Shown: positions 1-64,000 of the stretch, piece after piece
Numbering within the stretch: position 1 is the stretch's first letter
How the letters are laid out: each line of letters opens with the position of its first letter
NCBI GenBank assembly: GCA_036005805.1
Contig: DASYQE010000381.1
Location: forward strand, 674-64,673
DNA length: 64,000 bases
DNA from: Candidatus Polarisedimenticolia bacterium
GTDB taxonomy: Bacteria > Acidobacteriota > Polarisedimenticolia > Gp22-AA2
Direction of reading: 5' to 3'
Translations under genes and position numbers: made by a program
The notes under the pieces: generated by a model
The model's input: the letters and a program-made list of their open reading frames with translations, nothing else
The model's database searches: none
Told to the model about the DNA's origin: nothing

Positions 1-985
1 CGTCATCCTGCTCGTCGTCAACATGGAGATGCCGCGCGGCGTGGTCCCGGCGATCGAGCAGGCGCTCCTGGTCGGCAACGCCTACTACTCGCAGGGGAAG
101 TCCCGCCAGGCGCGCGACGCCTACACCAGCGGGCTGGTGCTGCTCGGGGAGGGGCCGCCGGGCGCCGCGGGCGATGCGCTGCTGCGCGAGAAGTTCGGTC
201 CCGGGGTGACGCTCGAAGCCATCCAGCACGAGCTCGAGGTCGAGTCGGTGGCGCGCGGCCCGCAGTTCAAGGGCATCCATCTCGGCATCCACCACGGCAT
301 CGGCATCGCGCTGGTGCAGGAGGCGCAGACGCTGCTCGACGCCGGCCGGCGCCAGGACGCGCTCGGCCTGCTCGACCAGGCCATCGGCCAGTTCGAGGAG
401 GCGCTGCGCATCGCCCCGTCGTACATGCTGTCGCACCGCAAGATGGCGCGCGCCTGGCTGCTCAAGGGCGACTCGCCGGCCGCCATCGAGTGGCTGCAGA
501 AGGGTGTCGACCTGTGGCCCGATGACGTGCCGGCGCGTCTCGAGCTGGCGGAGATCCTCTACTCGACCGGCGATTACCACGGCGCCATGCGGCAGCTCGA
601 CGCGGCGCAGCGCTACCAGGGCGGGATGGAACCTCAAGAGATCGCGCAGCTCCACCTGAACCGCGGTCTGGTGCAGCTGCGCGGTCTCGACGAGCCGGGC
701 CTGGCGCTGTGGAACCTCGAGCAGGCGCTGGCGCTCGCGCCCGAGCACGCGCAGGCCCCGGCGATCCGCGCCGAGGTCGAGGGGCTCAAGCGGCGCGGGG
801 TGCAGCCGGTCGAGGACATCGCGACGACGGCGCCGCCTCCGGGCGGAGCCGGCGGACCGCCGCGCGGAGCGCCGCCGGAGGGAACGCCGCCCGGCACGCC
901 CACTCCCGGTGCGCCACCGGCCGGAGCTCCTGCACCGGGCGCTGCTTCGCCCGCCGCGGCCCCGGGCGGGTCGCCCGGGGCCTAA
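1..985 (+). CDS. TPR-like repeat protein with Pro/Gly/Ala-rich C-terminal tail (probably 5'-partial; no in-frame stop between window start and ATG at 23)
   Basis: ORF 23..985 shows TPR-like helical repeats (AYYSQG..., ARAWLLKGD..., ELAEILYSTGDY...) and a low-complexity PPGGAGGPP tail. The frame is open back to base 2. Confidence 0.5.
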   Translation, partial: VILLVVNMEMPRGVVPAIEQALLVGNAYYSQGKSRQARDAYTSGLVLLGEGPPGAAGDALLREKFGPGVTLEAIQHELEVESVARGPQFKGIHLGIHHGIGIALVQEAQTLLDAGRRQDALGLLDQAIGQFEEALRIAPSYMLSHRKMARAWLLKGDSPAAIEWLQKGVDLWPDDVPARLELAEILYSTGDYHGAMRQLDAAQRYQGGMEPQEIAQLHLNRGLVQLRGLDEPGLALWNLEQALALAPEHAQAPAIRAEVEGLKRRGVQPVEDIATTAPPPGGAGGPPRGAPPEGTPPGTPTPGAPPAGAPAPGAASPAAAPGGSPGA

Positions 986-1695
986 CGCTTCGCGGCCACC
1001 GGAGTGAGATGGCGCAGCGCGCGCTCGGCGGCGTGCTGCTCCGCTTCCTTCTTGGTCCCGCCGCGACCGTGCGCCAGGACCTCCCCTTCCACCAGGAGAT
1101 CGACGTGGAAGACGGGTCGGTGCGGCGGACCCTCCGTCTTCCCCACCCGGTAACGCGGGGTCGGGCGTCCCGTCGCCTGTAATTCTTCCTGGAGGCGGGT
1201 CTTCGGATCGCGGCGCTCGACCTCGTCCTGGTTGAGCGCGCGCAGCCGGCTGCCGAGCACCCGATCGACCACCTGGCGGGCCGCCTTCTCACCCGCGTCG
1301 AGGTGCACCGCCGCGAGGATGGCCTCGAAGGCGTCGGCGAGGAGCGACTCGTTCGTCTGCAGGCGCGATTTCGCCGCCGACTTCCCCACCTGGACGCATT
1401 CGGCCAGTCCGAGGTCACGCGCTGCGGCAGCGAGGCTCGGACGGCTGACGAGGTACGCCTTGAGCTTGGAGAGGCCGCCTTCGTCCAGGTCGGGATGACG
1501 CGCGAAGAGCGCCTCCGCCACCAGGAACCCCAGAAGCGCGTCGCCGAGGAACTCGAGCCCTTCGTTGTCGGCGACCCCGGACTGCTCGCGGGCGCGCGAC
1601 GAATGGGTCAGCGCGCGTTCGAGGAGGCGGCGATCGCGGAAGGTGTGGCCGAGCCGCGTTTCGAGCTGGCCGACCGTGCCGGCGTCATCCCCCAT
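982..1695 (-). CDS. rnc: ribonuclease III
   Basis: RNase III signature ERLEFLGDA, followed by a dsRBD with a KKEAEQ-like motif. Start re-set to the ATG at 1693-1695 (MGDDAGTV...); the upstream Pro/Arg-rich extension in the track is out-of-family. Confidence 0.85.
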   Translation of the reverse strand: MGDDAGTVGQLETRLGHTFRDRRLLERALTHSSRAREQSGVADNEGLEFLGDALLGFLVAEALFARHPDLDEGGLSKLKAYLVSRPSLAAAARDLGLAECVQVGKSAAKSRLQTNESLLADAFEAILAAVHLDAGEKAARQVVDRVLGSRLRALNQDEVERRDPKTRLQEELQATGRPTPRYRVGKTEGPPHRPVFHVDLLVEGEVLAHGRGGTKKEAEQHAAERALRHLTPVAAKR

Positions 1696-4600
1696 TCGAG
1701 GGGGAGCCGTTCGACGCGGGCGGCGCCGTGGTCGGCGGCGTGGCCGATCCCGGAGCGGGGACGATGGTGTCGGAGGCGGGGCTCGAGGCCGGGCTGCCGG
1801 CGCCGGTGGAGTCCGGGACGTCCTCACGCCCGCCGCCGACGGCCGGGCCGGAGTGCGCCGACGCGTACGCCTGGATTCTTTCCTGCAGGCGGCTCGCCTT
1901 CTGACGCTCCTGGAAGCCTTCCAGGCGCGAACCCTTGCGCTCGAGGACCTCGGCCAGCTTCAGGTGCGCGTCCACCTCGACGCGGGTGAGCGTGTCCTGT
2001 GCGTAGGCCCACTTCAGGTAGTCCTTGAGGGATTTCTCCGCCTCGGTGTCGCGCTTCAGGCGCGCCGCCGACAGGCCGACGAAGTAGTCCACCAGCGGAT
2101 AGGACTCGCGGCCGGCCGCGATCGTCCGCGCCTGCCGCAGCTCGGTGATGGCCGGCTCGTAGCGACCGACCTGGTAGAGCGCCCGGCCGTGGTTGTACAG
2201 GACGACGGCCGTGTCGCCGTGCGCCTGCGCCGCGCGCCCGAGGAAGCGCTCGGCGTCGAAGTAGTCGCGCGCGTCGAAGTGGAACATCCCGAGGCTGAAG
2301 AGGGCGTCGAGGTTGTCCGGCTCGAGCGCCAGGACCGCCTCCCATTCCTTGAGCGCCCCGTCCACGTCGCGCTGCTGCAGATACGCCTCCCCCGTCACCC
2401 AGCGGGCGCGCGCCATGGAGCCCAGTCCCTGCAGGTCCTTCGCCACGCTCAGCGCGCGGACCGGATCGCCGGCGAGACCGAGATAGGACTTGGCGATCCG
2501 GTAGAGCAGCGCCGAGCGCGCCTCGCGGGTCGCCTGGTCTTCGGCCGGCGCCAGCAGAGGGTCGAGCCCCGCCCAGGCGCCGTCGATGCGCTCCGGCAGG
2601 CGGCTCCCCCGCTGCACCTGCAGGTCGTGCGCCGCCGCCACGGTCACGGCGCGCCGATCGTCGGGGTTGGAGGGGCCGTCACCGAGCACCTTGCGCAGCC
2701 CCTCGGCATCGAGACGCGCCGTCAGCACCACCTCGTCGGAGCCTATCACCGTGGCCCGGGAGAGATCGTCGGCGATGGCGGCATTGCCTGCCGCCGCCTT
2801 GCGGATGGCCTCGGGATCGACGCGCAGCGTGGACGGCGATCCGATCAGCAGGAGATCGTCCGGCGAGGTCTGGAACACCAGCACCGAGGGGAAGGCCTTG
2901 AGAAAGGCGCGCATCCACGCCGTGACCAGCGGATCGGGGACCGCCCCGAGGGAGAAGCGCTGCGCCACGACGCCTTTCTCGGGGATCCGCGAGCGCAGCA
3001 GGGCATACCCCTCGTCGGTGATCAGACCCGCCAGGTGCGGCAGCCAGGGGTCGGTACAGGTCACGACGATCACGTCGTAGGTCGTCTTCTCGCTGCGCAG
3101 GCGGGCCAGCGGATCGTCCTGCACGACGCGCAGCCGCGGATCGCCGCCGGGGTTGTTGGCGAGGGCCGCGAAGATCGGCGCCGCCTCGATCACCGCCGGC
3201 TCCCGCTCGATGACGGTCACCGCGCGCACCGGGTGCCGCAGCACCGAGCCGGTCGTCAGCCCGAGGGAAAAATCGATCACCAGCGCCCCGTCGGCCGGCC
3301 CATGCAGGAGCATCGGGATCTCCCCCGCCAGGATCTGGCTGCGCGCGTCGATGCCGGTGTTCCCCACCGCGCGGCCGTCGATGACCAGCGACTCGGCTTC
3401 GATCACCGGGGCCATCGCCTTCTGCACGGTGTGCTCGACGGTCACCGTGGCGTGCCGTCCCTCGCGGTAGAACTCCGGGGCCGCGCCGCGCAGGCGCGAC
3501 GCCAGCCAGCCGTTCGGGTCGTCGAAGCGGGCGGCCGCCCCGACGCCGTAGCGATAGACACCCCCGGCCGTGACCCGCGGGTCCCACGACGCCGGGAAGC
3601 CGCCGACCACGACCATGGCCACGAGGATGCCGAGGGACACCGACCCCTTCATCGCCGGTTTCGCGAAGGGCACCCGGGTGAGAAGCGGCAGGAGCGCGAA
3701 GAGCCCGAGGGCCGAGGCCAGGGCCAGACCCCTGCGCAGACCCATGGTCGGCACGAGCAGGCCGGCCCCGAGGAGCACGCCTATGGCCGCTCCGGCCGCC
3801 AGGGGCGAAAGGATTCCGCCGGGATCGCGGGCGGCTTCGCGGCGGAACCCGTCCGCGCCGCCAGGGCCGGCCGCACCCACTCCCGAAGAGGACGCCAGGC
3901 AGGCGATGGCGCCGCCGAACGCGATCGCCGGGGGGACGGTCAGGGCCAGCGCGGCCGCGACTCCCAGCATCCGGGCGGCCGATCCTCCCGCCGCCACCAG
4001 CCCGGCGCACCAGGTGGACAGCCCCGGCACCAGGAACGCGGAGACGTCTACCAGCATGGCCGCGGCGGCCAGCAGCACGACGGTCGTCAGGAGACGCCCC
4101 GGACGCGCGGCCATGGGGACCAGGATGACGCCGGCGGCCAGGCCCAGCAGGGCCGTGGTGGCGACGACGAAGGCGTTCAACTCGGTCGGCCCGGCCAGAA
4201 GCGCAACGGTCCTCTCCCAGCAGACGGCCGCCGCTCCGAGGGAGAGACCCGCGACGAGGGCCGTGGAGAGGGCTTCGGGCGGCCGCGCGAGGCCCGGTGC
4301 CCCGGCGGGACGCCCGCCCCACGCCAGGCCCGTCCCCAGGGCGCACAGCAGGAGCCCGGCGCCCGCCGCCGCCTTGAGACCGAGCATCGGCAGCAGAACG
4401 GCTCCCCCGAAGGCGAGACCGAGGCTCACCGCGGCCGCCGCGATCCCGGGCCGCAAACCCGTCGGCAGCTCGCTCCCGGCACCGCCGCTCGAAGAGGCCG
4501 AGAATCTCAGGACCGTTCCCGCCGCCACGGCCGCGGGAAGAAGACCTGCCAGGATCAGGCACCTCAGGACGAAGGCACCCACGGCATTCCCACCGAGCAG

Positions 4601-4942
4601 AGGCCAGAGCAGGTGCGCCAGGGGTACCAGGACCAGCAGCAGGACGGGTGTCGCCACCAGGGCGACCAGAAGGCGAAGCAGGACGGGTCCGGCGGAGCGC
4701 GGCCTCGCGGTGGCTCCCGAAGCGCAGCCCAGCAGCAGGAACGCCACCGCCACCGAAGCCCAGGTGCTTCCCGCCTGGTCGAGGGCCAGCCTCAACCCCG
4801 CGGGGACGAGCGTCCCCGCGGCGACGATTCCCAAGAGCGCGCCCGCCAGCTCTTTCCAGCCGGCGGCGGATCGCGACACCGGCGCATCGCCCTGCGGGAC
4901 CTCGACGGGCTCCCGGTGCACCGCTTCCGCTTCCTCGCTCAA
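1685..4942 (-). CDS. fused multi-TM spermidine-synthase-family domain + C-terminal TPR repeats (degenerate GGGDGG motif)
   Basis: About 14 hydrophobic helices, then a SpeE-like domain (HATVTVEH...VIDFSLGLTTGSV...YDVIVVTCTDPW...), then TPR repeats. The SAM-binding Gly-rich motif reads SLGLTTGS instead of GGGDGG. Confidence 0.7.
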   Translation of the reverse strand: MSEEAEAVHREPVEVPQGDAPVSRSAAGWKELAGALLGIVAAGTLVPAGLRLALDQAGSTWASVAVAFLLLGCASGATARPRSAGPVLLRLLVALVATPVLLLVLVPLAHLLWPLLGGNAVGAFVLRCLILAGLLPAAVAAGTVLRFSASSSGGAGSELPTGLRPGIAAAAVSLGLAFGGAVLLPMLGLKAAAGAGLLLCALGTGLAWGGRPAGAPGLARPPEALSTALVAGLSLGAAAVCWERTVALLAGPTELNAFVVATTALLGLAAGVILVPMAARPGRLLTTVVLLAAAAMLVDVSAFLVPGLSTWCAGLVAAGGSAARMLGVAAALALTVPPAIAFGGAIACLASSSGVGAAGPGGADGFRREAARDPGGILSPLAAGAAIGVLLGAGLLVPTMGLRRGLALASALGLFALLPLLTRVPFAKPAMKGSVSLGILVAMVVVGGFPASWDPRVTAGGVYRYGVGAAARFDDPNGWLASRLRGAAPEFYREGRHATVTVEHTVQKAMAPVIEAESLVIDGRAVGNTGIDARSQILAGEIPMLLHGPADGALVIDFSLGLTTGSVLRHPVRAVTVIEREPAVIEAAPIFAALANNPGGDPRLRVVQDDPLARLRSEKTTYDVIVVTCTDPWLPHLAGLITDEGYALLRSRIPEKGVVAQRFSLGAVPDPLVTAWMRAFLKAFPSVLVFQTSPDDLLLIGSPSTLRVDPEAIRKAAAGNAAIADDLSRATVIGSDEVVLTARLDAEGLRKVLGDGPSNPDDRRAVTVAAAHDLQVQRGSRLPERIDGAWAGLDPLLAPAEDQATREARSALLYRIAKSYLGLAGDPVRALSVAKDLQGLGSMARARWVTGEAYLQQRDVDGALKEWEAVLALEPDNLDALFSLGMFHFDARDYFDAERFLGRAAQAHGDTAVVLYNHGRALYQVGRYEPAITELRQARTIAAGRESYPLVDYFVGLSAARLKRDTEAEKSLKDYLKWAYAQDTLTRVEVDAHLKLAEVLERKGSRLEGFQERQKASRLQERIQAYASAHSGPAVGGGREDVPDSTGAGSPASSPASDTIVPAPGSATPPTTAPPASNGSPSNGG

Positions 4943-5017
4943 GCCTCTCCTCCTTCGAGCCCTGTTCCGGCGCCGTGTGCGAGGCGCATCTTACCCGCGC
5001 GCCATGCGGGGACGGCT

Positions 5018-5052
5018 AAAAAAAAGCCACCAGGCTCTTGGAGCCTGGTGGC
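5018..5052 (-). terminator. intrinsic terminator downstream of the 39-aa ORF
   Basis: Plus strand carries A8 (5018-5025) followed by GCCACCAGGCTC-ttg-GAGCCTGGTGGC. On the minus strand this is a 12-bp GC-rich hairpin followed by U8. Confidence 0.65.
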
Positions 5053-5087
5053 TGGGTGATGCGAATGCTGAGACGTTGCCGATCGAA

Positions 5088-5207
5088 CTAGCTGGTGATC
5101 GGGCCGCCACTCACACGGCACGAGTCATCCGCCTTGGAGCAGGCCGCGGCACGCGCCTCGATCTTCTCCGTGTGGATGATGGCCGGCTTCTCGTAGCTCT
5201 TCTTCAT
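5088..5207 (-). CDS. unannotated 39-aa peptide, candidate RiPP (ranthipeptide-like) precursor: MKKSYEKPAIIHTEKIEARAAACSKADDSCRVSGGPITS
   Basis: ATG (plus-strand CAT at 5205-5207) with an AGGAGGGAGAG SD 7 nt upstream. Codons are GC3-rich, the stop is TAG (5088-5090), and the terminator lies 36 nt downstream. Not in the track because it is under 60 aa. Confidence 0.6.
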   Translation of the reverse strand: MKKSYEKPAIIHTEKIEARAAACSKADDSCRVSGGPITS

Positions 5208-5237
5208 GGCGAAACTCTCCCTCCTGGAGGATGGTTT

Positions 5238-6455
5238 TTACTTCACCGAAACCGACGCGCTGCGGACCGAAGTCCCGTCGCTCTTGACGGCCTCGACCGT
5301 GATCGAACGCTCGTTCTTCAGTGCGCCGCGGCCCGTCTCGAAGGAGTAATCGTTGCTGCCAATCCCCTTCGCGGAGATGAGGCCAGAGTTGAGCTTCGTG
5401 GAACCGCCGTAAACGTTGAAGCCGACGATCAGCGACTCGTTCTCGGTGCCGAAGGAGACGGAGAGCTTGCCGGCGGCCAGCTCAGCCTTCTTGATGGCAA
5501 CCTTGTCCGACGCCGCGGCGGCGCCGCCGATGCGGAGCCAGCCGGTGAGGCCGCCCGACTCAGCGGGAGCAACCGAGCCATCGCCGATCAGCGAGCTGGC
5601 GCCGACGAAGGCACAGGAGCTGTCGGCCGGACGGTTGACCTGGACGCACTTGCTGCCGCCCGGGCCAGCCGTGACGGCCAGCGGCGAACCCCACGACGAC
5701 CGGCGGAGATCCGGCGTCGTGTTGCAGGGACCGGTGATCGAGTACAGGTTCCCCGGAGCCGCCGTCACCTGCGTGCCCACGGTGCCCGTGCAGGTCCCGA
5801 GAGCCTCGCCGACCGTCCCGGCATCGCAGTCGCTGTGGACCGGCGCGCCCGCCTGCTGCACGCAGACGGTGTTCGCCGTGAGACCGTTGGTGTTGGAGAC
5901 GAGCGACAGACCGTTGCTCTGGCTGCACGCCAGCGGAATGGCGGCCGCGCCGTCGAAGCCCTGCGCCTCCTCGACCATGTACTGGCCGAAGTCATTCGAG
6001 AAGCCGAAGCTGGTGACGATCGAGGAACCGTCGTTCGCGACCACCTGGATGACCACTCGCGCTCCCGTACCCTGCGCCCCAGCGGGGTTCGGGCAGCCGG
6101 TGGCGGACTGCTGCGGTCCGCCCCAGTCGAACAGCACGGTGACATTGCCGTCGCCGGCGGCGCCGGCTTCCGGCTGACAGTCGACGAACTGATCGTTCTG
6201 CACTCCAGTGGCCTCGCAGACGAAATCGAGGGTCCCGTCCGCCTGGACGGTCGTGTTGGTATTCGTCGTCGCTTCCGCGCCGAGCGCGTAGGCGTAGCCG
6301 ACGACCGGCTGGCTGTCGGGGCACCCCGTGAAGAAGCTGCCGAACGCGTGCTGCATTGGCTGCGGGTTCGGACAGGCGGCGCGCAGGGGACTCGGCACCG
6401 CCATGACCAGCAGCGCCACCGCGCCCAGCGTCAGGATCTTTGTGACCTTGTTCAT
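5238..6455 (-). CDS. secreted Cys/Gly/Thr-rich protein, paralogous to the N-terminal half of the TSP3-repeat protein
   Basis: Signal peptide MNKVTKILTLGAVALLVMAVPSPLRAA. Shares CQPEAG..GDG.VT, QF/YM, LYSI(T/V)GPC and SWGSP blocks with ORF 10700..12472. AAGGAGGAGGGAGAG SD upstream. Confidence 0.6.
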   Translation of the reverse strand: MNKVTKILTLGAVALLVMAVPSPLRAACPNPQPMQHAFGSFFTGCPDSQPVVGYAYALGAEATTNTNTTVQADGTLDFVCEATGVQNDQFVDCQPEAGAAGDGNVTVLFDWGGPQQSATGCPNPAGAQGTGARVVIQVVANDGSSIVTSFGFSNDFGQYMVEEAQGFDGAAAIPLACSQSNGLSLVSNTNGLTANTVCVQQAGAPVHSDCDAGTVGEALGTCTGTVGTQVTAAPGNLYSITGPCNTTPDLRRSSWGSPLAVTAGPGGSKCVQVNRPADSSCAFVGASSLIGDGSVAPAESGGLTGWLRIGGAAAASDKVAIKKAELAAGKLSVSFGTENESLIVGFNVYGGSTKLNSGLISAKGIGSNDYSFETGRGALKNERSITVEAVKSDGTSVRSASVSVK

Positions 6456-6503
6456 GGTTGGCTCTCCCTCCTCCTTTTGCTCGTCGTGAGAAATCGCTTG
6501 CGA

Positions 6504-7199
6504 TTAGAAATGGGCCGGAATGAACGACAGCGGCCCGTTCGGCTCGCGGATCTGCACCGCCTCGCCGAGAACCAAGTTCAGCGTGCCGGCGGCAGCCGTT
6601 CCGCAGGTGACCGTCGTCGCCGCGCCGGTGCTGGCGTTGAGACGCTGGATGGTAGCACGCGAGACGCCCGTCGAGGTCAGCCCCGACGACAGGCAGAGGT
6701 CAGCGGCGGTGACGGCGGTCGTGTGGTAGGGCACCGAGAACCACAGGGAGCCGATGGAGCCGGTCCCGGCGTCCGGAACGGTGATCGACAGCGACGGGTT
6801 GTGCGACCCGACGATGATGATCGACCCGCTCTGACCGGTCGGACGGCGGATGCGGACGCCACGTCCCGGGAAGATGGCGCGGCTGGTGGCGGCGGCGGTG
6901 CCGCACGTCACGGTGCTGACGGCGCCGTTGACCGGGTCGATGTCGGTGATGGTGTCACGCGCGACGCCGGAGGTGATGAGACCGGTCTGCGTGCAGAAGG
7001 CGCCGAGGTTCCCGTAAGGGTTGAAGTACGGGATCGAGGTCCAGTTGCTGCCGATCTGGCCCGCGCCCGGCAGCGCCAGCGGCTTGTTCATCTTGAAACC
7101 GGTGTTCGACGCCGTCACCACCCCGCCGGCGACGACCATCGCGGCAGCGACGAGAACCACCGCCAGTCCGAAGTGCGATTTCTTGTTGAGCATTTTCAT
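6504..7199 (-). CDS. secreted protein made of two tandem ~90-aa repeats
   Basis: Signal peptide present. Repeat A (GSNWTSIPY...TVTCGTAAA) and repeat B (GSLWFSVPY...TVTCGTAAA) are clearly alignable. Confidence 0.6.
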   Translation of the reverse strand: MKMLNKKSHFGLAVVLVAAAMVVAGGVVTASNTGFKMNKPLALPGAGQIGSNWTSIPYFNPYGNLGAFCTQTGLITSGVARDTITDIDPVNGAVSTVTCGTAAATSRAIFPGRGVRIRRPTGQSGSIIIVGSHNPSLSITVPDAGTGSIGSLWFSVPYHTTAVTAADLCLSSGLTSTGVSRATIQRLNASTGAATTVTCGTAAAGTLNLVLGEAVQIREPNGPLSFIPAHF

Positions 7200-7275
7200 G
7201 GCCTCCCTGTATCCCCTTGAGTTTTCGACCTACACCCACCCTAGAAGGCCGGCGAGGTTGTCGGCAACCTGCCGG

Positions 7276-7303
7276 TATGTACGCCCAAACTCCACTATGT
7301 CAA
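7276..7303 (-). promoter_or_regulatory. candidate sigma70-like promoter (TTGACA-N16-TACATA) for the 6504..7199 operon
   Basis: Minus strand reads TTGACA tagtggagtttgggcg TACATA, about 70 nt upstream of the start codon. The -10 element is imperfect. Confidence 0.3.
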
Positions 7304-7322
7304 GCACGAAAGAGCGGCGCTG

Positions 7323-7898
7323 CTACTCAACTCTGTAATAGGTGATGGCCGGGGATTCGGTGTCCCGGTCCACCCATTCATGCCCTTTGACGACCTGAGC
7401 GGCACCGGTTCCCAGGAGCCGCGGGTCGGTCGTCTTGAAGACTTTGTAGGTCCGGTTGTGCCCGTTGCTCCAGGCGACCCTGAGGCCGTCCTTCTCCAGG
7501 CGCATGTCCAGTTTCTCGGGCCCCTGGGCCTGCTGGGGCGCCACGTTGCCGTGGCTCAGGACGAAGGGGGCGGCGATCACCACCATGAGCAGCATGGCCG
7601 GGACGGCGGCGCTCCAGCCGTGCACGGGCAAAGGCGGCGCCAGGCGGCGCCACCAGGGAGCACGCACGGCCTCTTCGGCGGCCCGGGTGGAGATCCGCGT
7701 CACGACTCCGGGGGCCAACACGTCCCGCACCTCGAGCAGCGAGCGAACATCCGACAGAACATCTTTCATTTCAGCGAGTTCGGCGGCGCAGTCGGCACAT
7801 CCGGCCAGGTGGGACTCGACCGCCTCACGGCGGGAAAGCCCGAGGTCATCCGAGACGGCCAGCGGCAGGTCCTGTCGGAACCGGGTGCAGTCGCTCAT
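7323..7898 (-). CDS. zinc-finger (ZAS-type) anti-sigma factor, single TM
   Basis: N-terminal HLAGCADCAAEL (H-x3-C-x2-C) motif, a TM helix AVPAMLLMVVIAAPFVL, and a periplasmic C-terminal domain. Confidence 0.6.
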   Translation of the reverse strand: MSDCTRFRQDLPLAVSDDLGLSRREAVESHLAGCADCAAELAEMKDVLSDVRSLLEVRDVLAPGVVTRISTRAAEEAVRAPWWRRLAPPLPVHGWSAAVPAMLLMVVIAAPFVLSHGNVAPQQAQGPEKLDMRLEKDGLRVAWSNGHNRTYKVFKTTDPRLLGTGAAQVVKGHEWVDRDTESPAITYYRVE

Positions 7899-7975
7899 GG
7901 TCCCCTATACCCCCTGGCCGCGGGCGGCGTTCAAAGCGGGCCGGTGTCCCGGCCCGAAAAAAACCTCCCGGGGGC

Positions 7976-10531
7976 CTACTGGCAGCCCCCGGAGCTGGGG
8001 AAACCCGGCTTTCCGGAGGTTGAAAGCGAGTAGTTCCCGGCGACCCCGCCCGCGACCGACCGGATCAGGTAGAACCAGGCCTGCCCCACGGGAGGGGTGA
8101 CCGGGTCGGGGAAGTTGGCGGTGTCGGTGTCGGGGATGTCGTTGGCGATGCAGGTCACCGGACCCAGGTTCACCGTCGTCGGGGTCTGGGTGACGCTCCC
8201 CACGTTCCCGCGGATGACGTCATAGACGGCGCCCGGGACGATCCCCCAGCGCAGGTAGGTCGACTGGTGCCCGATGACGATGGCGCTCGCCAGCGGGTCG
8301 CCGAGAATCGACTGGTTGAGCAGGATGGTCACCGACTCGGTGTAATTGTCGGCCACGGCCAGGTCGGGCTTGCCGTCGGCGTTGAAGTCGCCGGCGGCCA
8401 CCGCCAGGGGCAGGTCGCGGGTCCCGAAGTCCCCCGCCTTGGTGAAGTTGCCGAACCCGTCCCCCAGCAGGAAGGAGACGTCGTTGCCGTTGGCGTTGAC
8501 CACGGCCGCGTCGAGCTTGCCGTCATTATTGAGGTCCGCCAGCGACACCGCATTCGGCGATTCCCCCGCCACGCTGTCGATCGACGGGAACGAGAAGACC
8601 CCGCCGCCGTCTCCCAGAAGAGCGCTGATGGTGCCCGAGGCGGAGTTGGCGACCACGAGATCCTGGTAGCCGTCGTTGTTCAGGTCGCCGCGCGCCATCT
8701 CGCGCGGACCGTTGCCGGTCGGGAAGGACGAGGGGATGTCGCCGAACCCGCCGAACCCGTCGGAGAAGCCGATGTCCACCCAGTTGTTGGTCTGCGAGGA
8801 GAAGGCGATGTCGGCCAGGCTGTCGAAGTTGTACTGGCCGACCGCCACCCCCTGCGGGTCGGCGTCCACGAGCGTGCAGAGGGTCGGCCCGAAGGCGCTG
8901 GCCCCCACGCCGCCCGTGCCGCGCTTGGTGCACACGTGGTAGGAGATCTCGCAGACGAAGGCCACGTCGGTCTTGCCATCGCCGTTGATGTCGCCCGCCG
9001 AGATCGCCACCGGGCTGCTGCAGGGTGAGGTCGAGATGCCGTTGCTGGCGTTGAGGGTCCCCGACCCGTTGTTCTGCAGAACCGACATCGTGTTGGTGCC
9101 GGTCACGACGACGAGATCGGGCCAGGTGTCGTTGTTGTCGTCGAGGGCGACCAGCGCCTCGGGGGCGCTCACGTTCCCGGTGCTGATGTTCACCGGCGCG
9201 AGGAAGGTGCCCCCGCCGTTGCCCCGGGCGGTGATCACCCGGTCGTTCGCCTCGTCCGTCGTGGCGATGTCGGGCTTGCCGTCCTTGTTGAAGTCGGCGA
9301 CCACGACCGACGTCGGGAACGAGCCGGAGCCGAGCGCGACCTTGTCGGCAATGATGAAGGCGCCGTTGGCGGTGGTCTCGAGGATCGACAGCGAGTTGCC
9401 GGTCAGGTTGCCGGTGACCACATCGAGGTTGCCGTCCTTGTTGAGGTCGGCGCTGGTCACGACCGTCGGCACCGGGCCGGTGGAGACCACGGTGGGCGCC
9501 GACCAGCTCGTGCCGCTGCCGTTGCCGGTCAAAACCGCCAGCTCGCCCGTGCCGGACACGTAGGACTGCGCGACCAGGAGGTCGGAGAAGCCGTCCTTGT
9601 TGATGTCGTCCACCCGGATCGCCCGCGGTCCGAACCCGCTCGAGAGGCTTAACGGAGTGTTGAAGCCGCCGCTGCCGTTGGCGATGTAGACCTTCACCGA
9701 GTCGGCGCCCCGCGCCGCCACGATGAGGTCGGGCTTGGTGTCGCCGTTCAGGTCGGCGGCGGTGGCGGACGCGGGCAGGCTGCCCGCGGCGAGAGTCAAG
9801 GTCAGGTTCAAGGCGAACCCTCCCGTTCCGTTCCCGCGCCAGATCTGCACGTTGTTCGAATCGGTGTTGACCACGGCCAGGTCGAGGATGTTGTCGGCGT
9901 TGAAGTCGGCCGTCAGGATGGCGTTCGGCGTCTGCCCGACGGTGAGGGTCGTCAGGTTGCCGAAGGTCCCCGTGCCGGTGCCGCGCAGGATCGAGACGGT
10001 GTCGTTGTTCGTGTTGGCGGTGGCGACGTCGAGGTGCGTGTCGTTGTTCCAGTCTCCGACCGCCAGGCCGAAAGGACCGGCGCCGACGGGTGAGCCGATC
10101 TTCGCGCCGAAGACGCCGTGGCCGTTGCCGAGATTGACCGTGACGTTCTGGGTCAGGAAGTTCGCGGCCACCACGTCGGGGAAGCCGTCGTGGTTGACGT
10201 CCACGAAGACAAGGGCCGTCGGCTTGGATCCTGCCACGAGGGTGCTGGTGCGCCGGAAGGTCCCGTCCCCGAATCCCTTCAACAGGCTGACGTAGTCCGA
10301 AAGCTCGTCCGCGCTCATCAAGTCCGTGACCCCGTCGCCGTCGAAATCGACCGCCAGGATCGACACGGGATGGTCTCCGACGTAGTAGTCGCGCCGGGAC
10401 TTCATGTCGTACTGGGCGAAGGCGAGCGGAGAAACGAGGACGGACAGGAGCACCGCGGCGATCGCGGTGACGCTCCCCTGCAAACGGCGGCGCGGAAACT
10501 GGCGGCGCGTTCCGGACTTCTCAGAGCACAT
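7976..10531 (-). CDS. secreted FG-GAP/VCBS-repeat (integrin-alpha-like beta-propeller) protein
   Basis: About 14 repeats of the D-x-N-x-D-G-x-x-D type (DFDGDGVTD, DVNHDGFPD, DLNGDTKPD, DINKDGFSD...). Start re-set to the ATG at 10529-10531 (MCSEKSG...) ahead of signal peptide VTAIAAVLLSVLVSPLAFA. Confidence 0.75.
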   Translation of the reverse strand: MCSEKSGTRRQFPRRRLQGSVTAIAAVLLSVLVSPLAFAQYDMKSRRDYYVGDHPVSILAVDFDGDGVTDLMSADELSDYVSLLKGFGDGTFRRTSTLVAGSKPTALVFVDVNHDGFPDVVAANFLTQNVTVNLGNGHGVFGAKIGSPVGAGPFGLAVGDWNNDTHLDVATANTNNDTVSILRGTGTGTFGNLTTLTVGQTPNAILTADFNADNILDLAVVNTDSNNVQIWRGNGTGGFALNLTLTLAAGSLPASATAADLNGDTKPDLIVAARGADSVKVYIANGSGGFNTPLSLSSGFGPRAIRVDDINKDGFSDLLVAQSYVSGTGELAVLTGNGSGTSWSAPTVVSTGPVPTVVTSADLNKDGNLDVVTGNLTGNSLSILETTANGAFIIADKVALGSGSFPTSVVVADFNKDGKPDIATTDEANDRVITARGNGGGTFLAPVNISTGNVSAPEALVALDDNNDTWPDLVVVTGTNTMSVLQNNGSGTLNASNGISTSPCSSPVAISAGDINGDGKTDVAFVCEISYHVCTKRGTGGVGASAFGPTLCTLVDADPQGVAVGQYNFDSLADIAFSSQTNNWVDIGFSDGFGGFGDIPSSFPTGNGPREMARGDLNNDGYQDLVVANSASGTISALLGDGGGVFSFPSIDSVAGESPNAVSLADLNNDGKLDAAVVNANGNDVSFLLGDGFGNFTKAGDFGTRDLPLAVAAGDFNADGKPDLAVADNYTESVTILLNQSILGDPLASAIVIGHQSTYLRWGIVPGAVYDVIRGNVGSVTQTPTTVNLGPVTCIANDIPDTDTANFPDPVTPPVGQAWFYLIRSVAGGVAGNYSLSTSGKPGFPSSGGCQ

Positions 10532-10699
10532 GCGGCGACGAGACGAGCGAACGAAAGTGCCGAGCCAGACGGAACGGAACTTCGACGACCACTGCAACAG
10601 CCACATCGACGGCCACTGCGTTTCAGAACCGAACCCCGGTTCCACCCGGCCGCGAGGCCGAATGGAACCGGGGTCGGAATCCGAAATCAACGACTCAGA

Positions 10700-12472
10700 C
10701 TAGCGGCTCACCGGGTACGACTCGACCGTCGACTGACGGACGAGCTCGATGAAGAAGCTCTGGCCGCTCTTGTGCTTCGGAACGATGAAGGAGTAGGACC
10801 CCGACCGACCGTCGCCGCAGGCCGTGCAGGCGATGACGGCGGCGTTCAGCTGGATCCGCTGGCCCTTCACGTAGCGCACGACGTTGAAGCCCACCACGTC
10901 CACCTCGGTCGTCGTCTGCCAGGTCACGAGACCCGAGCCCTTGCCGGCCGCGTTGTGGAAGTCGATGTGCGCATTCACGACCTGCTGCACGCAGGCGCCC
11001 GGGTCCTGGTCCGGGTTCGGGATGTTCGGGCAGACGTCGCAGACGTCCCCGAAGCCATCACCGTCCGCATCACCCTGGCCGGCGTTCGGAATGTTCGCGC
11101 AGTTGTCGCAGGCATTGCCGAGGAGGTCCCCGTCGCTGTCGGCCTGGTTGGTGTTCGCCGCGGCCGGGCAGTTGTCGCAGAGGTTGCCGACGCCGTCGCC
11201 GTCGCCATCCGCCTGGTTCGAGTTGGCGAGGGCGGGGCAGTTGTCGCAGGCGTCACCGAAGCCGTCGAGGTCGCTGTCCATGCCGCTGTCCGCAACATTC
11301 GGGCAGGGGTCGCAGGCATCGCCGAAGGCGTCGCCGTCGGAGTTGGCCTGGTTGGCGTTCGCGAGAATCGGGCAGTTGTCGCAGGCGTCGCCGCGACCGT
11401 CGCTGTCCGTGTCTTCCTGGCCGCCGTTGGCCGTGTTCGGGCAGTTGTCGCAGGCATCGCCGCGCGTGTCGCCGTCGGCGTTGGCCTGGTTGGCGTTCGA
11501 CACCGTCGGGCAGTTGTCCACCGGGTCCGCAATGCCGTCACCGTCCGTGTCCACCGTGCTGACGCTGGCGTGGGAGGAGACGTGACCGCTGGCCGCGCCA
11601 CCGACCTGAAGCCCGAGGGCCAGGTAGGTGCAGTTGGTGCCGGTCGTGTCGAACGGCACCGTCGCGCTGCCGGACAGGCCGCTGAAGCTGCCGATCGGCG
11701 AGCCCCACGAACCGGTGGCGCTGGTGGTCGGCTGGCTGGCGCACGGGCCGACGATGGAGTAGAGGTTGTAGCCCTGGATCAGGCCGGTGCGCGAACCGCC
11801 GCCACTGGGGAACGCCGGGCAGGTGCCGGCGGCGTTGAGGGCGCAGTCGTCGTACGCGACCGCCGCGTCCCAGGAGAGGGCCACGTTGGCCGTGCCGTTG
11901 CCGTTGTTGGTGATCGTGTTGACGTGCGGCGACGGGATGTTGCCCGCCCCGAGCGCGGAGCCGATGCCGTTGACGACATCGAGACCCGGCTGGGACAGGT
12001 CATACATGAACTGCTGCAGCTGGCTCGACCAACCCACCGCCTCGACGACGTAGCGGCCGGCGTGGGCCGACGTGCCCTCGCCCGAGCTCGACGTCACGAT
12101 GGTGACGAGGACGCTGGAGCCGTCCGGATCCGTGTTGGCCACCGGGCAGCCGGTCACGCCGACGTTGCCGAAGTTGCCGTTGATGGTCACCAGGCCGTCG
12201 TTGCCGCCGCCGGCCTCGGGCTGACAGAACTCGATGCCCGCGGTCGTCTGCGCGGTGCAGACGAACGCGCTCGACCCGTTGTTGATGGATGAGTCCCCGA
12301 GCTTGGACGCCCGGCCGGTCGCCGACGCCTCGGGCAGCCCGGTCAGGTAACCACCCAGCTGATGCCCAAAGGGGGTCGAATCCGGACACGACTGCGCCAT
12401 GACTGCCGGCGCCGCCGCGAAGGCGACCATCACCGCCGCCACGGCCACCATGGTTTTAAGGAACGTCTTCAT
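10700..12472 (-). CDS. secreted protein: Cys-rich N-domain + ~8 thrombospondin type-3 (Ca-binding) repeats + small C-terminal domain
   Basis: Signal peptide MKTFLKTMVAVAAVMVAFAAAPAVMAQ (start at 12470-12472). TSP3 repeats of the form D-x-D-x-D-G-x-x-D-x-x-D-N-C-P-x-x-x-N-x-x-Q. Confidence 0.75.
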   Translation of the reverse strand: MKTFLKTMVAVAAVMVAFAAAPAVMAQSCPDSTPFGHQLGGYLTGLPEASATGRASKLGDSSINNGSSAFVCTAQTTAGIEFCQPEAGGGNDGLVTINGNFGNVGVTGCPVANTDPDGSSVLVTIVTSSSGEGTSAHAGRYVVEAVGWSSQLQQFMYDLSQPGLDVVNGIGSALGAGNIPSPHVNTITNNGNGTANVALSWDAAVAYDDCALNAAGTCPAFPSGGGSRTGLIQGYNLYSIVGPCASQPTTSATGSWGSPIGSFSGLSGSATVPFDTTGTNCTYLALGLQVGGAASGHVSSHASVSTVDTDGDGIADPVDNCPTVSNANQANADGDTRGDACDNCPNTANGGQEDTDSDGRGDACDNCPILANANQANSDGDAFGDACDPCPNVADSGMDSDLDGFGDACDNCPALANSNQADGDGDGVGNLCDNCPAAANTNQADSDGDLLGNACDNCANIPNAGQGDADGDGFGDVCDVCPNIPNPDQDPGACVQQVVNAHIDFHNAAGKGSGLVTWQTTTEVDVVGFNVVRYVKGQRIQLNAAVIACTACGDGRSGSYSFIVPKHKSGQSFFIELVRQSTVESYPVSR

Positions 12473-12625
12473 CAGATTCCCCCCTCCTGAAGAGTGGTTG
12501 GTTCCCTCTGGATCTCTTGACTGCTGGACTCTCGGCCTGCTGACCCTGTGTTCGGCGATGTCGTGACCCTTGCGTTTCCGCCTATGGGGCCAGGACATAG
12601 ATCACAGCCCTGCGCGAATGACCTC

Positions 12626-12653
12626 TAGATACCCCGATTTAGGACATTGTCAA
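12626..12653 (-). promoter_or_regulatory. candidate promoter (TTGACA-N16-TATCTA) in the AT-richer gap upstream of the TSP3-repeat gene
   Basis: Minus strand reads TTGACA atgtcctaaatcgggg TATCTA. The local GC drop suggests a promoter; the -10 element is weak. Confidence 0.25.
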
Positions 12654-12708
12654 GAAAAAACACTCGGCTGAACTCTGGCGGATTCTATCGCGGTGATGAC
12701 GATTTCGT

Positions 12709-13347
12709 TCAACGTTTCCGGCTCAAAATCCGTTCCCGCAGCTTCTGGCGGGCCGACATGCAGTGCCGGCGCACGGTGATGGTGGAAAGCCGCAGGATGG
12801 CGCCGATCTCGTCCGTGGGCACTTCCTGCAGGTCCCTCAGGACAAAGACGATGCGTTCCTGGCGGGTCAGCCCGGCGAGGCACTCCTGCACCCGAGAGGC
12901 GAGCTGCCGCTCCTCGACCCGGGCCTGCACCGAGCCGCCGGCCGACCGGTCCAGCAACTGCGTCTGGATGGCCGGGTCGTCGATGGAAACCCCGGCGTGG
13001 CGCCGGTTTCGGCCCATCTGGTGGTACACGGAATGGATGGCGATGCGATAAAGCCATTTGAAGAAAATGCGTCCGGATTCGAACCGGGCGATGTGCTTGA
13101 ACACCCGGACGAAGGCGTCCTGGCAGGCGTCCATGGCGTCGTCCCGCGACAGCCCCATGTGGATGCCGAGGGCGATGATGCGGCTCTCGTAGGTGTGCAT
13201 CAGGTCCGCGAAGGCGTCCGGGTCCCCCGCCTTGGCGCGGTCGACCAGCCGGGTGATGGCCGGATCCTCGCTGCCCCCCTGGGGACCGGCCTCGTCAGCC
13301 ACCGGCGCGGCCAGGGCATCCAGTGCGAGGGTCTCGGGGGTGTCCAT
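12709..13347 (-). CDS. RNA polymerase sigma factor, ECF (sigma-70 group 4) family
   Basis: Region 2 (DPDAFADLMHTYESRI...DAFVRVF) and region 4 (LTRQERIVFVLRDLQEVPTDEIGAILRLSTITVRRH) signatures. Only 12 bp downstream of the peptidase gene. Confidence 0.8.
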   Translation of the reverse strand: MDTPETLALDALAAPVADEAGPQGGSEDPAITRLVDRAKAGDPDAFADLMHTYESRIIALGIHMGLSRDDAMDACQDAFVRVFKHIARFESGRIFFKWLYRIAIHSVYHQMGRNRRHAGVSIDDPAIQTQLLDRSAGGSVQARVEERQLASRVQECLAGLTRQERIVFVLRDLQEVPTDEIGAILRLSTITVRRHCMSARQKLRERILSRKR

Positions 13348-13358
13348 GTCGTCGCGCC

Positions 13359-16300
13359 TCAGAAGGGGCTGAGGTTGCCGCGGTTGTCCACCGCCAGCAC
13401 GCTGATGAACTTCGTTCCGGCGGGCAAAGACACCAGGTCCACCGAGGTGGCGGTGACGTTGTCCATGAAGAGGGTGGACGGTCCGAGCCCGGCGCGCGAC
13501 ACCGGCGCCGAGGTGACGTGCACCTGGTAATGATCGATGAGCGTGGGCAGTCCCTGCACGTCGGTCGTCACCGGCAGCCAGGAGAGGTGCACGGCCGAAG
13601 CCGGCATGGTCACGTCGAGGCTGCCGACGCCGTTCGGCAGGTCACGGCCGGCGCCCGAGACCAGGCCGTTGGAGTCCACGGCGGTCACCACGTAATAGGC
13701 GTTTCCCGCCAGGGTGTAGCCGCCGGTGTGCGTCCAGGTCGCCGGCGTGCCGCTGTTGATCACCGCGAAGGGGGCGGCGGGGTTGATGGTGAAGTTCGGG
13801 GTGGTGCCGCGGTAGACCCGGTACCCCACCACGTAGGTCGGACGGCCGTAGATGTCCACCGCGGGCCGGGTCCAGGTGAGGACGAGATCCGAGCCGGATC
13901 GATTGACCGTCAAATCGTCGATGGCCCGCGGCGGCGCGATCCCCTCGAACAGGTGCGGGACCTCGGACACCTCGGCGGTGCGGGCGCTCTCGATGTCGGA
14001 CGTGTTGGTGGCCGTGAGGCTCACGTAATAGCGCGTCCCGGTCTGCAGGCCGAAGAGCGAAAGCCCGGTGGCCGTCGCGGCCGCCGTGACGGTCGCGGTC
14101 GGCGCCCCGGCCGTGATGCCGTAGCGTACCGTATACCTCTTGATGTCGGTCTCGGGATTCTTGTTCCAGGAGACATCCAGCCGTCCCCCGGTGCCCGCGT
14201 CGCGCACCACCAGCCCGGTCGGAACACTCGGCGGGTTCGGGTTGATCGGCCGCGCCGTGACGCAGTCGGGTCCAGCGTCGCAGTCGCTGTTGAAGTTGGA
14301 GTTCGCGCCCTCGAACCCGTCGGCGTCCACCGACACCGCGAAGTAGTAATAGCGGCTGGCGTTGATGACCGTGGAGTCGATGCAGGAGTTCGCCCCGGCC
14401 GGCGTGCAGGCGATCGCCGTGGAGGCGGCGCCCGGCGTGCCGGTGGCGCGGTACAGGCGGGTGGAGGCGGCCGGCGTCCCCGGGGGCGTCCACGACAGGG
14501 TCACCTGGCCGTTCCCCGCCTGCGCCTGCAGCGCGGTCGGCGGCGCGGGAGCCGGCGTGGCGATGCGGCTCGCGGGGTCGCCGAGGAACGTGTACCCCTG
14601 CAAGTCCACGATCGAGCCCTGCTGCCAGAGGGCGGTCCGCATCGGCAGCGCCGCCTCGCCGAGCACCGTCTCGCGATCGGGTCCGAACAGCGACAGGAAC
14701 GTGTCGTCCGAGACCACCGAGCCGACGAAGGCGTTCGACAGGCCGCTGGGCGCGAGCGCGGCGATGGCGCCGCCGGCCGGGTTGTTCACCATCCCCTCCC
14801 CCAGCGAGCCGGTCCCGACCAGGTAGTGGAAGCCGCCGGAGAGGCAGTTGACGTTCACCATGAACGGCAGGCGCAGGCCGTTGGTCAGCGCCACGGCGTC
14901 GCTGGTCGTGAAGAAGGCGTCGAGCCCCCACTGCTCGAAGTTGCCGTGGCCGACGAAGGTGAGCACCGCCGCGCCCGACTGCAGCTCGGAGAGGAGCGTG
15001 GTCTTGAAGCCGGCGGCGTCGGCCGCGTTCCACGGCGGGTTGTCGAAGTAGAGCTGCGGCGACGGGTGACTGTACGGCGCCTGGCTGAAGAAGTCGGTGG
15101 TCAGGTCGTTGTTCACCGCCTCGAAGTCGTCCGACTCGCCGGTGAACTTCCCGTCGCCGGCGGTCAGGATGGCGCGCCCTTTCCACGTCCCGGACGGTGG
15201 CGTGGTCTCGAACTGGCGGATCTTGTCGAACACCGCGGCCGAGGCGGCGACGCTGCGCGTCGAGATGCGTCCCAGGTGCAGGTCGGGGATCTGGTCGGAC
15301 CCCGAGACGGAGGCCAGCCAGTTGTCGCTGCTGTAGTAGCCGATGATGCTCGCCGCCTGGAAGAGGATCGGCGTCGGCACCTGGTCGACCCAGTCGGCGC
15401 GCTGCATGACGTTCTTGAAGTCGGGGGTGGCGTCCCCGACCAGCAGCGCGAACGACGGCGGCGCCTCCAGCCCGGACGCCCCGCGCCAGTTCGCGAAGGC
15501 GTAGGCGAGGAAGCTCCGCACGGCGTTGGCGTCGCGGCGCCCGAAGGAGAACTCGTCGTACACCTGGTCGATGAAGACGACGCGGGAGTGGAGCCCCTGG
15601 GTCGCGAGCCTATGGCCCAGGAGCAGGTCGAGCGATCCTCCGGGGGCCGGATCGATCGTCTGCGTCGTGCCGATGACGATGAAGTCGGCCTGCTGTCCCG
15701 CGATCTTCAGCACCGGGTCCGCCGCCTGGGTCATCGCGTCCGGCAGGAGCGCGCCTGAGGGCCCGACGACGGCGAAGGTCCGGGTCGCGGGGGCCGAAGC
15801 GTCGAGCGCCGCCTCGAAGGTCCAGGCGGACGTCGGCGCGCCCGACGGCGTGGCGCCGGTCAGCGCGACGGCATCGGCTTCGCCGTTGCCCGCCACCGTC
15901 CTGCCGACCTCGAGGATGCGCGGCGCGGTGGCGCCGAGCCCGCCGACCTGGTAGCGGCCGTTCTGGTTCGGCACCGTGAAGAGGAGCACGTCGCCCGTCG
16001 CCGTGAAGGTGCGCCGGTACTTCACCTTGAACCAGTCGGGGTACTGGCGGTCCACGCTGATTCCCGCGTCGGTCACCGCCAGGGCGTGCACCGTGAGCGG
16101 GTTGCTCACCGACGCGCGCGGCACCGAGAAGGTGTGCTCGTTCATGGTCTCGTCGTCCCAGGTGTACTCCGAGGCGTTGACGGTGTCGGAGTTGAGCCAG
16201 ACGCGCGTCCGGTGGTCGGGGGCCGCCGCCAGGGACGAGCCGCCGCGCAGCCGCGCCGTCACCGTGACCGGCACGGCGGCCGGGGCCAGCCCGGGCAGCG

Positions 16301-17633
16301 CCAGCGACAGGTCGCGCTGCGCCTGGGCGCTTCCGGCGAGGAGCGACGGGATGGAGAAGTAGGGATCCTCCGCCCCGAGCGGAATGAAGATGTTGTTCTC
16401 CTCCCAGGTGGCGGTGTCCTCGAAATCGGCGGCCTGCGCGAAGCCGGAAACCGGGGCGCCGGAAGCGGACGGAATGCGCTTGTGGCCGCCCTGGTTGGTC
16501 CCGGTCGTCAGCCAGTACACCTGGGTGTCGGTGAAGTCGTTCGCCTCGTAGACCGACGGGTTGGCCAGACCCATGTCGAAGTTGAGCAGCGTCGGCGGCT
16601 CGGTTTTGGGCAGACCGAAGAACTCCAGGGTGTCGCCGGAGCCGAAGACCCCGTCCGCCTCTCCCGATCCGCCCGCGGCGTTCAGGATGGAGATCGGCAC
16701 CTCGACGCCGTCCACCTCGAGACCCCACGTGCGCGGGTCGGTCGCGAGCAGCGCGGCGGCGTTCGCATTGAGATAGGCGAGATCCAGGCGGTACAGCCCG
16801 CGCTTCGAAACCGCGATCTTGAAGCGCGGACCCGCCGGGGCGGCCGCCGTCGTCACGGCTTCGGTCGAGGCTGCAACCGTGCCGACCGGGGTCGAACCCA
16901 CCGCCTCGCGGTCCTCTTTCCGCGGTCCGCGCTGGCGCCGGAAGAAGCGTCCCTGCTCATAGTTGATGAAGGCGGATCGGTACCCGGCCTCGAAGTGCGG
17001 GTCGGCCGGCGGCGCGGCGCTCAGCCCCTGACCGGCCGGCAGGTCGAAGGTGACCACCGCTTCGATGTCGCCGTACAGGCGGCCCTCGCGCCGGACCGGG
17101 TCGTACAGCAGCGGCGTCCAGATCACCTCCACGAACGCCTGGTCGCGCAGCGCTCCGACCCGGCCGAGGTGCAGGGGCGCGTCCGGCTGGAAGGCGTCGG
17201 CGCCGTACACCGGCGCGGAGCGCGCGAAGTCCTGGACGACCTGGCCCCGCGCGCGACGATCGCCGCCCGGCGGCGTCTGCCCGTCGCCCGGGTCGAACCC
17301 TTCGCGGTCGGACAGGCGCGGCGTCGGCACCGGTGGCACGTCGAGATCGGTCAGGGTGCGCGAGTCGGCACGCAGGATCGCCAGGGACGGGACGGCCCCC
17401 TCGGGGATCGCCACCAGGACGATGCGCACCGGCAGGGCCGGCTCGCCCGGCCGGCTGGTGGTGCCGAAGCCGTCGAGCGCCGGCACCAAGCCGCCCTCGA
17501 CGGCGCGGAAGCGCAGCTCGGGCGTGCCGAGGCTCAACGGAACCGACTGGCTTCCGGGCGCACCGTGCCCGGGGACGACGAGGCAGAGCAGGAGTCCGAC
17601 GAAAACGAGCGGACGGAGAATCGGGGAGTTCAT
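13359..17633 (-). CDS. giant secreted peptidase C25 (gingipain-like, clan CD) with multiple C-terminal Fn3-like domains
   Basis: Signal peptide present. His-Gly / Cys dyad context FVGHGNFEQWG ... (36 aa) ... VNVNCLSGGFH matches the gingipain/caspase-fold catalytic arrangement. Fn3-like repeats follow (VTLSWTPP..., LDVSWNKN..., LVLTWTRP...). Confidence 0.65.
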   Translation of the reverse strand: MNSPILRPLVFVGLLLCLVVPGHGAPGSQSVPLSLGTPELRFRAVEGGLVPALDGFGTTSRPGEPALPVRIVLVAIPEGAVPSLAILRADSRTLTDLDVPPVPTPRLSDREGFDPGDGQTPPGGDRRARGQVVQDFARSAPVYGADAFQPDAPLHLGRVGALRDQAFVEVIWTPLLYDPVRREGRLYGDIEAVVTFDLPAGQGLSAAPPADPHFEAGYRSAFINYEQGRFFRRQRGPRKEDREAVGSTPVGTVAASTEAVTTAAAPAGPRFKIAVSKRGLYRLDLAYLNANAAALLATDPRTWGLEVDGVEVPISILNAAGGSGEADGVFGSGDTLEFFGLPKTEPPTLLNFDMGLANPSVYEANDFTDTQVYWLTTGTNQGGHKRIPSASGAPVSGFAQAADFEDTATWEENNIFIPLGAEDPYFSIPSLLAGSAQAQRDLSLALPGLAPAAVPVTVTARLRGGSSLAAAPDHRTRVWLNSDTVNASEYTWDDETMNEHTFSVPRASVSNPLTVHALAVTDAGISVDRQYPDWFKVKYRRTFTATGDVLLFTVPNQNGRYQVGGLGATAPRILEVGRTVAGNGEADAVALTGATPSGAPTSAWTFEAALDASAPATRTFAVVGPSGALLPDAMTQAADPVLKIAGQQADFIVIGTTQTIDPAPGGSLDLLLGHRLATQGLHSRVVFIDQVYDEFSFGRRDANAVRSFLAYAFANWRGASGLEAPPSFALLVGDATPDFKNVMQRADWVDQVPTPILFQAASIIGYYSSDNWLASVSGSDQIPDLHLGRISTRSVAASAAVFDKIRQFETTPPSGTWKGRAILTAGDGKFTGESDDFEAVNNDLTTDFFSQAPYSHPSPQLYFDNPPWNAADAAGFKTTLLSELQSGAAVLTFVGHGNFEQWGLDAFFTTSDAVALTNGLRLPFMVNVNCLSGGFHYLVGTGSLGEGMVNNPAGGAIAALAPSGLSNAFVGSVVSDDTFLSLFGPDRETVLGEAALPMRTALWQQGSIVDLQGYTFLGDPASRIATPAPAPPTALQAQAGNGQVTLSWTPPGTPAASTRLYRATGTPGAASTAIACTPAGANSCIDSTVINASRYYYFAVSVDADGFEGANSNFNSDCDAGPDCVTARPINPNPPSVPTGLVVRDAGTGGRLDVSWNKNPETDIKRYTVRYGITAGAPTATVTAAATATGLSLFGLQTGTRYYVSLTATNTSDIESARTAEVSEVPHLFEGIAPPRAIDDLTVNRSGSDLVLTWTRPAVDIYGRPTYVVGYRVYRGTTPNFTINPAAPFAVINSGTPATWTHTGGYTLAGNAYYVVTAVDSNGLVSGAGRDLPNGVGSLDVTMPASAVHLSWLPVTTDVQGLPTLIDHYQVHVTSAPVSRAGLGPSTLFMDNVTATSVDLVSLPAGTKFISVLAVDNRGNLSPF

Positions 17634-17704
17634 GGGGACCCGGACTTCAACCGGAGATCAGCACCTTCTTTCCCTTGCGCACGACACGAGCGGCTCTGCG
17701 CCGC

Positions 17705-18802
17705 TCACATTCCGCACTTGGTGAGGACCCCCCCGGTCTCCTCCGCGGAATGTCCGGTCTTCTCTTTCCAGGTGGCGTAGGCCTTGGCGCGGAACTCGGC
17801 GTTCTTGGCGATCTGCGGGTAGATCGCCTTCGGGTCGCCGAGCTGCACGTCGGCGACGCCCATGCAGAAGCCGCACTGGTCGCCGTTCTTCGCCACCTTC
17901 AGGGTCTGCTGCGCCACTTCGACCGCCTCGCGCCGCACCTGGATCAACACCGGCGAGGTGCGCCACATGTCGCGCAGGTTCGCGAGCTCGCGGATGTTCC
18001 CCGCCTTGCGCCGCAGCTGCACGCACGGATAGATGTTGCCGTACGGGTCGATGGCGAGGCCCGAGCGGCCGGTGCCGCAGACCGCCTCCCCCGGCGCATC
18101 GACGCGCGGCAGCGGGATCTCCTCCTTGCGGGCGGTCCGGTAGGCGTCGTCGGACCAGAATTTCTCCAGGAAGTCGTCGCTCGACATCAGCGAAACGGGA
18201 TCCTTGTCGCCGTCGTCGCGCGGCGTGATGACCGTGTCGAACTGGATGCGCGCGCCGAGCTCGCTCGCGAGGCGCTCCATGTCGAGCACCTCCCACTGGT
18301 TGTCCTTGGTCACCGGGCACTTGAGATTGACCTTGATGCCCTCGGCGCGAAGGTAGCCGACGCCCGCGAGCAGCTTCTTCAGCGAGCCGGGGACGCAGGT
18401 GAGCTTGTCGTGGGTCTCCGGCTTCGCCCCGTGGATGCTGATCTCCATCTCCAGCGGGTTGGCGATCTGTTTGATCTTCTTCGCCATCGGCTCGTCGATG
18501 AGGAAGCCGTTGGTGTAGATGCGCAGCGCGAACCCGAGCCGGCGCGCCTCGGCGGCGATCTCGAAGAAGTCCTTGCGGACGAGCGGCTCCCCTCCCGTGA
18601 GCGTCAGGTAGAGGACGTTGAAGTCGGCGAGCTTGCGCAGCGCGTCGAACACCTCGGCGGTGTTCATCTCCTTCTGGCCGGTCGGGCAGTTGTAGCAGAA
18701 GGAGCAGGCGTGGTTGCAGACGAAGGTCAGCTCGAACAGCGCCGACATCGGCACGGCGTTGTTCCAGTTCTTGATGGTCAGTTTTTCGAGCGCGTTCGGC
18801 AT
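17705..18802 (-). CDS. radical SAM / SPASM-domain enzyme (peptide-modifying maturase class)
   Basis: CNHACSFC (CxxxCxxC) cluster with a downstream GGEPL motif. C-terminal SPASM cysteines: CGTGRSGLAIDPYGNIYPC ... CGFCMG. Confidence 0.85.
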   Translation of the reverse strand: MPNALEKLTIKNWNNAVPMSALFELTFVCNHACSFCYNCPTGQKEMNTAEVFDALRKLADFNVLYLTLTGGEPLVRKDFFEIAAEARRLGFALRIYTNGFLIDEPMAKKIKQIANPLEMEISIHGAKPETHDKLTCVPGSLKKLLAGVGYLRAEGIKVNLKCPVTKDNQWEVLDMERLASELGARIQFDTVITPRDDGDKDPVSLMSSDDFLEKFWSDDAYRTARKEEIPLPRVDAPGEAVCGTGRSGLAIDPYGNIYPCVQLRRKAGNIRELANLRDMWRTSPVLIQVRREAVEVAQQTLKVAKNGDQCGFCMGVADVQLGDPKAIYPQIAKNAEFRAKAYATWKEKTGHSAEETGGVLTKCGM

Positions 18803-18803
18803 G

Positions 18804-19070
18804 TCAGCTCACCATTCCTTGCGTCTTCAGATCGGTGACGAAGGCCTGCAGATCCCCGAGCGCCTTCTCGCGCGTGATGTCGTACTCCGCCAGGATGCCG
18901 TCGAGAATCTCCGCCAGGGTGCGCCGCCCGTCGATCCGCTCCCAGATCGCGCTGCCGATCTCGTTCAGCACGCTCACCTGGGCGCGCGAAGGCAGGACGA
19001 TGGTCGCCTGCCCGTCGTAGGTGCGGTGGGCGGCGTCGGGGCTCTTGGTGAGAACGGTGGTCAGGTCCAT
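18804..19070 (-). CDS. PqqD-family peptide chaperone (stand-alone RiPP recognition element)
   Basis: 88 aa. Family pattern VLNEIGSAIWERIDGRRTLAEILDGILAEYDI...ALGDLQAFVTDLKTQGMV. Reading frames are tightly coupled to the flanking genes. Confidence 0.75.
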   Translation of the reverse strand: MDLTTVLTKSPDAAHRTYDGQATIVLPSRAQVSVLNEIGSAIWERIDGRRTLAEILDGILAEYDITREKALGDLQAFVTDLKTQGMVS

Positions 19071-19073
19071 GCG

Positions 19074-19991
19074 TCAGCGCTCCTCGATCACATCCCAGAA
19101 GGCGTCGTCCTTGCGGAAGTGCAACCTCCACAGCGGGGTCGTCGCGACCAGCCGCGCGGCGTTCTCGACCGCCGGTCGCGGATCCACGTCGCCGTCGAGC
19201 ACGAACGGCAGCGAGGCCACCACTTCTGCCAGAGCCGCCGCCCCGGCCACTCGTTCACGCCGGACATCGGACGACTGCACCAGCCGGTGCAGCCCGGCGA
19301 TCGGAAAGGCCTCGTTGCTGTCCGGCACGTGGTGGTGCGCCATCCCGAACGGGATGCCCGCCGCCTGAAAACCTCGAGGTGCGGGGACCAGCAAGGTCAG
19401 GTCGTCGCTCAGCACCAGGTCGCGCTGCGAGAACCGGGTCACGGTGGTCTTGCCGCTGCCGGATGGGCCGAAGAAGACGTAGGCCCGGCCGCCGCGCACC
19501 ACCGCCGCGCCGTGCAGCAGCATCCCGCCGCGTGCCTGGATGAACCCGGCCGTCATCGCCCGCAGGAAGTTCTCCGAGCCGCGCTCGAACCGGGGTCCTT
19601 CCTCCTCGACCAGCGCCAGCTCGGCGGTGCGTCGATCGGTGGCGAAGGACCCGGCGAACTCGTACGACCACCAGCGCCGGGCGTCGGCGTCACGCCGGGT
19701 CGGCATCCGATAGACCTCCGTGCCGGCGTCCTGGAGCTGCAGGAACGACTCCCGGCCGGCGCGCGTGAGGCGCACGGAAAGGTCGGCCGGCCCGGTGGCC
19801 TTTTCCTCGAGGAACGGCCGGTACTGGCTGAGGAGGCGATCCCGCTGCCTGGACGAGAGCCCCTCGAGGGCGAAGCGCAGGGGCCCGACGCGCAGGGCGA
19901 GCGTCCCCTGCCCGAACGCGGGGCGGTTTTCGGCGAACCAGGCCGCATCCGGGTTGAAATCAGTCCCGGGGGGACGGTCCTGTCCGCTCAT
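19074..19991 (-). CDS. HprK-related kinase (HPr kinase C-terminal-domain P-loop family); start uncertain (track uses TTG at 20096)
   Basis: Walker A FFGPSGSGKTT, then LSDDLTLL, in an HprK C-terminal-like fold. ATG at 19989-19991 is preferred because the candidate promoter at 20067-20096 would lie inside the longer ORF. Confidence 0.65.
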   Translation of the reverse strand: MSGQDRPPGTDFNPDAAWFAENRPAFGQGTLALRVGPLRFALEGLSSRQRDRLLSQYRPFLEEKATGPADLSVRLTRAGRESFLQLQDAGTEVYRMPTRRDADARRWWSYEFAGSFATDRRTAELALVEEEGPRFERGSENFLRAMTAGFIQARGGMLLHGAAVVRGGRAYVFFGPSGSGKTTVTRFSQRDLVLSDDLTLLVPAPRGFQAAGIPFGMAHHHVPDSNEAFPIAGLHRLVQSSDVRRERVAGAAALAEVVASLPFVLDGDVDPRPAVENAARLVATTPLWRLHFRKDDAFWDVIEER

Positions 19992-20066
19992 CCTGTCGGC
20001 GACGGCGCCTTGGGACACGTGTGTGAGCAAGGTTCGGGTAGCCCTCGGCTGCTTTGAAACGGCCGA

Positions 20067-20096
20067 AATATACCGTGTTTCGGGGGGTTCGTCCAA
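20067..20096 (-). promoter_or_regulatory. candidate sigma70 promoter TTGGAC-N17-TATATT for the kinase-PqqD-rSAM operon
   Basis: Minus strand reads TTGGAC gaacccccgaaacacgg TATATT, in the 60-bp gap after the sulfatase-like gene stop. Confidence 0.3.
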
Positions 20097-20153
20097 ACGA
20101 AATTTGGTTACAAGTTGGGGATTACGCGACGGTTAGGCCATGTCCAGCAAGGA

Positions 20154-22145
20154 TTATTTCGATCCGGAGGCCGGAGGGGCCGGCTTCGCGGCCGGATCCG
20201 GCTGGGAGGTCGAGGCGGGCGGAAGCGGGTCCAGCCCGATCAGGGTGCGGAAGCGCGGGTCGTTCTTGAGGGGCGCCAGGCGGGAGTCGCGGCGCATCTC
20301 CGTGAAGTCGTTCGCCCCCAGGGTGATGGCCTTCTCGAGGGAGGCGATCGCCTCATCGACCTTCCCCTGGCGGGCGAAGATGGTCGCCCGGTCGAAATCG
20401 GGGTCCTCGCTCTGCGGATCCACGAGCTGCATCACGTCCATGGCCTTGAGGGCCCGGGCTGTCTCCCCCTTCGCCTCCCAGTAGTGCGCCAGCCAGTGGT
20501 ACCCATTCATCCGGTAGGGATAGCGGCACTGCTGGAGCTCGAGGTTGTCGAGAAGCGCATCCCCCCAGCGGTTGCGGATGCCGAGGAAGCTCACCATGTC
20601 GAGGGCGCTGAAATTGTCGGGATCCGTCTCCATGACGGCCGAGGCGTTGCGCGTCGAGCGCCCGACGATCCCGTAGGACTGGTCGATGGTCGCGGTGAAC
20701 ATCGTGCCGTTGACCGCCACCTTCTCCGGCAGGCGGGGATCGGGCCAGGTGTCCTTCGCCACGCAGAACGGGGCGTCGGCCCAGGGCGTTCCGAGCGCCG
20801 CCGCCGCGGCATCGATCTCCTTCTTCCTGGCCGGCGGCGGCTCCAGCTCGCCGAGCCGGCCCTGGCCCTGCGCCTGAAGCGCCCTGGTCCACTTCGCCCC
20901 GGGGTCCTTGATCGGGTGCTCCTCGGCGGGGTCGGCGGCGAGGTCGAACGACTCCGTCCAGGTTCCGCGGACCACCTTGTGGTCACCGTCGATCACCGCC
21001 CAGAGCGGGCTCCAGCCATAAGCCATCCACGGCTGGACCGATTCGATCCAGATCGGCCGACCCTCGCGCGGCGGCTTCGGCCTGCCCTTCCCGGCCGGTG
21101 CGGTCAGCAGGCCGGCGAAGGAGACACCGTCGAGCGCCGTCGTCGCCGAGCCCGCCTTCGCGGCGCCCGCCAGGTCGAGAAGCGTCGGCGCGAGGTCGGT
21201 CAGGCTGACCGGCGTCGCCACGACCGCTCCTCCTGCCATCGCGTTGGGCAGTCCGAATGGGACGATGACCAGGGGCACCCGCACCGTGGTCTCGTAGAGG
21301 TAGATGCCGTGACCGGTCTCCTGGTGTTGTCCCAGGGCTTCCCCGTGCGATCCGGCCACCACGAGCACCGACCGATCGAGGAGCTGCTTGTCGCGCAGCA
21401 GGTCGACGAGGGCGCCGAGCTGCGGATCGAGCGAGGCCAGCTCGCCGTCGTACGGGTCGTCCTTGTGCTCGGACTTGAACGGCTCCGGCGCTTCGTAATC
21501 GGCGTGCGGGTCGTGGAAATTCGCGAACAGGAAGAGGGGCTTCGCCGCGGTCCGCTTGTCGAGCCGCGCGCGGACGGCCTCGGTCACTTCCGAGGCGCGC
21601 CGCTCCTTCGACAGGCCGGCGACCAGCTTCCGGATCCCCGGGAATTCGTCGTCATAGACATCGAAGCCGCGGTCAAGCCGGGTGTCGGAGTCGAGGAAGT
21701 GGCTGCCGATCACCGCCAGCGTTTCGTAGCCGGCCTGGCGCAGGCGCTCGGCCAGAGGGACCACCCCGTCCGCCAGGCGCCCCCCGGCGCCCTCGAGGTC
21801 GTGGCGCACCCCGTGATGCGAAGGGTCCAGTCCCGTGAGCACGCTGGCGTTGCTGGGCGCCGTCGACGGCGACGCGGCGTAGGCGTGGTCGAACCGGATT
21901 CCCTGCTTCGCCAGCGCCTCGAGCTTCGGCAGGTCGTGCTGGCCGCCCTCCGGCTGGAAGAGCCGGTCGCTCCGCAGGCTGTCGATGGTGATCAGGATGA
22001 TGTTCGGCCGGGCCGGGGCGGCGGGCGCACCCGCAGCCGCAGCGGCACGGACGCCGACGATCGACAGGAGCGCGATGCAGATGGGAGCGACGGCGGTGCG
22101 CCATCCCGGGCGCCCAGGATGCGGGCGCCCGAACGACCCGATCAT
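20154..22145 (-). CDS. secreted sulfatase-like hydrolase/transferase (alkaline phosphatase superfamily) with C-terminal TPR repeats
   Basis: Signal peptide present. N-terminal IILITIDSLRSDRL...ASVLTGLDPSHHG block, then HFLDSD, HDPHADY, GSHGEALG metal-site-like motifs, then C-terminal TPR. Confidence 0.7.
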   Translation of the reverse strand: MIGSFGRPHPGRPGWRTAVAPICIALLSIVGVRAAAAAGAPAAPARPNIILITIDSLRSDRLFQPEGGQHDLPKLEALAKQGIRFDHAYAASPSTAPSNASVLTGLDPSHHGVRHDLEGAGGRLADGVVPLAERLRQAGYETLAVIGSHFLDSDTRLDRGFDVYDDEFPGIRKLVAGLSKERRASEVTEAVRARLDKRTAAKPLFLFANFHDPHADYEAPEPFKSEHKDDPYDGELASLDPQLGALVDLLRDKQLLDRSVLVVAGSHGEALGQHQETGHGIYLYETTVRVPLVIVPFGLPNAMAGGAVVATPVSLTDLAPTLLDLAGAAKAGSATTALDGVSFAGLLTAPAGKGRPKPPREGRPIWIESVQPWMAYGWSPLWAVIDGDHKVVRGTWTESFDLAADPAEEHPIKDPGAKWTRALQAQGQGRLGELEPPPARKKEIDAAAAALGTPWADAPFCVAKDTWPDPRLPEKVAVNGTMFTATIDQSYGIVGRSTRNASAVMETDPDNFSALDMVSFLGIRNRWGDALLDNLELQQCRYPYRMNGYHWLAHYWEAKGETARALKAMDVMQLVDPQSEDPDFDRATIFARQGKVDEAIASLEKAITLGANDFTEMRRDSRLAPLKNDPRFRTLIGLDPLPPASTSQPDPAAKPAPPASGSK

Positions 22146-23095
22146 TTCTCGATCACCTCGATCGGACCCGGCGCCTGGCCGGCGCCGGCGGGGAGATGCG
22201 CCGAGAAGAAGTCGCGGATCGCCTGGTCATACTTGGTCCGATCCTCGGCGTACAGCCCGGTCAGCCCCGAACGCCTCAGCTCCAGCAGGTTCTTGTCCCC
22301 ATCGGCGGATTCCGGAATCGCCTCGTAGATGCGCCGCTCCGCCTCGAACTGCTCGGGCACCTCGGACGCCGCGATGAGCAGCAGGTTTCGTCCGCCCAGG
22401 CCCGACAACCGCTTGTCCAGGGAGTACTTCCCGAGGCTGCAGCGGAAGTAAGGACCGTACAGCAAACGGGCCGCCGGGACCAGCGATTGCGCCGCGGGAG
22501 GGACCATTTCGCGCAGCCGGCGGTCGGCCTCGGTGCTGACGTCGGGGTAGAGCCCGTCGAGCGCCAGCGCCGTCAGCCCCGGCTCTTCGAGCGCCGCCAG
22601 GGCCAGGGCGTAGGCCCCCATCCCGACGCCCCACCCGCCGACCCGCGACTTGGCGAACTCGGGCTTGGACCGCAGCCAATTGACGGCGGCCAGCACATCG
22701 AGACGCTCGTTCACGCCCAGGGTCGATCGGGCGGCGCCGCTGTCGCCGTGCCGGCGAAAGTCGAGGAGCAGGAGCGGATAACCGACCTTGCTGAGCGCGA
22801 CCGCGGCGTTCAGAAGCTGCGAGCGCGAGCCGCCCAGATCGTGGCAGAGGACAATAGGCGGCGCGCCGCGCTTCCCATGCAGGTACCAGCCGGCGAGCGA
22901 CACCCCGTCCGACGAGGTGAAGACGGCGTCCTCGGTCTGCAGCAGCAGCTCGGACGGGTCCGCCTTGCTGCGATCGGGATCCGGCTGGCTGGCGGCGTGG
23001 ATCAGCGCGAAGACGCCGGCGGCCGGCAATCCCACCACGATGATCAGGATGATGAGGATCCGCCTCAACGCGGAACCGGAGGGGAGGGCGGCCAT
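22142..23095 (-). CDS. membrane-anchored alpha/beta-hydrolase fold protein (nucleophile-elbow Ser apparently replaced by Gly)
   Basis: N-terminal TM, HDLGGSRSQ, and an elbow region reading GGWGVGMGAYALA where G-x-S-x-G is expected. Confidence 0.55.
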   Translation of the reverse strand: MAALPSGSALRRILIILIIVVGLPAAGVFALIHAASQPDPDRSKADPSELLLQTEDAVFTSSDGVSLAGWYLHGKRGAPPIVLCHDLGGSRSQLLNAAVALSKVGYPLLLLDFRRHGDSGAARSTLGVNERLDVLAAVNWLRSKPEFAKSRVGGWGVGMGAYALALAALEEPGLTALALDGLYPDVSTEADRRLREMVPPAAQSLVPAARLLYGPYFRCSLGKYSLDKRLSGLGGRNLLLIAASEVPEQFEAERRIYEAIPESADGDKNLLELRRSGLTGLYAEDRTKYDQAIRDFFSAHLPAGAGQAPGPIEVIEK

Positions 23096-23106
23096 TCGGG
23101 GGCGGA

Positions 23107-25002
23107 CTATACCACGCGCTCTCCGCCCTCGATCTCCGGCGGCGGGGCCCCGGCGAGCCGCTCGTGGATGCGCCGCGCGACCGGAGCACCCACGACCTTG
23201 GCGACCTCCTCGACCGGCGCCTCGCGCACGCCCGTCAGCGATCCGAAGCGCCGCAGGAGCTGCCGGGCCCGGCGCGGTCCCACGCCTTCGATCTCGGTCA
23301 GGGCGCTGCCGACGGTGCGCTTGCTGCGCACCTTGCGATGGAAGGTGACGGCGAAGCGGTGCGCCTCGTCGCGGATGCGCTGCACCAGGTGCAGGACCGG
23401 GGAGTCGTGCGGCAGCCGCACGGGACCGGTGCGGCCGTCGAGGAAGATCTCCTCCTCGCGCTTGGCGAGGGCGGCCACCTGCATATGGCCGAGGCCGAGG
23501 CGCTCGAGCACCGCCAGCGCCGACGACAGCTGCCCACGGCCGCCGTCGATGAGCACGAGATCCGGCAGCGGCTTGCCTTCCTGGAGCAGGCGCGCGTAGC
23601 GCCGGCCGACGACCTCGGCCATCGAGGCGAAATCGTCATTCCCTTCGAGGTGGCGGATCTTGAAGCGGCGGTAGTCGGAGCGCTTCGGGCGGCCCGCTTC
23701 CCAGACCACCAGCGACGCCACCTGGTCGGTCCCCTGGATGTGCGAGATGTCGAAGCACTCGATGCGGTGCGGCGGCTCGTCGAGGCCGAGCGCCTCCTGG
23801 AGGCCTTCGAGGATCTCGACGCCGTGGGTGTGCGGGGCGCGGAACATCGCCTCGAAGGAGAGGCGGGCGTTCTTCGCCACCGTGTCGAGCAGCGCCTTCT
23901 TCGGCCCGCGCTGCGGGACGAGGAACTGCACGCGCCCGCCGCGGCGGCTCCGGAGCCACTCCTCCAGAACCGGCTTCGACGCCGGATCGTGCGGCAGCAG
24001 GATCGCCTCCGGCAGGTCGTCGGTCGAGGCGTAGTAACGCTCCAGCACCGCGTCGAGGAAGAGCGCGGGGTCGGGCTCCCCGCCTTCGAACGACAGCTCG
24101 CGCCGGGCCCGCACCTGGCCTTCCCTCATCTGGAAGATCTGCACCGACGCGAGCCCGCCTTCGCGCACGTAGGCGACGTAGTCCTGCCCCTCGAGCCCGA
24201 CCGACGAAATGGTCTGGCGCTCCGCCATGCGCTCGAGCATGCGGATGAGGTCACGGTGCTGCGCCGCCGCCTCGAAGCGTTCGTCGGAGGCCGCCTCCGC
24301 CATCTTCCCCTTCAGGACCTTGAGGAGGTCGCGGGTGCGCCCTTCGAGGAAGAGCCGCGCGTCGGCGACGGCCCGCTGGTACTCCTCGTCCGACACCAGG
24401 CCGGCGCAGGGCCCCAGGCACTGGTTGAGCTGGAACAGCAGGCAGGGCCGCGGCCGCGTCCCGTCGAGGTGCTCGTAGCAGGTGGCCACCTTGAAGTGGC
24501 GCGCCACCGTCTGGATCGAGCGCCGCGCCGTCGACGCGGGCAGGTAGGGGCCGAAGTAGGCGTTCTTGTCGAGCCGCGCCTGCCGCACCAAAACCAGGCG
24601 CGGGAAGCGCTCCGAGGTGGTCAGCTTCAGGTACGGGAAGTTCTTGTCGTCGCGGAGGCGGATGTTGTAGCGCGGCTGCTCCTCCTTGACCAGGTTGTTC
24701 TCGAGGATGAGCGCCTCGACCGGATTGCGCGTGACGATGTACTCGAGGTCCCAGATCTCCGAGACCAGCGCCCCGGTCTTGACCGCCTCCGGCGACCCCG
24801 ACTCCTCCTTCCCCGCCTGGAAGTAGGAGCGCACCCGGTTCTTGAGCGACTTCGCCTTGCCGACGTACAGGAGCCGCCCCTTCCGGTCGCGATAGAGATA
24901 GACCCCCGACGAGTCCGGAAGATCGGCCAGCTTGGCCCGCGCGGGACTCTCTCCTCCCTCGGCCCCGGGGCGGTCGTGCGTCTGCTTCGTCTCCGGATCC
25001 AT
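23107..25002 (-). CDS. uvrC: excinuclease ABC subunit C
   Basis: GIY-YIG N-terminus (SGVYLYRDRKGRLLYVGKAKSLKNRVRSYF), UvrBC-interacting region, Endo V-like and HhH C-terminus. Confidence 0.9.
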   Translation of the reverse strand: MDPETKQTHDRPGAEGGESPARAKLADLPDSSGVYLYRDRKGRLLYVGKAKSLKNRVRSYFQAGKEESGSPEAVKTGALVSEIWDLEYIVTRNPVEALILENNLVKEEQPRYNIRLRDDKNFPYLKLTTSERFPRLVLVRQARLDKNAYFGPYLPASTARRSIQTVARHFKVATCYEHLDGTRPRPCLLFQLNQCLGPCAGLVSDEEYQRAVADARLFLEGRTRDLLKVLKGKMAEAASDERFEAAAQHRDLIRMLERMAERQTISSVGLEGQDYVAYVREGGLASVQIFQMREGQVRARRELSFEGGEPDPALFLDAVLERYYASTDDLPEAILLPHDPASKPVLEEWLRSRRGGRVQFLVPQRGPKKALLDTVAKNARLSFEAMFRAPHTHGVEILEGLQEALGLDEPPHRIECFDISHIQGTDQVASLVVWEAGRPKRSDYRRFKIRHLEGNDDFASMAEVVGRRYARLLQEGKPLPDLVLIDGGRGQLSSALAVLERLGLGHMQVAALAKREEEIFLDGRTGPVRLPHDSPVLHLVQRIRDEAHRFAVTFHRKVRSKRTVGSALTEIEGVGPRRARQLLRRFGSLTGVREAPVEEVAKVVGAPVARRIHERLAGAPPPEIEGGERVV

Positions 25003-25071
25003 GACCCTTCGATCCTACTCTGCGTGGCAAGCTGACACGGCGGGGCGAGCCTTCGGTGAGAAGATGCCCGC

Positions 25072-25761
25072 ATGCGTCGTTTCGCCGACACGGCGGTCGC
25101 GTTGCTGCTCCCTTCGGGAAGGCGGGTGGCCCGCTACTTTCTCGAGGTGGAGGGATACCTCTACCCCCACGAGGGGACGTTCCTGCACTGTCTGGCCTTC
25201 GCCGCTCCGGGGCGGGGGGCCGTGGTCGAGATCGGATCCTTCCGCGGGCGCTCGACGCTGTGTCTGGCCTCGGGCGTGCTTCGGCGCGGCGAGGGAAAGG
25301 TCATCGCCATCGATCCCCAGCGGTACGGCACCGGCGAGACCTTGGTGGCGAACCTGCGGCGTTTCCATCTCGATCGCTGCGTCGAGATCCGGGCGGACAC
25401 TTCGCTTTCGGTCGCGCGGGGCTTCGAGGGCAAGGCGCGCATCGTCTTCGTGGACGGCGATCACTCCGACGACGCGGTGCGTGCGGACGTGGCCGCGTGG
25501 CTGCCGCACCTGGACGCCGGAGGCTTTCTCGTCCTTCACGACGCCACGTCCCTGTCCGGGTTTCCGGGTCCAAGAGCCCTCGCGGACGCCCTGCGACACG
25601 CCGTCGGTCCGGACGGGACGTTCCAGTCGGCGGGCACCATCGGCAGCATCGCCTGGTTCCGCGCGCGGGGAGGCGAACGCTTCCAGCCCTCCAGCCGGGG
25701 GCGCGCCTGGGTCGATCCCCTCCTGAAGTCCCTGCGGGGGTCGACCGAGCCCTTGGGATGA
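25072..25761 (+). CDS. class I SAM-dependent O-methyltransferase (Methyltransf_24/CmcI-like)
   Basis: VVEIGSFRGRST (motif I) and IVFVDGDHSDD. It is the only plus-strand gene in the first 34 kb. Confidence 0.7.
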   Translation: MRRFADTAVALLLPSGRRVARYFLEVEGYLYPHEGTFLHCLAFAAPGRGAVVEIGSFRGRSTLCLASGVLRRGEGKVIAIDPQRYGTGETLVANLRRFHLDRCVEIRADTSLSVARGFEGKARIVFVDGDHSDDAVRADVAAWLPHLDAGGFLVLHDATSLSGFPGPRALADALRHAVGPDGTFQSAGTIGSIAWFRARGGERFQPSSRGRAWVDPLLKSLRGSTEPLG

Positions 25762-25792
25762 GGTCCCGCGGGGATCGGCCGCCCCGGAATCG

Positions 25793-27793
25793 TCAGGCGA
25801 GAGCGAGGACCAGCGCCTTCTTGAGGTAACGGATCCGGTCGCGGAGCGCAGCCGCCTCCTCGAAGCGCAGGGCCTCGGCGGCGGCGTGCATCTCCTTGGT
25901 GAGGCCGGCGACCTCAGCTTCGATCTCGGCGGGGGTCTTGCCCTTCTCGGCGCCGCCGTCCGCCTCGATGGGCACCTTGAGGTAGTCGGCTTCGTAGACG
26001 CTGCCGAACACCTCGTCGAGCGACTTGACGATGCTCTCAGGGGTGATGCCGTTGGCGTCGTTGTACTCCTGCTGGCGGGCTCGGCGCCGGTTGGTCTCGT
26101 CGATGCACGCCTGCATCGAGTCGGTCATCCGGTCGGCGTACATGATGACGCGCCCCCGCACGTTGCGCGCCGCGCGGCCGACGGTCTGGATGAGCGACCC
26201 GGCCGAGCGCAGGTAGCCTTCCTTGTCGGCGTCGAGGATGCCGACGAGCGAGACCTCCGGCAGGTCGAGTCCTTCGCGCAGGAGGTTGACGCCGACGAGC
26301 ACGTCGAAGTCGCCGCGCCGCAGCCCGCGCAGGATCTGCACCCGCTCGAGCGTCTCGATGTCGGAGTGCAGGTACTGCACCTTGAGCCCGATGTCGGTGT
26401 AGTAGCGGCTCAGTTCCTCCGCCATGCGCTTGGTCAGCGTGGTGATGAGGACGCGCTCGCCGCGCTCGACCACCTGGCGCACCTCGTGCAGCAGGTCGTC
26501 CACCTGGTGCCGCACCGGGCGCACGTCGATCACCGGATCGATGAGCCCGGTCGGCCGGATGACCTGCTCGATGAACTCGCCGCCGGTCTGCTGCAGCTCG
26601 TACGGCCCCGGGGTCGCCGAGACATAGATGCGCTGCCCCGCCCGCTCCTCCCACTCCTCGAACTTCAGGGGGCGGTTGTCCACCGCCGACGGCAGGCGGA
26701 AGCCGTAGGAGACCAGGTTCTCCTTGCGGGACCGGTCGCCGAAGTACATGCCGCGCACCTGGGGGATCGACACGTGGCTCTCGTCGATGAGGAAGAGGTG
26801 ATCCTCGGGCAGGTAGTCCAGCAGGTTGGGAGGCGGCTCCCCCGGCGCGCGGCCGGTCAGGTGGCGCGAGTAGTTCTCGATCCCCTGGCAGTAGCCGATC
26901 TCCCGGATCATCTCCAGGTCGAACATGGTGCGCTGGTGCAGGCGCTGCGCCTCGAGGAGCTTCTTCTCCGACTCGAGGACCGCGAGGCGATCCTTCAGCT
27001 CGGCCTTGATGTTGTCGATCGCCGTGAGCAGCCGATCGCGCGGCGTGACGTAGTGCGAGTTGGGGTAGATCGGGATGCGGTCGAGGCGCTTCATCACCGC
27101 GCCGCGCACCGGGTCGATGGCCGAGACCGTCTCGATGTCGTCTCCGAACAGCTCGACGCGCACGGCGTACTCCTCGTACGAGGGGAAGATCTCGATGACG
27201 TCGCCGCGCACCCGGAACTTGCCGCGCTCGAGGTCGAACGGGGTGCGCTCGTACTGGATCTCCACCAGCTTGCGCAGCATGGCGTCGCGGTCGATGGTCT
27301 TGCCCGGCTCGAGCAGCACCATCATCCCGTGGTACGCCTCGGGCGACCCGAGGCCGTAGATGCACGACACCGAGGCGACGATGATGACGTCGCGCCGCTC
27401 GAACAGCGATCGCGTCGCCGAGTGCCGCAGGCGATCGATTTCGTCGTTGATCGTCGCTTCCTTCTCGATGTAGGTGTCGGACTGCGGGATGTACGCCTCG
27501 GGCTGGTAGTAGTCGTAGTAGGAGACGAAGTACTCCACCGCGTTGTCCGGGAAGAAGCGCCGGAACTCCTGGTAGAGCTGCGCCGCCAGCGTCTTGTTGT
27601 GCGACAGGATGAGCGCCGGCCGCCCGACCGCCTCGATGGTCTTGGCCATGGTGAAGGTCTTGCCCGAGCCGGTCACTCCGAGCAGGACCTGGTGCTTGCG
27701 GCCGGCGTTCAGCCCCTCGACCAGCCGGCGAATCGCCTCGGGCTGATCGCCCTTGGGCTCGAAGTCACTGACGAGTCGAAAGGGGCTGCTCAC
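25793..27793 (-). CDS. uvrB: excinuclease ABC subunit B
   Basis: [12 protein letters not shown] Walker A, helicase motifs, and a C-terminal UVR domain ([16 protein letters not shown]). Confidence 0.95.
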
Positions 27794-27820
27794 CTACTCC
27801 GTCCAGCGGCCCCGGCTTGA

Positions 27821-29845
27821 TCAGTCGTGAAGCGGCCCCAGGGCCTTGCATTTCCAGGCCCCGGAAGCATCGCACAGGCAGAGCTCCTTCGTCGAACCTC
27901 CCGTGTCGTAGCGGAATTCGTTCTCCGTGCAGGTCGAGCCGAGGTCGGCGCCAACGAGAGTGATCTTCGGACCGAACGCCTCCTTCATGACTCTGTGGCT
28001 CGGCCCAGCGTTGACGAGGGAGGAGCCGACACCGCTGAGATAGAGGATATCCGTCCCTGGAGAAGACACGACGTTGTCCCATCTCAGGAACGTGTTCGTC
28101 GCGCTCGGTGGGGGGGTGCGTCCCCCGTCGACGATGGCGAAGTGTTTGTCAGACGCGGTCCACCCGGACCCCATGTTGAAATCGCGATATCTCGGATTGC
28201 TGAGGCTGAAGGTCAGGTAGGGCGTATCCATGAGGACGTAGGCGATCGTGTCTCCGACGGCCTTGTCCGCCAGACTTACGAGGAATGTCGGGTTGATCAT
28301 CTCCGCAGACCGAGGCACCGTGTCTATGTAGTTCTGATCCACCTGCATGAATACGTGCTTGTGGTCGTAAGGGGCCGTGTCCTTGCGCGTCATGATGCAG
28401 ACGTCGTCGATGCTCATGAATGTCCCGAACGCAAAACCGTTCGAGATGCAGGCGAAATCCTCACCGTTCTCCTGAATTCCCACGTCGATATTGCAGTTCA
28501 TGGTGTTTCTAATCGAGAGGGTGAGAACTCCCGTAGCGCTGGTCGACAGGTCATTGCCCACCGAAAAAGCCTCGCTGCTGTGCAGGCAATCATGGTTCTC
28601 GACGTAGTTGTCGACGAACGCGACGACCGTGCCTTTCCCGGGACTTCCGGCTGTGGAGGAAAGCTCACACCGACCTGGGAACGCAGACGCGGGGTCATTG
28701 GCGCCACCCAGCCGATTGTTCGATACCATCACTGCGTGCGTTCGCGTTCCGCCTCCGACATGGACATGAATGGTACAAAGACCGCTGGGGTCACTCGTCA
28801 GGATATTGTCCGTGATCCAGACATTGTCGAGGTCGCTGGGAGCTGAACCTGTCAGGTAGTTGCCGACGTCGATTTCGCTGCCGATGACGCCGCTGATGCG
28901 GACTCCATCGGCCATCACCTGGAGCTGACCGACGCGTGTCGCGCCGTCTCCCTGGATCCAGATGTATGGCTTATTGATTGTCCCGCCCGGGATCTCTCCT
29001 CCCCCGTTGTTGCGCAGCTTCAAGACGTAGGGCTTCGTGTACGACGAGTCCGTGATCGCCGTCAGCGCCGTGAAGAATGAATCGAAGACTGTGCGTCCCA
29101 CCGCCTTCTGGTTCTGGGTGCCGAAGTTGGGTTCGATGTAGTAGACGGTCGCCGAGTTCCAGTCCACCGTCCGGTTGTTCGCCGCCGCGTCTGCCGACAG
29201 CCGCGGTATAAGGTCGGACGCGTACTCCAGGACCGCCTTCTCGGTCGTCAGCTTCTTCTGCACCGTCCCATCCTGCGCCGAGAACTTCACCGATCCATCG
29301 GGATGCAGCTTGCTCGTCTGCACGATGCCGGTCTGGTTCCCCGTTGTCTGTTGGCCTCCGACCGGTAAGCACTTGCAGTTCTCGGTCGTCGACCCCGCAT
29401 CCACCGTCCCGGCGGTCGGATTGGACGATGTGCAGTGACGAATCTTCGTGTGGCCTTCGCTCGCCTTGGAGAAGTACGCCGCCCACGATGTCACGGGCGC
29501 CCCAGGAGGAATCGCCGGGCGGGTCACGGTGATCAGATTGGTCGTTCCGCTCGATGGCTGGACATCTCCGGACGCCGGGGACATCGCGGTGCAGCCGCTT
29601 TCGTTGCACCACGCCACGTAGGTCCGGTATGTCTCCGCGGCGCTGCAGAACCCGCCGCTGCTCGCCCCGGCAAGGCTCGTCGGGGCCGTCCCCGGGTCTG
29701 CCAGCGTGAAATCCTTCTTGACTGCATAGCTGCTCCCGGTGCAGTCGTTCTCGTTCATGCACGTTTGAGCCCGGACAACCTCCGTGAGAAACAGGGTCGA
29801 CATGAGCCCGGCGACTGCAACACGAATCCAGGTCTGAGTGGTCAT
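27821..29845 (-). CDS. secreted beta-helix-like (pectin-lyase-fold-like) Cys-rich protein, tandem paralog 2
   Basis: Signal peptide. QTCMNENDCTGSSYAVKKDF N-terminal block; NNRLGGANDP; C-terminal ELCLCDASGAWKC. Similar over its full length to 29865..31943. Confidence 0.55.
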   Translation of the reverse strand: MTTQTWIRVAVAGLMSTLFLTEVVRAQTCMNENDCTGSSYAVKKDFTLADPGTAPTSLAGASSGGFCSAAETYRTYVAWCNESGCTAMSPASGDVQPSSGTTNLITVTRPAIPPGAPVTSWAAYFSKASEGHTKIRHCTSSNPTAGTVDAGSTTENCKCLPVGGQQTTGNQTGIVQTSKLHPDGSVKFSAQDGTVQKKLTTEKAVLEYASDLIPRLSADAAANNRTVDWNSATVYYIEPNFGTQNQKAVGRTVFDSFFTALTAITDSSYTKPYVLKLRNNGGGEIPGGTINKPYIWIQGDGATRVGQLQVMADGVRISGVIGSEIDVGNYLTGSAPSDLDNVWITDNILTSDPSGLCTIHVHVGGGTRTHAVMVSNNRLGGANDPASAFPGRCELSSTAGSPGKGTVVAFVDNYVENHDCLHSSEAFSVGNDLSTSATGVLTLSIRNTMNCNIDVGIQENGEDFACISNGFAFGTFMSIDDVCIMTRKDTAPYDHKHVFMQVDQNYIDTVPRSAEMINPTFLVSLADKAVGDTIAYVLMDTPYLTFSLSNPRYRDFNMGSGWTASDKHFAIVDGGRTPPPSATNTFLRWDNVVSSPGTDILYLSGVGSSLVNAGPSHRVMKEAFGPKITLVGADLGSTCTENEFRYDTGGSTKELCLCDASGAWKCKALGPLHD

Positions 29846-29864
29846 CGCGTCTCCTCTCCCGGGT

Positions 29865-31943
29865 CTAGTCCTGCAGCGCGCCGAGCGAGGCGCAGTTCCA
29901 GGTGTTGGCGGGATCGCAGACGCAGAGTTCTTTGGTCGCGCCGCCGGTGTCGAACCTCATTTCGTTCAGATCGCAGGTGCTCCCGACATCGGTCCCCGTG
30001 AGCAGAAGACCAGCCGCGAAACCGTCCGTGAGAAGTCTCGGAGAGGGAGCCGCGGTGATGCTTGACAAGGTGGCTCCCGACGTCAGGATGACGTCGCTGT
30101 CGGGAGCCTGCACCACGTTGTCCCAGGAAAGAAAGGTGTTCGTCCCGGAGGGAGGATTCGACCGAAATGCCGACACATTCGCGAAATACTTGTCTGACGC
30201 GCTCCAGCCCGAGCCGATCGCAAGTTCCTGGTACCTCGGGTTGCTCATCTTCAACTGGACCCGCGGCCCGTCGATCCAGACGTAGCCGATCCTGTCACCT
30301 GAGAAGTGACTCGCCGGAAGATTGACCGAGAATCGAGGGTTGATGAACTCCGCATTCCTCGAGATCGATCCCGAGTAGTCGCCGACCGTTTGCGCAAGCA
30401 CATAGTCATGAGCGTACGAACCTGAGTCCGCTCTCTTGATGACGCACGCGTCGCTCACGCTGTAGAGCGAGCCGAAGTTGGACCCCAAGCCGATGCACGC
30501 GAGGTTCAGACCCTGGGCGCTCAGGCCGTCCTTCACGTTGCAGTTGAGCGTGTTCCCGGACGACAACACGATGGACTTCGCGGTATCGTCGGTTGTGCCG
30601 CCGAAGGCGGCCAGAAGCTCATTGCCGTAGTCGCAGCCGTCGGACTCGACGTAGTTCCCGACGAACTGCACCACCGTCCCGGTTCCCCCGTTGCCGGCAT
30701 AGTTTCGCAGCGCACACTTGTTGTCGACGATCGCACCGGGATCGTTGCTTCCACCCAGCCTGTTGTTCGAAACCATCACGGCGTGCGACCGCGTGCCGCC
30801 CCCCACGTTGACGTTGACGCCACAGCCGGTGCTGCCCGCGCCGTTGGTCACGACGTTGTTCGTAATCCAGACATTGTCGAGATCCGAAGGCGTGTAGGTG
30901 GGAAAGGTCACGTTCCCGACCTGAATCACCGGAGTGATCAGCCCGCTGACGCGGACGCCGTCGGCCAGGATCTTGATGACGCCGACCCTCGTGGCCCCGT
31001 CCCCCTGGAGCCAGACGTAGGGCTTGGTGATCGACGCGCCGGTTAGTTCACCGCCACCGTTGTTTCGCACCTTGATGACGTAGGGCTTGGTGTAGGCGGA
31101 GTCGGTAATCGCCGCCAGCGCGTTCGTGATCGAGCTGAAGACCGTCCGACCGACGCCATTGGTCGTCCCGGCTCCGAAGTTCGGCTCGACGTAGTACACC
31201 GCGGCCGAGTTCCATTCCACGGTGCGGAAATTGGCGCCCGCGTCGGGAGAGAATCGCGGAAGGAGATCCGTGGCGAAGTCGAGCACGGCCCTCTCGGCCG
31301 TCAGCTTTCCCTGCACGGTGCCGTCCTTGGAGGAGATCTTGACGGGGCCGCTCGGATCCAGCTTGCTCATCTGGACGATTCCGGTCTGGTTCGAGTTCGT
31401 CATGAGTTGGTTGCCAGCACATTTGCAGCTCTCGCTCGTCGTCGCCGCCGCCAGTGTTCCGGTCCCGGCGCCGAGTCCGCTGCAGATGCGGAGAATGGAA
31501 TGATTCTCCGTCCCCGATTTCGAGTAATAGGCGGACCATGATGTCGCGCCCGACGCGATCGATGGCCTCGTGACGGTGATCAGATTTGTCGAGCCGCTTG
31601 ACGGAGTGATATCAGCCGACGCTGGTGATGCAGCCGTACAGCCGCTCTCGTTGCACCACGCTACATAGGTCCGGTAGGTCGTCGATGCGCTGCAGGAGCC
31701 TCCCGTGGTCGCTCCGGCGGCATTGGAAGGCGCGCTTGTCGGGTCCGCCATCCCGAAGTCCTTCTTGACCGCGTAGCTGCTCCCCGTACAGTCATTGACG
31801 TTCATGCACATCTGGGCGCGCGCGCTCGTTCCATGCGTCAGCGCTGCAAGGACCACCAACATGCCCATCCCGATCTCGCCTGTCCGGCGGGTCAGCGATG
31901 AAGACCTCGGTGGAGCGACTACCCTGCGGAGACGAAGGCTCAT
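29865..31943 (-). CDS. secreted beta-helix-like Cys-rich protein, tandem paralog 1
   Basis: Signal peptide. QMCMNVNDCTGSSYAVKKDF; NNRLGGSNDP; C-terminal ELCVCDPANTWNC. Confidence 0.55.
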   Translation of the reverse strand: MSLRLRRVVAPPRSSSLTRRTGEIGMGMLVVLAALTHGTSARAQMCMNVNDCTGSSYAVKKDFGMADPTSAPSNAAGATTGGSCSASTTYRTYVAWCNESGCTAASPASADITPSSGSTNLITVTRPSIASGATSWSAYYSKSGTENHSILRICSGLGAGTGTLAAATTSESCKCAGNQLMTNSNQTGIVQMSKLDPSGPVKISSKDGTVQGKLTAERAVLDFATDLLPRFSPDAGANFRTVEWNSAAVYYVEPNFGAGTTNGVGRTVFSSITNALAAITDSAYTKPYVIKVRNNGGGELTGASITKPYVWLQGDGATRVGVIKILADGVRVSGLITPVIQVGNVTFPTYTPSDLDNVWITNNVVTNGAGSTGCGVNVNVGGGTRSHAVMVSNNRLGGSNDPGAIVDNKCALRNYAGNGGTGTVVQFVGNYVESDGCDYGNELLAAFGGTTDDTAKSIVLSSGNTLNCNVKDGLSAQGLNLACIGLGSNFGSLYSVSDACVIKRADSGSYAHDYVLAQTVGDYSGSISRNAEFINPRFSVNLPASHFSGDRIGYVWIDGPRVQLKMSNPRYQELAIGSGWSASDKYFANVSAFRSNPPSGTNTFLSWDNVVQAPDSDVILTSGATLSSITAAPSPRLLTDGFAAGLLLTGTDVGSTCDLNEMRFDTGGATKELCVCDPANTWNCASLGALQD

Positions 31944-31996
31944 GACATTCCACCTCCGGGGAAACGTGCGTTTGCGGTTTCGTTGCGACGTGCGGC

Positions 31997-32025
31997 CTTA
32001 TGGCACGCATCGCGGTGGCCGTCAA
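31997..32025 (-). promoter_or_regulatory. candidate promoter TTGACG-N17-CATAAG upstream of the beta-helix paralog pair
   Basis: Located in the AT-richer 150-bp gap between the kinase stop and the paralog-1 start. Confidence 0.3.
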
Positions 32026-32096
32026 GCGGTTTTCTTACGTCGAGATTCGTTTGATGATTGATCGGGAAGGAACTACCTATTGTTACTTACTACGTT

Positions 32097-33038
32097 CTAC
32101 CGAGGATCATTTCCGGACGTGAGATGGAGCGCATCGATCTCATGCCAGAACGAATCATCCTTCCGGAATCGCAGCTCGAAGAGCGACAGCTTCGCGAAGA
32201 CAGTCGCGATCAGACTCCAGGCCTGCGGGTGATGGCCCAGCTCACCGACGACGAACGGCAGGTTTGCGACGAAATCCGCGAACCCCCGGGCGCGATCGAT
32301 CGGCCGTACGGAGGGGACCGTATCCTTGCGCAACCGGAACGCGCCCACGACCGGATATCGGTCCGTGAGATCCTCGCAGGCCGTGTACGTCCCGCGGAAG
32401 GGACTCCCGATGGCCGCAAATCCCGGCCCTTGCGGCAGATTGAGGGTCAAATCATCGCTGATGACCTGGCCGCCGCAGATGGATGCGATGGTTGACTTGC
32501 CAGCGCCGGAATTCCCGAAAAACAGGTAACACCCTCCATTGCGCACCACGCTTGCGGCGTGCAGCACGAAGCCGCCGCGCAACAGGACGACCCAGGCGAG
32601 GCAGGCACGCAGGAGATTTTCCGTCGCCAGGTGAACCGGATCGGTGCGCGCCAAGGCTCCCGCGCGCTCCCGAGTCAGGACGATGCCCACCCCGCTCCCG
32701 ATGTCGACGCACGCGCAGGTCGTGCCCGTCGCATAGTAGAGCCGCCCGTCGCGAACGGCATGCTCCATTCTGTAGTTCTCCGCCGGTCCGTTGGGGTCCG
32801 GAGAATCCAGATAGGGAGCATCCGGCTCGCTGCGGAACGCGAGACTCAGGGGCACAGGTGGGATGAGATCCGAGGACAGATAGCGCCGGAACCGCTTCGC
32901 AACGAAGGCCTCGGTTTCCGCGTCCAGCCCTGCGAGCGACACCTGAAAGCCCGAGAGACTGATCGAACGCGTTCCGTCCCCTGACGCGGGGCGAGCCGTC
33001 TCGAAGTCGAACCCCACCGGCGGGTTCCACGAGGTCAT
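32097..33038 (-). CDS. HprK-related kinase, second paralog
   Basis: FFGNSGAGKST Walker A, ISDDLTLN, and C-terminal ELRFRKDDSFWHEIDA (compare RLHFRKDDAFWDVIEE in the 19074 paralog). ATGA overlap with the upstream MTase gene. Confidence 0.7.
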   Translation of the reverse strand: MTSWNPPVGFDFETARPASGDGTRSISLSGFQVSLAGLDAETEAFVAKRFRRYLSSDLIPPVPLSLAFRSEPDAPYLDSPDPNGPAENYRMEHAVRDGRLYYATGTTCACVDIGSGVGIVLTRERAGALARTDPVHLATENLLRACLAWVVLLRGGFVLHAASVVRNGGCYLFFGNSGAGKSTIASICGGQVISDDLTLNLPQGPGFAAIGSPFRGTYTACEDLTDRYPVVGAFRLRKDTVPSVRPIDRARGFADFVANLPFVVGELGHHPQAWSLIATVFAKLSLFELRFRKDDSFWHEIDALHLTSGNDPR

Positions 33039-34255
33039 CCCGCATACCCCATGGCAACGAAGTGATCACTGCCGATGGCATCGACGCTCCTGAACCCGGC
33101 TTCGTTGGCTTCCGCTCTGACACCCGCGGCGAAGAAGCGGTGGCTAAAAGCCTTTCCGAGCTGGCCTTCCGGTGTGACGAACCAGGTGAACCAGTCGCCG
33201 AACTCGCTCTTGCGATCGCCCTGAAGGCGTCGGCGGGCCGCCACCGCCATGAGTCGAGCCAGATGCTCGAATCGATGCACGAGATGGGCGCTGTACATGA
33301 GAACCCCCTGCTCCGTCAGATGCCGCCCGAGATTCCGCAGGCACGCCACCCGGCGGCTCCTGCCCGGTATGAAAGAGTAGACGAGGGCGGTCATGAAGAT
33401 GCCGTCGAAGCGACGCTCGCCCAGGTCCAGTGTCGCGATGTCACCGGCGAGGAACTCCGCGTCCAGCCCCATGCGTGCGGCATTCTCCCGGGACGCTTCA
33501 ACCATGGCAGGGATCAGATCCACGCCCAGAACGTGGTAGCCGAGCCGGGCCAGATGCAATGCCTCCCGGCCGACCCCACTTCCAGGCACGAGAAGGGAGC
33601 CGCCCCGGGGCACATGTCGCGCCACGAGATCCCGGGTCCAGTCACCCAAAGGCACCTGGAGAATCGATTGGTAATTCTTGACTTGCCAGGCGTACTTGCG
33701 GCCGATGGTGTCGATTTCGTCGTCCGGCGGTCCCGGCGCCTGTCCTATTTTCTTGCACCAGTAGATGAGCGAAGCGATCCGAGACGTCACCGGATGGACG
33801 CGTGCCGCGAAGCGTTCCAGGCCCCTCCGGACCGCCGAATCTTCATCGACGACTCCAAGAACTCGTTCACCCGTAATCTCCTCGAAAACACCAGGGAGAA
33901 CGTCGAGCGCGGTCCGGTAGGGCCCGCCCCGTGTCCCCGAAAGGATTCTCCGCAGCTCGGCCCAGCCACGGATGTCGCAGAGCGCCAAGTCCCCCGGCGA
34001 GACGTCACATCCCCCGACGACCTGAACCTCCTGGCCATGCTCGATCCAGGGAACGGCGGAAAAACCAACGACACTCAACGGCAATCTCTTCCCTCGGCCG
34101 AGCAGCACTCTCAGAGTCGATGCTGGAACGAGCATCCCGCCGGCCGCGAGCGTGACGGCTCGCGGGTATGCCTGTGCCCAGGCAGAGGGCAATTCTCCAC
34201 CTGCATGTGGATCGATCAAGGTTTCGGCCGTCTGTTGCGGCTCGGTTTTCGGCAC
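33035..34255 (-). CDS. two-domain protein: N-terminal unknown ~190-aa domain + class I SAM-dependent methyltransferase
   Basis: LLVPGSGVGREALHLARLGYHVLGVDL (motif I/II) and FDGIFM. The N-terminal half matches no family I recognise. Confidence 0.65.
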   Translation of the reverse strand: MPKTEPQQTAETLIDPHAGGELPSAWAQAYPRAVTLAAGGMLVPASTLRVLLGRGKRLPLSVVGFSAVPWIEHGQEVQVVGGCDVSPGDLALCDIRGWAELRRILSGTRGGPYRTALDVLPGVFEEITGERVLGVVDEDSAVRRGLERFAARVHPVTSRIASLIYWCKKIGQAPGPPDDEIDTIGRKYAWQVKNYQSILQVPLGDWTRDLVARHVPRGGSLLVPGSGVGREALHLARLGYHVLGVDLIPAMVEASRENAARMGLDAEFLAGDIATLDLGERRFDGIFMTALVYSFIPGRSRRVACLRNLGRHLTEQGVLMYSAHLVHRFEHLARLMAVAARRRLQGDRKSEFGDWFTWFVTPEGQLGKAFSHRFFAAGVRAEANEAGFRSVDAIGSDHFVAMGYAG

Positions 34256-34615
34256 GAGCCGGAGTCTAGCATCCGGCCCGCAACCGCAGGAAGCACAGGG
34301 TTTTGGGTTCAGGTGAAGTCAGCGGGCATCTCGATCAGGCAACTTTAGGACGCTGGCAGGCAATCCCTCGTCCAGCGGCCAACCCAGACCTTTGGACGGC
34401 ATACGGAAGCGTGATCACGGTTCCTTCCTTGCGCGCGGGCCGCACGAGACCCAAATCTTCGTAGAGCAGGAGCGGCGCCCTTCCCCCTCCCGGATCGCGC
34501 CGGAGGAACATGCGTGGGTGCCGTGAGCCCGGCCTCCCCTGGAGCACGTGGGGACCATGGTCGAGATCATCTATACTCCCGGCCCCAGCGCGCGCGGCCC
34601 TGCGCGTGAGGTGAC

Positions 34616-37393
34616 GTGAGCCCCTTCACACCGGAATCCACTTCCTCTTTCACATCGGGATCCTCCTCGGCCGATCCAGACGCGCCGCGCGGCGGGAACC
34701 CGGGCGGCGGCTTCACGAGCGGAGCGCCCCCCGCCGGCGGTCCGCCCGGCGCAGGCCCGGGCGGCGCCGGTGGCTCGGGCGCCGGCGGCGCCGGCGGCCG
34801 GTTCTCCTGGGTGACCCGCCGGCGCAAGCTCTGGGGCGGCATCCTCCTCGGCGCGCTCCTCGTCGCCGGGGTCGCCGGCTCGACGCTCGGCTGGTTCCTC
34901 ACCTTCGACATCCCGGAGGTGAAGTCGCTCCAGGACTGGAAGCCGCCGGTCGTCACCACCCTCTACAGCGCCGACGGCAAGCCGCTCTACCAGTTCGGCG
35001 CCGAGAAGCGCATCGTCGTCGATCTCGACGCGGTGCCGAAGCAGTTCCTCGACGGGCTGGTCGCCACCGAGGACGCGCATTTCTACGACCACGTCGGCGT
35101 CGACCCGTGGGGCATCGCGCGCGCCATCATCAAGGACGTGATCCACATGCGCAAGGCGCAGGGCGGCAGCACGCTGACCCAGCAGCTGGCGCGCTCCCTG
35201 TTCCTGAAGCCGGAAAAGACCTGGCGGCGCAAACTTCAAGAAATGGTGCTGGCGCTGCAGATCGAGAAATCGTTCACCAAGAGCGAGATCCTCAACTTCT
35301 ACGTCAACCAGGTCTACATGGGACACGGCCGCTACGGCATCGAGGCGGCGGCGCGATTTTATTTCGGCAAGCCGGCGAAGGAGATGTCGCTCCCCGAGTC
35401 GGCGCTTCTGGCCGGGCTGGTGCAGCGGCCCGAGGCGTATTCGCCGATCCGGGCGCCCGAGCGCGCCACCAACCGCCGCAACGTCGTGCTGCGCCGCATG
35501 GTCGAGGAAAAGAAGATCGATCGCGACACCGCCACGGCCGCCATCAAGAGCCCGGTCGTGGTGGCCAAGGTCCAGGACGAGGACGTCATCGCGCCCTATT
35601 TCGTCGAGGAGGTGCGGCGCTACCTCGACGCAACCTACGGCGAGGTGGCCCTCTACCAGGAGGGGCTCGAGGTCTACACGACCCTCGACCCGGCGCTGCA
35701 GCGCGCCGCCAACCAGGCGGTGTTCGACGGCCTGCGGGCCCTCGACAAGCGGCGCGGCTGGCGCGGCGTGCCGCGCAACCTGATCAAGGAGAAGGAAGAC
35801 CCGGCGCGCTTCACGCACGCCACCTGGATGAAGCCGCCGATGGTCGGGCGGCAGCGCTGGGGGGTGATCACCGAGGTCGGCAAGAAGGACGCCGCGGTGC
35901 GGCTCGGCGAGTGGACCGCGCACGTGGACGCCGCCGGCGTGAAATGGACCAACAAGTCGATCGAGAAGCTGTTCAAGGTCGGCGACCTCGCGCCATTCCT
36001 GGTGCAGAAGATCGACGAGGGCAAGAAGACGCTGACGGTGGCCCTCGACCAGGAGCCCGACGCCGAATCCGCCCTGCTCGTCCTCGATCCCAGCAACGGC
36101 GAGGTGCGCGCGCTGGTCGGCGGCTGGGACTTCAACCGCAGCCAGTTCGACCGCGCCACCCAGTCGTACCGGCAGGCGGGATCGGCCTTCAAGCCGTTCG
36201 TCTACGCCGCGGCGCTCGAGTCGGGATACACGCTGGCGCAGACCATCTTCGACGAGCCGACGGTCTTCGTGGACCAGGCGACCGGCGACCAGTACCAGCC
36301 GAACAACTACTACCGCAAGTACTACGGCATCACGACGCTGCGCGAGGCCATGGAGGAGTCGCGCAACATCGTGGCGGTGAAGCTGCTCAACGAGGTCGGC
36401 TACGGCCGCACCATCGACACGGCGCGGCGCATGGGGATCTCCAGCGCGCTGCGCCCGTACCCGTCCATGGCGCTCGGCACCATGGAGGTCTCGCTGTGGG
36501 ACCTGGTCACCGCCTACTCGGTGTTCGCCAACCAGGGCGTGCGCGTCGAGCCGCACTTCATCCGCCAGGTCGTCGATCGCGAGGGACGCGTGCGCGAGGA
36601 GGCCAAGCCGCGCGTCGTCGAGGCGATCCGCGCCGACGTGGCGTATCTCATGACGTACCTGCTCGAAGGCGTCACCGAGGTGGGGACCGGCGCCGCCGCC
36701 GCGTCGGCGCTCGACCGCGTCGTCGCCGGCAAGACCGGCACGACCGACGACCTGGCCGACGCCTGGTTCGTCGGTTTCAGTCCGAGCCTGATCGCCGGCG
36801 CCTGGGTCGGCTTCGATCAGAAGAAGCCGCTCGGCGAGGGGGAAACCGGCGCCAAGGCGGCCCTGCCGATCTGGATCGAGTTCATGCAGGCGGCGCACGA
36901 AGGCAAGCCGGTGGAGAAGTTCACCAAGCCGGCCAACATCGCCTACACGCCCATCGACCGGCGGCTCGGCAAGCTCGCCACCTCGGATTCGCACTGCCCG
37001 TCGCCTTTCCTCGAGGCGTTCATCGAGGGAACCGAGCCGACCGAGGCGTGCTCCGAGGCGGAGCACTTCCGCGCCTCGCTCCCCTACTACTTGCAGAAGT
37101 TCGAGATCAGCCGCGACCTGGAGCTGCGCATCGAGCCCGAGGTGGTCGCGAACCTGGTGCGCCAGGGCTCCGGCGACCTCGAGCTGGCGCCGGACGGCAA
37201 GGAGCTGATCCTCAAGGGCGACGACGGCAGCGAGCGGCACCTGAAGCTCGACCTCAGCCGCGGCGAGCGCAAGGACCTGCAGGCCGGGCTCCAGGTGCTG
37301 CAGCCCATCGGAGCCCAGGACGGCGCCACCGGCGAGGTCCCGGTCGGCATCGACGGCCGCCCGGCGACCATCGTCCCGATCAAACCCGACTAA
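34616..37393 (+). CDS. mrcA: penicillin-binding protein 1A (class A: glycosyltransferase + transpeptidase)
   Basis: GT51 motifs ([29 protein letters not shown]). Transpeptidase SAFKP and KTGTT. Gly/Pro-rich N-terminal tail. Confidence 0.85.
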
Positions 37394-38505
37394 TCGATCG
37401 CGGCTTCGACGGGCGTGTAGGCCAGTCCCTGCGAGGTGGCGACCGCCTCGCACGTCACCTTGCCGGCGTGGACGTTCAGCCCGGGACGCAGCGTCGGGTC
37501 TTCGCGCAGGGCGTCCCTTAATCCCTTTCCGGCGATTCTCAGGATGTACGGGAGCGTGGCGTTGGTCAACGCGAACGTGGAGGTGCGCGGCACCGCACCC
37601 GGCATGTTGGCGACGCAGTAGTGCACGACGCCGTCCACGACGTAGGTCGGGTCGCTGTGGGTCGTCGGGTGCGTCGTCTCGATGCAGCCTCCCTGGTCCA
37701 CGGCCACGTCGACGATGACCGAACCTTTCTTCATGTGGCCGAGCATGGCGCGCGTCACCAGGCGCGGCGCCGAGGCCCCCGGCACCAGAACCGCGCCCAC
37801 CAGCAGGTCGGCGCGCCGCACGGCTTCGTGCACATACGCGGTCGTCGAATAGACCGTGGTCACCTGGCCGCGGAAGATCTCGTCGAGGTAGCGCAGGCGC
37901 GGCAGCGATCGGTCGAGCACCGTCACCTTGGCGCCGAGCCCGAGCGCCATGAAGGCGGCGTTGATCCCGACCACGCCGCCGCCGAGGATGACGACGTCGC
38001 CGTGCGGCACGCCGGGCACGCCCGCGAGCAGCACGCCGCGCCCGCCCATCGGCCGGCTCAGGAAGTAGGCGCCGACCTGGATCGCCATGCGCCCCGCCAC
38101 CTCGCTCATCGGCGTCAGCAGCGGCAGCCCGCCGTCGGAGTCGGTGATGGTCTCGTAGGCGATGGCGGTCGAGCCGCCGTCGACGAGCGCGCGCGTCAGC
38201 TCGGGGGCGGGCGCGAGGTGCAGGTAGGTGAAGAGGATCTGCCCGCGACGCAGCAGCTTCGTCTCCGCCGCCAGCGGCTCCTTCACCTTGACCACGAGAT
38301 CGGCGCGGCGGAAGACGGCGGCCGCGTCGGCCACGACCACCGCGCCCGCCTTCTCGTAGGCCTCGTTCTCGATGCCGCTGCCGAGCCCCGCTCCGTCCTG
38401 GACCAGCACCTGGTGGCCGTGCTCGACCAGCGCCCGCACGCCGGCGGGGACCAGGCTGACGCGGTACTCGTTGTCCTTGATCTCCTTCGGCACTCCGATC
38501 TGCAT
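37390..38505 (-). CDS. ald: alanine dehydrogenase
   Basis: Near-canonical Ald sequence ([14 protein letters not shown]...[12 protein letters not shown]...GGGVVG...[16 protein letters not shown]). Start at the ATG at 38503-38505, in TGAccATG juxtaposition with the upstream gene. Confidence 0.9.
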
Positions 38506-38507
38506 GG

Positions 38508-40052
38508 TCACGACGCCGCGTCTCCCCGCCACGGCGCGGAGGCGCCGCGGTCCGGTCCATTGTTGTCGATCTGCGCCTTCTGCAGCCGTCCGGAGTGATC
38601 GACGTAGACCGTCTTCCACTCGGTGAAGATCTCGATGGCGGTCGCCGCCGATCCCTCGCGGTGGCCGTTGCCGGTCTGCTTGGTGCCGCCGAACGGCAGG
38701 TGGGTCTCCGCCCCGATGGTGGAGGAGTTGATGTAGGTGATGCCCGCCTCCAGGTCGCGCGCCGCGCGGAAGGCGCGGTTGACGTCGCGCGTGTAGATCG
38801 CCGAGGACAGGCCGTAGACCGTGTCGTTGGCCATGCGGATCGCCGCGTCGAACCCGTCCGAGGCGAGGACCGACACGACCGGGCCGAAGATCTCCTCGCG
38901 CGCGATGCGCATCGCCGGGGTCACGCCGGTGAAGACGGTCGGCGCGAAGAAGAAGCCGTGCTGCAGCGCCCCCTCCTCGAGCCGCGTCCCGCCGCAGGCG
39001 AGCTTCGCCCCTTCGTCGCGGCCGATGGCGACGTACTGCTCGACCTTCCTGCGCTGCGCCTCGCTGACCAGCGGTCCCAGGTCGTTGCGCTCGTCGAGCG
39101 GATCGCCGGCGCGCAGCGCGCGGGCGCGATCCACCAGGCGGCGCACGAACTCGTCGTGCACCGCGCCATCGACGATGACGCGGCTGGTGGCGGTGCAGCG
39201 CTGCCCCGCGGTCCCGAACGCACCCCACAGCGCGCCGTCCACGGCGAGATCGAGATCGGCGTCGTCGCAGACGAGCAGCGCGTTCTTCCCGCCCATCTCG
39301 AGCGACACGCGCTTGTGCCCTTCGGCGCAGGCGATCGCCACGCGCCGGCCGGTCTCGGACGACCCGGTGAACGACACGAGGGTCACGCCGGGATGACGCG
39401 TGATCGCCTCCCCCGCCGCGCTGCCGGTGCCGGTCACGAGGTTGACGACGCCGCGCGGCGCCCCGGCCTCGACCGCGATCGACGCGAGGTGCCACGCGAG
39501 CAGCGGAGCGTCGCTCGACGGCTTGAGCACGACGGTGTTGCCGCAGACGAGCGCAGGAATCAGCTTCCAGGACGGGATCGCCAGCGGGAAGTTCCACGGC
39601 GCGATGAGCCCGCAGACACCCACCGGCTGCCGCGTGGTGTAGCAGGTCTTGTCCGGAAGCTCCGAGGGGGTCGTGAAGCCGTGCAGCCGGCGTCCTTCGC
39701 CGCCGATGTGGAAGCAGACGTCGATCCCTTCCTGGACGTCGCCGCGCGCCTCGCTCAGGGGCTTCCCCATCTCCAGCGCCATGGCGCGCGCCAGCTCCTC
39801 CTTGCGCCGCGCCAGGATCTCCCCCATGCGAAAGACGATCTCGCCCCGCTTGGGCGCCGGAACCAGGCGCCAGGAGCGGAAGGCCTTGGCCGCGGCCTCG
39901 ACCGCGCCGGCGATGTCCTCGGCGCCCGAATCGGGAAAGGTGGCGACGATCTGGCGCGTGTCGGAAGGATTCTGATCCGCGAAGGTGCGGCCGCCTTTCG
40001 ACGGGACCCACTCGCCGTCGATGAGATTGCCGAAGGTCTTCGCCGTCGTCAT
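38508..40052 (-). CDS. aldehyde dehydrogenase, ALDH7/piperideine-6-carboxylate (alpha-aminoadipic semialdehyde) dehydrogenase-like
   Basis: [39 protein letters not shown] catalytic Cys context. Confidence 0.8.
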
Positions 40053-40543
40053 CTCGACCCGGCTCCCCGGCCTGCGCGACGGCCCGGGAAGTCCTTTGGC
40101 TCCAATTGGTTGGAGCGCGATGCTAGCAGAGGCCTCGAGGCACGGTCAAGGCGCGGGAGTGCGGATCGCTTCCAGAAGCACCAAGACCCGGAGGCTCTGG
40201 GAAGCGCTCCGGGTCTCGAGTCTGGCTTGATCTTGTCTGTCTTACTGTCTTTCTTCGCCTGGGGTGAGGTTCGGTCGGTCCGTCACGCTGCCGGCATCGC
40301 CGTATTCGCCGAATCTTTTGCTCTCGCTCTATTAGGGTGGGCACTCATGGGATGGCAGGGGGTCTTGCGTGGGTGACTGCTCATCCGGTTTGCGTGACAG
40401 ACCGACCGTTGCATCCTTCGAACCTCTTCTCTGCCCGATGCAGTGAACGCTTGGCTCACGGCCTCGGTTCCGCCGCTTATCAAGCAATTCACATGCCCAC
40501 GACAGCGAAAGGGGACGGGTTAATGGCCGTCTCCATCTAAACC

Positions 40544-40565
40544 ACTGACCTGTCAGTCTTTTTGT
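40544..40565 (+). terminator. weak intrinsic-terminator-like element (short hairpin + T5) inside a 620-bp non-coding region
   Basis: ACTGACctGTCAGT followed by CTTTTTGT on the plus strand. No plus-strand CDS ends here. Confidence 0.2.
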
Positions 40566-40675
40566 CGTCATGCCTCAGGGGAATAACCCGCAGCTTCTGG
40601 TCAGGGAAACTCTTCAGCGCGACGAATTGACGCGGAAACGCGATGCGGGCGACTGTCCGGACTGTCCGCCGATGG

Positions 40676-43600
40676 TCAGCGCTTGCCGGAGGACGGGAGC
40701 TGGGACTTCATTTCCTTGATCCGGCTGCCGACTTCGCGATAGGTCGAGTCGACGCCGAAGACTTCGGTGTACATCCGGAGCGCCTGGTCGTACTCCCCCT
40801 GCTCCCGGTGCACCTCGGCCATGTCATAGCGCAGGCCGACGGCCTGCTGCTCGTCGAGCCCCGGCATGTCGAGCCCGCGCTTGTACCACTTGAGCGCCAG
40901 CTCGGGCATGCCCTTGTCGCGGAAGCACAGGCCGAGGATGCCGCAGCACTCGAGGGCACGGCCCGGGTCGCGGGCGGCGAACTGGAACTCGCCGATCGCC
41001 TCGTCCACCAGCCCCATTTCCTTGTAGGCAATGCCGAGGTTGTAGTGCGTGTCGAAATCGTCCGAGCCGACCTGCTGCTCCACGCCCTTGCGGAAAGCGG
41101 CGAAGATGTCCTCGAAGGTGTGCGCCTGCCCGTCGAGAGCGTCCTTGGAGGTCGCCTCGCTCTTGACCTGCTCGTCGGCCATCGAGCGATCGAGCTCGCC
41201 CGCGAGGTCGAAGAAGTCGCCGGACGCGTCGGCCACGTGCTTTTCCACCTTGAAGACCGGCCGGACCGGAGCGGCCTTGGGCGCGGCCGGCGGCGCCGGC
41301 GCCGCTTTCTTCGCTTCGGCCCTGGCGGGCGGGTGCGGCTCCCTGCCCTTCGCCGGCGGATGCGCCTTCGGCGCGGCGGGCGGCTCGATCGGGCGGTGCT
41401 TGCCGGTGAGGGCCTGCTCCACCTCGAAGTCCACGTCGTCCTCACCCGCGGCCGGCGGACCGGCGGGCGCCGCGGCCTCCGCCGGAGCTTCGAGACGCCG
41501 CATCCGGTCCTCGACCGCTTCGCTGCCGGGGAAGCGCTTCTGGAGCTGGAAGAGGATCTGCCGCGCCTCGTCCACGAGCCCCTGCTCGATGTAGAAGTCG
41601 ACCTCGCCGAGCTTCTCGCCGTCCGGCTCCGCGAGCGCCTCGCGCAGCATGTCGAGATCGTCGGATTCATCGGGCTCGGGCTCGAGCGGCAGAACGGTCT
41701 TCGCCGTCGTCGACGCGAAGTCCGGCGTCGCGGGCTTCGCGCCACGCGCCGCCGATGCCGCCGCGGGTGCGGGCGGCTGGTGCGCCCGGGCCGGGGCGGC
41801 AGCCGGCGCCTCCTCCGGAAGATCGAGATCGATCTCGAGATCATCATCCAGGTTCAGCGACGGCGCGGGTGGCGGCGGAGGGGCCGCGGCCTTCTTCGGC
41901 TTCGCGGCTGCGGCGGCCGGAGCCGCGGCGGCGGGGACCACCCGCGGGGACGCCGGACGCTCGGCGGCGACGCCCTGTTTCTCCAGCTCGGGGTGGTCGG
42001 GATCGATGCGCACCGCTTCGTTGACCAGGTCGCGGGCCTCGTCGTTCTTGCCCTCGCCGCGGCGGATCTCGGCGAGGGCGAGGCATTCGCGCACGGCGGC
42101 GTCGGTGTTCCCCTCGCTCAGCGCCAGGTCTTTCATGCGCACGTGGGCGGCGTCGTGCTGCGGATATTTCTTCAGGATGGCTCGCAGCTGCTCACGCGCC
42201 TTGTCGAGCAGGCCGTACTTGACGAACACCTCCGCCTCGGTGAGGTGCTCGCTGATGAATTCCTCGTCGATCGGCTGGCCGCTCGCGTCGGCGTCCTGGA
42301 TCTCCTGGATGCGGCTGTTGGGGCCGTAGTCCGGCTCATCGGACGCGTCCAAGGGCGACAGGTCCACGGCTTTCGGCGCGGCGGGCGGCTCGGCACGCGA
42401 GGGCGCCGGCGTTCTGGCCGGGGCCGGGGCGGGCCGGGCCGGGGCGGCGGCGGGCGCCCGGGGTTCCTCCTCGTCGGCGTCGATCTCGATGACCTCGCCG
42501 TCGTCCTCGTCCTCCTCCGCGAGGGAGATCTCCGGAAGGGACGTGTCGTCTTCGTCGAGGTTGAAGATCTCGCTCGCCTCCTCGTCCTCGCTCTGGGCGC
42601 GCGAGGGCGCCGGAGCGGACGCGGCGGGCGCCGCATGACGCGGCGGCGCGGCGGCCGTCTCGGGCACCGGGGGCGGAGCGGGAGCGGCGGGCGCCTTGGG
42701 CTTCGCCCCGCCTTTCAGCCGCTCCTGCAGCTCCAGGACGACCGGGTCGCCGGGGCGCAGCACCATCAGGCGCTCCATCGGCCCGCGGGCGCGATCGGCG
42801 TGCCCGGAGTCGATCCGCGACGAGACCAGCCGCTGCAGCGCGTCGAACTCCGAGGCGGCATCCTGCGACTTCGCCGCGAGGTCGGCCAGCTTCTGCAGCG
42901 CCTCCGGGTGATCGCCGTGCGCCTGCAGGAAGACGTCCACCATCGAGGCCGCCTCCGCCGCCTTGCCTCCGGCGGCCAGGCGATCGACGGCCCGATCGAT
43001 CCAGACGAAGCCCTCCCCCACCCGGCCGCGCGCCGTGTGGAACCGGCCGACCACCACCAGGGCCTCGAGATCGAGATCGTCGTCGAGCGACTCGCCGTTC
43101 AGGCGCTTCAGCGCTTCGTCGGCGTCGTCCTCGCGTCCCGCGCGGCGCAGCGCTTCGGCCATCAGGACCACGGCGCGGGCGCTCCGGGTCGCGTGCCCGG
43201 CGATCTCCTCGGCCGCCTGCACCAGCTCGGACGGCGCGTGGTCGAGCCGCGTGACCACCGACAGCAGCACCCCCGGCAGCTCGGCGTGCGTCGGACTGAG
43301 CTTGATGGCGCGGCGCACCACCGCCACCGCCTCGTCGGAGGCGCCGCGCGCGGCGGCGACGCGGGCGACCATCGCGTACTGCAGCGCCGCGTCCTCGTTC
43401 TGGTTGTTGCGCGCCAGCAGCTCGGCGAGCGTCATGCGGCTCTTCACGTCGTCCGGATCGAGGTCGAGCAGCCGTTTGAAGGCCTCGGCGGCGCCCGGCG
43501 TCTTGCCGCTCTTGACGTACGCGTCGGCGATCGCCTTGTACGCGCTCTTCGCCTCGGTCGCGAGTCCCTGCTCGTGGTACAGCGTCGCGAGGCGCTGCTG

Positions 43601-43888
43601 GCACTCGAGGTTGCTCGGATCGAACTTGGAGATCTTCTTGTACATCGCGATCGCCTTGAGGTGGAAGCCGTCCTTGGCGAAGAAGTCCGCGATGCGCATG
43701 AACTGCTTGAGGGCGTCCTGGTTCTTGCCCGCGCGCAGGAGGAGATCCCCGAGCTTGTTCACGAGGTTCATGTCCCGCGGGTTGTCGTCGACGAGCTTCT
43801 GGTATTCCTTCACCGCCTCGAGAAGCTTGCCGGCCCGCACGAGTTTCTCGGCGGCCTGCAGCGTCTTCGCGCGGTCGAGCGCGGGCAT
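40676..43888 (-). CDS. large TPR-repeat protein with acidic/Pro-Ala-rich linkers and internal repeated modules
   Basis: N- and C-terminal TPR arrays. The middle holds (E/D)-rich and PAAPA-rich low-complexity segments, plus a repeated EV(D/F)FY(I/V)..GL(V/L)D.AR..L module. Confidence 0.7.
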   Translation of the reverse strand: MPALDRAKTLQAAEKLVRAGKLLEAVKEYQKLVDDNPRDMNLVNKLGDLLLRAGKNQDALKQFMRIADFFAKDGFHLKAIAMYKKISKFDPSNLECQQRLATLYHEQGLATEAKSAYKAIADAYVKSGKTPGAAEAFKRLLDLDPDDVKSRMTLAELLARNNQNEDAALQYAMVARVAAARGASDEAVAVVRRAIKLSPTHAELPGVLLSVVTRLDHAPSELVQAAEEIAGHATRSARAVVLMAEALRRAGREDDADEALKRLNGESLDDDLDLEALVVVGRFHTARGRVGEGFVWIDRAVDRLAAGGKAAEAASMVDVFLQAHGDHPEALQKLADLAAKSQDAASEFDALQRLVSSRIDSGHADRARGPMERLMVLRPGDPVVLELQERLKGGAKPKAPAAPAPPPVPETAAAPPRHAAPAASAPAPSRAQSEDEEASEIFNLDEDDTSLPEISLAEEDEDDGEVIEIDADEEEPRAPAAAPARPAPAPARTPAPSRAEPPAAPKAVDLSPLDASDEPDYGPNSRIQEIQDADASGQPIDEEFISEHLTEAEVFVKYGLLDKAREQLRAILKKYPQHDAAHVRMKDLALSEGNTDAAVRECLALAEIRRGEGKNDEARDLVNEAVRIDPDHPELEKQGVAAERPASPRVVPAAAAPAAAAAKPKKAAAPPPPPAPSLNLDDDLEIDLDLPEEAPAAAPARAHQPPAPAAASAARGAKPATPDFASTTAKTVLPLEPEPDESDDLDMLREALAEPDGEKLGEVDFYIEQGLVDEARQILFQLQKRFPGSEAVEDRMRRLEAPAEAAAPAGPPAAGEDDVDFEVEQALTGKHRPIEPPAAPKAHPPAKGREPHPPARAEAKKAAPAPPAAPKAAPVRPVFKVEKHVADASGDFFDLAGELDRSMADEQVKSEATSKDALDGQAHTFEDIFAAFRKGVEQQVGSDDFDTHYNLGIAYKEMGLVDEAIGEFQFAARDPGRALECCGILGLCFRDKGMPELALKWYKRGLDMPGLDEQQAVGLRYDMAEVHREQGEYDQALRMYTEVFGVDSTYREVGSRIKEMKSQLPSSGKR

Positions 43889-43891
43889 GCC

Positions 43892-44557
43892 TCAGATCTC
43901 CTCGGCGGCTTCCTCCGGACGAGGGAAGGGCAGAGCGGTCAGGTCGTCCGGGTGCCGCACCCCCCGGAATGTAAGGCGGTGAACGGGTGATGCGCCATGT
44001 TTTCGAAGAGCTTCCAGATGGGCATCCGTCCCGTAACCTTTATGTAATGCGAAGCCGTAGGCGGGCCACGACTGGTGCAGGCGGCGCATGAGACCGTCGC
44101 GGTGGACCTTGGCGACGATGGAGGCGGCGGCGATGGGGGCGCAGGTCCGGTCCCCGCCGATCACCCCCTCCTGGGGGATGGGCAGGCCGGGCAGCGTGAG
44201 GGCGTCCACGACGACGTAATCGGGCCGGACCCGGAGCGCCTCGAGGGCCCGGCGCATGGCCAGGAAGGTGGCCCGCAGGATGTTGAGGGCGTCGATCTCC
44301 CGCTCGTCGGCCACCCCGATGCCGACGGCACGGGCCCGCGAGCGCAGGCGCAGGACCAGGCGCTCCCGGTCGGCGGCGGTCAGGAGCTTCGAGTCGCGCA
44401 GCCCGCGCACCGGCTGCGCGCCGTCGAGGATGACCGCGGCGGCCACCACCGGCCCCGCCAGGCATCCCCGCCCGACTTCGTCCACGCCGGCCACGGCGCG
44501 GTAGCCCCGCCCGTGGAGGTCCTTCAGCCGCCGCAGCCCCGCCGCCGGACCGCGCAT
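43892..44557 (-). CDS. rnhB: ribonuclease HII
   Basis: DEVGRGCLAGPVVAAAVIL active-site block; family length. Confidence 0.85.
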   Translation of the reverse strand: MRGPAAGLRRLKDLHGRGYRAVAGVDEVGRGCLAGPVVAAAVILDGAQPVRGLRDSKLLTAADRERLVLRLRSRARAVGIGVADEREIDALNILRATFLAMRRALEALRVRPDYVVVDALTLPGLPIPQEGVIGGDRTCAPIAAASIVAKVHRDGLMRRLHQSWPAYGFALHKGYGTDAHLEALRKHGASPVHRLTFRGVRHPDDLTALPFPRPEEAAEEI

Positions 44558-44570
44558 CGGAACCGACCGG

Positions 44571-44915
44571 TCAGTCTCCCCGCTCGACCAGGCGCGCCGC
44601 CTTCCCCTTGCGGGAGCGCAGGTAGTAGAGCTTGGCGCGGCGCACGCGGCCGTGCTTGGTGACCTCGATCTTGCCGATGACCGGCGAGTAGAGCGGGAAG
44701 ATCCGCTCCACGCCGATGCCGTCGGAGACTTTGCGCACGGTGAACGTGCTGCTGACGCCCCCGCTCTTCATGGCGATGACGAGGCCGTTGAAGATCTGGA
44801 TGCGGTCTTTCTCCCCCTCGCGCACCTTCACGTGCACCTTCACCGAGTCCCCGACCCGGAAGGCGGGCGGCTGGGTCTTGATTTCCCTGTCCTCGATCAT
44901 CTTGATGACGTCCAT
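44571..44915 (-). CDS. rplS: 50S ribosomal protein L19
   Basis: [13 protein letters not shown]...[11 protein letters not shown]...[10 protein letters not shown]. Confidence 0.9.
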
Positions 44916-44948
44916 GGTTCCCTCGCTCTCCTTCGTGTTCGAAAAGCC

Positions 44949-45668
44949 TCAGTGTTTCGTTCCGGCGTCGCCGGATCCCTCACGCCCGAGCAGGTCCGGC
45001 CGCCTCTCGGCCGTCCTGCGGAGCGCCTCCTCCCGCCGCCACGCGGCGATCCTCTCGTGGTCCCCCGACAGCAGCACCTCCGGCACCTTGTGGCCGCGGA
45101 AATCCGCCGGCCGCGTGTAGTGCGGGTGATCGAGCGTGCCTCCCCAGAACGAGTCGCGCTGCGGCGCCTCCTCGAACCCCAGGGCCCCGGGCTTCAGGCG
45201 CGTCACCGAATCGATCACCGCGAGCGCCGGGATCTCCCCGCCGGTCAGGACATAGTCGCCGATGGAGATCGTCTCGTCCACCAGGTGCTCCCGCACCCGC
45301 TCGTCCACGCCCTTGTAGCGGCCGCAGAGCAGGATGAGCCGATCGTAGCCGGCGAGCCGGCGAGCCGCCTCCTGGTCGTAGCGCGCCCCCTGCGGGCAGA
45401 AGAGCACGGTGCGATCGCGGCCCGGGGCCACGGGATGATCGCGGCGGATGCCCTCCACCGCGGCGAACAGCGGTCCCGGCATGAGCACCATCCCGTCGCC
45501 GCCGCCGAACGGGGCGTCGTCCACCTTGTGGTGCTTGTCCTCGGTGAAGGCCCTCAGATCGTGCACCCGCACCGTGACGATCCCGGACTCGATGGCGCGC
45601 TTCAGGATGCTGAAGCCGAGCGGCCCCTCGACCATGCCGGGAAAGGCGGTGACGACGTCGATGATCAT
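44949..45668 (-). CDS. trmD: tRNA (guanine37-N1)-methyltransferase
   Basis: [12 protein letters not shown]...SILKRA...[12 protein letters not shown]...[10 protein letters not shown]...[10 protein letters not shown]. The upstream Arg-rich part of the track ORF is spurious. Confidence 0.9.
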
Positions 45669-46200
45669 GCGTTCTCCAGCAGCCCCTCGGGAGGATCGAC
45701 GGTGATCGTCCGGGTGTCGCGATCGATGGCGACGCAGATCGACCGCGCGGCCGGCACGAGGATCTCCTCCGCCTCCGGCGCGTCCGGCCGCGGCGCCACG
45801 ACGAGCAGCGGCGCGGCGGCGCCGGTGTCGTCCACACGGCGCACCGTGCCGAGGTCGCGCCCGTCGAGCGTGCGCACCTGCATGCCGACGAGCTCGTGGA
45901 CGTAGAACGAGCCCTCCGGCAGCGCGGCCAGCCCGTCCTCCGGCAGCAGCAGGTCGAGCCCGACGAGGGCCTCCGCCGCGTTCGGATCGTCGATGCCGCG
46001 GAACTTGATCGCCAGCCGCCGGCCGTACGTCTGCACCGATTCGATTTCGAGCCGGCGCCCCGGCGGGCCGCCGATGCGCCCGACGATGACCTCGCTCCGC
46101 CCGCCGAGCTGGTCGATGCCGCCGGGGACGAGGGTCGCGGACAGGCGCCCCCCCGCGCCGCGCAGGCGCAGTCCGGTCGCGACCGCGCACAGCGCGGCCA
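45665..46200 (-). CDS. rimM: 16S rRNA processing protein RimM
   Basis: PRC-barrel C-terminus ([27 protein letters not shown]). ATGA overlap with trmD. Start set at the GTG just after the KH-gene stop. Confidence 0.7.
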
Positions 46201-46223
46201 CGGGCGCCCCGGCGCCCGCCCTC

Positions 46224-46460
46224 TCACTCCTCGTCGAGGATCTCAAGCTCGTAAGCCGCATCGTGTTTCTCGGCGGCCGCGTCGAGCAGCGCCCGCATCG
46301 CCTGAACCGTGCGTCCCTGACGCCCGATCACCCGCCCCATCTCGTCCGGCGCGACGTGCACCTCGAAGATGTCGGCGTCGTCCTCCCGCACCGTGTCCAC
46401 CTCCACCTCGTCCGGCTTGTCCACCAGACGCTGCGTCACCTGCTTCACCCAGCCGGCGAT
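46224..46460 (-). CDS. KH-domain RNA-binding protein (YlqC/UPF0109-like)
   Basis: C-terminal ~78 aa of track ORF 46224..47759: VKQVTQRLVDKPDEVEVD...HVAPDEMGRVIGRQGRTVQAMRALL. The rest of that ORF is spurious. Start codon uncertain. Confidence 0.6.
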   Translation of the reverse strand: MAGWVKQVTQRLVDKPDEVEVDTVREDDADIFEVHVAPDEMGRVIGRQGRTVQAMRALLDAAAEKHDAAYELEILDEE

Positions 46461-46492
46461 GTCCGGCCGGGCGCTCCTGTTGCCTCGATCGC

Positions 46493-46747
46493 TCACGCCG
46501 ACGCCTGCGCCGTGCGCGCGCGCTCGAGGATCGACCGGACCGTGTCGGACGCGTGCGCCCCCTTCCGGATCCACTCCTCCGCCTTCGCCACGTCGAGCTT
46601 CAGGACCTCGGGGTTCTTGGTCGGATCGTAGACGCCGAGCTGCGCGGTCACCCGCGAGCCGGGCGTGCGCGCCGACTCCGACACCACGATGCGATAGAAA
46701 GGCCGGTTCTTGCTTCCCGCGCGGAACAACCGGATGGCCAGCACCAC
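46493..46747 (-). CDS. rpsP: 30S ribosomal protein S16
   Basis: (M)VLAIRLFRAGSKNRPFYRIVV..., GTG start. Confidence 0.9.
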   Translation of the reverse strand: MVLAIRLFRAGSKNRPFYRIVVSESARTPGSRVTAQLGVYDPTKNPEVLKLDVAKAEEWIRKGAHASDTVRSILERARTAQASA

Positions 46748-46780
46748 TCCTCCTTCGGGCGCCTCGGCGCCCTGTCTTCT

Positions 46781-48124
46781 CTAGCGTGGAAACGGACGCC
46801 CCGAGTTCATGAGGTTGCGGAGGTTCGGCCTCCGGCCCCCCTGGTTCGCGAGCGCTTTCATCATGCGTTTCATGGTCTTGAACTGCTTCACCAGGCGGTT
46901 CACCTCGGCGACCGAGGTGCCCGAGCCGCGCGCGATGCGCAGCCGGCGCCGGCCGTCGAGGATCTGCGGCGCGCCGCGCTCCTGGGCGGTCATCGACGAG
47001 ATGATCGCCCGGGAGCGCTTCAGCGCGCCTTCGTCGATGTCGCCCGCGCCGAGCGCCGCCGCCCCCGGCAGCATGCCGATCACCTGCTTGAGCGATCCCA
47101 TGCGCTTCATCCGGTCGATCTGGTCGGCGAGATCGTCGAAGGTCAGCTCGCTGCGCCGCAGCTTGCGGGCGGTCTCGGCCGCCTCCTCGGCGGTGACCAC
47201 CGCCTCCGCCTTCTCGATGAGGCCGAGGACGTCGCCCATCCCGAGCAGACGCGACACCAGGCGCGACGGATCGAACGCCTCGAGGTCGGGGAGGTGCTCG
47301 CCCATGCCGACGAACTTGATCGGCACCCCGGTGACGTGCTTGAGCGACAGCGCGGCGCCGCCGCGGGCGTCGCCGTCCGCCTTGGTCAGGATGGCGCCGG
47401 TGATCCCGAGCCGGGCGTGGAACGCCGCGGCCGATCGGACCGCGTCCTGGCCGGTCATGGCGTCGGCGACGTAGAGGATCTCCGCCGGCTTCGTCTGCTC
47501 CTTGAGCGCCGTGAGCTCCTGCATCAGCTCTTCGTCGATGTGCAGCCGGCCCGCGGTGTCGATGAGGATCGGCGACCGGCCGGTGAGGCGCGCCTCGCGC
47601 AGCCCCGCCTTCGCCGCGTCGAGGGCGCTGCCGCCCGGCGGCGCGGTGATCACCGGCACCTCGACCCTCTGCCCCAGGGTCTGGAGCTGATCGACCGCCG
47701 CCGGACGCTGCACGTCGGCCGCCACGAGCAGCGGCGACCGCCCCTTCCCCTTGAGCCACAGGGCCAGCTTGCCGGTGGTGGTCGTTTTCCCCGAGCCCTG
47801 CAGCCCGGTCATCAGCACGACCGCGGGAGGCTGCCCGTCGCGCAGGCGCGCCTCGGTCCCCTGCTCGAGCGTGGCCAGCATCTGGTCACGCACCAGCTTG
47901 ATGATCTGCTGCCCCGGCGTGAGGCTCTTGAAGATCTCCTGCTCGGTCGCGCCGGTGCGGACGTTCTCGATGATCGTCTTCACCACGTCCACGTGCACGT
48001 CCGCCTCGAGCAGGGCGAGGCGCAGCGCGCGCAGGCCTTCCTTCAGCTCCGCCTCGGTGAGGTGGCCGTGCCCGCGCAGGGTGCGGAAGACGGTCTGCAG
48101 GCGGCCGGTCAGCGCTTCGAACAT
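46781..48124 (-). CDS. ffh: signal recognition particle protein Ffh
   Basis: MFEALTGRLQ..., GLQGSGKTTT, DTAGRL, and an M-domain Met-rich C-terminus. Start re-set to the ATG at 48122-48124. Confidence 0.9.
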   Translation of the reverse strand: MFEALTGRLQTVFRTLRGHGHLTEAELKEGLRALRLALLEADVHVDVVKTIIENVRTGATEQEIFKSLTPGQQIIKLVRDQMLATLEQGTEARLRDGQPPAVVLMTGLQGSGKTTTTGKLALWLKGKGRSPLLVAADVQRPAAVDQLQTLGQRVEVPVITAPPGGSALDAAKAGLREARLTGRSPILIDTAGRLHIDEELMQELTALKEQTKPAEILYVADAMTGQDAVRSAAAFHARLGITGAILTKADGDARGGAALSLKHVTGVPIKFVGMGEHLPDLEAFDPSRLVSRLLGMGDVLGLIEKAEAVVTAEEAAETARKLRRSELTFDDLADQIDRMKRMGSLKQVIGMLPGAAALGAGDIDEGALKRSRAIISSMTAQERGAPQILDGRRRLRIARGSGTSVAEVNRLVKQFKTMKRMMKALANQGGRRPNLRNLMNSGRPFPR

Positions 48125-48150
48125 GAGTGTCGGCGGGGCGGTGGCGTCGC

Positions 48151-49521
48151 TCAGACGAGCGACAGCAGGTGGCCCAGCTTCTCCTTCTTCGTCTTGAGGT
48201 ACTGGCGCGACGTCTCGGTCGGGGCGACCTCGAGCGGCACCCGCTCGACGATCTCCAGGCCGTAGCCGCGCAGCGCCGTGAACTTGCCCGGGTTGTTGCT
48301 CAGCACCCGGATGCGGCAGCAGCCGAGGTCGCGCAGGATCTGCGCGCCGATGCCGTAGTCGCGCATGTCGGCCTTGAACCCGAGCTTGTGGTTCGCCTCG
48401 ACCGTGTCCTTGCCCTCTTCCTGCAGCTCGTACGCCTTGAGCTTGTTGAGGAGGCCGATGCCGCGGCCCTCCTGGCGCAGGTAGACGATGACGCCCTTCC
48501 CCTCGGCGGCGATGATCTCCATCGCCCGCTGCAGCTGCGGGCCGCAGTCGCAGCGCATCGACCCGAAGACGTCCCCGGTGATGCACTCCGAGTGGACCCG
48601 CACCAGCACGCGGTCTTCCGGCGTGATGGTGCCGAGGACGAGCGCCAGGTGGGTCTTGTTCTCGATGTCGCTGCGGTAGGCCATGAGGCGGAAGCGCCCG
48701 TACTTCGTCGGCAGCCACGGCTGCGCCACCCGGCGCACCAGGCGCTCGTGCCGCATGCGGTACGAGATGAGGTCGGCGATGCTGATGCGGCGGATGCCGT
48801 GCTGCGCCGAGAATGCCTCGAGGTCGGACTGGCGCGCCATGGTGCCGTCCTCGTTCATGATTTCGCAGATGACCCCGGCCGGGTACAGACCCGCCAGCCG
48901 CGCCAGGTCGATCGCCGCCTCGGTCTGACCCGCCCGCTTCAGCACGCCGCCGTTCGCCGCGCGCAGCGGGAAGGTGTGGCCCGGGCGGGTCAGGTCGGAC
49001 GGGCGTGTTCTCGGATGGATGGCCGCCAGGACCGTGCGGGCCCGATCGGCGGCGGAGATCCCGGTCGAGACCTCGTCGCGCGCCTCGATGGAGACGCAGA
49101 ACGCCGTCCCGTACGGCGAGGTGTTCTTCTGCACCATGAGCGGGATGTCGAGCTCGCGCAGGCGCTCCTCGGTCATCGGCATGCAGATGAGGCCGCGACC
49201 GAAGCGGGCCATGAAGTTGATCGCCTCGGGCGTCACCTTCTCGGCCGCCATGGTCAGGTCGCCTTCGTTCTCGCGGTCCTCGTCGTCCACGACGATGACG
49301 AAGCGCCCGGCCGCGATGTCGGAAATCGCCTCCTCCACCGTCGCGTAGCCGTCGGCCGGCCGCGGCGTCTCGATCCGTGCCGCCGCGTTCGCCGATCGCG
49401 CCGCCCCTCCCGCGGATCGCACCTTCCCGTCCGCGGATCGCGCCGTCCCGTTCATCGGCCGCGCCGCGACTTGGGCGGAACGCGCCGTCCCGTTTCCTGC
49501 CTTCGACCGACGCCGTTTCAC
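48151..49521 (-). CDS. ribBA: bifunctional 3,4-dihydroxy-2-butanone-4-phosphate synthase / GTP cyclohydrolase II, with ~55-aa repetitive N-terminal extension
   Basis: [15 protein letters not shown] (DHBPS); CDCG and GRGIGLLNK (GCHII). The GTG start overlaps the ribE stop (GTGA). The N-terminus is encoded by three ~21-bp tandem DNA repeats. Confidence 0.85.
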
Positions 49522-50117
49522 GCCGTCACCTCCCGCCCCGCCATGGCCGCCACCACGTACCGCCCCACCAGGTCCACCTCGAGGTTCACCGACTCTCCCG
49601 CCCGGCGCGCGCCGAGCGTCGTGACGCGCAGCGTTTCCGGAATGAGCATCACCTCGAAGGCGTCGGAGGCGCGCTGCGCCACCGTGAGGCTCACGCCGTC
49701 CAGGGCCACGGCCCCCTGACCCACGACGAACGGCGCGAGGGACCCCGGCAGCGCCAGGCGCAGCCGCGCCCCCGTCCCTTCGTCCCGCCGCTCGAGGACG
49801 CGCACCACGCCGTCGACGTGCCCCTGCACGAGGTGACCGCCGAGCGGGTCTCCGAGGCGCAGCGGGCGCTCGAGATTCACTTCGTCCCCCGGGCGCAGGT
49901 CCGCGAGCGTCGTGCGGCGCAGCGTCTCGTCCCCGAGCGCCGCCTCGAACCAGCCGGCCCCGGACGCGACGACGGTGAGGCAGACGCCGTTCACCGCGAC
50001 GCTGCCGCCGCGCGCCAGAGGCTCGGAGAACGGCACGGCGACGCGCACGCGGTGCTCCGCGCCCGCTTCGGCCGCCGCCTCGATTCGACCCCGTCCTTCC
50101 ACGATTCCCGTGAACAT
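49518..50117 (-). CDS. ribE: riboflavin synthase
   Basis: [10 protein letters not shown]...[11 protein letters not shown]...[10 protein letters not shown], with the two-domain internal repeat. Confidence 0.85.
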
Positions 50118-50134
50118 GTCCTCTCGTCCCGTGC

Positions 50135-51292
50135 TCACGCGTCGGCGTCGCGGCGCGCCGGTCCGCGCGGGCGGTGGCGCAGGCGCGCCTCGACCACCCA
50201 GTCGGAGCCGACCCGGCGCCAGCGGGGCGCCACGAGCTGCGCCGCGCCGGTCACCGGCGCCGCGCCCCGCCCCGCGAACGCCGGCCGGGCCGCGGACCCT
50301 CCGAGGAGCCGCGGCGCGACATAGAGCACCAGGCGGTCGCCGACCTTCTGATCGAGCGCCGCGCCGAGCACCTCTCCGCCCCCTTCGATGAGCACCGAGG
50401 CGATGCCGCGACGTCCGAGCGCCCGCAGCGCCGCGCGCAGATCAACCCGACCGGCGCGCGCGGCCACTTCGACCACCGTCGCCCCGGCCCGCTCGAGCCG
50501 CAGCCGGCGCAAAGGCGAAGCGTTCCGCCGCGTCACCAGGAGCACCGGCCCGCCCGCGGTCCTGAGGATCCGCGACGCGGCGGGGGTCCGCAGCCGGCTG
50601 TCGAGCACCACCCGCACCGGATCGATGGCGCGCGCATGGCCGTTGGCACCCGGAGCGCTCAGGCGGGGATCGTCGGCGAGCAGCGTCCCGATCCCCACCA
50701 GGACGGCGTCGTGCCCCGCCCGCAGGCGCCGCGCGTCCCGCCGCGCCGAGGCCGAGGTGATCCACTGCGAGCGGCCGGCGCGCGTCGCGATGCGGCCGTC
50801 CAGGCTCATTCCCGCCTTGAGCGTGACGCTCGGGAGACCGCTGCGCTGGCGGCGCAGGAAGGAGGCGTTCAGCTTCTCCGCCTCGCTTTTCAGCCCTCCC
50901 ATTGTCACGCTCACCCCCGCCTTCCTCAAGGCCGCAAAACCACGTCCGTTCACCCTCGGGTCGGGATCGCGCATGCAGGCGATCACCTCCCGCACCCCCG
51001 CCGCCAGGATCGCGTCGGTGCAGGGAGGCGTGCGCCCGAAGTGACAGCACGGCTCGAGATTCACGTACAGCCGTGCGCCGCGCGCCTTCGCACCGGCCTG
51101 TCGCAGCGCCCGCACCTCCGCGTGCGGCGACCCGGCGCGCGCGTGCCAGCCGCGCCCGACCACCCGGCCGTCCTTCACGAGGACCGCGCCCACCATCGGG
51201 TTGGGACGGGTGCGGCCGCGGCCGCGCTGCGCCAGCTCGAGGGCCAGCCGCAGCCAGCGCCGGTCGTCGGTCCTTCGGCTCCCCCCCGCCAT
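50135..51292 (-). CDS. ribD: bifunctional diaminohydroxyphosphoribosylaminopyrimidine deaminase / 5-amino-6-(5-phosphoribosylamino)uracil reductase
   Basis: Deaminase HAEVRAL...[11 protein letters not shown] plus the reductase domain. Start at the ATG at 51290-51292. Confidence 0.85.
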
Positions 51293-51303
51293 CCTCGATC
51301 TCC

Positions 51304-52266
51304 CTAGGCGGCGGCCGGCAGGAGTCCGTCGACGAACGCCTCCGGGTCGAAGTCGATCAGGTCGTCGGGGCCTTCCCCGACACCGAGGTAGCGCAGCGGC
51401 AGGCCCAGCTCCTGGACGATGCGCACGGCGATGCCGCCGCGCGCCGTGCCGTCGATCTTGGTCAGGACGAGGCCGCCGACACCGGCCGCGTCGAGGAACC
51501 GGCGCGCCTGCGGCAGGCCGTTCTGGCCCGTCGTCGCGTCGAGCACCAGCAGCACCTCGTGCGGCGCCCCCGCGATGCGGCGGCCGAGCACGCGCCGGAC
51601 TTTCTCGAGCTCGCGCATCAGGGGATCCTGCGTGTGCAGGCGCCCCGCGGTGTCCACGATGAGCGCGTCGATGCCGCGCGCCTCGGCGGCGGCGGCCGCG
51701 TCGAACGCCACCGCGGACGGGTCGGCCCCCGGACGCTCGCCGCTGAACTCCGCCCCCGCCCGGGTCGCCCAGATCTTCAGCTGCTCGCCGGCGCCGGCGC
51801 GGAAGGTGTCGGCGGGGCACAGCATCACCTTGGCTCCCGCGGCGACCAGCCGGCGCGCCAGCTTGCCGGCGGTGGTCGTCTTCCCGCCGCCGTTGACGCC
51901 GACGATCAGGATCACCCGCGGCCGTCCCGCGGGTCCCCCGGCGGCCGCGGCCGTCGTCTGCGTCCCCGCCCCGGGCGCCGCGAGCAGCCTGAGGATTTCC
52001 CCGCGCGCGGCGCTGCGCACCTGCCCCCACGAGGGGGCGCGGGTGCCGCTGGTGCCGCGCACCTCGTCCACGATGCGCGCCGCCGTCTCCGGGCCGAGGT
52101 CGGCCTCGATCAGGGCGTTCTCCAGCGTCTCGCTCCAGTCGGTGCCGGTCGCGACCCCTCCCGGCAGGAGCGACGACACCTTGCCGAGCAGACCATCGCG
52201 CGTGCGCTTCAAGCCGTGCATGAAGCGCTCGAGACGACCGGCCGGCTTCGAAGTCGAATCGGTCAC
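51304..52266 (-). CDS. ftsY: signal recognition particle receptor FtsY (NG domain only); start uncertain (GTG 52266 overlapping upstream stop, or ATG 52221)
   Basis: GVNGGGKTTTAGKLA, DTAGRLH, LTKIDGTARGG. Confidence 0.8.
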   Translation of the reverse strand: MTDSTSKPAGRLERFMHGLKRTRDGLLGKVSSLLPGGVATGTDWSETLENALIEADLGPETAARIVDEVRGTSGTRAPSWGQVRSAARGEILRLLAAPGAGTQTTAAAAGGPAGRPRVILIVGVNGGGKTTTAGKLARRLVAAGAKVMLCPADTFRAGAGEQLKIWATRAGAEFSGERPGADPSAVAFDAAAAAEARGIDALIVDTAGRLHTQDPLMRELEKVRRVLGRRIAGAPHEVLLVLDATTGQNGLPQARRFLDAAGVGGLVLTKIDGTARGGIAVRIVQELGLPLRYLGVGEGPDDLIDFDPEAFVDGLLPAAA

Positions 52267-52982
52267 GAGCCGCTCCGCGCTCCGCTGCTCGTCGAGAGGA
52301 GCTGCTTCGCCCGCTCCGCTTCGGGGCCCGTCGGCGACAGCTCCAGCACCTTCTTGAACTGGGCGCTGGCGAGGTCGGGCTTGCCCATCTTCTGGTAGGT
52401 CGTTCCGAGCCCGATGTACCCGAGCAGGTACTTCGGGTTGAGCTCGACCGCCTTCTGGAAGGAGCGCTGCGCCTCCGAGAGGACCCCCTGGTCCAGATAG
52501 AGATTGCCGAGGTTCAGCTGGATCTTCTCGGGGGTGCGGTACGTCTTGTCGGTCAGCGCCGCCTGGAATTCCTTCAGCGCCTTGTCGTACTGCTTGGTCT
52601 CGCGGTACAGGACGCCGAGGACGTTGTGGGCGTCGGTGAAGTGCGGATCGATCTTCACCGCCTGCTGGAGGTGATCGATCGCCTGGTCGTACTCGCTGAG
52701 ATTCATGTGGATGAGCCCGAGGTAGTGGTGCGCCTCGGCGTTCTTGGGGTCGCGCTTGACCGCCTCTTTGGCCGATTCCAGCGCCTGGGAGGTCTGTCCC
52801 TGCTCCATCTGCACCATCGCGAGACGCAGGAAGCGGTTGCTTTCGTCCGCCTGCACCGCCTGCGTCCCCGACGAAGAACACGCCGTCCCTCCGGCCAGAA
52901 GACAGAGGGCCAGCAGGGCCGCTCGAAGCGGCCGCACGTCTGCACGCGCATCGCCTGTCCTGCCGATCCGCATCACGGGCAC
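52263..52982 (-). CDS. TPR-repeat protein with signal peptide / lipoprotein-like N-terminus
   Basis: LALCLLAGGTACSSS, then 4-5 TPR repeats. Confidence 0.65.
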   Translation of the reverse strand: MPVMRIGRTGDARADVRPLRAALLALCLLAGGTACSSSGTQAVQADESNRFLRLAMVQMEQGQTSQALESAKEAVKRDPKNAEAHHYLGLIHMNLSEYDQAIDHLQQAVKIDPHFTDAHNVLGVLYRETKQYDKALKEFQAALTDKTYRTPEKIQLNLGNLYLDQGVLSEAQRSFQKAVELNPKYLLGYIGLGTTYQKMGKPDLASAQFKKVLELSPTGPEAERAKQLLSTSSGARSGS

Positions 52983-53064
52983 ACTTTTCCCCCTTGAGGA
53001 CCCGCCATTCTATTGATCCGTAAGGCTTTTGTAAACGGTGACTTGCGGCGTCCCCACGCCCGCT

Positions 53065-53856
53065 TCAGGAGCGCCTGAAGAGGCGGCTGAGGAGGCCCCG
53101 GCGGGCCGGGGGGGCCTGGGGCTCCGGGTCGGAGGCAATTTCCTGGCCGGCGAGGATGGCGGCCGGGTTGTCCTCGACCAGGCGGTGGGCGGTGGCGGCG
53201 CCGGCGAGCTTCGCGACGGCGTTGCGGGCGTCCGAGAGAGTGGGGGGCCGGTAGCGGACATCGTGGCTGTCGGAGGCGAGGATGTGGATCAGGTTGCGCT
53301 CCAGCATGCGCACGGCGAAGTCCCTGGCTTTGCTGCCGAAGAGGCCGGTGATGGAATTGCCGGTCACCTGGGTCAGGGCTCCGAGGCGCACCGACGCGGC
53401 GACCCTCTCGAAATCCTCCAGGTAATAGGCCACCCGCTCGGGGTGCGCCATGATGGGCGTGATGCCGAGCAGGCGGAGCTGGAAGATGGTGTCGTCCACC
53501 TTCATCGGGAGCTGCTGGTACGGCAGCTCGAGGAGCATGTACTTGCCGCGGTCGGCCACGGTCATCAGCTCCCCCGCTTTCGCGCGCTCCACGACGTCGG
53601 CGGTGAAGTAGACCTCGGCGCCGGGCAAGAGCTCGATCTTCTCCGCCTCGTCGCCGCGCGCCGCCTCCTTCACCTTCGCGATGCTTTCGAAGATGGCGGT
53701 CCGGGTGTTGTCGTACACCCCGGGCTTCATGTGGGGCGTGGCGGTGACGGCGGTGATGCCGTCGCGGCGCGCGATGCGGAGGAACTCGAGCGTCTCCTCG
53801 AGCTGCTTCGCCCCGTCGTCGATGCCGGGGAGCAGGTGGTTGTGCAGGTCGATCAT
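53065..53856 (-). CDS. PHP-domain protein-tyrosine phosphatase (CpsB/YwqE family)
   Basis: MIDLHNHLLPGIDDGA...ATPH...ELPY...MAHPER...ILASDSH. ATGA overlap with gpsA. GGAGGAGG SD. Confidence 0.75.
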   Translation of the reverse strand: MIDLHNHLLPGIDDGAKQLEETLEFLRIARRDGITAVTATPHMKPGVYDNTRTAIFESIAKVKEAARGDEAEKIELLPGAEVYFTADVVERAKAGELMTVADRGKYMLLELPYQQLPMKVDDTIFQLRLLGITPIMAHPERVAYYLEDFERVAASVRLGALTQVTGNSITGLFGSKARDFAVRMLERNLIHILASDSHDVRYRPPTLSDARNAVAKLAGAATAHRLVEDNPAAILAGQEIASDPEPQAPPARRGLLSRLFRRS

Positions 53857-54872
53857 CCCTCCTCCTTCAAAGGGCGCGCCAGCAGATCCCGCACCGCCTC
53901 GGCGGCGGATCGGCGGCCGTCGAGCACGTCGCGCACCTGCGACGCGATCGGCATCTCGACCCCGTGGCGCGCGGCGAGGGCGAGCGCGGCGCGCGTCGTC
54001 GCGACCCCTTCCGCGACGGTGCGCCGCCCGGCGAGCAGTTCCTGGAGCGACCGGCCGCGCCCGATCTCGATGCCGAGCGATCGGTTGCGGCTGAGGCCCC
54101 CGGTGCAGGTGAGGACGAGATCGCCCAGGCCGGCGAGACCGGCGAAGGTGCCGGCGCTGCCGCCGGCGGCGACGCCGAGGCGCGTCATCTCCGCGAGACC
54201 GCGGGTCAAAAGCGCCGCGCGGGTGTTGAGACCGAGACCGGTGCCCTCGGCGATGCCGGTCGCCAGCGCCATGACATTCTTCAGCGCGCCTCCGAGAGCG
54301 ACACCGACCGGATCGCGGTTGCGATAGAGCCGGAAGGAACCGGCGGTGACCTGCTCCTGCACCCGCAGGGCGACCGCCTCGTCCGACGAGGCCACCACGA
54401 CGGCGGTCGGCTGCCCCTGCGCCAGCTCCTCGGCGAAGGATGGTCCTGAGAGAATGGCGCAGGGCGGGGCCGACGGGGCTTCCTGTCGCATCACCTCGTC
54501 GAGGCGCAGCCCGCTCCCCTCTTCGATGCCCTTCGACGCCACGACCCGATCGGCTTCGGGAGCGAGATGGGCCGCCGCGGCGCGGAAGAGGGGCCGGCTC
54601 GCCTGCGCCGGCGCCACGAAGATCACCAGAGTTCGCCCCGCGAGCGCCTCGGCGAGATCGGCGGTCATCCGCAGTCCGTCCGGGAAGGAGCAGCCGGGCA
54701 GATACGCCGCGTTCATCCGGTCGCGTTGCAGATCCGCGGCGCACGCGGCGCGGCGCGCCCAGAGGATCGTGTCGACACCCGAGCGGGCGAGCTGGATGGC
54801 GAGGGCGGTCCCCCACGATCCCGCCCCCAGGACCGCGGCGCGGCCCGTCACGGACTCCGGGGCCCCGCTCAC
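53853..54872 (-). CDS. gpsA: NAD(P)H-dependent glycerol-3-phosphate dehydrogenase
   Basis: AVLGAGSWGTALA, LGGALKNV, GDLVLTCT. GTG start overlapping the plsY stop (GTGA). Confidence 0.85.
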   Translation of the reverse strand: MSGAPESVTGRAAVLGAGSWGTALAIQLARSGVDTILWARRAACAADLQRDRMNAAYLPGCSFPDGLRMTADLAEALAGRTLVIFVAPAQASRPLFRAAAAHLAPEADRVVASKGIEEGSGLRLDEVMRQEAPSAPPCAILSGPSFAEELAQGQPTAVVVASSDEAVALRVQEQVTAGSFRLYRNRDPVGVALGGALKNVMALATGIAEGTGLGLNTRAALLTRGLAEMTRLGVAAGGSAGTFAGLAGLGDLVLTCTGGLSRNRSLGIEIGRGRSLQELLAGRRTVAEGVATTRAALALAARHGVEMPIASQVRDVLDGRRSAAEAVRDLLARPLKEEG

Positions 54873-55471
54873 GCGTCGCTCCCGAGGCGCCGCTCCGTCT
54901 TCTGCAGCATGCGCGCGATGTTCGTCCGGTGCGTCAAGAGAATCAGGAGGCCCGCACCGATCGCGAGGAGAACGACCGGACCGGGAAGACGCAATCCCAG
55001 CGCCGCGATCGGCAGCATGACGGCGGCGCTCACCGAGCCGAGAGAGATCATGCGGCTCAGCGCCACGGCGGCGGCGAAGGCGGCCAGCGCGATCCCCAGC
55101 GCCATCGGCGCGAGAACGGCGAAGACGCCCGCGCCGGTCGCGACCCCCTTGCCGCCGCGGAAGCCGAGCCACGGTGTGAAGACGTGGCCGAGAATCGCGG
55201 CGCCGCCGGCGATGGCCCCGGCTGTGGTGGCCTGCTCCGGACCCGCGAAACTGCGGCCGGCGAACGCCGCCGCGGCCCCTTTCGCCGCATCGAGGAGCAG
55301 GGCGACGACGCCGAGCCGCCAGCCGGCGGAGCGGGCGACATTGGTCGCACCGACATTGCCGCTGCCGACGGCGCGGATGTCGAGCCCGCCGAAGACCCGC
55401 GCCAGCAGGTAGGAGAAGGGGACCGACCCGAGCAGGAAGCCGGTCAAAGCCGCCAGCGCCAACCCGCTCAT
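54869..55471 (-). CDS. plsY: glycerol-3-phosphate acyltransferase PlsY
   Basis: GSGNVGATN, HVFTPWLGFRGGKGVAT; about 5 TM helices. Confidence 0.85.
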   Translation of the reverse strand: MSGLALAALTGFLLGSVPFSYLLARVFGGLDIRAVGSGNVGATNVARSAGWRLGVVALLLDAAKGAAAAFAGRSFAGPEQATTAGAIAGGAAILGHVFTPWLGFRGGKGVATGAGVFAVLAPMALGIALAAFAAAVALSRMISLGSVSAAVMLPIAALGLRLPGPVVLLAIGAGLLILLTHRTNIARMLQKTERRLGSDA

Positions 55472-56040
55472 GCGGTCCTGCTCCCGGTGCCGAGCGGGAA
55501 CTCCTGCACGGCGCGGTACTGCGATCCGCCGGGACCGGGACGACTCTCGTAGAGGACGAGCCGCCGCACCTCGAACCGTCCCCCCTCGGCCTCCGCCTCC
55601 CGCGCCAGCGGCGTCTTCCAGTCGCCGGCGCGTCCCTCTTTGGCGCGCGCCAGGGTGAGATGCGGGCGGAACGGTCGATCGTCGGGAGCGAAGCCGAGCG
55701 GCTGGAGCGCGCCGTCGAGGCCGCTTTTCAGGCGGCCGGCGGCGTCGAGATCGCCGCGCAGGCCGAAGACGACGACGCGGGGGCGGCCGTGTCCCGGGAA
55801 GGCGTGGATGCCGTGCGCCTCGAGCGGAAACGGCGCGGTTCCAGCGGCGACCGGCGCGACCGCGGCCGCGATCGCGGGCACGCGCGTCTCCGGCGCTTCC
55901 CCGAGGAAGAAGAACGTCAGATGGATCCCCTCCGGGCGCGTGAAACGCAACGGCAGCGGCAACTCCCGAAGCCGCGTCTGACAATCGGCGAGCCGCTCAC
56001 GCACCTCGTCGGGAACCTCCGCGGCCACGAACAGCCTCAC
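55468..56040 (-). CDS. thpR: RNA 2',3'-cyclic phosphodiesterase (2H phosphoesterase, LigT/ThpR)
   Basis: Two H-x-T/S-x motifs (HLTFFF, HLTLAR). ATGA overlap with plsY. Confidence 0.75.
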   Translation of the reverse strand: MRLFVAAEVPDEVRERLADCQTRLRELPLPLRFTRPEGIHLTFFFLGEAPETRVPAIAAAVAPVAAGTAPFPLEAHGIHAFPGHGRPRVVVFGLRGDLDAAGRLKSGLDGALQPLGFAPDDRPFRPHLTLARAKEGRAGDWKTPLAREAEAEGGRFEVRRLVLYESRPGPGGSQYRAVQEFPLGTGSRTA

Positions 56041-57326
56041 CGTCCCGCCGCCCGCAGCAGCTCGCGACGCAGCAGGTCGAGCGCCGCCTGCGCCGCCCGC
56101 GCCTGCACGACCGTCCTCGTCCCCGGCAGCATCAGACGCCGGGAGGAGGACCCGTCCGGTCCGGCCACGCCGAGAATGACGGTGCCGGGCGGGTGCGTGT
56201 CTTTCTGTCCCGCGGGACCGGCGAAGCCGGTGGTCGCGAGTCCCCAGTCCGCGCCGAGACGCCGGCGGATGCCCTCCGCCAGGCCGATCGCCGCCTCGGC
56301 CGAGACCGCGCCGTGGCTCTCGAGGATCGCGGCGTCGAGATCGGCGAGCACCCGCTTCGCCCCGTCCGTGTAGACGACCCCGCCCCCGGCGAACCAGTTC
56401 GACGCCCCCGGCACCGCCGTGAAGCGCCGGGCGATCCGCCCGCCGGTGATCGACTCCGCCGCGGCGACCGTCTGCCGGCGCGACACCAGCAGCCGGCCGA
56501 CAACCTCTTCGAGCGTGTCCTCGTTCCGGCCGAACACGTCGTCACCGAGCACCGCGGCGATCTCGGCGTCGAGCCGCTCGATGCCTTTGGCCTTCGTCTT
56601 CGGCGTGGTCCACTCGGTCAGGTGGATTTCGATCTGCCCCGCGCCGGCCAGGATGGTCCAGCCGACCTTGCCCGCCGTCTTGTGCACGGCGGCGAGGCGG
56701 TGATCGACGTCCGATTCGTTGGTGCCGGCGATCTTGATGATGCGGTGCACCCGGCGGGTCCCGGTTGCGTCGAGCCGCGGCAGGAGCGCCTCGATCGTCA
56801 TCCGCTCCATCTCGCTCGGGACCCCGGGCAGAAGCGCGAGGATGGCCCGGTCGGTTCGCAGCAGCAGTCCCGGCGCCGTGCCGAGCTTGTTCGGCAGCAC
56901 CTCGGCGCCGCGCGGCACCTGCGCCTGGCGCAGGTTCGAGGGCGCCATCGGCCGGCCGTGCCGCCGGAAGCGCTCTTCCAGCTCGTGCACCAGCGCTGCG
57001 TCCTCTTCGAGCCGCAGGTGCAGCGCCGCGGCCGCCGCCTCGCGCGTCAGGTCGTCCACCGTGGGGCCAAGGCCTCCGGTCGCGACCACGAGGTCCACCC
57101 GCGTGATCGCCAGGCGGAGCGCGTCCTGAAGCTCGCGCGGATCGTCACCGACCACGGTCCGGAATCGGACCTCGTAGCCGTGCGCGCCGAGCGCCCGCGA
57201 CAGAAAGGCGCCGTTGCTGTCGATGCGATCGGGCCCCAGGAGCTCCGTCCCGATGGCGATGGTCTCCGCCCGGCGCGGCCGGGTCCCGGACGATCCTCCG
57301 CCGGGCAGGGTGGCGTGCCCGCTCAT
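56037..57326 (-). CDS. cinA: competence/damage-inducible protein CinA (MoCF-binding-like N-domain + CinA/PncC C-domain)
   Basis: IAIGTELLG, VVATGGLGPTVDD, and C-terminal ...ESITGG...GVVYTD. Start at the ATG at 57324-57326. Confidence 0.8.
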   Translation of the reverse strand: MSGHATLPGGGSSGTRPRRAETIAIGTELLGPDRIDSNGAFLSRALGAHGYEVRFRTVVGDDPRELQDALRLAITRVDLVVATGGLGPTVDDLTREAAAAALHLRLEEDAALVHELEERFRRHGRPMAPSNLRQAQVPRGAEVLPNKLGTAPGLLLRTDRAILALLPGVPSEMERMTIEALLPRLDATGTRRVHRIIKIAGTNESDVDHRLAAVHKTAGKVGWTILAGAGQIEIHLTEWTTPKTKAKGIERLDAEIAAVLGDDVFGRNEDTLEEVVGRLLVSRRQTVAAAESITGGRIARRFTAVPGASNWFAGGGVVYTDGAKRVLADLDAAILESHGAVSAEAAIGLAEGIRRRLGADWGLATTGFAGPAGQKDTHPPGTVILGVAGPDGSSSRRLMLPGTRTVVQARAAQAALDLLRRELLRAAGR

Positions 57327-57928
57327 GCGGCCGGCCCCAGCGCGCGGATCGCCTCCTCGAGCCGGCGCCCGAAGTGCTGCAGCGCTTCGCGATCGCGCCC
57401 GGTCTTTCCTTCCGGGAAGAGCAGCGGCGGCCCGAAGCGCACGTGCACCCGTGCCGGCCGCGGGATCGCCCCGCCGACCGGCATCGAGTCGGCCGCGCCA
57501 TCGATGAAGACCGGCACGACCGGGACGCGGCTGAGGGCGGCGAGCAGCGCCGCACCGGGCTGGGTCTCCCCGAAGCGCCCGTCTTCGCTGCGCGACCCTT
57601 CGGGGAACAACCCGACGATCCGGCCACTGTGAAGGGTGCGGACCGCCAGCCTCAGGCCGTGCGCGTCGCGGCCGGCGCGCACCGGGATGGTTCCCATGCC
57701 CCAGTAGAACCAGCGCAGGAAGAGAAGGTCGTACATCCACTGCAGCACGATGAAGTGGATCGGCCGCGGCGTCGCCGAGCCGAGCAGGATCGCGTCCATG
57801 TACGACACGTGGTTCGACGCGACGATGACCGCGCCCCGCCGCGGCAGGTGCTCGAGCCCGTCGCGCGTCAGCCCCAGGTAGAGCCGCACGAAGGGGTAGA
57901 AGATGCCCTTCACGAACCAGTAGAACAT
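57323..57928 (-). CDS. plsC: 1-acyl-sn-glycerol-3-phosphate acyltransferase
   Basis: VIVASNHVSYMD (HX4D) and LFPEGSRS (FPEGT-like). ATGA overlap upstream. Confidence 0.75.
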   Translation of the reverse strand: MFYWFVKGIFYPFVRLYLGLTRDGLEHLPRRGAVIVASNHVSYMDAILLGSATPRPIHFIVLQWMYDLLFLRWFYWGMGTIPVRAGRDAHGLRLAVRTLHSGRIVGLFPEGSRSEDGRFGETQPGAALLAALSRVPVVPVFIDGAADSMPVGGAIPRPARVHVRFGPPLLFPEGKTGRDREALQHFGRRLEEAIRALGPAA

Positions 57929-58677
57929 CAGGGCGCTCCGACCGAGGGCGCCGTCAGGCCGCCCGGTCCCGGTGGCGTCGCGCCGCGCGCCGGCTCGCCG
58001 GGAGTCACGAGCCCGCCGCTGACGATGAGCTTCACGCCCTCTTCGATCGACATGTCGAGCGGCACCACCTGGGCGTTCGGCACGACCGCGAGCCACCCTG
58101 AAGTCGGGTTCGGCGACGTCGGCAGGAAGACCAGCGACACGTCGCGCAGCGGCGGCTCCCCTTCCCGCGCCATCTGCGTGTCGCTCCGGGTCAGGAAGCC
58201 GATGGTGTAGACGCCGGGACGCGGGTACTCGACCGCCACCACGCGCCGGAAGGCGGCGTTGGTGCTGCTGAAGGCGTCGATGAGCTGGCGCGCCGAGCCA
58301 TAGATCCCCTTCACCACCGGCAGCCGCAGCACCAGGCGCTCGAACCCTTCCACCACCTTGCGGCCGACGAAGTTGCTGGCGAACGCCCCGACGGCGAGGA
58401 TGAGCCCGATGGTGAGCAGCACGCCGAGGATGGGCACCACCCAGGCGACGATGACAGGGTCATGCCCGAAGCCCGGCCACGCCACCCTGAGGATGGCGAG
58501 CAGCACCGGCGAGGAGACCCCCTCGACGAGGCGCACGAGCACGGCGAGGAGCCACACGGTGATCATCATCGGCAGCACCAGGATGAGGCCGGTGAAGAAC
58601 CACTGCCGCAGCCGGGCGAAGCCGCGCGGCCGCGGTCGATCAGCCGGCACGCGATCCCTCGCGGCCGTCCACGACAC
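57928..58677 (-). CDS. DUF502-family membrane protein (start uncertain)
   Basis: Two TM helices, then a conserved ...VKGIYGSARQLIDAF... block. Confidence 0.55.
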   Translation of the reverse strand: MSWTAARDRVPADRPRPRGFARLRQWFFTGLILVLPMMITVWLLAVLVRLVEGVSSPVLLAILRVAWPGFGHDPVIVAWVVPILGVLLTIGLILAVGAFASNFVGRKVVEGFERLVLRLPVVKGIYGSARQLIDAFSSTNAAFRRVVAVEYPRPGVYTIGFLTRSDTQMAREGEPPLRDVSLVFLPTSPNPTSGWLAVVPNAQVVPLDMSIEEGVKLIVSGGLVTPGEPARGATPPGPGGLTAPSVGAP

Positions 58678-59227
58678 CGAGCCGGCGCGAGAACCTCAGG
58701 AAGTAGTCGGTCGCCGACAGGACCGCGACCGCGACGACCACCCAGATGGCCACGTCGCCCGCCAGGTCCCACTGTCCCAGGTACCGGTTGCCGAACATCA
58801 GGAGGACGATCGCCACGATCTGGCTGATCATCTTGTACTTCCCCCAGACGCTCGCGCCGATCGTCACGCCCTGGGACGAGGCGATCATGCGCAGGCCGTC
58901 CACGGCGAACTCCCGCCCGAGAATGATCCAGACCATCCACGCCTTGGCGGCTCCGATCTCCACCAGCGACACGAAGGCGGCGGAGGTCAGGAGCTTGTCG
59001 GCGATCGGGTCGAGCAGGATGCCGAGGGTCGTCACCTGGTTGCGGCGCCGCGCCAGCCAGCCGTCGAGCCAGTCGGTGAGCGAGGCCAGCAGGAACACGC
59101 AGACGCCGATGATCTGCCAGGAGACGTTGAGATGCTCGAGGGCCGTGGTACGGGTCATCAGGACCACGACCAGGACCGGGGTCAGGAAGATGCGGCCGAT
59201 GGTGATCCAGGTCGGAAGGTTGATCAT
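58640..59227 (-). CDS. pgsA: CDP-diacylglycerol--glycerol-3-phosphate 3-phosphatidyltransferase
   Basis: CDP-alcohol phosphatidyltransferase motif D-x2-D-G-x2-A-R...G-x3-D-x3-D (DWLDGWLARR...GILLDPIADK). Confidence 0.8.
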   Translation of the reverse strand: MINLPTWITIGRIFLTPVLVVVLMTRTTALEHLNVSWQIIGVCVFLLASLTDWLDGWLARRRNQVTTLGILLDPIADKLLTSAAFVSLVEIGAAKAWMVWIILGREFAVDGLRMIASSQGVTIGASVWGKYKMISQIVAIVLLMFGNRYLGQWDLAGDVAIWVVVAVAVLSATDYFLRFSRRLGVVDGREGSRAG

Positions 59228-59335
59228 CCCTCGGCAAATGAGAAGGGCGGCTGCGGCAGGGCGCGTCGCTTCGGTAGAATGCGCCGCCGGATCGCGACGG
59301 CGCGGAACATAGCACACGCCCCCGGGGGGATCAAC

Positions 59336-60760
59336 GTGCCGATTCGTTTCGGAACCGACGGCTGGCGCGGCATCATCGCCGAGGAGTTCACCTTCGACGG
59401 CGTGCGCCGCGTGACGCAGGCGGTCGCGGACCTGATTCACGAGGAAGGCGGGACCGCATCACCGGTCCCGGTGGGCCACGATGTCCGCTTCCTGAGCCGG
59501 CCGTTCGCCGAGTGCGCCGCGGCGGTGCTCGAAGGCAACGGCCTGACGGCGCTCCTGCCCGAGACGGCGACGACGACGCCGATGGTCTCCTGCCAGGTGG
59601 TGGCTTCGGCCGCCCCGCTGGGGATCGCCATCACCGCCAGCCACAACCCGCCGGAGTGGAACGGCTTCAAGCTCAAGGCGCCCTTCGGCGGCAGCGCGCC
59701 GCCCGAGATGACCGAGCGCGTCGAGGCGCTGCTCGACCGGCGCGCCCCGCGCGTCGGCCGCACGCCCGTGCGCCGGCACCCGTTCCTCCCCTCCTACGTG
59801 CCGCGGCTGGTGTCGGTGGTCGATCTGCCGGCGATTCGCCGCGCCCCGCTGCGCATCGTCGTGGACAGCATGCACGGGGCCGGCGGCCGCATCCTCGAGG
59901 ACCTGGCGCGCGGCGGGCGCACGCGGGTGCGCACCATCCGGGGGGACGCGGACATCCTGTTCGGCGGGGCCGCGCCGGAGCCGCGTCCGGAGAACCTCGC
60001 TCTGCTGCGCCGCACCGTCGTGGCGCAGCGGGCCCACCTCGGGCTCGCCCTCGACGGGGACGGCGACCGCCTCGGGGTGATCGACGAGCGCGGGCGCGAT
60101 GTCCCCGCGCTCCAGACCTTCGCGCTGCTGGCCCTGCACCTGTTGCGCACCAAGGGCTGGCGCGGCGGCATCGCCCGCACCTTCGCGAACACGCTGCTCG
60201 CCGAGCGCATCGCGAAGGCGCACGGCGTGGCGTTCCACGACCTGCCGATCGGCTTCAAGCACATCGCGCGGCTGATGCTCGAGGACGACATCCTCATCGG
60301 GGGCGAGGAGAGCGGCGGCATCGGCGTCAAGCGCTTCCTGCCGGAGCGGGACGGCATCCTCATCGGGCTGCTGATGGCGGAGGTGCTGGCGACCGGCGAG
60401 CGGCGCCTGAGCCGCCGCATCGCGGCGATGCAGGCGGAGTTCGGCGCGTACGAATACCAGCGTGTCGATCTGCACCTGCCGCCCGGGGCGGGGCGGCGCG
60501 CCGTCGAGACTCTGCAGGCCGATCCGCCGGTGCGTCTCGGGGGCTTGAAGGTCGCGGGACGGGACAACCTCGACGGCGCCAAGCTCCTGTTCGGCGACGC
60601 CGGCTGGATCCTCTTCCGCGCTTCGGGAACCGAGCCGGTCCTGCGCGTCTACTGCGAGGCGTCCACGCAAGCGCTCGTCCGGCGGCTGCTGCGCGCCGGA
60701 GTCGGACTCGTCCGCCGTCTCTCCGGCGGATCCGTCACCGGGCGCCGCGCCGACCCCTGA
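59336..60760 (+). CDS. phosphoglucomutase/phosphomannomutase family (alpha-D-phosphohexomutase)
   Basis: GTDGWRG, TASHNP (phosphoserine loop), DGDGDR, GEESGG. GTG start with a GGGGGGA SD; the long upstream part of track ORF 58358..60760 is spurious. Confidence 0.8.
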   Translation: MPIRFGTDGWRGIIAEEFTFDGVRRVTQAVADLIHEEGGTASPVPVGHDVRFLSRPFAECAAAVLEGNGLTALLPETATTTPMVSCQVVASAAPLGIAITASHNPPEWNGFKLKAPFGGSAPPEMTERVEALLDRRAPRVGRTPVRRHPFLPSYVPRLVSVVDLPAIRRAPLRIVVDSMHGAGGRILEDLARGGRTRVRTIRGDADILFGGAAPEPRPENLALLRRTVVAQRAHLGLALDGDGDRLGVIDERGRDVPALQTFALLALHLLRTKGWRGGIARTFANTLLAERIAKAHGVAFHDLPIGFKHIARLMLEDDILIGGEESGGIGVKRFLPERDGILIGLLMAEVLATGERRLSRRIAAMQAEFGAYEYQRVDLHLPPGAGRRAVETLQADPPVRLGGLKVAGRDNLDGAKLLFGDAGWILFRASGTEPVLRVYCEASTQALVRRLLRAGVGLVRRLSGGSVTGRRADP

Positions 60761-60776
60761 CCGGCGCGTCGGCCCT

Positions 60777-62855
60777 TTACTGCGTGCCGCGGGTGCGCGA
60801 ATAGATTTCCAGCAGCCCGCCGACGGTTGCGACGTTCGCCACCACGAACAGCACGAGCAGCAGGATGGCGCCGCCGGCGGCGGCGCGTCGCGCCCACGGA
60901 CGGTCGCTCAGCAGGCGGGGCACGAACGGCAGCAGCACCGCCGCGGCGAGCAGGTACAGGATCGGACGCGACTGCCCCACCGCCTCGGGCAAGGCGTAGA
61001 GCACCGCCGACACGACGGCGGTGAGCGCGAAGGGGAAGGTGCGCAGGAGATCCCCGTGTTCCAGCATCTCCTCCAGGTACAGGCCGGCGGCCAGGCACAG
61101 GAACGGATACAGCGGCACGCGGTACCAGCCGTACACGACGCGGTGATCGGCGGTCAGCGCGAGGAGCGTGGCATAGACGGCGACCGGCAGGACGATCAGC
61201 GTCAGCCGCGAGGGGCGGCCCCGCCCTTCGCCGGCAGGGGAAGGCACACCCTCGTCTTCGCGGCCGCGGAAGGCGGCAATGGCGAACGCCACCCAGAGCC
61301 ACAGGTAGGTGCCGCCGCCGAACCACTTCACCACCGCCTTGCCTCCCAGGAGGTCATGAAACGACTCGGCCGAGACCCACTTCGACGACCCCTGCCCCTG
61401 CATGACCCTGAGGAAGATGCCAAAGTCGTAGGCCGCCGCATAGAACAGGTAGAGGACCAGCCCCGCCGCGGCGATGCCGCAGGCGACGAGCGCGTCGCGC
61501 CGGCGCCGCTGCGCCAGAAGCGTCAGCGCCGCCACGGCGACGACGGCGACCCCGGTCGCCTTGGTCCAGATGGACAAGGCCCCGATGAGGCCGGCCGCGA
61601 CGGCTCCGCGCCTCTCCCCTCCCGGCCGACCGGGCCGCACCGCCAGGAGCGCCCCCATGAAGAACAGCGCCAGGAGACTCTCCGCCTTCACCAGCCTCTG
61701 TCCCAGGATCAAGACCGGCGTCGTGGCGTAGACGAGCGCCGCCAGCAGGGTCGTCGCTTCCGAAAACCCGTACGCGCGCGCCAGCCGGGAGAGCAGCAGC
61801 AGCCCCGCGAGGCTCAGGAGAATAGGCACCAGGCGCATCACCGGCAGGGTGCACTCGAGGAAGGAGCGCGCCCCGGCGAGCGAGCAGAGGATGCCCACCG
61901 GGATCGAGAACAGCGGCGGGTGATCGAAGTACGGCCGCACCACGATGTAGCGATCGCCGAACCAGCGGAAATCGTGCGCCTGGTCGGGCGGGTAGGCATC
62001 CGGGAAGGTGGTCCACGCGGCCGGCTGGAGCTGGTGCAGGAGGTGCCAGCCTTCCCACGCGTGCTGGTACTCGTCGGCCGTCTCGTGGTGGAACGGCACG
62101 AAGGCGTAGTCGTGGAACCGCAGCAGGGCGGCGAGCAGGACGATCGCCCCGAGGGCGAGACGCGGCCGCTCCGCGATGATGCCCTCGCGCAGGCGGCCGG
62201 CGAACGACTGCGGCGCCGTCCGGCCGCGGCGCCACAGGACCGCCGCCGCGAAAAGCGCGACACCCAGCAACCCCCAGCCGATCGAGCGGCTGCCGCGCGC
62301 CGCCGCATAGGCATCGCTGTCGGGAGCGAGGAAGCCCTCGGGAATCGGCTGCAGCCGCCGTCCCGGAGGCTGCCAGGACAGGACCAGGCGCGCCTCGCCC
62401 GAGTCGAGCCGGTAGTCCACGGCGATCGGATGGAAGCCCGCCGACAGCGGCCGGTCGGTGGTGGCGTCCGGACGAACCTCGATCGGCGCCCCGTCGATGG
62501 AGAGCGCCGCGGATCCCTGCGCGTCCACGGAGAAGCCGTAAGTCCCCGCCTCCGGGACGGCGAGCACGCCGCGCCAGTGGATGACGTACGGCGGCATCTG
62601 CGACGGGAAGCCGAACGCCTGGTAGTTCCAGTGGAAGATGTAGGCCGCGTCGAGGCGCTGCGGAACCGGGAAATCGAGGCGCGGATCGACGCGGCGGCTC
62701 ACCTCGACTTCGCGCCCGTCGGCCCCGGCGATGGCGTAGACGCCCGAGAGTCCCCCGCCGCCGCGCAGCAGCGACCCGGCGAGCAGCAGGATGGCGGCGG
62801 CGACGGCGGCCGCCCCCCAGGCGAGCCGCCCGGGAGCCCGGCTCCTGAGACTCAC
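60777..62855 (-). CDS. PA14-domain + GT-C fold (GT39/GT83-like, ArnT/PMT-type) membrane glycosyltransferase fusion
   Basis: N-terminal signal anchor, a PA14-like beta-sandwich (YIFHWNYQAFG...GTYGFSVDAQGSAALSIDG), then about 11 TM helices. GTG start overlapping the add stop (GTGA). Confidence 0.6.
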   Translation of the reverse strand: MSLRSRAPGRLAWGAAAVAAAILLLAGSLLRGGGGLSGVYAIAGADGREVEVSRRVDPRLDFPVPQRLDAAYIFHWNYQAFGFPSQMPPYVIHWRGVLAVPEAGTYGFSVDAQGSAALSIDGAPIEVRPDATTDRPLSAGFHPIAVDYRLDSGEARLVLSWQPPGRRLQPIPEGFLAPDSDAYAAARGSRSIGWGLLGVALFAAAVLWRRGRTAPQSFAGRLREGIIAERPRLALGAIVLLAALLRFHDYAFVPFHHETADEYQHAWEGWHLLHQLQPAAWTTFPDAYPPDQAHDFRWFGDRYIVVRPYFDHPPLFSIPVGILCSLAGARSFLECTLPVMRLVPILLSLAGLLLLSRLARAYGFSEATTLLAALVYATTPVLILGQRLVKAESLLALFFMGALLAVRPGRPGGERRGAVAAGLIGALSIWTKATGVAVVAVAALTLLAQRRRRDALVACGIAAAGLVLYLFYAAAYDFGIFLRVMQGQGSSKWVSAESFHDLLGGKAVVKWFGGGTYLWLWVAFAIAAFRGREDEGVPSPAGEGRGRPSRLTLIVLPVAVYATLLALTADHRVVYGWYRVPLYPFLCLAAGLYLEEMLEHGDLLRTFPFALTAVVSAVLYALPEAVGQSRPILYLLAAAVLLPFVPRLLSDRPWARRAAAGGAILLLVLFVVANVATVGGLLEIYSRTRGTQ

Positions 62856-63904
62856 GAAGTGTGGCGCTCCGCGGACCGGTCGAACTCGGACAGCAGGATC
62901 TTCTTCTCTTCGTCCTTCAGGAAGGTCGCCTCGATGGTGTTCCGGCCGGCGCGCAGCACCTCCTCGACGGTGAGGCCGAGCTTCCGATGCAGCGCCTCCC
63001 ACTCGGCGAGAAGCGTGGTCCCGAACATCGCCGGGTCGTCGCTCCCCACGGTGACGAAGACGCCGGCCCGGACGAGCGCCGGGATGGGGTGCGCCTCCCA
63101 GTCCGCCACGATGCCGGTGGCGATGTTGCTCGTCGGGCAGCATTCGAGCGGAACGCGCTGGTCCGCCAGCAGGCCGACGAGTGTTGCGTCCTCGACCGCG
63201 CGGACGCCGTGCCCGATCCTATCGACTTGGAGGGTCTCGATCGCCTCCCAGACCGACGCGGGTCCGGAGAACTCCCCGGCGTGGGCCGTGGTCCGCAACC
63301 CCAGCCGGCGCGCCTCACGGTAGGCCATGGCGAAATCCTTCGCCTTCCATGACGATTCGTCGCCGCCGATGCCGACGCCGACGACGCCGCGCGACAGGAA
63401 CGCCGCGGCGTGCTCGACCAGCGGCTCGAACGCCGCCGGTCCCCACTGCCGCACGCTGTCGAGGATCCACTGCAGGCGCGGTCCCCCGTTCTTCGCGGCG
63501 GCCGCTCCCGCGGCGGTGACCGCGTCGAGGATTTCTTTCGGCGGGATGCCCCGCCGCACGAAGATCCCCGGCGAGCACATCACCTCCGCGTAGCGCACGC
63601 GCTGCGCGCCGAGGCGCTGCGACAAGCCGGTGGTGGCGAGCGCCAGGTCCTCGGGGTCGGAGATCTCCTCGCACAACGTCGCGAAATGCTTCAGGAACCC
63701 GATGAACCCGTCGTGCCGGTAGAGGGCCTCGAGGCGCCGCCGCTCTCCCTCGCCGGTCGGCTTCCTGCGGCGCGCGCGGATCGCCACGAGCGTGTCGAGG
63801 TCGATCGCCCCTTCGAGGTGGAGATGGATCTCCGCCTTGGGCATCTCCGCGAAGGGGGGAGGAGGCGCGTCCATGGGGTGGATTATAGGGGCCCGCCGTT
63901 GCAC
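62852..63904 (-). CDS. add: adenosine deaminase
   Basis: EIHLHLEG, TAHAGE, SDDPAMFG metal-site motifs. Confidence 0.85.
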   Translation of the reverse strand: MQRRAPIIHPMDAPPPPFAEMPKAEIHLHLEGAIDLDTLVAIRARRRKPTGEGERRRLEALYRHDGFIGFLKHFATLCEEISDPEDLALATTGLSQRLGAQRVRYAEVMCSPGIFVRRGIPPKEILDAVTAAGAAAAKNGGPRLQWILDSVRQWGPAAFEPLVEHAAAFLSRGVVGVGIGGDESSWKAKDFAMAYREARRLGLRTTAHAGEFSGPASVWEAIETLQVDRIGHGVRAVEDATLVGLLADQRVPLECCPTSNIATGIVADWEAHPIPALVRAGVFVTVGSDDPAMFGTTLLAEWEALHRKLGLTVEEVLRAGRNTIEATFLKDEEKKILLSEFDRSAERHTS

Positions 63905-64000
63905 CGGGATCGGTCCCGATCGGGGCCTAGTGCGCGGGCTGCTCGGCGACGGTCTCGGGGGGCGCGTCCGCTTCGGATGTCGGCGGGAGGTACGGATCGC

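Follow-up and report, generated by a model that had tools for sequence, protein, structure and literature searches.

Within described RiPP systems, an RRE motif, [Y/W]xxPx[LVI..], and roles for HprK-like kinases and SpI-like peptidases are documented (PMC13381572; PMC8498205). The window (the whole 64-kb stretch of DNA that was analysed) carries, at 5018-20096, genes for an HprK-like kinase, a PqqD-type chaperone, a radical-SAM/SPASM (rSAM) enzyme and a small peptide, together with a C25 peptidase and an ECF sigma factor. The block was compared with ~100 related loci, among which clade 2 is the sister clade of the window's clade. It is a genuine acidobacterial system, conserved and as yet without a name, whose gene arrangement is far beyond chance. 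The proposed RiPP locus occurs in Candidatus Polarisedimenticolia and relatives. With modest confidence, it is read as a conserved acidobacterial RiPP locus, physically and evolutionarily coupled to a PorU-like C25 protease and an ECF sigma/anti-sigma pair.

Gene layout and transcription units

The first-pass annotation had placed every gene of the block on the minus strand in the order given below (after a conserved upstream neighbour, listed first), and both strand and order hold for 11/11 genes. Independent assemblies repeat the full order, with proteins 50-80% identical.

20154..22145, minus strand, conserved neighbour: secreted sulfatase-fold/TPR protein (Pfam Sulfatase 2.2e-37, Phosphodiest)
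19074..19991, minus strand, HprK-related P-loop kinase, ScmC-like (ORF to TTG 20096; probable start ATG 19991)
18804..19070, minus strand, stand-alone PqqD-type RiPP recognition element, a peptide chaperone (Pfam PqqD 3.6e-17)
17705..18802, minus strand, radical SAM enzyme with partial SPASM/twitch domain, a peptide maturase (Radical_SAM 9.4e-22, SPASM 2.5e-5)
13359..17633, minus strand, secreted PorU-like C25 cysteine peptidase (Pfam Peptidase_C25 5.2e-59, Propeptide_C25, fn3)
12709..13347, minus strand, ECF sigma factor (Sigma70_r2, Sigma70_r4_2; TIGR02937 above cut-off)
10700..12472, minus strand, secreted TSP3-repeat protein of calcium-binding type (Pfam TSP_3 4.9e-28, six stretches); accessory
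7976..10531, minus strand, secreted FG-GAP/VCBS beta-propeller protein (FG-GAP_3 5.7e-89, FG-GAP 1.3e-48); accessory
7323..7898, minus strand, zf-HC2 (ZAS-type) membrane anti-sigma (zf-HC2 8.5e-7)
6504..7199, minus strand, secreted 231-aa protein built from a ~95-aa repeat in two copies, with one conserved Cys pair per copy
5238..6455, minus strand, secreted Cys-rich protein of 405 aa, paralogous to the TSP3 protein but lacking TSP3 repeats
5088..5207, minus strand, 39-aa precursor peptide MKKSYEKPAIIHTEKIEARAAACSKADDSCRVSGGPITS, with clade-2 homologs between the rSAM and C25 genes

The gap between rSAM and C25 measures 71 nt, that between C25 and ECF 11 nt. Short or overlapping junctions throughout, as had been claimed, did not hold: three long ORFs (TSP3, FG-GAP and kinase) had been called with too-early starts, and conservation of promoters and ribosome-binding sites places their start codons further downstream. 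The TSP3 ORF (originally 10700-12598) was reset to 12472 from a conserved promoter, ribosome-binding site and MKTFLK, leaving 236 nt behind the ECF gene; the FG-GAP ORF (originally 7976-10690) was reset to M54 at 10531, which fits its orthologues (832-850 aa) and leaves 168 nt upstream; and the kinase was reset to near 19991 from a conserved promoter and ribosome-binding site. The following promoter-like elements and hairpins were identified.

20067..20096, minus strand, sigma-70-type promoter TTGGAC-N18-TATATT for the kinase-PqqD-rSAM-C25-ECF unit
12686..12711, minus strand, ECF-type promoter motif TGAACG-N16-GATA (consensus GGTA) from motif search, overlapping the ECF stop codon
12626..12653, minus strand, sigma-70-type promoter TTGACA-N16-TATCTA in front of the TSP3 gene, conserved in 21/21 aligned loci
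10633..10674, minus strand, conserved hairpin 3' of the TSP3 stop (alignment of 15 loci)
7957..7993, minus strand, second terminator-like hairpin with U7 run (hairpin 7993-7967, at the FG-GAP stop codon)
7908..7933, minus strand, ECF-type promoter motif TGAACG-N16-GGTA, with its end 9 nt upstream of the anti-sigma ATG
7276..7303, minus strand, sigma-70-type promoter TTGACA-N16-TACATA for the 231-aa/405-aa/peptide unit, conserved in 8/9 aligned loci
5017..5053, minus strand, strong intrinsic terminator with 13-bp stem and U8 run (hairpin 5053-5025)

The terminator reported behind the 39-aa gene proved strong and conserved (dG -26.5 kcal/mol, z -6.2; compensatory changes, kept in all window-clade relatives). 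Contrary to what had been proposed, it is not the only one: the TSP3-stop hairpin is terminator-like in relatives, with a degenerate U-tract in the window, and the FG-GAP-stop hairpin is weak (z -0.4) and confined to this strain and close relatives. These two hairpins and at least five conserved promoter-like elements split what had been taken for a single transcription unit into at least four, making the block a supra-operon. The kinase promoter lies inside the annotated TTG ORF, with both hexamers kept in 12 window-clade loci, and the TSP3 promoter is followed by a ~150-nt leader and the ribosome-binding site GGAGGGGGG. The peptide gene would share a transcript with the genes of the 231-aa and 405-aa secreted proteins, read from a sigma-70-type promoter of its own.

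TGAACG-N16-GGTA occurs exactly once without mismatch in 64 kb; allowing ≤1 mismatch gives 6 matches, versus 1.2 expected. It is conserved before the anti-sigma gene in 10/10 loci and also precedes the clade-2 anti-sigma-like gene; as it ends so close to the ATG, the mRNA appears leaderless. The variant at the ECF stop is kept in most window-clade loci. The ECF sigma probably drives the anti-sigma gene through this motif and, in the window's lineage, may also drive the TSP3 and FG-GAP genes through TGAACG-N16-GGTA promoters. The proposed tie of the anti-sigma and 231-aa protein to the sigma factor is borne out by the conserved motif in both clades, in which the 231-aa protein is also linked to the anti-sigma. 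The anti-sigma has a ~75-aa extracytoplasmic domain ending in YYRVE, and a homolog of its C-terminal domain adjoins a homolog of the 231-aa protein in two loci (L101, L093).

The 405-aa protein, previously called a paralog of the 231-aa repeat protein, is unrelated to it (E = 2.5). It had no Pfam or NCBIfam match. The TSP3 protein has, besides the repeats, a Cys-rich N-terminal domain and a C-terminal one of ~85 aa, and the 405-aa protein resembles it in both, with 32% identity (E = 6e-19) over the N-terminal domain and E = 9e-4 over the C-terminal one. The TSP3, FG-GAP and 405-aa genes were not found in clade-2 loci and are limited to the window's clade; they are therefore accessory, not core.

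Putative maturation genes, precursor peptide and peptidase

Kinase orthologues (n=17) matched ScmC in 17/17 cases (best 5.7e-13), HprK_rel_A in 14/17 and HprK_rel_B in 12/17. They share the motif LHGAAVVRGGRAYVFFGPSGSGKTTV..LSDD, with H195, S212, G215, K216, T218 and D231 invariant; a PDB profile search matched only the PEPCK P-loop region, and the structure model had a pLDDT of 38.8. The PqqD protein matched the NCBIfam ScmD, PqqD, GeoRSP and lasso PqqD models, all below cut-off. In the rSAM enzyme, C29, C33, C36, C39, C242, C260 and C313 are invariant and the closest solved relatives are SkfB (2.4e-19), PqqE, CteB and anSME; no NCBIfam model reached its cut-off.

The peptide family has 1,275 database matches, 0 of them annotated, and no model in Pfam or NCBIfam. 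Conservation was calculated over 120 representatives, 103 of them 38 aa long, in which Y5, P8, E14, A18, R19, A20, C23, C31, P35 and S38 never vary. The leader carries a lasso-type YxxPxI motif (Y5-x-x-P8-x-I10). Two Cys flank a 7-residue loop whose length is kept in 118/120 representatives (118/119 for the format C-[A/S/T]-K-x5-C), with K or R third, counting Cys, in 119/119. The C-terminal motif GGP-I/V/L-T/Q-S is conserved; 119/120 representatives end in Ser, and the most distant peptides have a terminal Thr.

The C25 protein has a signal peptide, a gingipain-type prodomain, a PorU-like N-terminal and catalytic region and FN3 domains. In a profile search, residues 268-1026 (~760 residues) aligned with PorU 6za2 (E = 2.3e-34), and the RgpB prodomain was matched at 4e-9; with the NCBIfam PorU model the protein reached 185 bits, short of the cut-off of 420. 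The catalytic residues H896 and C930 do not vary among 11 divergent orthologues. E838, which aligns with RgpB Asp163, is kept with the peptide sequence EARA and lost with EAMA, EATA or VVAA, a co-variation with Arg19 resting on about two independent lineages; PorU is likewise acidic at this position, so E838 is no proof of Arg specificity. A SipW-type leader peptidase gene comes first in the cassette of related lineages and is absent from the window; the small clade-2 peptidase scores 63.5 bits with the archaeal-type signal peptidase I model, above its cut-off of 51.85. The first-pass annotation contained neither the C-terminal-Ser/kinase logic nor the PorU-like peptidase nor the SipW-type peptidase of related lineages.

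We infer the chemistry, export route and C25 role in the RiPP locus as follows. The PqqD protein would bind the peptide's N-terminal leader through the YxxPxI motif. The rSAM enzyme would cross-link the core, most likely via the two invariant Cys, the best guess being a thioether of the SkfB or CteB kind, and the HprK-like kinase would phosphorylate the invariant C-terminal Ser. In related lineages the SipW-type homolog probably removes the leader. The C25 peptidase, with its signal peptide and catalytic His and Cys, would act extracytoplasmically on the exported peptide, cleaving most likely after Arg19 (EAR|A). No version of the locus among those compared encodes a transporter, so how a signal-less peptide meets a secreted protease is unexplained, which counts against this reading. 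A contact-dependent or signalling function would be speculative.

Alternatively, the modified peptide may not be a maturation substrate but may serve the C25 protease/ECF sigma pathway as its dedicated inhibitor, regulator or signal, which we consider unlikely, if the strongest of the alternatives. The cross-linked 9-residue Cys-to-Cys loop would offer Lys25 as P1 to a Lys/Arg-directed clan-CD protease, whose hypothetical activity on the outer domain of the anti-sigma would then control the sigma factor. The loop has the same nine-residue format as Bowman-Birk inhibitors, C-T-P1-S-x-P-P-x-C (PMC7760496), but the likeness is in spacing only, the Pro-Pro element is missing, and the format belongs to inhibitors of serine proteases and is not known for clan CD. 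The fixed loop length and K/R position, the conservation expected of a ligand with one fixed partner, the close and constant C25-ECF pairing, and the small conserved outer domain of an anti-sigma whose gene is preceded by an ECF-type promoter in either clade all fit. Leader removal is already explained by the SipW-type peptidase in related lineages, but the window's lineage lacks it and needs another leader peptidase, for which C25 is the obvious candidate.

Linkage across related loci

The conserved core comprises the kinase, PqqD chaperone, rSAM enzyme, precursor peptide, C25 peptidase and ECF sigma. A C25 gene lies ≤5.5 kb from the rSAM gene in 31/31 rSAM-centred loci, and kinase and PqqD are present in 29/30; conversely, an rSAM gene lies upstream of C25 in 28/28 C25-centred loci, and an ECF gene lies downstream of C25 in 33/34. 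Co-occurrence across genomes, the check suggested by the first-pass annotation, is thus found in both directions, and its grouping of maturase genes, C25 peptidase, ECF sigma and small peptide stands as one association whose linkage outlasts rearrangement.

A doubtful alternative, ranked second, is that a cytoplasmic cassette (kinase, PqqD, rSAM, peptide) and an envelope module (C25, ECF, anti-sigma, secreted proteins) are neighbours by descent only, without functional interaction. Most loci come from one phylum (Acidobacteriota) and the same chromosomal site adjoining uvrBC, so part of the synteny could be inheritance, not function. The missing exporter and the separate promoters of the envelope genes also favour two modules, as does a deltaproteobacterial locus (L035) with kinase, weak PqqD-like match and rSAM gene but no C25. 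That locus also counts against the favoured RiPP reading, as does L015, in which rSAM is immediately followed by a sulfatase-like gene. Against this, clade 2 has one to three tandem peptide genes directly between the rSAM and C25 genes (59-78% identity to the 39-aa peptide), which ties the distant window peptide to the maturase. In two loci (L030, L033) C25 and peptide make up a separate unit, which runs convergently with the maturase genes. Linkage extends across classes to lineages with ~35% rSAM identity, a Chloroflexi MAG with two C25 genes among them; in the window's clade the ~70-nt rSAM-C25 junction contains no conserved promoter; and the maturase accompanies every C25-centred member of the subfamily.

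That the rSAM enzyme serves a non-RiPP end, either a peptide-derived cofactor (mycofactocin, PQQ) or sulfatase-fold maturation (anSME), is very improbable: the NCBIfam mycofactocin maturase (4.3e-33) and PDB anSME are among its matches, the GGP motif recalls MftA, which has a fixed C-terminus, and sulfatase-fold genes border the locus in both clades (upstream of it in the window's clade, downstream and convergent in clade 2), but cofactor-family models all fall far below cut-off, MftD-, MftE- and MftF-type genes are not present, the sulfatase-fold proteins carry Thr and Asn (T-A-P-S-N in the window's neighbour) or His in place of the anSME target Cys/Ser-x-Pro-x-Arg, distant loci keep C25 without sulfatase-fold genes, and the PqqD chaperone and YxxPxI leader point to a small-peptide substrate.

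Comparison with known RiPPs

Antibiotic RiPPs have variable cores, whereas this peptide family is conserved over its whole length, which counts against the favoured RiPP reading. In paeninodin-type lasso peptides, kinase homologs phosphorylate the C-terminal Ser, and the HprK-like kinase is proposed by analogy to do the same. In linear polyphosphorylated peptides the leader is removed by LppS, the role proposed for the SipW-type homolog of related lineages.

Genes of the block and related loci

At a G+C content of ~70% the window carries, as a result, long spurious ORFs on both strands, and domain searches (Pfam, NCBIfam) were used to pick out the real genes, which all lie on the minus strand. 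These searches and the ORF coordinates bore out the gene list and order of the first-pass annotation, as follows.

19074-20096, minus: HprK-related P-loop protein (kinase), as ORF, by domain searches
18804-19070, minus: PqqD, the stand-alone RiPP recognition element (RRE); Pfam PqqD, 3.6e-17, above the gathering score
17705-18802, minus: radical-SAM/SPASM enzyme (rSAM), by domain searches
13359-17633, minus: C25 peptidase, 1424 aa, by domain searches
12709-13347, minus: ECF sigma factor, Sigma70 regions 2 and 4
10700-12598, minus: TSP3-repeat protein, as ORF; start at 12472 from conservation of the promoter and ribosome-binding site
7976-10690, minus: FG-GAP protein, as ORF, by domain searches
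7323-7898, minus: zf-HC2 anti-sigma factor, by domain searches
6504-7199, minus: 231-aa protein
5238-6455, minus: 405-aa protein
5088-5207, minus: 39-aa ORF, MKKSYEKPAIIHTEKIEARAAACSKADDSCRVSGGPITS, with the ribosome-binding site AGGAGGGAG upstream

The 405-aa protein had been described as a Cys-rich paralog of the 231-aa repeat protein. This assignment was dropped, as the two were unrelated by sequence comparison. The 405-aa protein is paralogous to the TSP3 protein but lacks the TSP3 repeats, and these two have a C-terminal domain in common. A search of 4800-20300 against Rfam gave no match.

The window's rSAM protein was matched exactly on only one metagenome contig (5.9 kb). Homologs (n = 487, E <= 1e-20) came mainly from soil and sediment metagenomes and from MAGs of Acidobacteriota and Candidatus Polarisedimenticolia. 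Related loci (handles beginning with L) were collected by an rSAM-alignment scan limited to one genome per species (57 loci) and by a C25-alignment scan of metagenomes (46 loci), the latter with a 7-sequence alignment, the 11-sequence version being too divergent. Window proteins were placed on these loci by tblastn and co-occurrence was then counted. A C25 gene lay at most 5.5 kb away in all 31 rSAM-family loci with sufficient downstream sequence, and kinase and PqqD genes lay upstream of the rSAM gene in 29 of 30. Conversely, an rSAM gene was present in 28/28 C25 loci having upstream sequence, and the ECF sigma gene was directly 3' of C25 in 33/34.

Three architectures were distinguished. In the window's clade (rSAM identity at least 65%) the order is sulfatase-fold/TPR, kinase, PqqD, rSAM, C25, ECF, TSP3, FG-GAP, anti-sigma, ~240 aa, ~400 aa, peptide and terminator, with complete examples in L059, L061, L064, L067, L082, L083, L084 and L088. 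In its sister clade, clade 2 (rSAM identity ~50-55%), the order is UvrBC, phosphodiesterase-like membrane protein, small peptidase, kinase, PqqD, rSAM, one to three peptide genes, C25 and ECF, with convergent sulfatase-fold/TPR genes beyond. Distant loci (rSAM identity ~35%; Thermoanaerobaculia, Holophagales and one Chloroflexi MAG) still have the kinase-PqqD-rSAM cassette adjoining C25, but rearranged; in two of them (L030, L033) C25 and the peptide gene face the maturase genes in convergent orientation. C25 is missing from one locus with the cassette, the deltaproteobacterial L035. TSP3, FG-GAP and 405-aa genes were absent from clade-2 loci by tblastn mapping and are therefore lineage-specific additions.

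Five near-identical or clearly orthologous loci from one soil MAG catalogue (L002, L013, L019, L003, L025) are labelled Patescibacteria, Verrucomicrobiia, Binatia or Gemmatimonadales and look like mis-binned or mislabelled Acidobacteriota contigs; the L013 rSAM protein is 98% identical to the window's. Downstream of the block, a 1085-aa polytopic membrane protein with a spermine-synthase-like domain and TPR repeats (1685-4942, minus) is a conserved neighbour, found also in L059 and L061, and is followed in relatives by an RNase III gene. Upstream, the space between uvrC and the sulfatase-fold gene is taken by an alpha/beta hydrolase (22142-23095, minus) that weakly matches a quorum-quenching lactonase family as well as exosortase-associated hydrolases. 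A lower-G+C island (27800-34300; 61-64% vs ~70% elsewhere) carries a methyltransferase gene and three large minus-strand ORFs (674, 692 and 313 aa) without a Pfam match, and may have been horizontally acquired.

Transcription signals and the sigma/anti-sigma pair

Promoters and hairpins were identified from intergenic alignments across the window's clade.

20096-20067, minus: TTGGAC-N18-TATATT before the kinase gene, within the annotated TTG ORF (12 loci)
12711-12686, minus: TGAACG-N16-G(G)TA over the ECF stop (most loci)
12653-12626, minus: TTGACA-N16-TATCTA, followed by a ~150-nt leader and a strong ribosome-binding site before the TSP3 start at 12472 (21/21 loci)
10674-10633, minus: hairpin past the TSP3 stop (conserved)
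7933-7908, minus: TGAACG-N16-GGTA, 9 nt upstream of the anti-sigma ATG (10/10 loci)
7303-7276, minus: TTGACA-N16-TACATA before the 231-aa gene (8/9 loci)
5053-5017, minus: terminator after the peptide gene, a 13-bp hairpin and U8 run (dG -26.5 kcal/mol, z -6.2; all loci)

Given these conserved internal promoters and hairpins, the block is a supra-operon and not a single transcript. Transcription is predicted to start near 20060, 12680, 12620, 7898 and 7270, and transcripts to end at about 5020 and 10630.

The motif TGAACG-N16-GGTA has one exact match in the 64 kb; with at most one mismatch, 6 matches were observed vs 1.2 expected. The best NCBIfam match of the sigma factor was SigW, and the 'AAC' at -35 and 'GTA' at -10 of the locus motif resemble SigW-type ECF promoters. 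At the anti-sigma gene a conserved -10-like GGTATA ends ~7 nt before the ATG, with no Shine-Dalgarno sequence, and the mRNA appears to be leaderless.

Sigma70 regions 2 and 4 in the one protein, and an N-terminal zf-HC2 domain with one transmembrane segment (read from the sequence) in the other, are features of an ECF sigma/ZAS pair. The two genes are not adjacent and co-transcribed; the distance between them is 4.8 kb here and 6-8 kb in clade 2, and only the shared promoter motif links them. In clade 2 (L101, L093) the motif is followed by an anti-sigma-like gene and then by a homolog of the 231-aa gene, 6-8 kb past ECF, so that sigma factor, anti-sigma factor and 231-aa protein are linked in both clades. 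The sigma factor would control the motif-bearing genes, and TSP3, FG-GAP and 405-aa genes are probably in its regulon.

Precursor peptide, maturation enzymes and C25 peptidase

Peptide homologs with 59-78% identity are located between rSAM and C25 in clade 2. This placement gives the best support for the view that the window's 39-aa gene, though distant, encodes the maturase substrate; the peptide gene adjoins rSAM in clade 2 and shares a block with the maturase genes in the window, where it is single-copy. The profile search was led by a 40-aa homolog, as a query of 39 aa proved too short. It returned 1,275 proteins at E <= 1, all unannotated and none with a Pfam domain, and no Pfam or NCBIfam model matched the peptide even at E <= 10.

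The peptide is conserved over its full length. Among 103 representatives of 38 aa, Y5, P8, E14, A18, R19, A20, C23, C31, P35 and S38 are invariant. In the 120 representatives used for conservation statistics the C-terminal residue is Ser in 119, the Cys-to-Cys loop has 7 residues in 118 of 119 peptides, and the position two residues past the first Cys holds K (115) or R (4). Thr is the terminal residue in L032 and L041, the most distant homologs. The leader motif Y5-x-x-P8-x-I10, invariant as YxxPxI in the 38-aa representatives, fits the motif [Y/W]xxPx[L/V/I/A/F/Y] recognised by discrete lasso-type RREs (PMC13381572).

No canonical peptide of this family was found in the sub-clade L026/L027/L097/L099, where the rSAM-C25 gap spans 245-580 nt; these loci may use a divergent precursor. 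In L024, a clade-2 locus, the 5' end of C25 is duplicated in truncated form (~7150-7500) between peptide genes 2 and 3, and the third peptide copy, past the duplicate, is more divergent.

Kinase orthologues (n = 17) matched ScmC in every case, HprK_rel_A in 14 and HprK_rel_B in 12, all below the family cut-offs. LHG..V..G.A..FFGPSG.GKTT...LSDD is a conserved motif of the kinase. A profile search of the PDB returned PEPCK P-loops only and no HPr kinase, and the single-sequence fold (pLDDT 38.8) was unusable. The targets of HprK homologs are the C-terminal Ser in paeninodin-type lasso precursors and, in linear polyphosphorylated peptides (LPP), Ser3 of the core (PMC13381572, PMC8498205); given the invariant C-terminal Ser/Thr, phosphorylation there is the most economical prediction.

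The rSAM cysteines comprise CxxxCxxC and C39, C242-x12-G-x4-C260 and (C310)xxC313; judged by these residues, the SPASM domain is truncated. The closest solved relatives were the thioether synthase SkfB, followed by PqqE, CteB and anSME. A role as an anSME for the neighbouring sulfatase-fold protein was rejected, as the target Cys/Ser-x-Pro-x-Arg is missing there. The flanking sulfatase-fold/TPR proteins (window 20154-22145, minus; clade-2 locus L101, 16860-20476) have T-A-P-S-N/H where sulfatases have C/S-x-P-x-R, with Thr in place of the nucleophile and Asn or His in place of Arg. They are therefore likelier to be phosphoryl-transfer enzymes than sulfatases; the residues suggest phosphatase or phosphotransferase chemistry, which could matter beside a kinase-modified peptide.

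The small peptidase of clade 2 and of distant loci passed the model for archaeal-type signal peptidase I (63.5 bits vs a cut-off of 51.85) and matched SipW weakly. In LPP an enzyme of this type, a SipW-type signal-peptidase-I homolog, removes the leader in an RRE-dependent manner (PMC13381572). Neither the 64-kb window as a whole nor any locus of the window's clade has a gene for this peptidase.

The C25 protein has a signal peptide, a gingipain-type prodomain and C-terminal FN3 domains. Its profile matched PorU (6za2) over ~760 residues (268-1026; E = 2.3e-34), and the catalytic pair H896 and C930 does not vary among 11 divergent orthologues. E838 aligns with RgpB Asp163, the S1 Arg-binding residue. 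E838 is kept in six of the lineages examined, five with an EARA peptide plus L027, in which no peptide was found, and is replaced in five lineages with EAMA, EATA or VVAA peptides. This co-variation with the peptide Arg amounts to ~2 independent events, PorU also has Asp at that position, and the pattern is suggestive only.

A shared T9SS-type C-terminal sorting domain was considered as a link between the TSP3 and 405-aa proteins and C25, and was rejected because clade 2 has kept C25 but has neither of these proteins. Within the first ~40 codons of clade-2 C25 genes (L017-L025, L093, L101 and L108; e.g., L021, 11640-11700) there is a long inverted repeat, GCCTTAACCGGnAC ... GTnCCGGTTAAGGC, that is conserved among them; it is not in the window's C25 gene. 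The truncated duplicate in L024 carries the same repeat with arms that are changed yet complementary (GCCTTAGTCAGGGTTGCC / GGCAACCCTGGCTAAGGC). The repeat could be an RNA element.

Proposed system and its relation to known families

The analysis shows gene identities, conserved residues, co-occurrence and promoter motifs. They are best explained by a RiPP-type system of HprK-like kinase, discrete RRE, rSAM/SPASM enzyme and precursor, with a SipW-type peptidase in sister lineages and with the PorU-like C25 peptidase and ECF sigma factor as constant partners. In the proposed sequence of steps, the peptide would be cross-linked at Cys, phosphorylated at its C-terminal Ser and exported, and C25 would cleave it, probably at EAR|A. 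A rival reading, with the peptide as a ligand or inhibitor of C25 within a signalling circuit, is kept alive by two facts, the lack of an encoded exporter and the conservation of the peptide along its entire length. A fuller account, which we consider unlikely, posits an undescribed RiPP class, rSAM-cross-linked and phosphorylated at the C-terminal Ser. The mature peptide would be the specific ligand (substrate, activator or inhibitor) of the PorU-like C25, and C25 would govern an ECF sigma/anti-sigma switch acting on secreted adhesin-like proteins; together they would form a cell-surface signalling circuit built on a peptide and conserved throughout a class of soil Acidobacteriota.

The analysis defines a large precursor family (>1,200 database matches) and its maturase set, outside Pfam and NCBIfam, in a poorly studied soil phylum. 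Literature searches on rSAM with PqqD, HPr kinase and C25, on SynChlorMet, and on C25/gingipain in RiPPs found no description of the system, and we know of no earlier case of a PorU/gingipain-type C25 protease as obligatory partner of a peptide-modification cassette. Two separately known modules are joined here, the HprK-kinase/RRE/SipW-peptidase set of phosphorylated lasso peptides and LPP and an rSAM/SPASM cross-linking enzyme. The peptide is a concrete candidate substrate for PorU-like enzymes outside Bacteroidota, and the candidate promoter motif and regulon of the ECF sigma factor are both directly testable.

Among known systems the locus comes nearest to LPP and paeninodin-type phosphorylated peptides, the uncharacterised SynChlorMet cassette, sactipeptide/ranthipeptide maturases and PorU. 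The locus has the generic RiPP attributes of a short precursor with a conserved leader, co-occurring with modifying enzymes, and a PqqD-fold RRE. With LPP and paeninodin (Bacillota) it shares a discrete PqqD-type RRE for a [Y/W]xxPx[LVI] leader and an HprK-like kinase (PMC13381572; PMC8498205), together with, as in paeninodin, a precursor C-terminal Ser; clade-2 relatives carry the whole trio of SipW-type peptidase, kinase and RRE, in the order peptidase-kinase-RRE. It differs from them in lacking the lasso cyclase, B2 peptidase, NTP-transferase and MsbA-like exporter: no macrolactam synthetase (C protein) or B2 transglutaminase-like leader peptidase domain was found in the block or flanks, and no LPP NTP-transferase or MsbA-like exporter in the block. 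The window also lacks the SipW-type peptidase of LPP. In addition, the acidobacterial locus has a radical-SAM/SPASM enzyme, its precursor is short and conserved throughout, a PorU-like C25 and an ECF sigma factor are obligatory, and the host phylum is Acidobacteriota.

SynChlorMet (ScmC, ScmD, ScmE, ScmF; TIGR04248-04251) likewise combines an HprK-related protein, a PqqD homolog and a PqqE-like rSAM/SPASM enzyme. ScmC, ScmD and ScmE were best or near-best NCBIfam matches, at scores far short of the equivalog cut-offs (27.3 vs 125, 43.9 vs 100 and 100.9 vs 400 bits, respectively), and the locus differs in having one rSAM rather than two, an identified precursor, C25 and an ECF sigma factor. Mycofactocin and PQQ scores also fell short (MftC 114.9 vs 265, PqqE 81 vs 381 bits), with no accessory genes. 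Sactipeptide/ranthipeptide systems (SkfB, CteB, AlbA) resemble the locus in an auxiliary-cluster (SPASM/twitch) rSAM, a Cys-containing precursor core and RRE help; here, however, a separate protein serves as the RRE, the truncated SPASM domain has only C242, C260, (C310) and C313 with C39, no C39-peptidase/ABC exporter is present, and the cross-link is a prediction. With PorU (6za2), RgpB and Kgp the peptidase shares family C25, the His/Cys dyad, a gingipain-type prodomain and the PorU domain layout. It differs from PorU in its NCBIfam NF033707 score (184.9 vs a cut-off of 420 bits), in FN3 domains that replace the PorU C-terminal region, and in being encoded within a peptide-modification locus; no T9SS families (PorV, PorK-N, cargo C-terminal domains) were found among the scanned proteins of the 64-kb window. 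For every specific family, one or more defining features did not hold or were only predicted, and the system was therefore placed as a variant among RiPPs.

Follow-up and report, generated by a model that had tools for sequence, protein, structure and literature searches.

A ScmC-family protein, a PqqD-type RRE and a radical SAM enzyme as the probable modifying enzymes of a widespread family of small two-cysteine peptides

In paeninodin-type lasso precursors, the C-terminal Ser, which is the only feature that these precursors share, is the residue phosphorylated by HPr-kinase homologs (PMC8498205), and in Bacillota the kinase LppK polyphosphorylates Ser3 in the LPP peptides, where S3T and S3Y variants of LppA were not phosphorylated (Nat Commun 2026, PMC13381572). 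The LPP gene set combines a kinase, an RRE (the leader-binding domain of peptide pathways), a signal peptidase I, and an NTP-transferase with a YxxPxVL leader (PMC13381572). Because the gene set described here matches both the LPP phosphopeptides and the paeninodin-type lasso kinases, the statement in the original prediction that no characterized RiPP pathway uses HprK-related kinases does not hold.

The locus lies on the minus strand of the 64-kb stretch of DNA that was analysed as a whole (hereafter, the window) and shares its three protein types with the SynChlorMet cassette (TIGR04248-TIGR04251; ScmC, ScmD, ScmE, and ScmF), for which we know of no assigned function or precursor over a decade after it was catalogued. 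These three genes probably encode the modifying enzymes of an undescribed yet widespread family of small modified peptides. The trio and the site preceding it are as follows:

20067..20095, minus strand: promoter-like site TGGACG-17-TATATT, 5' of the kinase-like gene (consensus match only)
19074..19991, minus strand: P-loop kinase-like protein of the ScmC family, 305 aa when read from ATG 19991 (TTG 20030 and TTG 20096 are alternative starts)
18804..19070, minus strand: stand-alone PqqD-family RRE, 88 aa (Pfam PqqD PF05402, 3.6e-17)
17705..18802, minus strand: radical SAM enzyme, 365 aa, with a degenerate (5-Cys) SPASM/twitch-like C-terminal domain (PF04055, 9.4e-22)

The open reading frames (19074-20096, 18804-19070, and 17705-18802) are separated by 3 nt and 1 nt, in agreement with the tight co-directional packing at 1- to 3-nt spacing reported before, and we take them to be real genes rather than chance ORFs because hundreds of conserved homologs were found for each of the three proteins. 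The kinase-like gene, earlier drawn out to 20096, probably starts at ATG 19991: TTG 20096 looks like an over-extension, since the promoter match falls inside the extension and conservation among homologs begins at about residue 12 of the ATG-19991 version. The promoter-like site, the sole sigma-70-type match across 15.6 kb of the window (4800-20400), sits in the AT-richer spacer that follows the upstream gene.

The first protein carries the P-loop FFGPSGSGKTT that had been pointed out in it, and this motif is invariant among its homologs. As judged through these homologs, it is a member of the Pfam ScmC family PF27840: a precomputed PF27840 match was present on 120 of the 120 homologs listed, which are 50-95% identical to it over the full length, and gene tables label the homologs "ScmC". 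Its NCBIfam scores are low, both for ScmC (TIGR04249; 27.3 bits, E=2e-6, cutoff 125) and for HprK_rel_A (TIGR04352; 19.7 bits, E=3.7e-4, cutoff 200). The modelled fold appears PEPCK/HprK-like; in the fold comparison, the protein was not nearer to HprK than to PEPCK, with a model that is poor at the P-loop (pLDDT <50, residues 178-186), and a search of the ScmC profile against PDB sequences returned P-loop/PEPCK fragments only, with HprK absent. Next to a second ScmC paralog lies a methyltransferase with a possible signal-peptidase-like N-terminus, too weak to call.

The 88-aa second protein belongs to the PqqD family, as had been proposed. Its best NCBIfam match is ScmD (TIGR04248; 43.9 bits, 2e-11, cutoff 100), and TbiB1 and TfuB1, two lasso B1 RREs, are among the nearest solved structures.

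For the third protein, the earlier assignment held in part. The radical SAM motif CxxxCxxC is present, and its C29-x3-C33-x2-C36 is invariant in 60 of 60 relatives, whereas the full SPASM cysteine array that had been described is not: the C-terminal domain has only C242, C260, C310, C313, and C363, and in the CX2CX5CX3C block the first two Cys are replaced by Leu301 and Ala304. The window enzyme thus departs from the seven-Cys motif CX9-15GX4C...CX2CX5CX3C...C, all seven positions of which are kept in Chloroflexota relatives, and its Pfam SPASM score is marginal (24.9 bits versus a cutoff of 21.5). Of the solved structures, that of the thioether synthase SkfB comes nearest (4e-14), and next in order are those of a cytosylglucuronate decarboxylase, PqqE, and CteB. 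Among NCBIfam models it matched ScmE (100.9 bits) and ScmF (62.9 bits; cutoffs 400 each), StsB (1.9e-29, below cutoff), and AlbA, and the better matches also include the mycofactocin maturase (4e-33) and PqqE, both far below their cutoffs. With the sacti- and ranthipeptide maturases (SkfB, CteB, AlbA, and StsB) the system has in common a radical SAM enzyme with an auxiliary-cluster domain, an RRE, and a Cys-containing core; it differs in that the RRE is separate rather than fused, the core has two Cys, the auxiliary domain has five, no family cutoff is reached, and the crosslink is putative.

The better NCBIfam matches of the trio are thus to SynChlorMet, with ScmC and ScmD the top NCBIfam matches of the first two proteins and ScmE among the better ones of the third, but all three scores lie far under the cutoffs. 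The cassette, moreover, has two radical SAM genes, whereas the window has one; we found no second copy, as in a ScmE and ScmF pair, in the 64 kb, although some relatives do have two (e.g., locus L083). The comparison originally drawn was instead with the HPr-rel-A system, in which a P-loop HprK-related protein likewise stands beside a PqqD-family protein. Here, PqqD_rel_X was not matched and a radical SAM enzyme is added, and we rejected membership because of the low scores, with HprK_rel_A at 19.7 versus 200 bits, and the missing nucleotidyltransferase. The absence of an obvious nucleotidyltransferase, already remarked upon earlier, was confirmed by a phmmer search with the NTP_transf_5 protein of a related locus, which found none in the six-frame translation of the window.

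The trio is conserved as a unit far beyond the window. We compared 82 related loci from Acidobacteriota, Chloroflexota, Zixibacteria, KSB1, Competibacteraceae, and one archaeon, counting neighbours only over loci with enough flank. In line with the co-conservation suggested as a check on the original prediction, the PqqD gene stands beside ScmC in 68 of 76 loci and the radical SAM gene is present in 59 of 71. In 45/63 loci, spread across phyla, ScmC has a C25 peptidase gene no more than 9 kb away, and a linked precursor gene was found in 39/63; precursor-based searches, in turn, recover loci with a radical SAM gene directly upstream. A signal-peptidase-I-like gene occurs in 32 related loci, with its Ser, His, and Asp conserved, and one locus-associated member scores 54.9 against TIGR02228 (cutoff 51.85); no such gene was detected in the 64-kb window, the best match of the profile (E=0.003) being an unrelated ORF. 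A nucleotidyltransferase was present in 10 of the 82 loci, in several directly upstream of ScmC, and also in L083 and L135. No exporter was conserved among the neighbours of the related loci. The earlier reading had overlooked both the adjacent conserved C25 peptidase and the signal-peptidase-I partner of the relatives.

The substrate family came from a profile built de novo from small ORFs that, in other phyla, separate the radical SAM gene from the C25 gene; this profile matched the window at a 39-aa peptide:

5088..5207, minus strand: putative precursor peptide, 39 aa, MKKSYEKPAIIHTEKIEARAAACSKADDSCRVSGGPITS (family HMM E=4e-14)
5025..5053, minus strand: intrinsic terminator hairpin, 13-bp stem + T7, directly 3' of the precursor gene

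The precursor gene has an ATG start and a GGAGGGAG ribosome-binding site, and gene calls for the identical peptide, again in this context, exist on 22 public contigs. It lies 12.5 kb from the enzyme trio and is unlinked to it in the window clade. A database search with the profile returned 1,074 proteins, none of them named and none with a Pfam domain, and no Pfam or NCBIfam model matches the family. Its members share a strict framework, all hallmarks of which the window peptide shows. The leader consensus YxxPx[VIL] (Y5-E-K-P8-A-I10-I in the window) has a Tyr and Pro that are invariant in a 25-sequence alignment and present in 191 of 191 distinct peptides; exactly two Cys occur in 187 of these 191; and the C-terminal residue is Ser in 185 and Thr in 2. 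Across the 187 two-Cys peptides, the Tyr-to-Cys1 distance is 18 in 185, Ala stands at Cys1-3 in all 187, and a Lys lies inside the inter-Cys loop in 182, while the second Cys falls 5, 7, or 9 residues before the C-terminal end. The inter-Cys loops themselves vary freely in sequence and length, and precursors often occur as tandem copies whose cores differ. The 39-aa peptide, one of the candidate substrates named at the outset, is therefore a member of this substrate family; nothing suggests that the radical SAM enzyme acts on the Cys-rich secreted proteins named alongside it. Two of those proteins carry a C-terminal domain that goes with the system in Chloroflexota.

Seen against the LPP system, the likeness extends from enzymes to leader. 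An HprK-like kinase and a discrete PqqD-type RRE are found here too, an archaeal-type (SipW-like) signal peptidase I accompanies them in the 32 related loci noted above and an NTP transferase in some, and the leader reads YxxPxV[LI], with a small conserved residue at Tyr+15 and a key core residue at Tyr+18. That residue is Cys here (185/187 peptides) and Ser in LPP. The short core here contains two Cys, and its C-terminal Ser is invariant; the gene set gains a radical SAM/SPASM enzyme together with one or two PorU-like C25 peptidases that are secreted; the MsbA-type exporter of LPP is not among the conserved neighbours (no dedicated search was made); the hosts are Acidobacteriota and Chloroflexota rather than Bacillota; and the window clade is without signal peptidase I and NTP transferase. 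The paeninodin/pseudomycoidin lasso systems offer a comparable parallel in their HprK-like kinase, lasso-type RRE, and optional nucleotidyltransferase decorating the phosphate, but no lasso cyclase or B2 leader peptidase is among the conserved neighbours of the related loci, where a radical SAM gene is found instead.

We consider it likely that the operon supplies the cytoplasmic modification enzymes of a RiPP pathway whose substrate is the 39-aa peptide at 5088-5207. A RiPP-type maturation set had been proposed from the outset, and the discrete RRE and the radical SAM enzyme are indeed both co-conserved; the ScmC-like protein, PqqD, the radical SAM enzyme, and a secreted PorU-like C25 peptidase are co-inherited with the precursor family across phyla. 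In the pathway that we propose, the PqqD RRE would bind the leader at its YEKPAI motif, much as YxxP is bound by the RREs of the lasso and LPP systems, and would present the core to the enzymes. Like the HprK homologs of paeninodin-type systems, the ScmC-like kinase would O-phosphorylate the C-terminal residue, the invariant Ser39, and the nucleotidyltransferase, in loci having one, would extend the phosphate. Cys23, Cys30, or both would be the targets of the radical SAM enzyme, with thioether crosslinks as the likeliest product. The leader would be cut near Ala20, in relatives probably by the signal-peptidase-I-like enzyme, a gene that the window clade lacks within 64 kb, and the secreted C25 peptidase would process or use the exported peptide, which is the least certain step. 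All of the chemistry in this pathway is inferred, from the residue phosphorylated and the reaction of the radical SAM enzyme to the point at which the leader is cut. Several observations count against this model: the C25 peptidase is secreted while the other enzymes are cytoplasmic, with no conserved exporter; the window clade has no detectable signal-peptidase-I-like gene in 64 kb and an unlinked precursor; the window enzyme has two SPASM Cys missing; and the kinase-like protein is not nearer HprK than PEPCK by fold.

The peptidase and the genes that follow it bear on what happens to the peptide outside the cell:

13359..17633, minus strand: C25 cysteine peptidase, PorU-like and secreted, 1424 aa (Peptidase_C25, 5e-59); the radical SAM gene lies 71 nt upstream
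12709..13347, minus strand: ECF sigma factor right after the C25 gene (Sigma70_r2/r4), a lineage-specific companion
10742..10948, minus strand: C-terminal ~70-aa domain of a TSP3-repeat protein (domain HMM E=2.7e-7; association only)
5253..5483, minus strand: the same C-terminal domain, weak, in a Cys-rich secreted protein of 405 aa whose gene directly precedes that of the precursor (HMM E=5.7e-3)

The C25 peptidase also contains Propeptide_C25 and fn3 domains (Pfam). Its His896/Cys930 dyad is kept in at least 93% of 43 homologs, all of which have an N-terminal signal-like segment. We downgraded it as the sole leader peptidase because the relatives carry the signal-peptidase-I-like gene. The ECF sigma factor follows the C25 gene in Acidobacteriota loci (L001-L004, L006, L008, L010, L013, L017, L021, L022, L031, L032, L050, L071, L072, and L099) and was not found in the Chloroflexota loci. 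Literature searches for a C25 peptidase linked to a RiPP gene set (C25 with radical SAM and PqqD; HprK with SPASM) found none, those for SynChlorMet, ScmC, PF27840, and TIGR04249 found nothing relevant, and the two RRE-Finder papers mention neither a kinase nor C25.

An unlikely extension of these data is that the modified, phosphorylated peptide, exported after leader removal, serves as the acceptor or anchor in a sortase-like transpeptidation by the PorU-like C25 peptidase at the cell surface, through its new N-terminus or the invariant Lys, with cargo proteins bearing the conserved C-terminal domain (the TSP3-repeat and 405-aa proteins) as donors. The C25 proteins are best matched by models of PorU, the type IX sortase of family C25 (NF033707 at 184.9 bits, 1.7e-54, for the window protein; 1.1e-83 for a second copy in L134), and like PorU are secreted with the His/Cys dyad kept, but the scores stay below the model cutoffs (420 bits for NF033707). 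The C25 gene adjoins the precursor even where the modifying enzymes lie elsewhere (L084), and the Lys is invariant in a loop of otherwise variable length. Small membrane proteins flanking the system in some 30 Chloroflexota loci have a ~70-aa domain in common; an HMM of it, built from 23 Chloroflexota proteins, matches just two proteins in the whole window, both at the C-terminus and both encoded in the same gene block. Of these two, the 405-aa protein is paralogous to the TSP3-repeat protein over its N- and C-terminal parts. Against this, the link is one of gene association, what the proteins share may be no more than a generic fibronectin-like fold, with a weak match (E=5.7e-3) for one of the two, and the exporter and the acceptor chemistry are hypothetical. 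A phmmer search of the window 405-aa, 231-aa, anti-sigma, FG-GAP, and TSP3 proteins against distant loci returned nothing; it took the domain-level profile to connect two of them.

Cys, not Ser, stands at the position of the LPP kinase target (Tyr+18), and therefore the kinase-like protein might do something else. It could be an ATP-dependent activator or scaffold at Cys1 (e.g., through transient phosphorylation or adenylation before crosslinking) rather than a Ser kinase, with the C-terminal Ser conserved for another reason, such as recognition by a peptidase or exporter. The exact coincidence of Cys1 with the position of the Ser3 that LppK phosphorylates, the Ala at the LPP Thr-1 position, a fold nearer to PEPCK than to HprK, and the few fixed classes of Cys2-to-C-terminus spacing would fit such a role. 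We nonetheless regard it as quite improbable: the characterised RiPP-associated HprK homologs are Ser-specific, as the S3T and S3Y variants illustrate, the sole invariant hydroxyl is the C-terminal Ser/Thr (187/191), which is the site of paeninodin-type kinases, and a YxxP-to-core spacing of 16-17 residues is general to these RREs.

The peptide might also give rise to a small cofactor or signal, as in the PQQ and mycofactocin pathways, rather than to a peptide natural product, with the radical SAM enzyme acting near the conserved termini and peptidases freeing a small fragment. Framework residues do not vary from phylum to phylum, all 22 contigs carry the window peptide at 100% identity, and its invariant C-terminal residue resembles that of MftA; the mycofactocin maturase and PqqE matches point the same way, but they span only the generic radical SAM core. 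Since no partner oxidoreductase or other cofactor gene is conserved nearby, and the inter-Cys loops vary freely like RiPP cores, with differing cores in the common tandem precursors, we give this reading little credence. Finally, we considered whether the radical SAM enzyme matures the product of the sulfatase-family gene that adjoins the trio upstream on the same strand (20154-22145; Pfam Sulfatase 2.2e-37), as an anaerobic sulfatase-maturating enzyme (a group of SPASM enzymes) would do. This idea is effectively refuted because that homolog has the motif S-T-A-P-S-N in place of the C/S-x-P-x-R of formylglycine sulfatases (six of nine close relatives examined likewise have Thr and miss the Arg) and its linkage is restricted to the closest Polarisedimenticolia loci, while a promoter-like site stands between the sulfatase-family gene and the radical SAM gene, which co-travels with PqqD and the small peptide instead.

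With the RiPP pathway as the preferred reading, the ScmC-family, SynChlorMet-related gene set is now given a probable substrate. The phosphopeptide logic of kinase, RRE, and signal peptidase would reach past Bacillota into poorly cultured soil and sediment phyla, the RRE-kinase module would be combinable with radical SAM chemistry, and the 39-aa peptide with three enzymes makes a compact set for heterologous expression. The cross-phylum link to secreted PorU-like peptidases could hint at a new cell-surface role for modified peptides. It is doubtful, though conceivable, that we are dealing with a new RiPP class whose precursor clusters, over 1,000 in number, are found mostly in Chloroflexota and Acidobacteriota and in which an LPP/lasso-type RRE-kinase and radical SAM chemistry are coupled to PorU-like C25 transpeptidases. 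If so, a phosphorylated, crosslinked two-Cys peptide would possibly be the acceptor or anchor for surface proteins with a dedicated C-terminal domain, and this would constitute a peptide-based system of protein sorting or attachment beyond Bacteroidota.

The trio consists of three co-directional open reading frames, packed as tightly as the original prediction had it, with stop-to-start gaps of 3 nt and 1 nt:

19074-20096, minus strand: protein 1, a ScmC-family kinase-like protein with an FFGPSGSGKTT P-loop
18804-19070, minus strand: protein 2, a stand-alone RRE with a PqqD domain (PF05402, 3.6e-17)
17705-18802, minus strand: protein 3, a radical SAM enzyme (PF04055, 9.4e-22) with C29-x3-C33-x2-C36

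The gene for protein 1 probably starts at ATG 19991 or TTG 20030 rather than at TTG 20096, since the single sigma-70-like match in 15.6 kb (20095-20067) lies within the extension that TTG 20096 would add, and conservation among homologs begins at about residue 12 of the ATG 19991 version. TTG 20030 is also the start of a 318-aa database protein that is 95% identical to protein 1. Every NCBIfam match of the trio proteins was far below the curated cutoff; at that level, protein 1 matched best to ScmC of the SynChlorMet cassette (2e-6) and then to HprK_rel_A (3.7e-4), so that the HPr-rel-A label initially proposed is not the best fit, while protein 2 matched best to ScmD (2e-11) and protein 3 to generic radical SAM cores (AhbD, mycofactocin maturase, NirJ, StsB, and ScmE). 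The best 120 homologs of protein 1, several of them from Candidatus Polarisedimenticolia (Acidobacteriota), all lacked a name (120/120), and all carried a precomputed match to PF27840, which gene tables label "ScmC". With a ScmC-family profile, 11,608 cluster representatives matched at E<=1e-3, of which 569 reached E<=1e-30. Lasso-peptide B1 RREs (TbiB1 and TfuB1) are among the solved structures nearest to the PqqD protein; for the radical SAM enzyme, the nearest is the thioether synthase SkfB (4e-14), then a cytosylglucuronate decarboxylase, PqqE, and CteB.

Scanning the ScmC alignment against species-representative genomes yielded 79 loci, distributed over Acidobacteriota (Polarisedimenticolia, Blastocatellia, Thermoanaerobaculia, and Aminicenantes), Chloroflexota (Anaerolineae, Ardenticatenia, and Caldilineae), Zixibacteria, KSB1, Competibacteraceae, Cryosericum, and one archaeon. 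Together with three loci found via close homologs (n = 82), and counting only loci with sufficient downstream sequence, we found a PqqD gene after ScmC in 68 of 76 loci, a radical SAM gene in 59 of 71, and a C25 peptidase within 9 kb of ScmC in 45 of 63. Conservation of the trio in other genomes, which had been named as a check on the grouping, was thus observed, and we treat the trio as a unit. Two contigs with related loci, L004 and L022, are labelled "Verrucomicrobiia" and "Patescibacteria group" and encode ScmC-like proteins 95% and 54% identical to that of the window, respectively; as the remaining close relatives all belong to Polarisedimenticolia or Acidobacteriota, both taxon names probably reflect errors in binning or labelling.

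When all open reading frames in the related loci were clustered, 34 loci proved to have a small one flanked by the radical SAM and C25 genes, and the single window match of a profile built from it was minus-strand 5088-5207 (E=4e-14). This is the 39-aa peptide that had been singled out as a candidate substrate, and it belongs to the putative substrate family. Its sequence is MKKSYEKPAIIHTEKIEARAAACSKADDSCRVSGGPITS; the gene has a ribosome-binding site, GGAGGGAG, and is followed by a terminator with a 13-bp stem. On 22 public contigs, the identical peptide is called as a gene among the same neighbors. It matched neither Pfam nor NCBIfam, and none of the 1,074 proteins found with the family profile has a Pfam domain or a name. 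Among 191 distinct precursor sequences, 187 have exactly two Cys, and the C-terminal residue is Ser in 185 and Thr in 2. The distance from the Tyr of YxxP to the first Cys is exactly 18 residues in 185 of 187 precursors, an Ala at position -3 from the first Cys is invariant, and a Lys occurs in the inter-Cys loop in 182 of 187 despite a loop length of 6 to 16 residues; between the second Cys and the C-terminus, the distance is 5, 7, or 9 residues. When the precursor served as the anchor of a reciprocal scan, a radical SAM gene again lay directly upstream in every case where the contig extended far enough, and window-type peptides located away from a radical SAM gene, like the window copy, were also found. 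The precursor of the window clade has shifted to a place 12.5 kb downstream of the trio and is separated from it by genes for the C25 peptidase, an ECF sigma factor, a TSP3-repeat protein, an FG-GAP protein, an anti-sigma factor, and two secreted proteins. The reading of the trio as a RiPP-type maturation system proved right: it is co-inherited with this precursor family.

Tandem duplicates or triplicates of the precursor are common (loci L042, L055, L062, L065, L089, L103, L116, and others), often with identical leaders and with cores that are identical or slightly different. Directly on the 3' side of the window precursor's terminator lies a gene for a 1085-aa protein (1685-4942, minus strand) with a spermidine-synthase-like domain and C-terminal TPR repeats, a neighbor that recurs on the other contigs with the exact peptide.

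The full SPASM cysteine array first described for protein 3 did not hold up: its C-terminal domain has only C242, C260, C310, C313, and C363, and the Pfam SPASM match is marginal (24.9 versus 21.5 bits). Leu301 and Ala304 of the window enzyme occupy the first CX2C of the CX2CX5CX2C block present in Chloroflexota relatives. These two Cys are missing throughout the closest Polarisedimenticolia clade and in most Acidobacteriota members, and the same clade has four additional Cys at 39, 136, 162, and 363, which co-occur in about 16-19 of 60 sequences. This pattern suggests that the auxiliary cluster of the window-clade enzyme was rewired or that one cluster was lost.

Further partners recur around the trio. 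Gene tables around precursor homologs and profile searches revealed an archaeal-type (SipW-like) signal peptidase I in 32 loci, with Ser36, His74, and Asp93 conserved in at least 90% and with one member above the TIGR02228 cutoff (54.9 versus 51.85 bits); its gene follows C25 in Chloroflexota and directly precedes ScmC in distant Polarisedimenticolia (L017, L019, and L021). An NTP_transf_5 nucleotidyltransferase is encoded in 10 of the 82 loci, in several directly upstream of ScmC, and in loci L083 and L135 as well. A search of the window found neither a signal-peptidase-I-like gene nor a nucleotidyltransferase, the latter in line with the initial reading, which saw no obvious one beside the trio. 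Homologs of the C25 peptidase retain the His896/Cys930 dyad, all have a signal-like N-terminal segment, and match best, below cutoff, to PorU sortase models.

The loci differ in layout. About 30 Chloroflexota loci, as well as L134 and L136, have a larger conserved cluster in the order small membrane protein with a WxTxxExDxxGFNxYR domain, ScmC, PqqD, radical SAM/SPASM, one or two precursors, C25, signal-peptidase-I-like protein, a 340-380-aa membrane protein (the same domain plus a Pro/Thr-rich region), and a second C25 with a stronger PorU match (1.1e-83). In L083 (a 2.9-Mb contig), L135, and the Blastocatellia locus L039, the order is radical SAM/SPASM, precursor, signal-peptidase-I-like, NTP_transf_5, ScmC, and PqqD, with C25 encoded on the other strand. 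L083 further contains a second radical SAM/SPASM gene and encodes two small DUF1843 proteins. The window itself encodes a second ScmC-family paralog (32097-33038, minus strand), 32% identical to the first over its full length, which overlaps by 4 nt the gene for a 406-aa protein (33035-34255, minus strand) and has no PqqD gene nearby in the window. The C-terminal half of the 406-aa protein is a class-I SAM methyltransferase, with a daptide-type RiPP methyltransferase as top NCBIfam match (2.6e-10, below cutoff), and its N-terminal part matches very weakly (E=0.003) to a signal-peptidase-I-like profile, with SA replacing the catalytic SM. The paralog and the methyltransferase may form a second, different peptide-modification module.

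The initial reading held that HprK-related kinases are absent from characterized RiPP pathways, which is incorrect, given the paeninodin-type kinases (PMC8498205) and LppK (PMC13381572). In paeninodin-type lasso precursors, a C-terminal Ser is nearly the sole common feature and the site of phosphorylation, and in pseudomycoidin a nucleotidyltransferase subsequently glycosylates the phosphate (PMC8498205). In linear polyphosphorylated peptides (LPP), the RRE presents a YxxPxVLxHQxIxFETxxS leader to a peptidase, and LppK polyphosphorylates core Ser3 (PMC13381572). The present leader, YEKPAV[IV]HR..[ML]E..A..C, shares the YxxPxV[IL] start and carries an invariant small residue where LPP has Thr-1, but, unlike in LPP, an invariant Cys occupies the exact index of the kinase target Ser3. 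Given this likeness to known kinase-RRE systems and to the LPP leader, the wider family is an LPP/lasso-type kinase-RRE(-signal peptidase) module with an added radical SAM enzyme and C25 peptidases. A literature search for this combination found no description of it.

Observed are the set of genes, their co-inheritance, and the invariant precursor features; beyond these, we propose a pathway. The RRE would bind Y5..P8.I10 of the leader, and the kinase-like protein would phosphorylate Ser39, which is the only invariant hydroxyl residue and corresponds to the site of paeninodin-type kinases. The radical SAM enzyme would modify Cys23 and/or Cys30, most plausibly as thioethers, given the similarity to SkfB, StsB, and CteB and the two invariant Cys. 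The leader would be cleaved near Ala20, in relatives by the signal-peptidase-I-like enzyme, and the secreted C25 enzyme would then act on or with the exported product. A difficulty is that the trio enzymes are cytoplasmic whereas the C25 peptidase is secreted, and an exporter is not among the conserved genes.

Alternatively, the peptide could cooperate with the PorU-like enzyme in surface attachment. Consistent with this, an approximately 70-aa domain of the small membrane proteins that flank the system in about 30 Chloroflexota loci forms the C-terminus of exactly two window proteins, the TSP3 protein (E=2.7e-7) and the 405-aa protein encoded right before the precursor (E=5.7e-3), which share a gene block. 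The 405-aa protein, secreted and Cys-rich (5238-6455, minus strand), is paralogous to the TSP3-repeat protein (10700-12598, minus strand), with 32% identity over about 270 N-terminal residues and the C-terminal domain in common; in the metagenome locus L121, its homolog and the precursor share one reading frame with no intervening stop. We assign low probability to two other possible readings, namely that the peptide feeds a cofactor-type pathway or that the ScmC-like protein has a role other than that of a kinase. A sulfatase-maturase role of the radical SAM enzyme is excluded, as the sulfatase homolog upstream of the trio has T-A-P-S-N rather than C/S-x-P-x-R and is linked in close relatives only. 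This "sulfatase" plus TPR protein (20154-22145, minus strand) reads S-T-A-P-S-N where formylglycine sulfatases have C/S-x-P-x-R, and 6 of 9 close relatives examined have the same Thr without the Arg; the protein probably belongs to the alkaline-phosphatase superfamily with a Thr nucleophile, rather than being a true sulfatase. The peptide-maturation system that we propose is widespread, experimentally tractable, and linked to secreted C25 peptidases.
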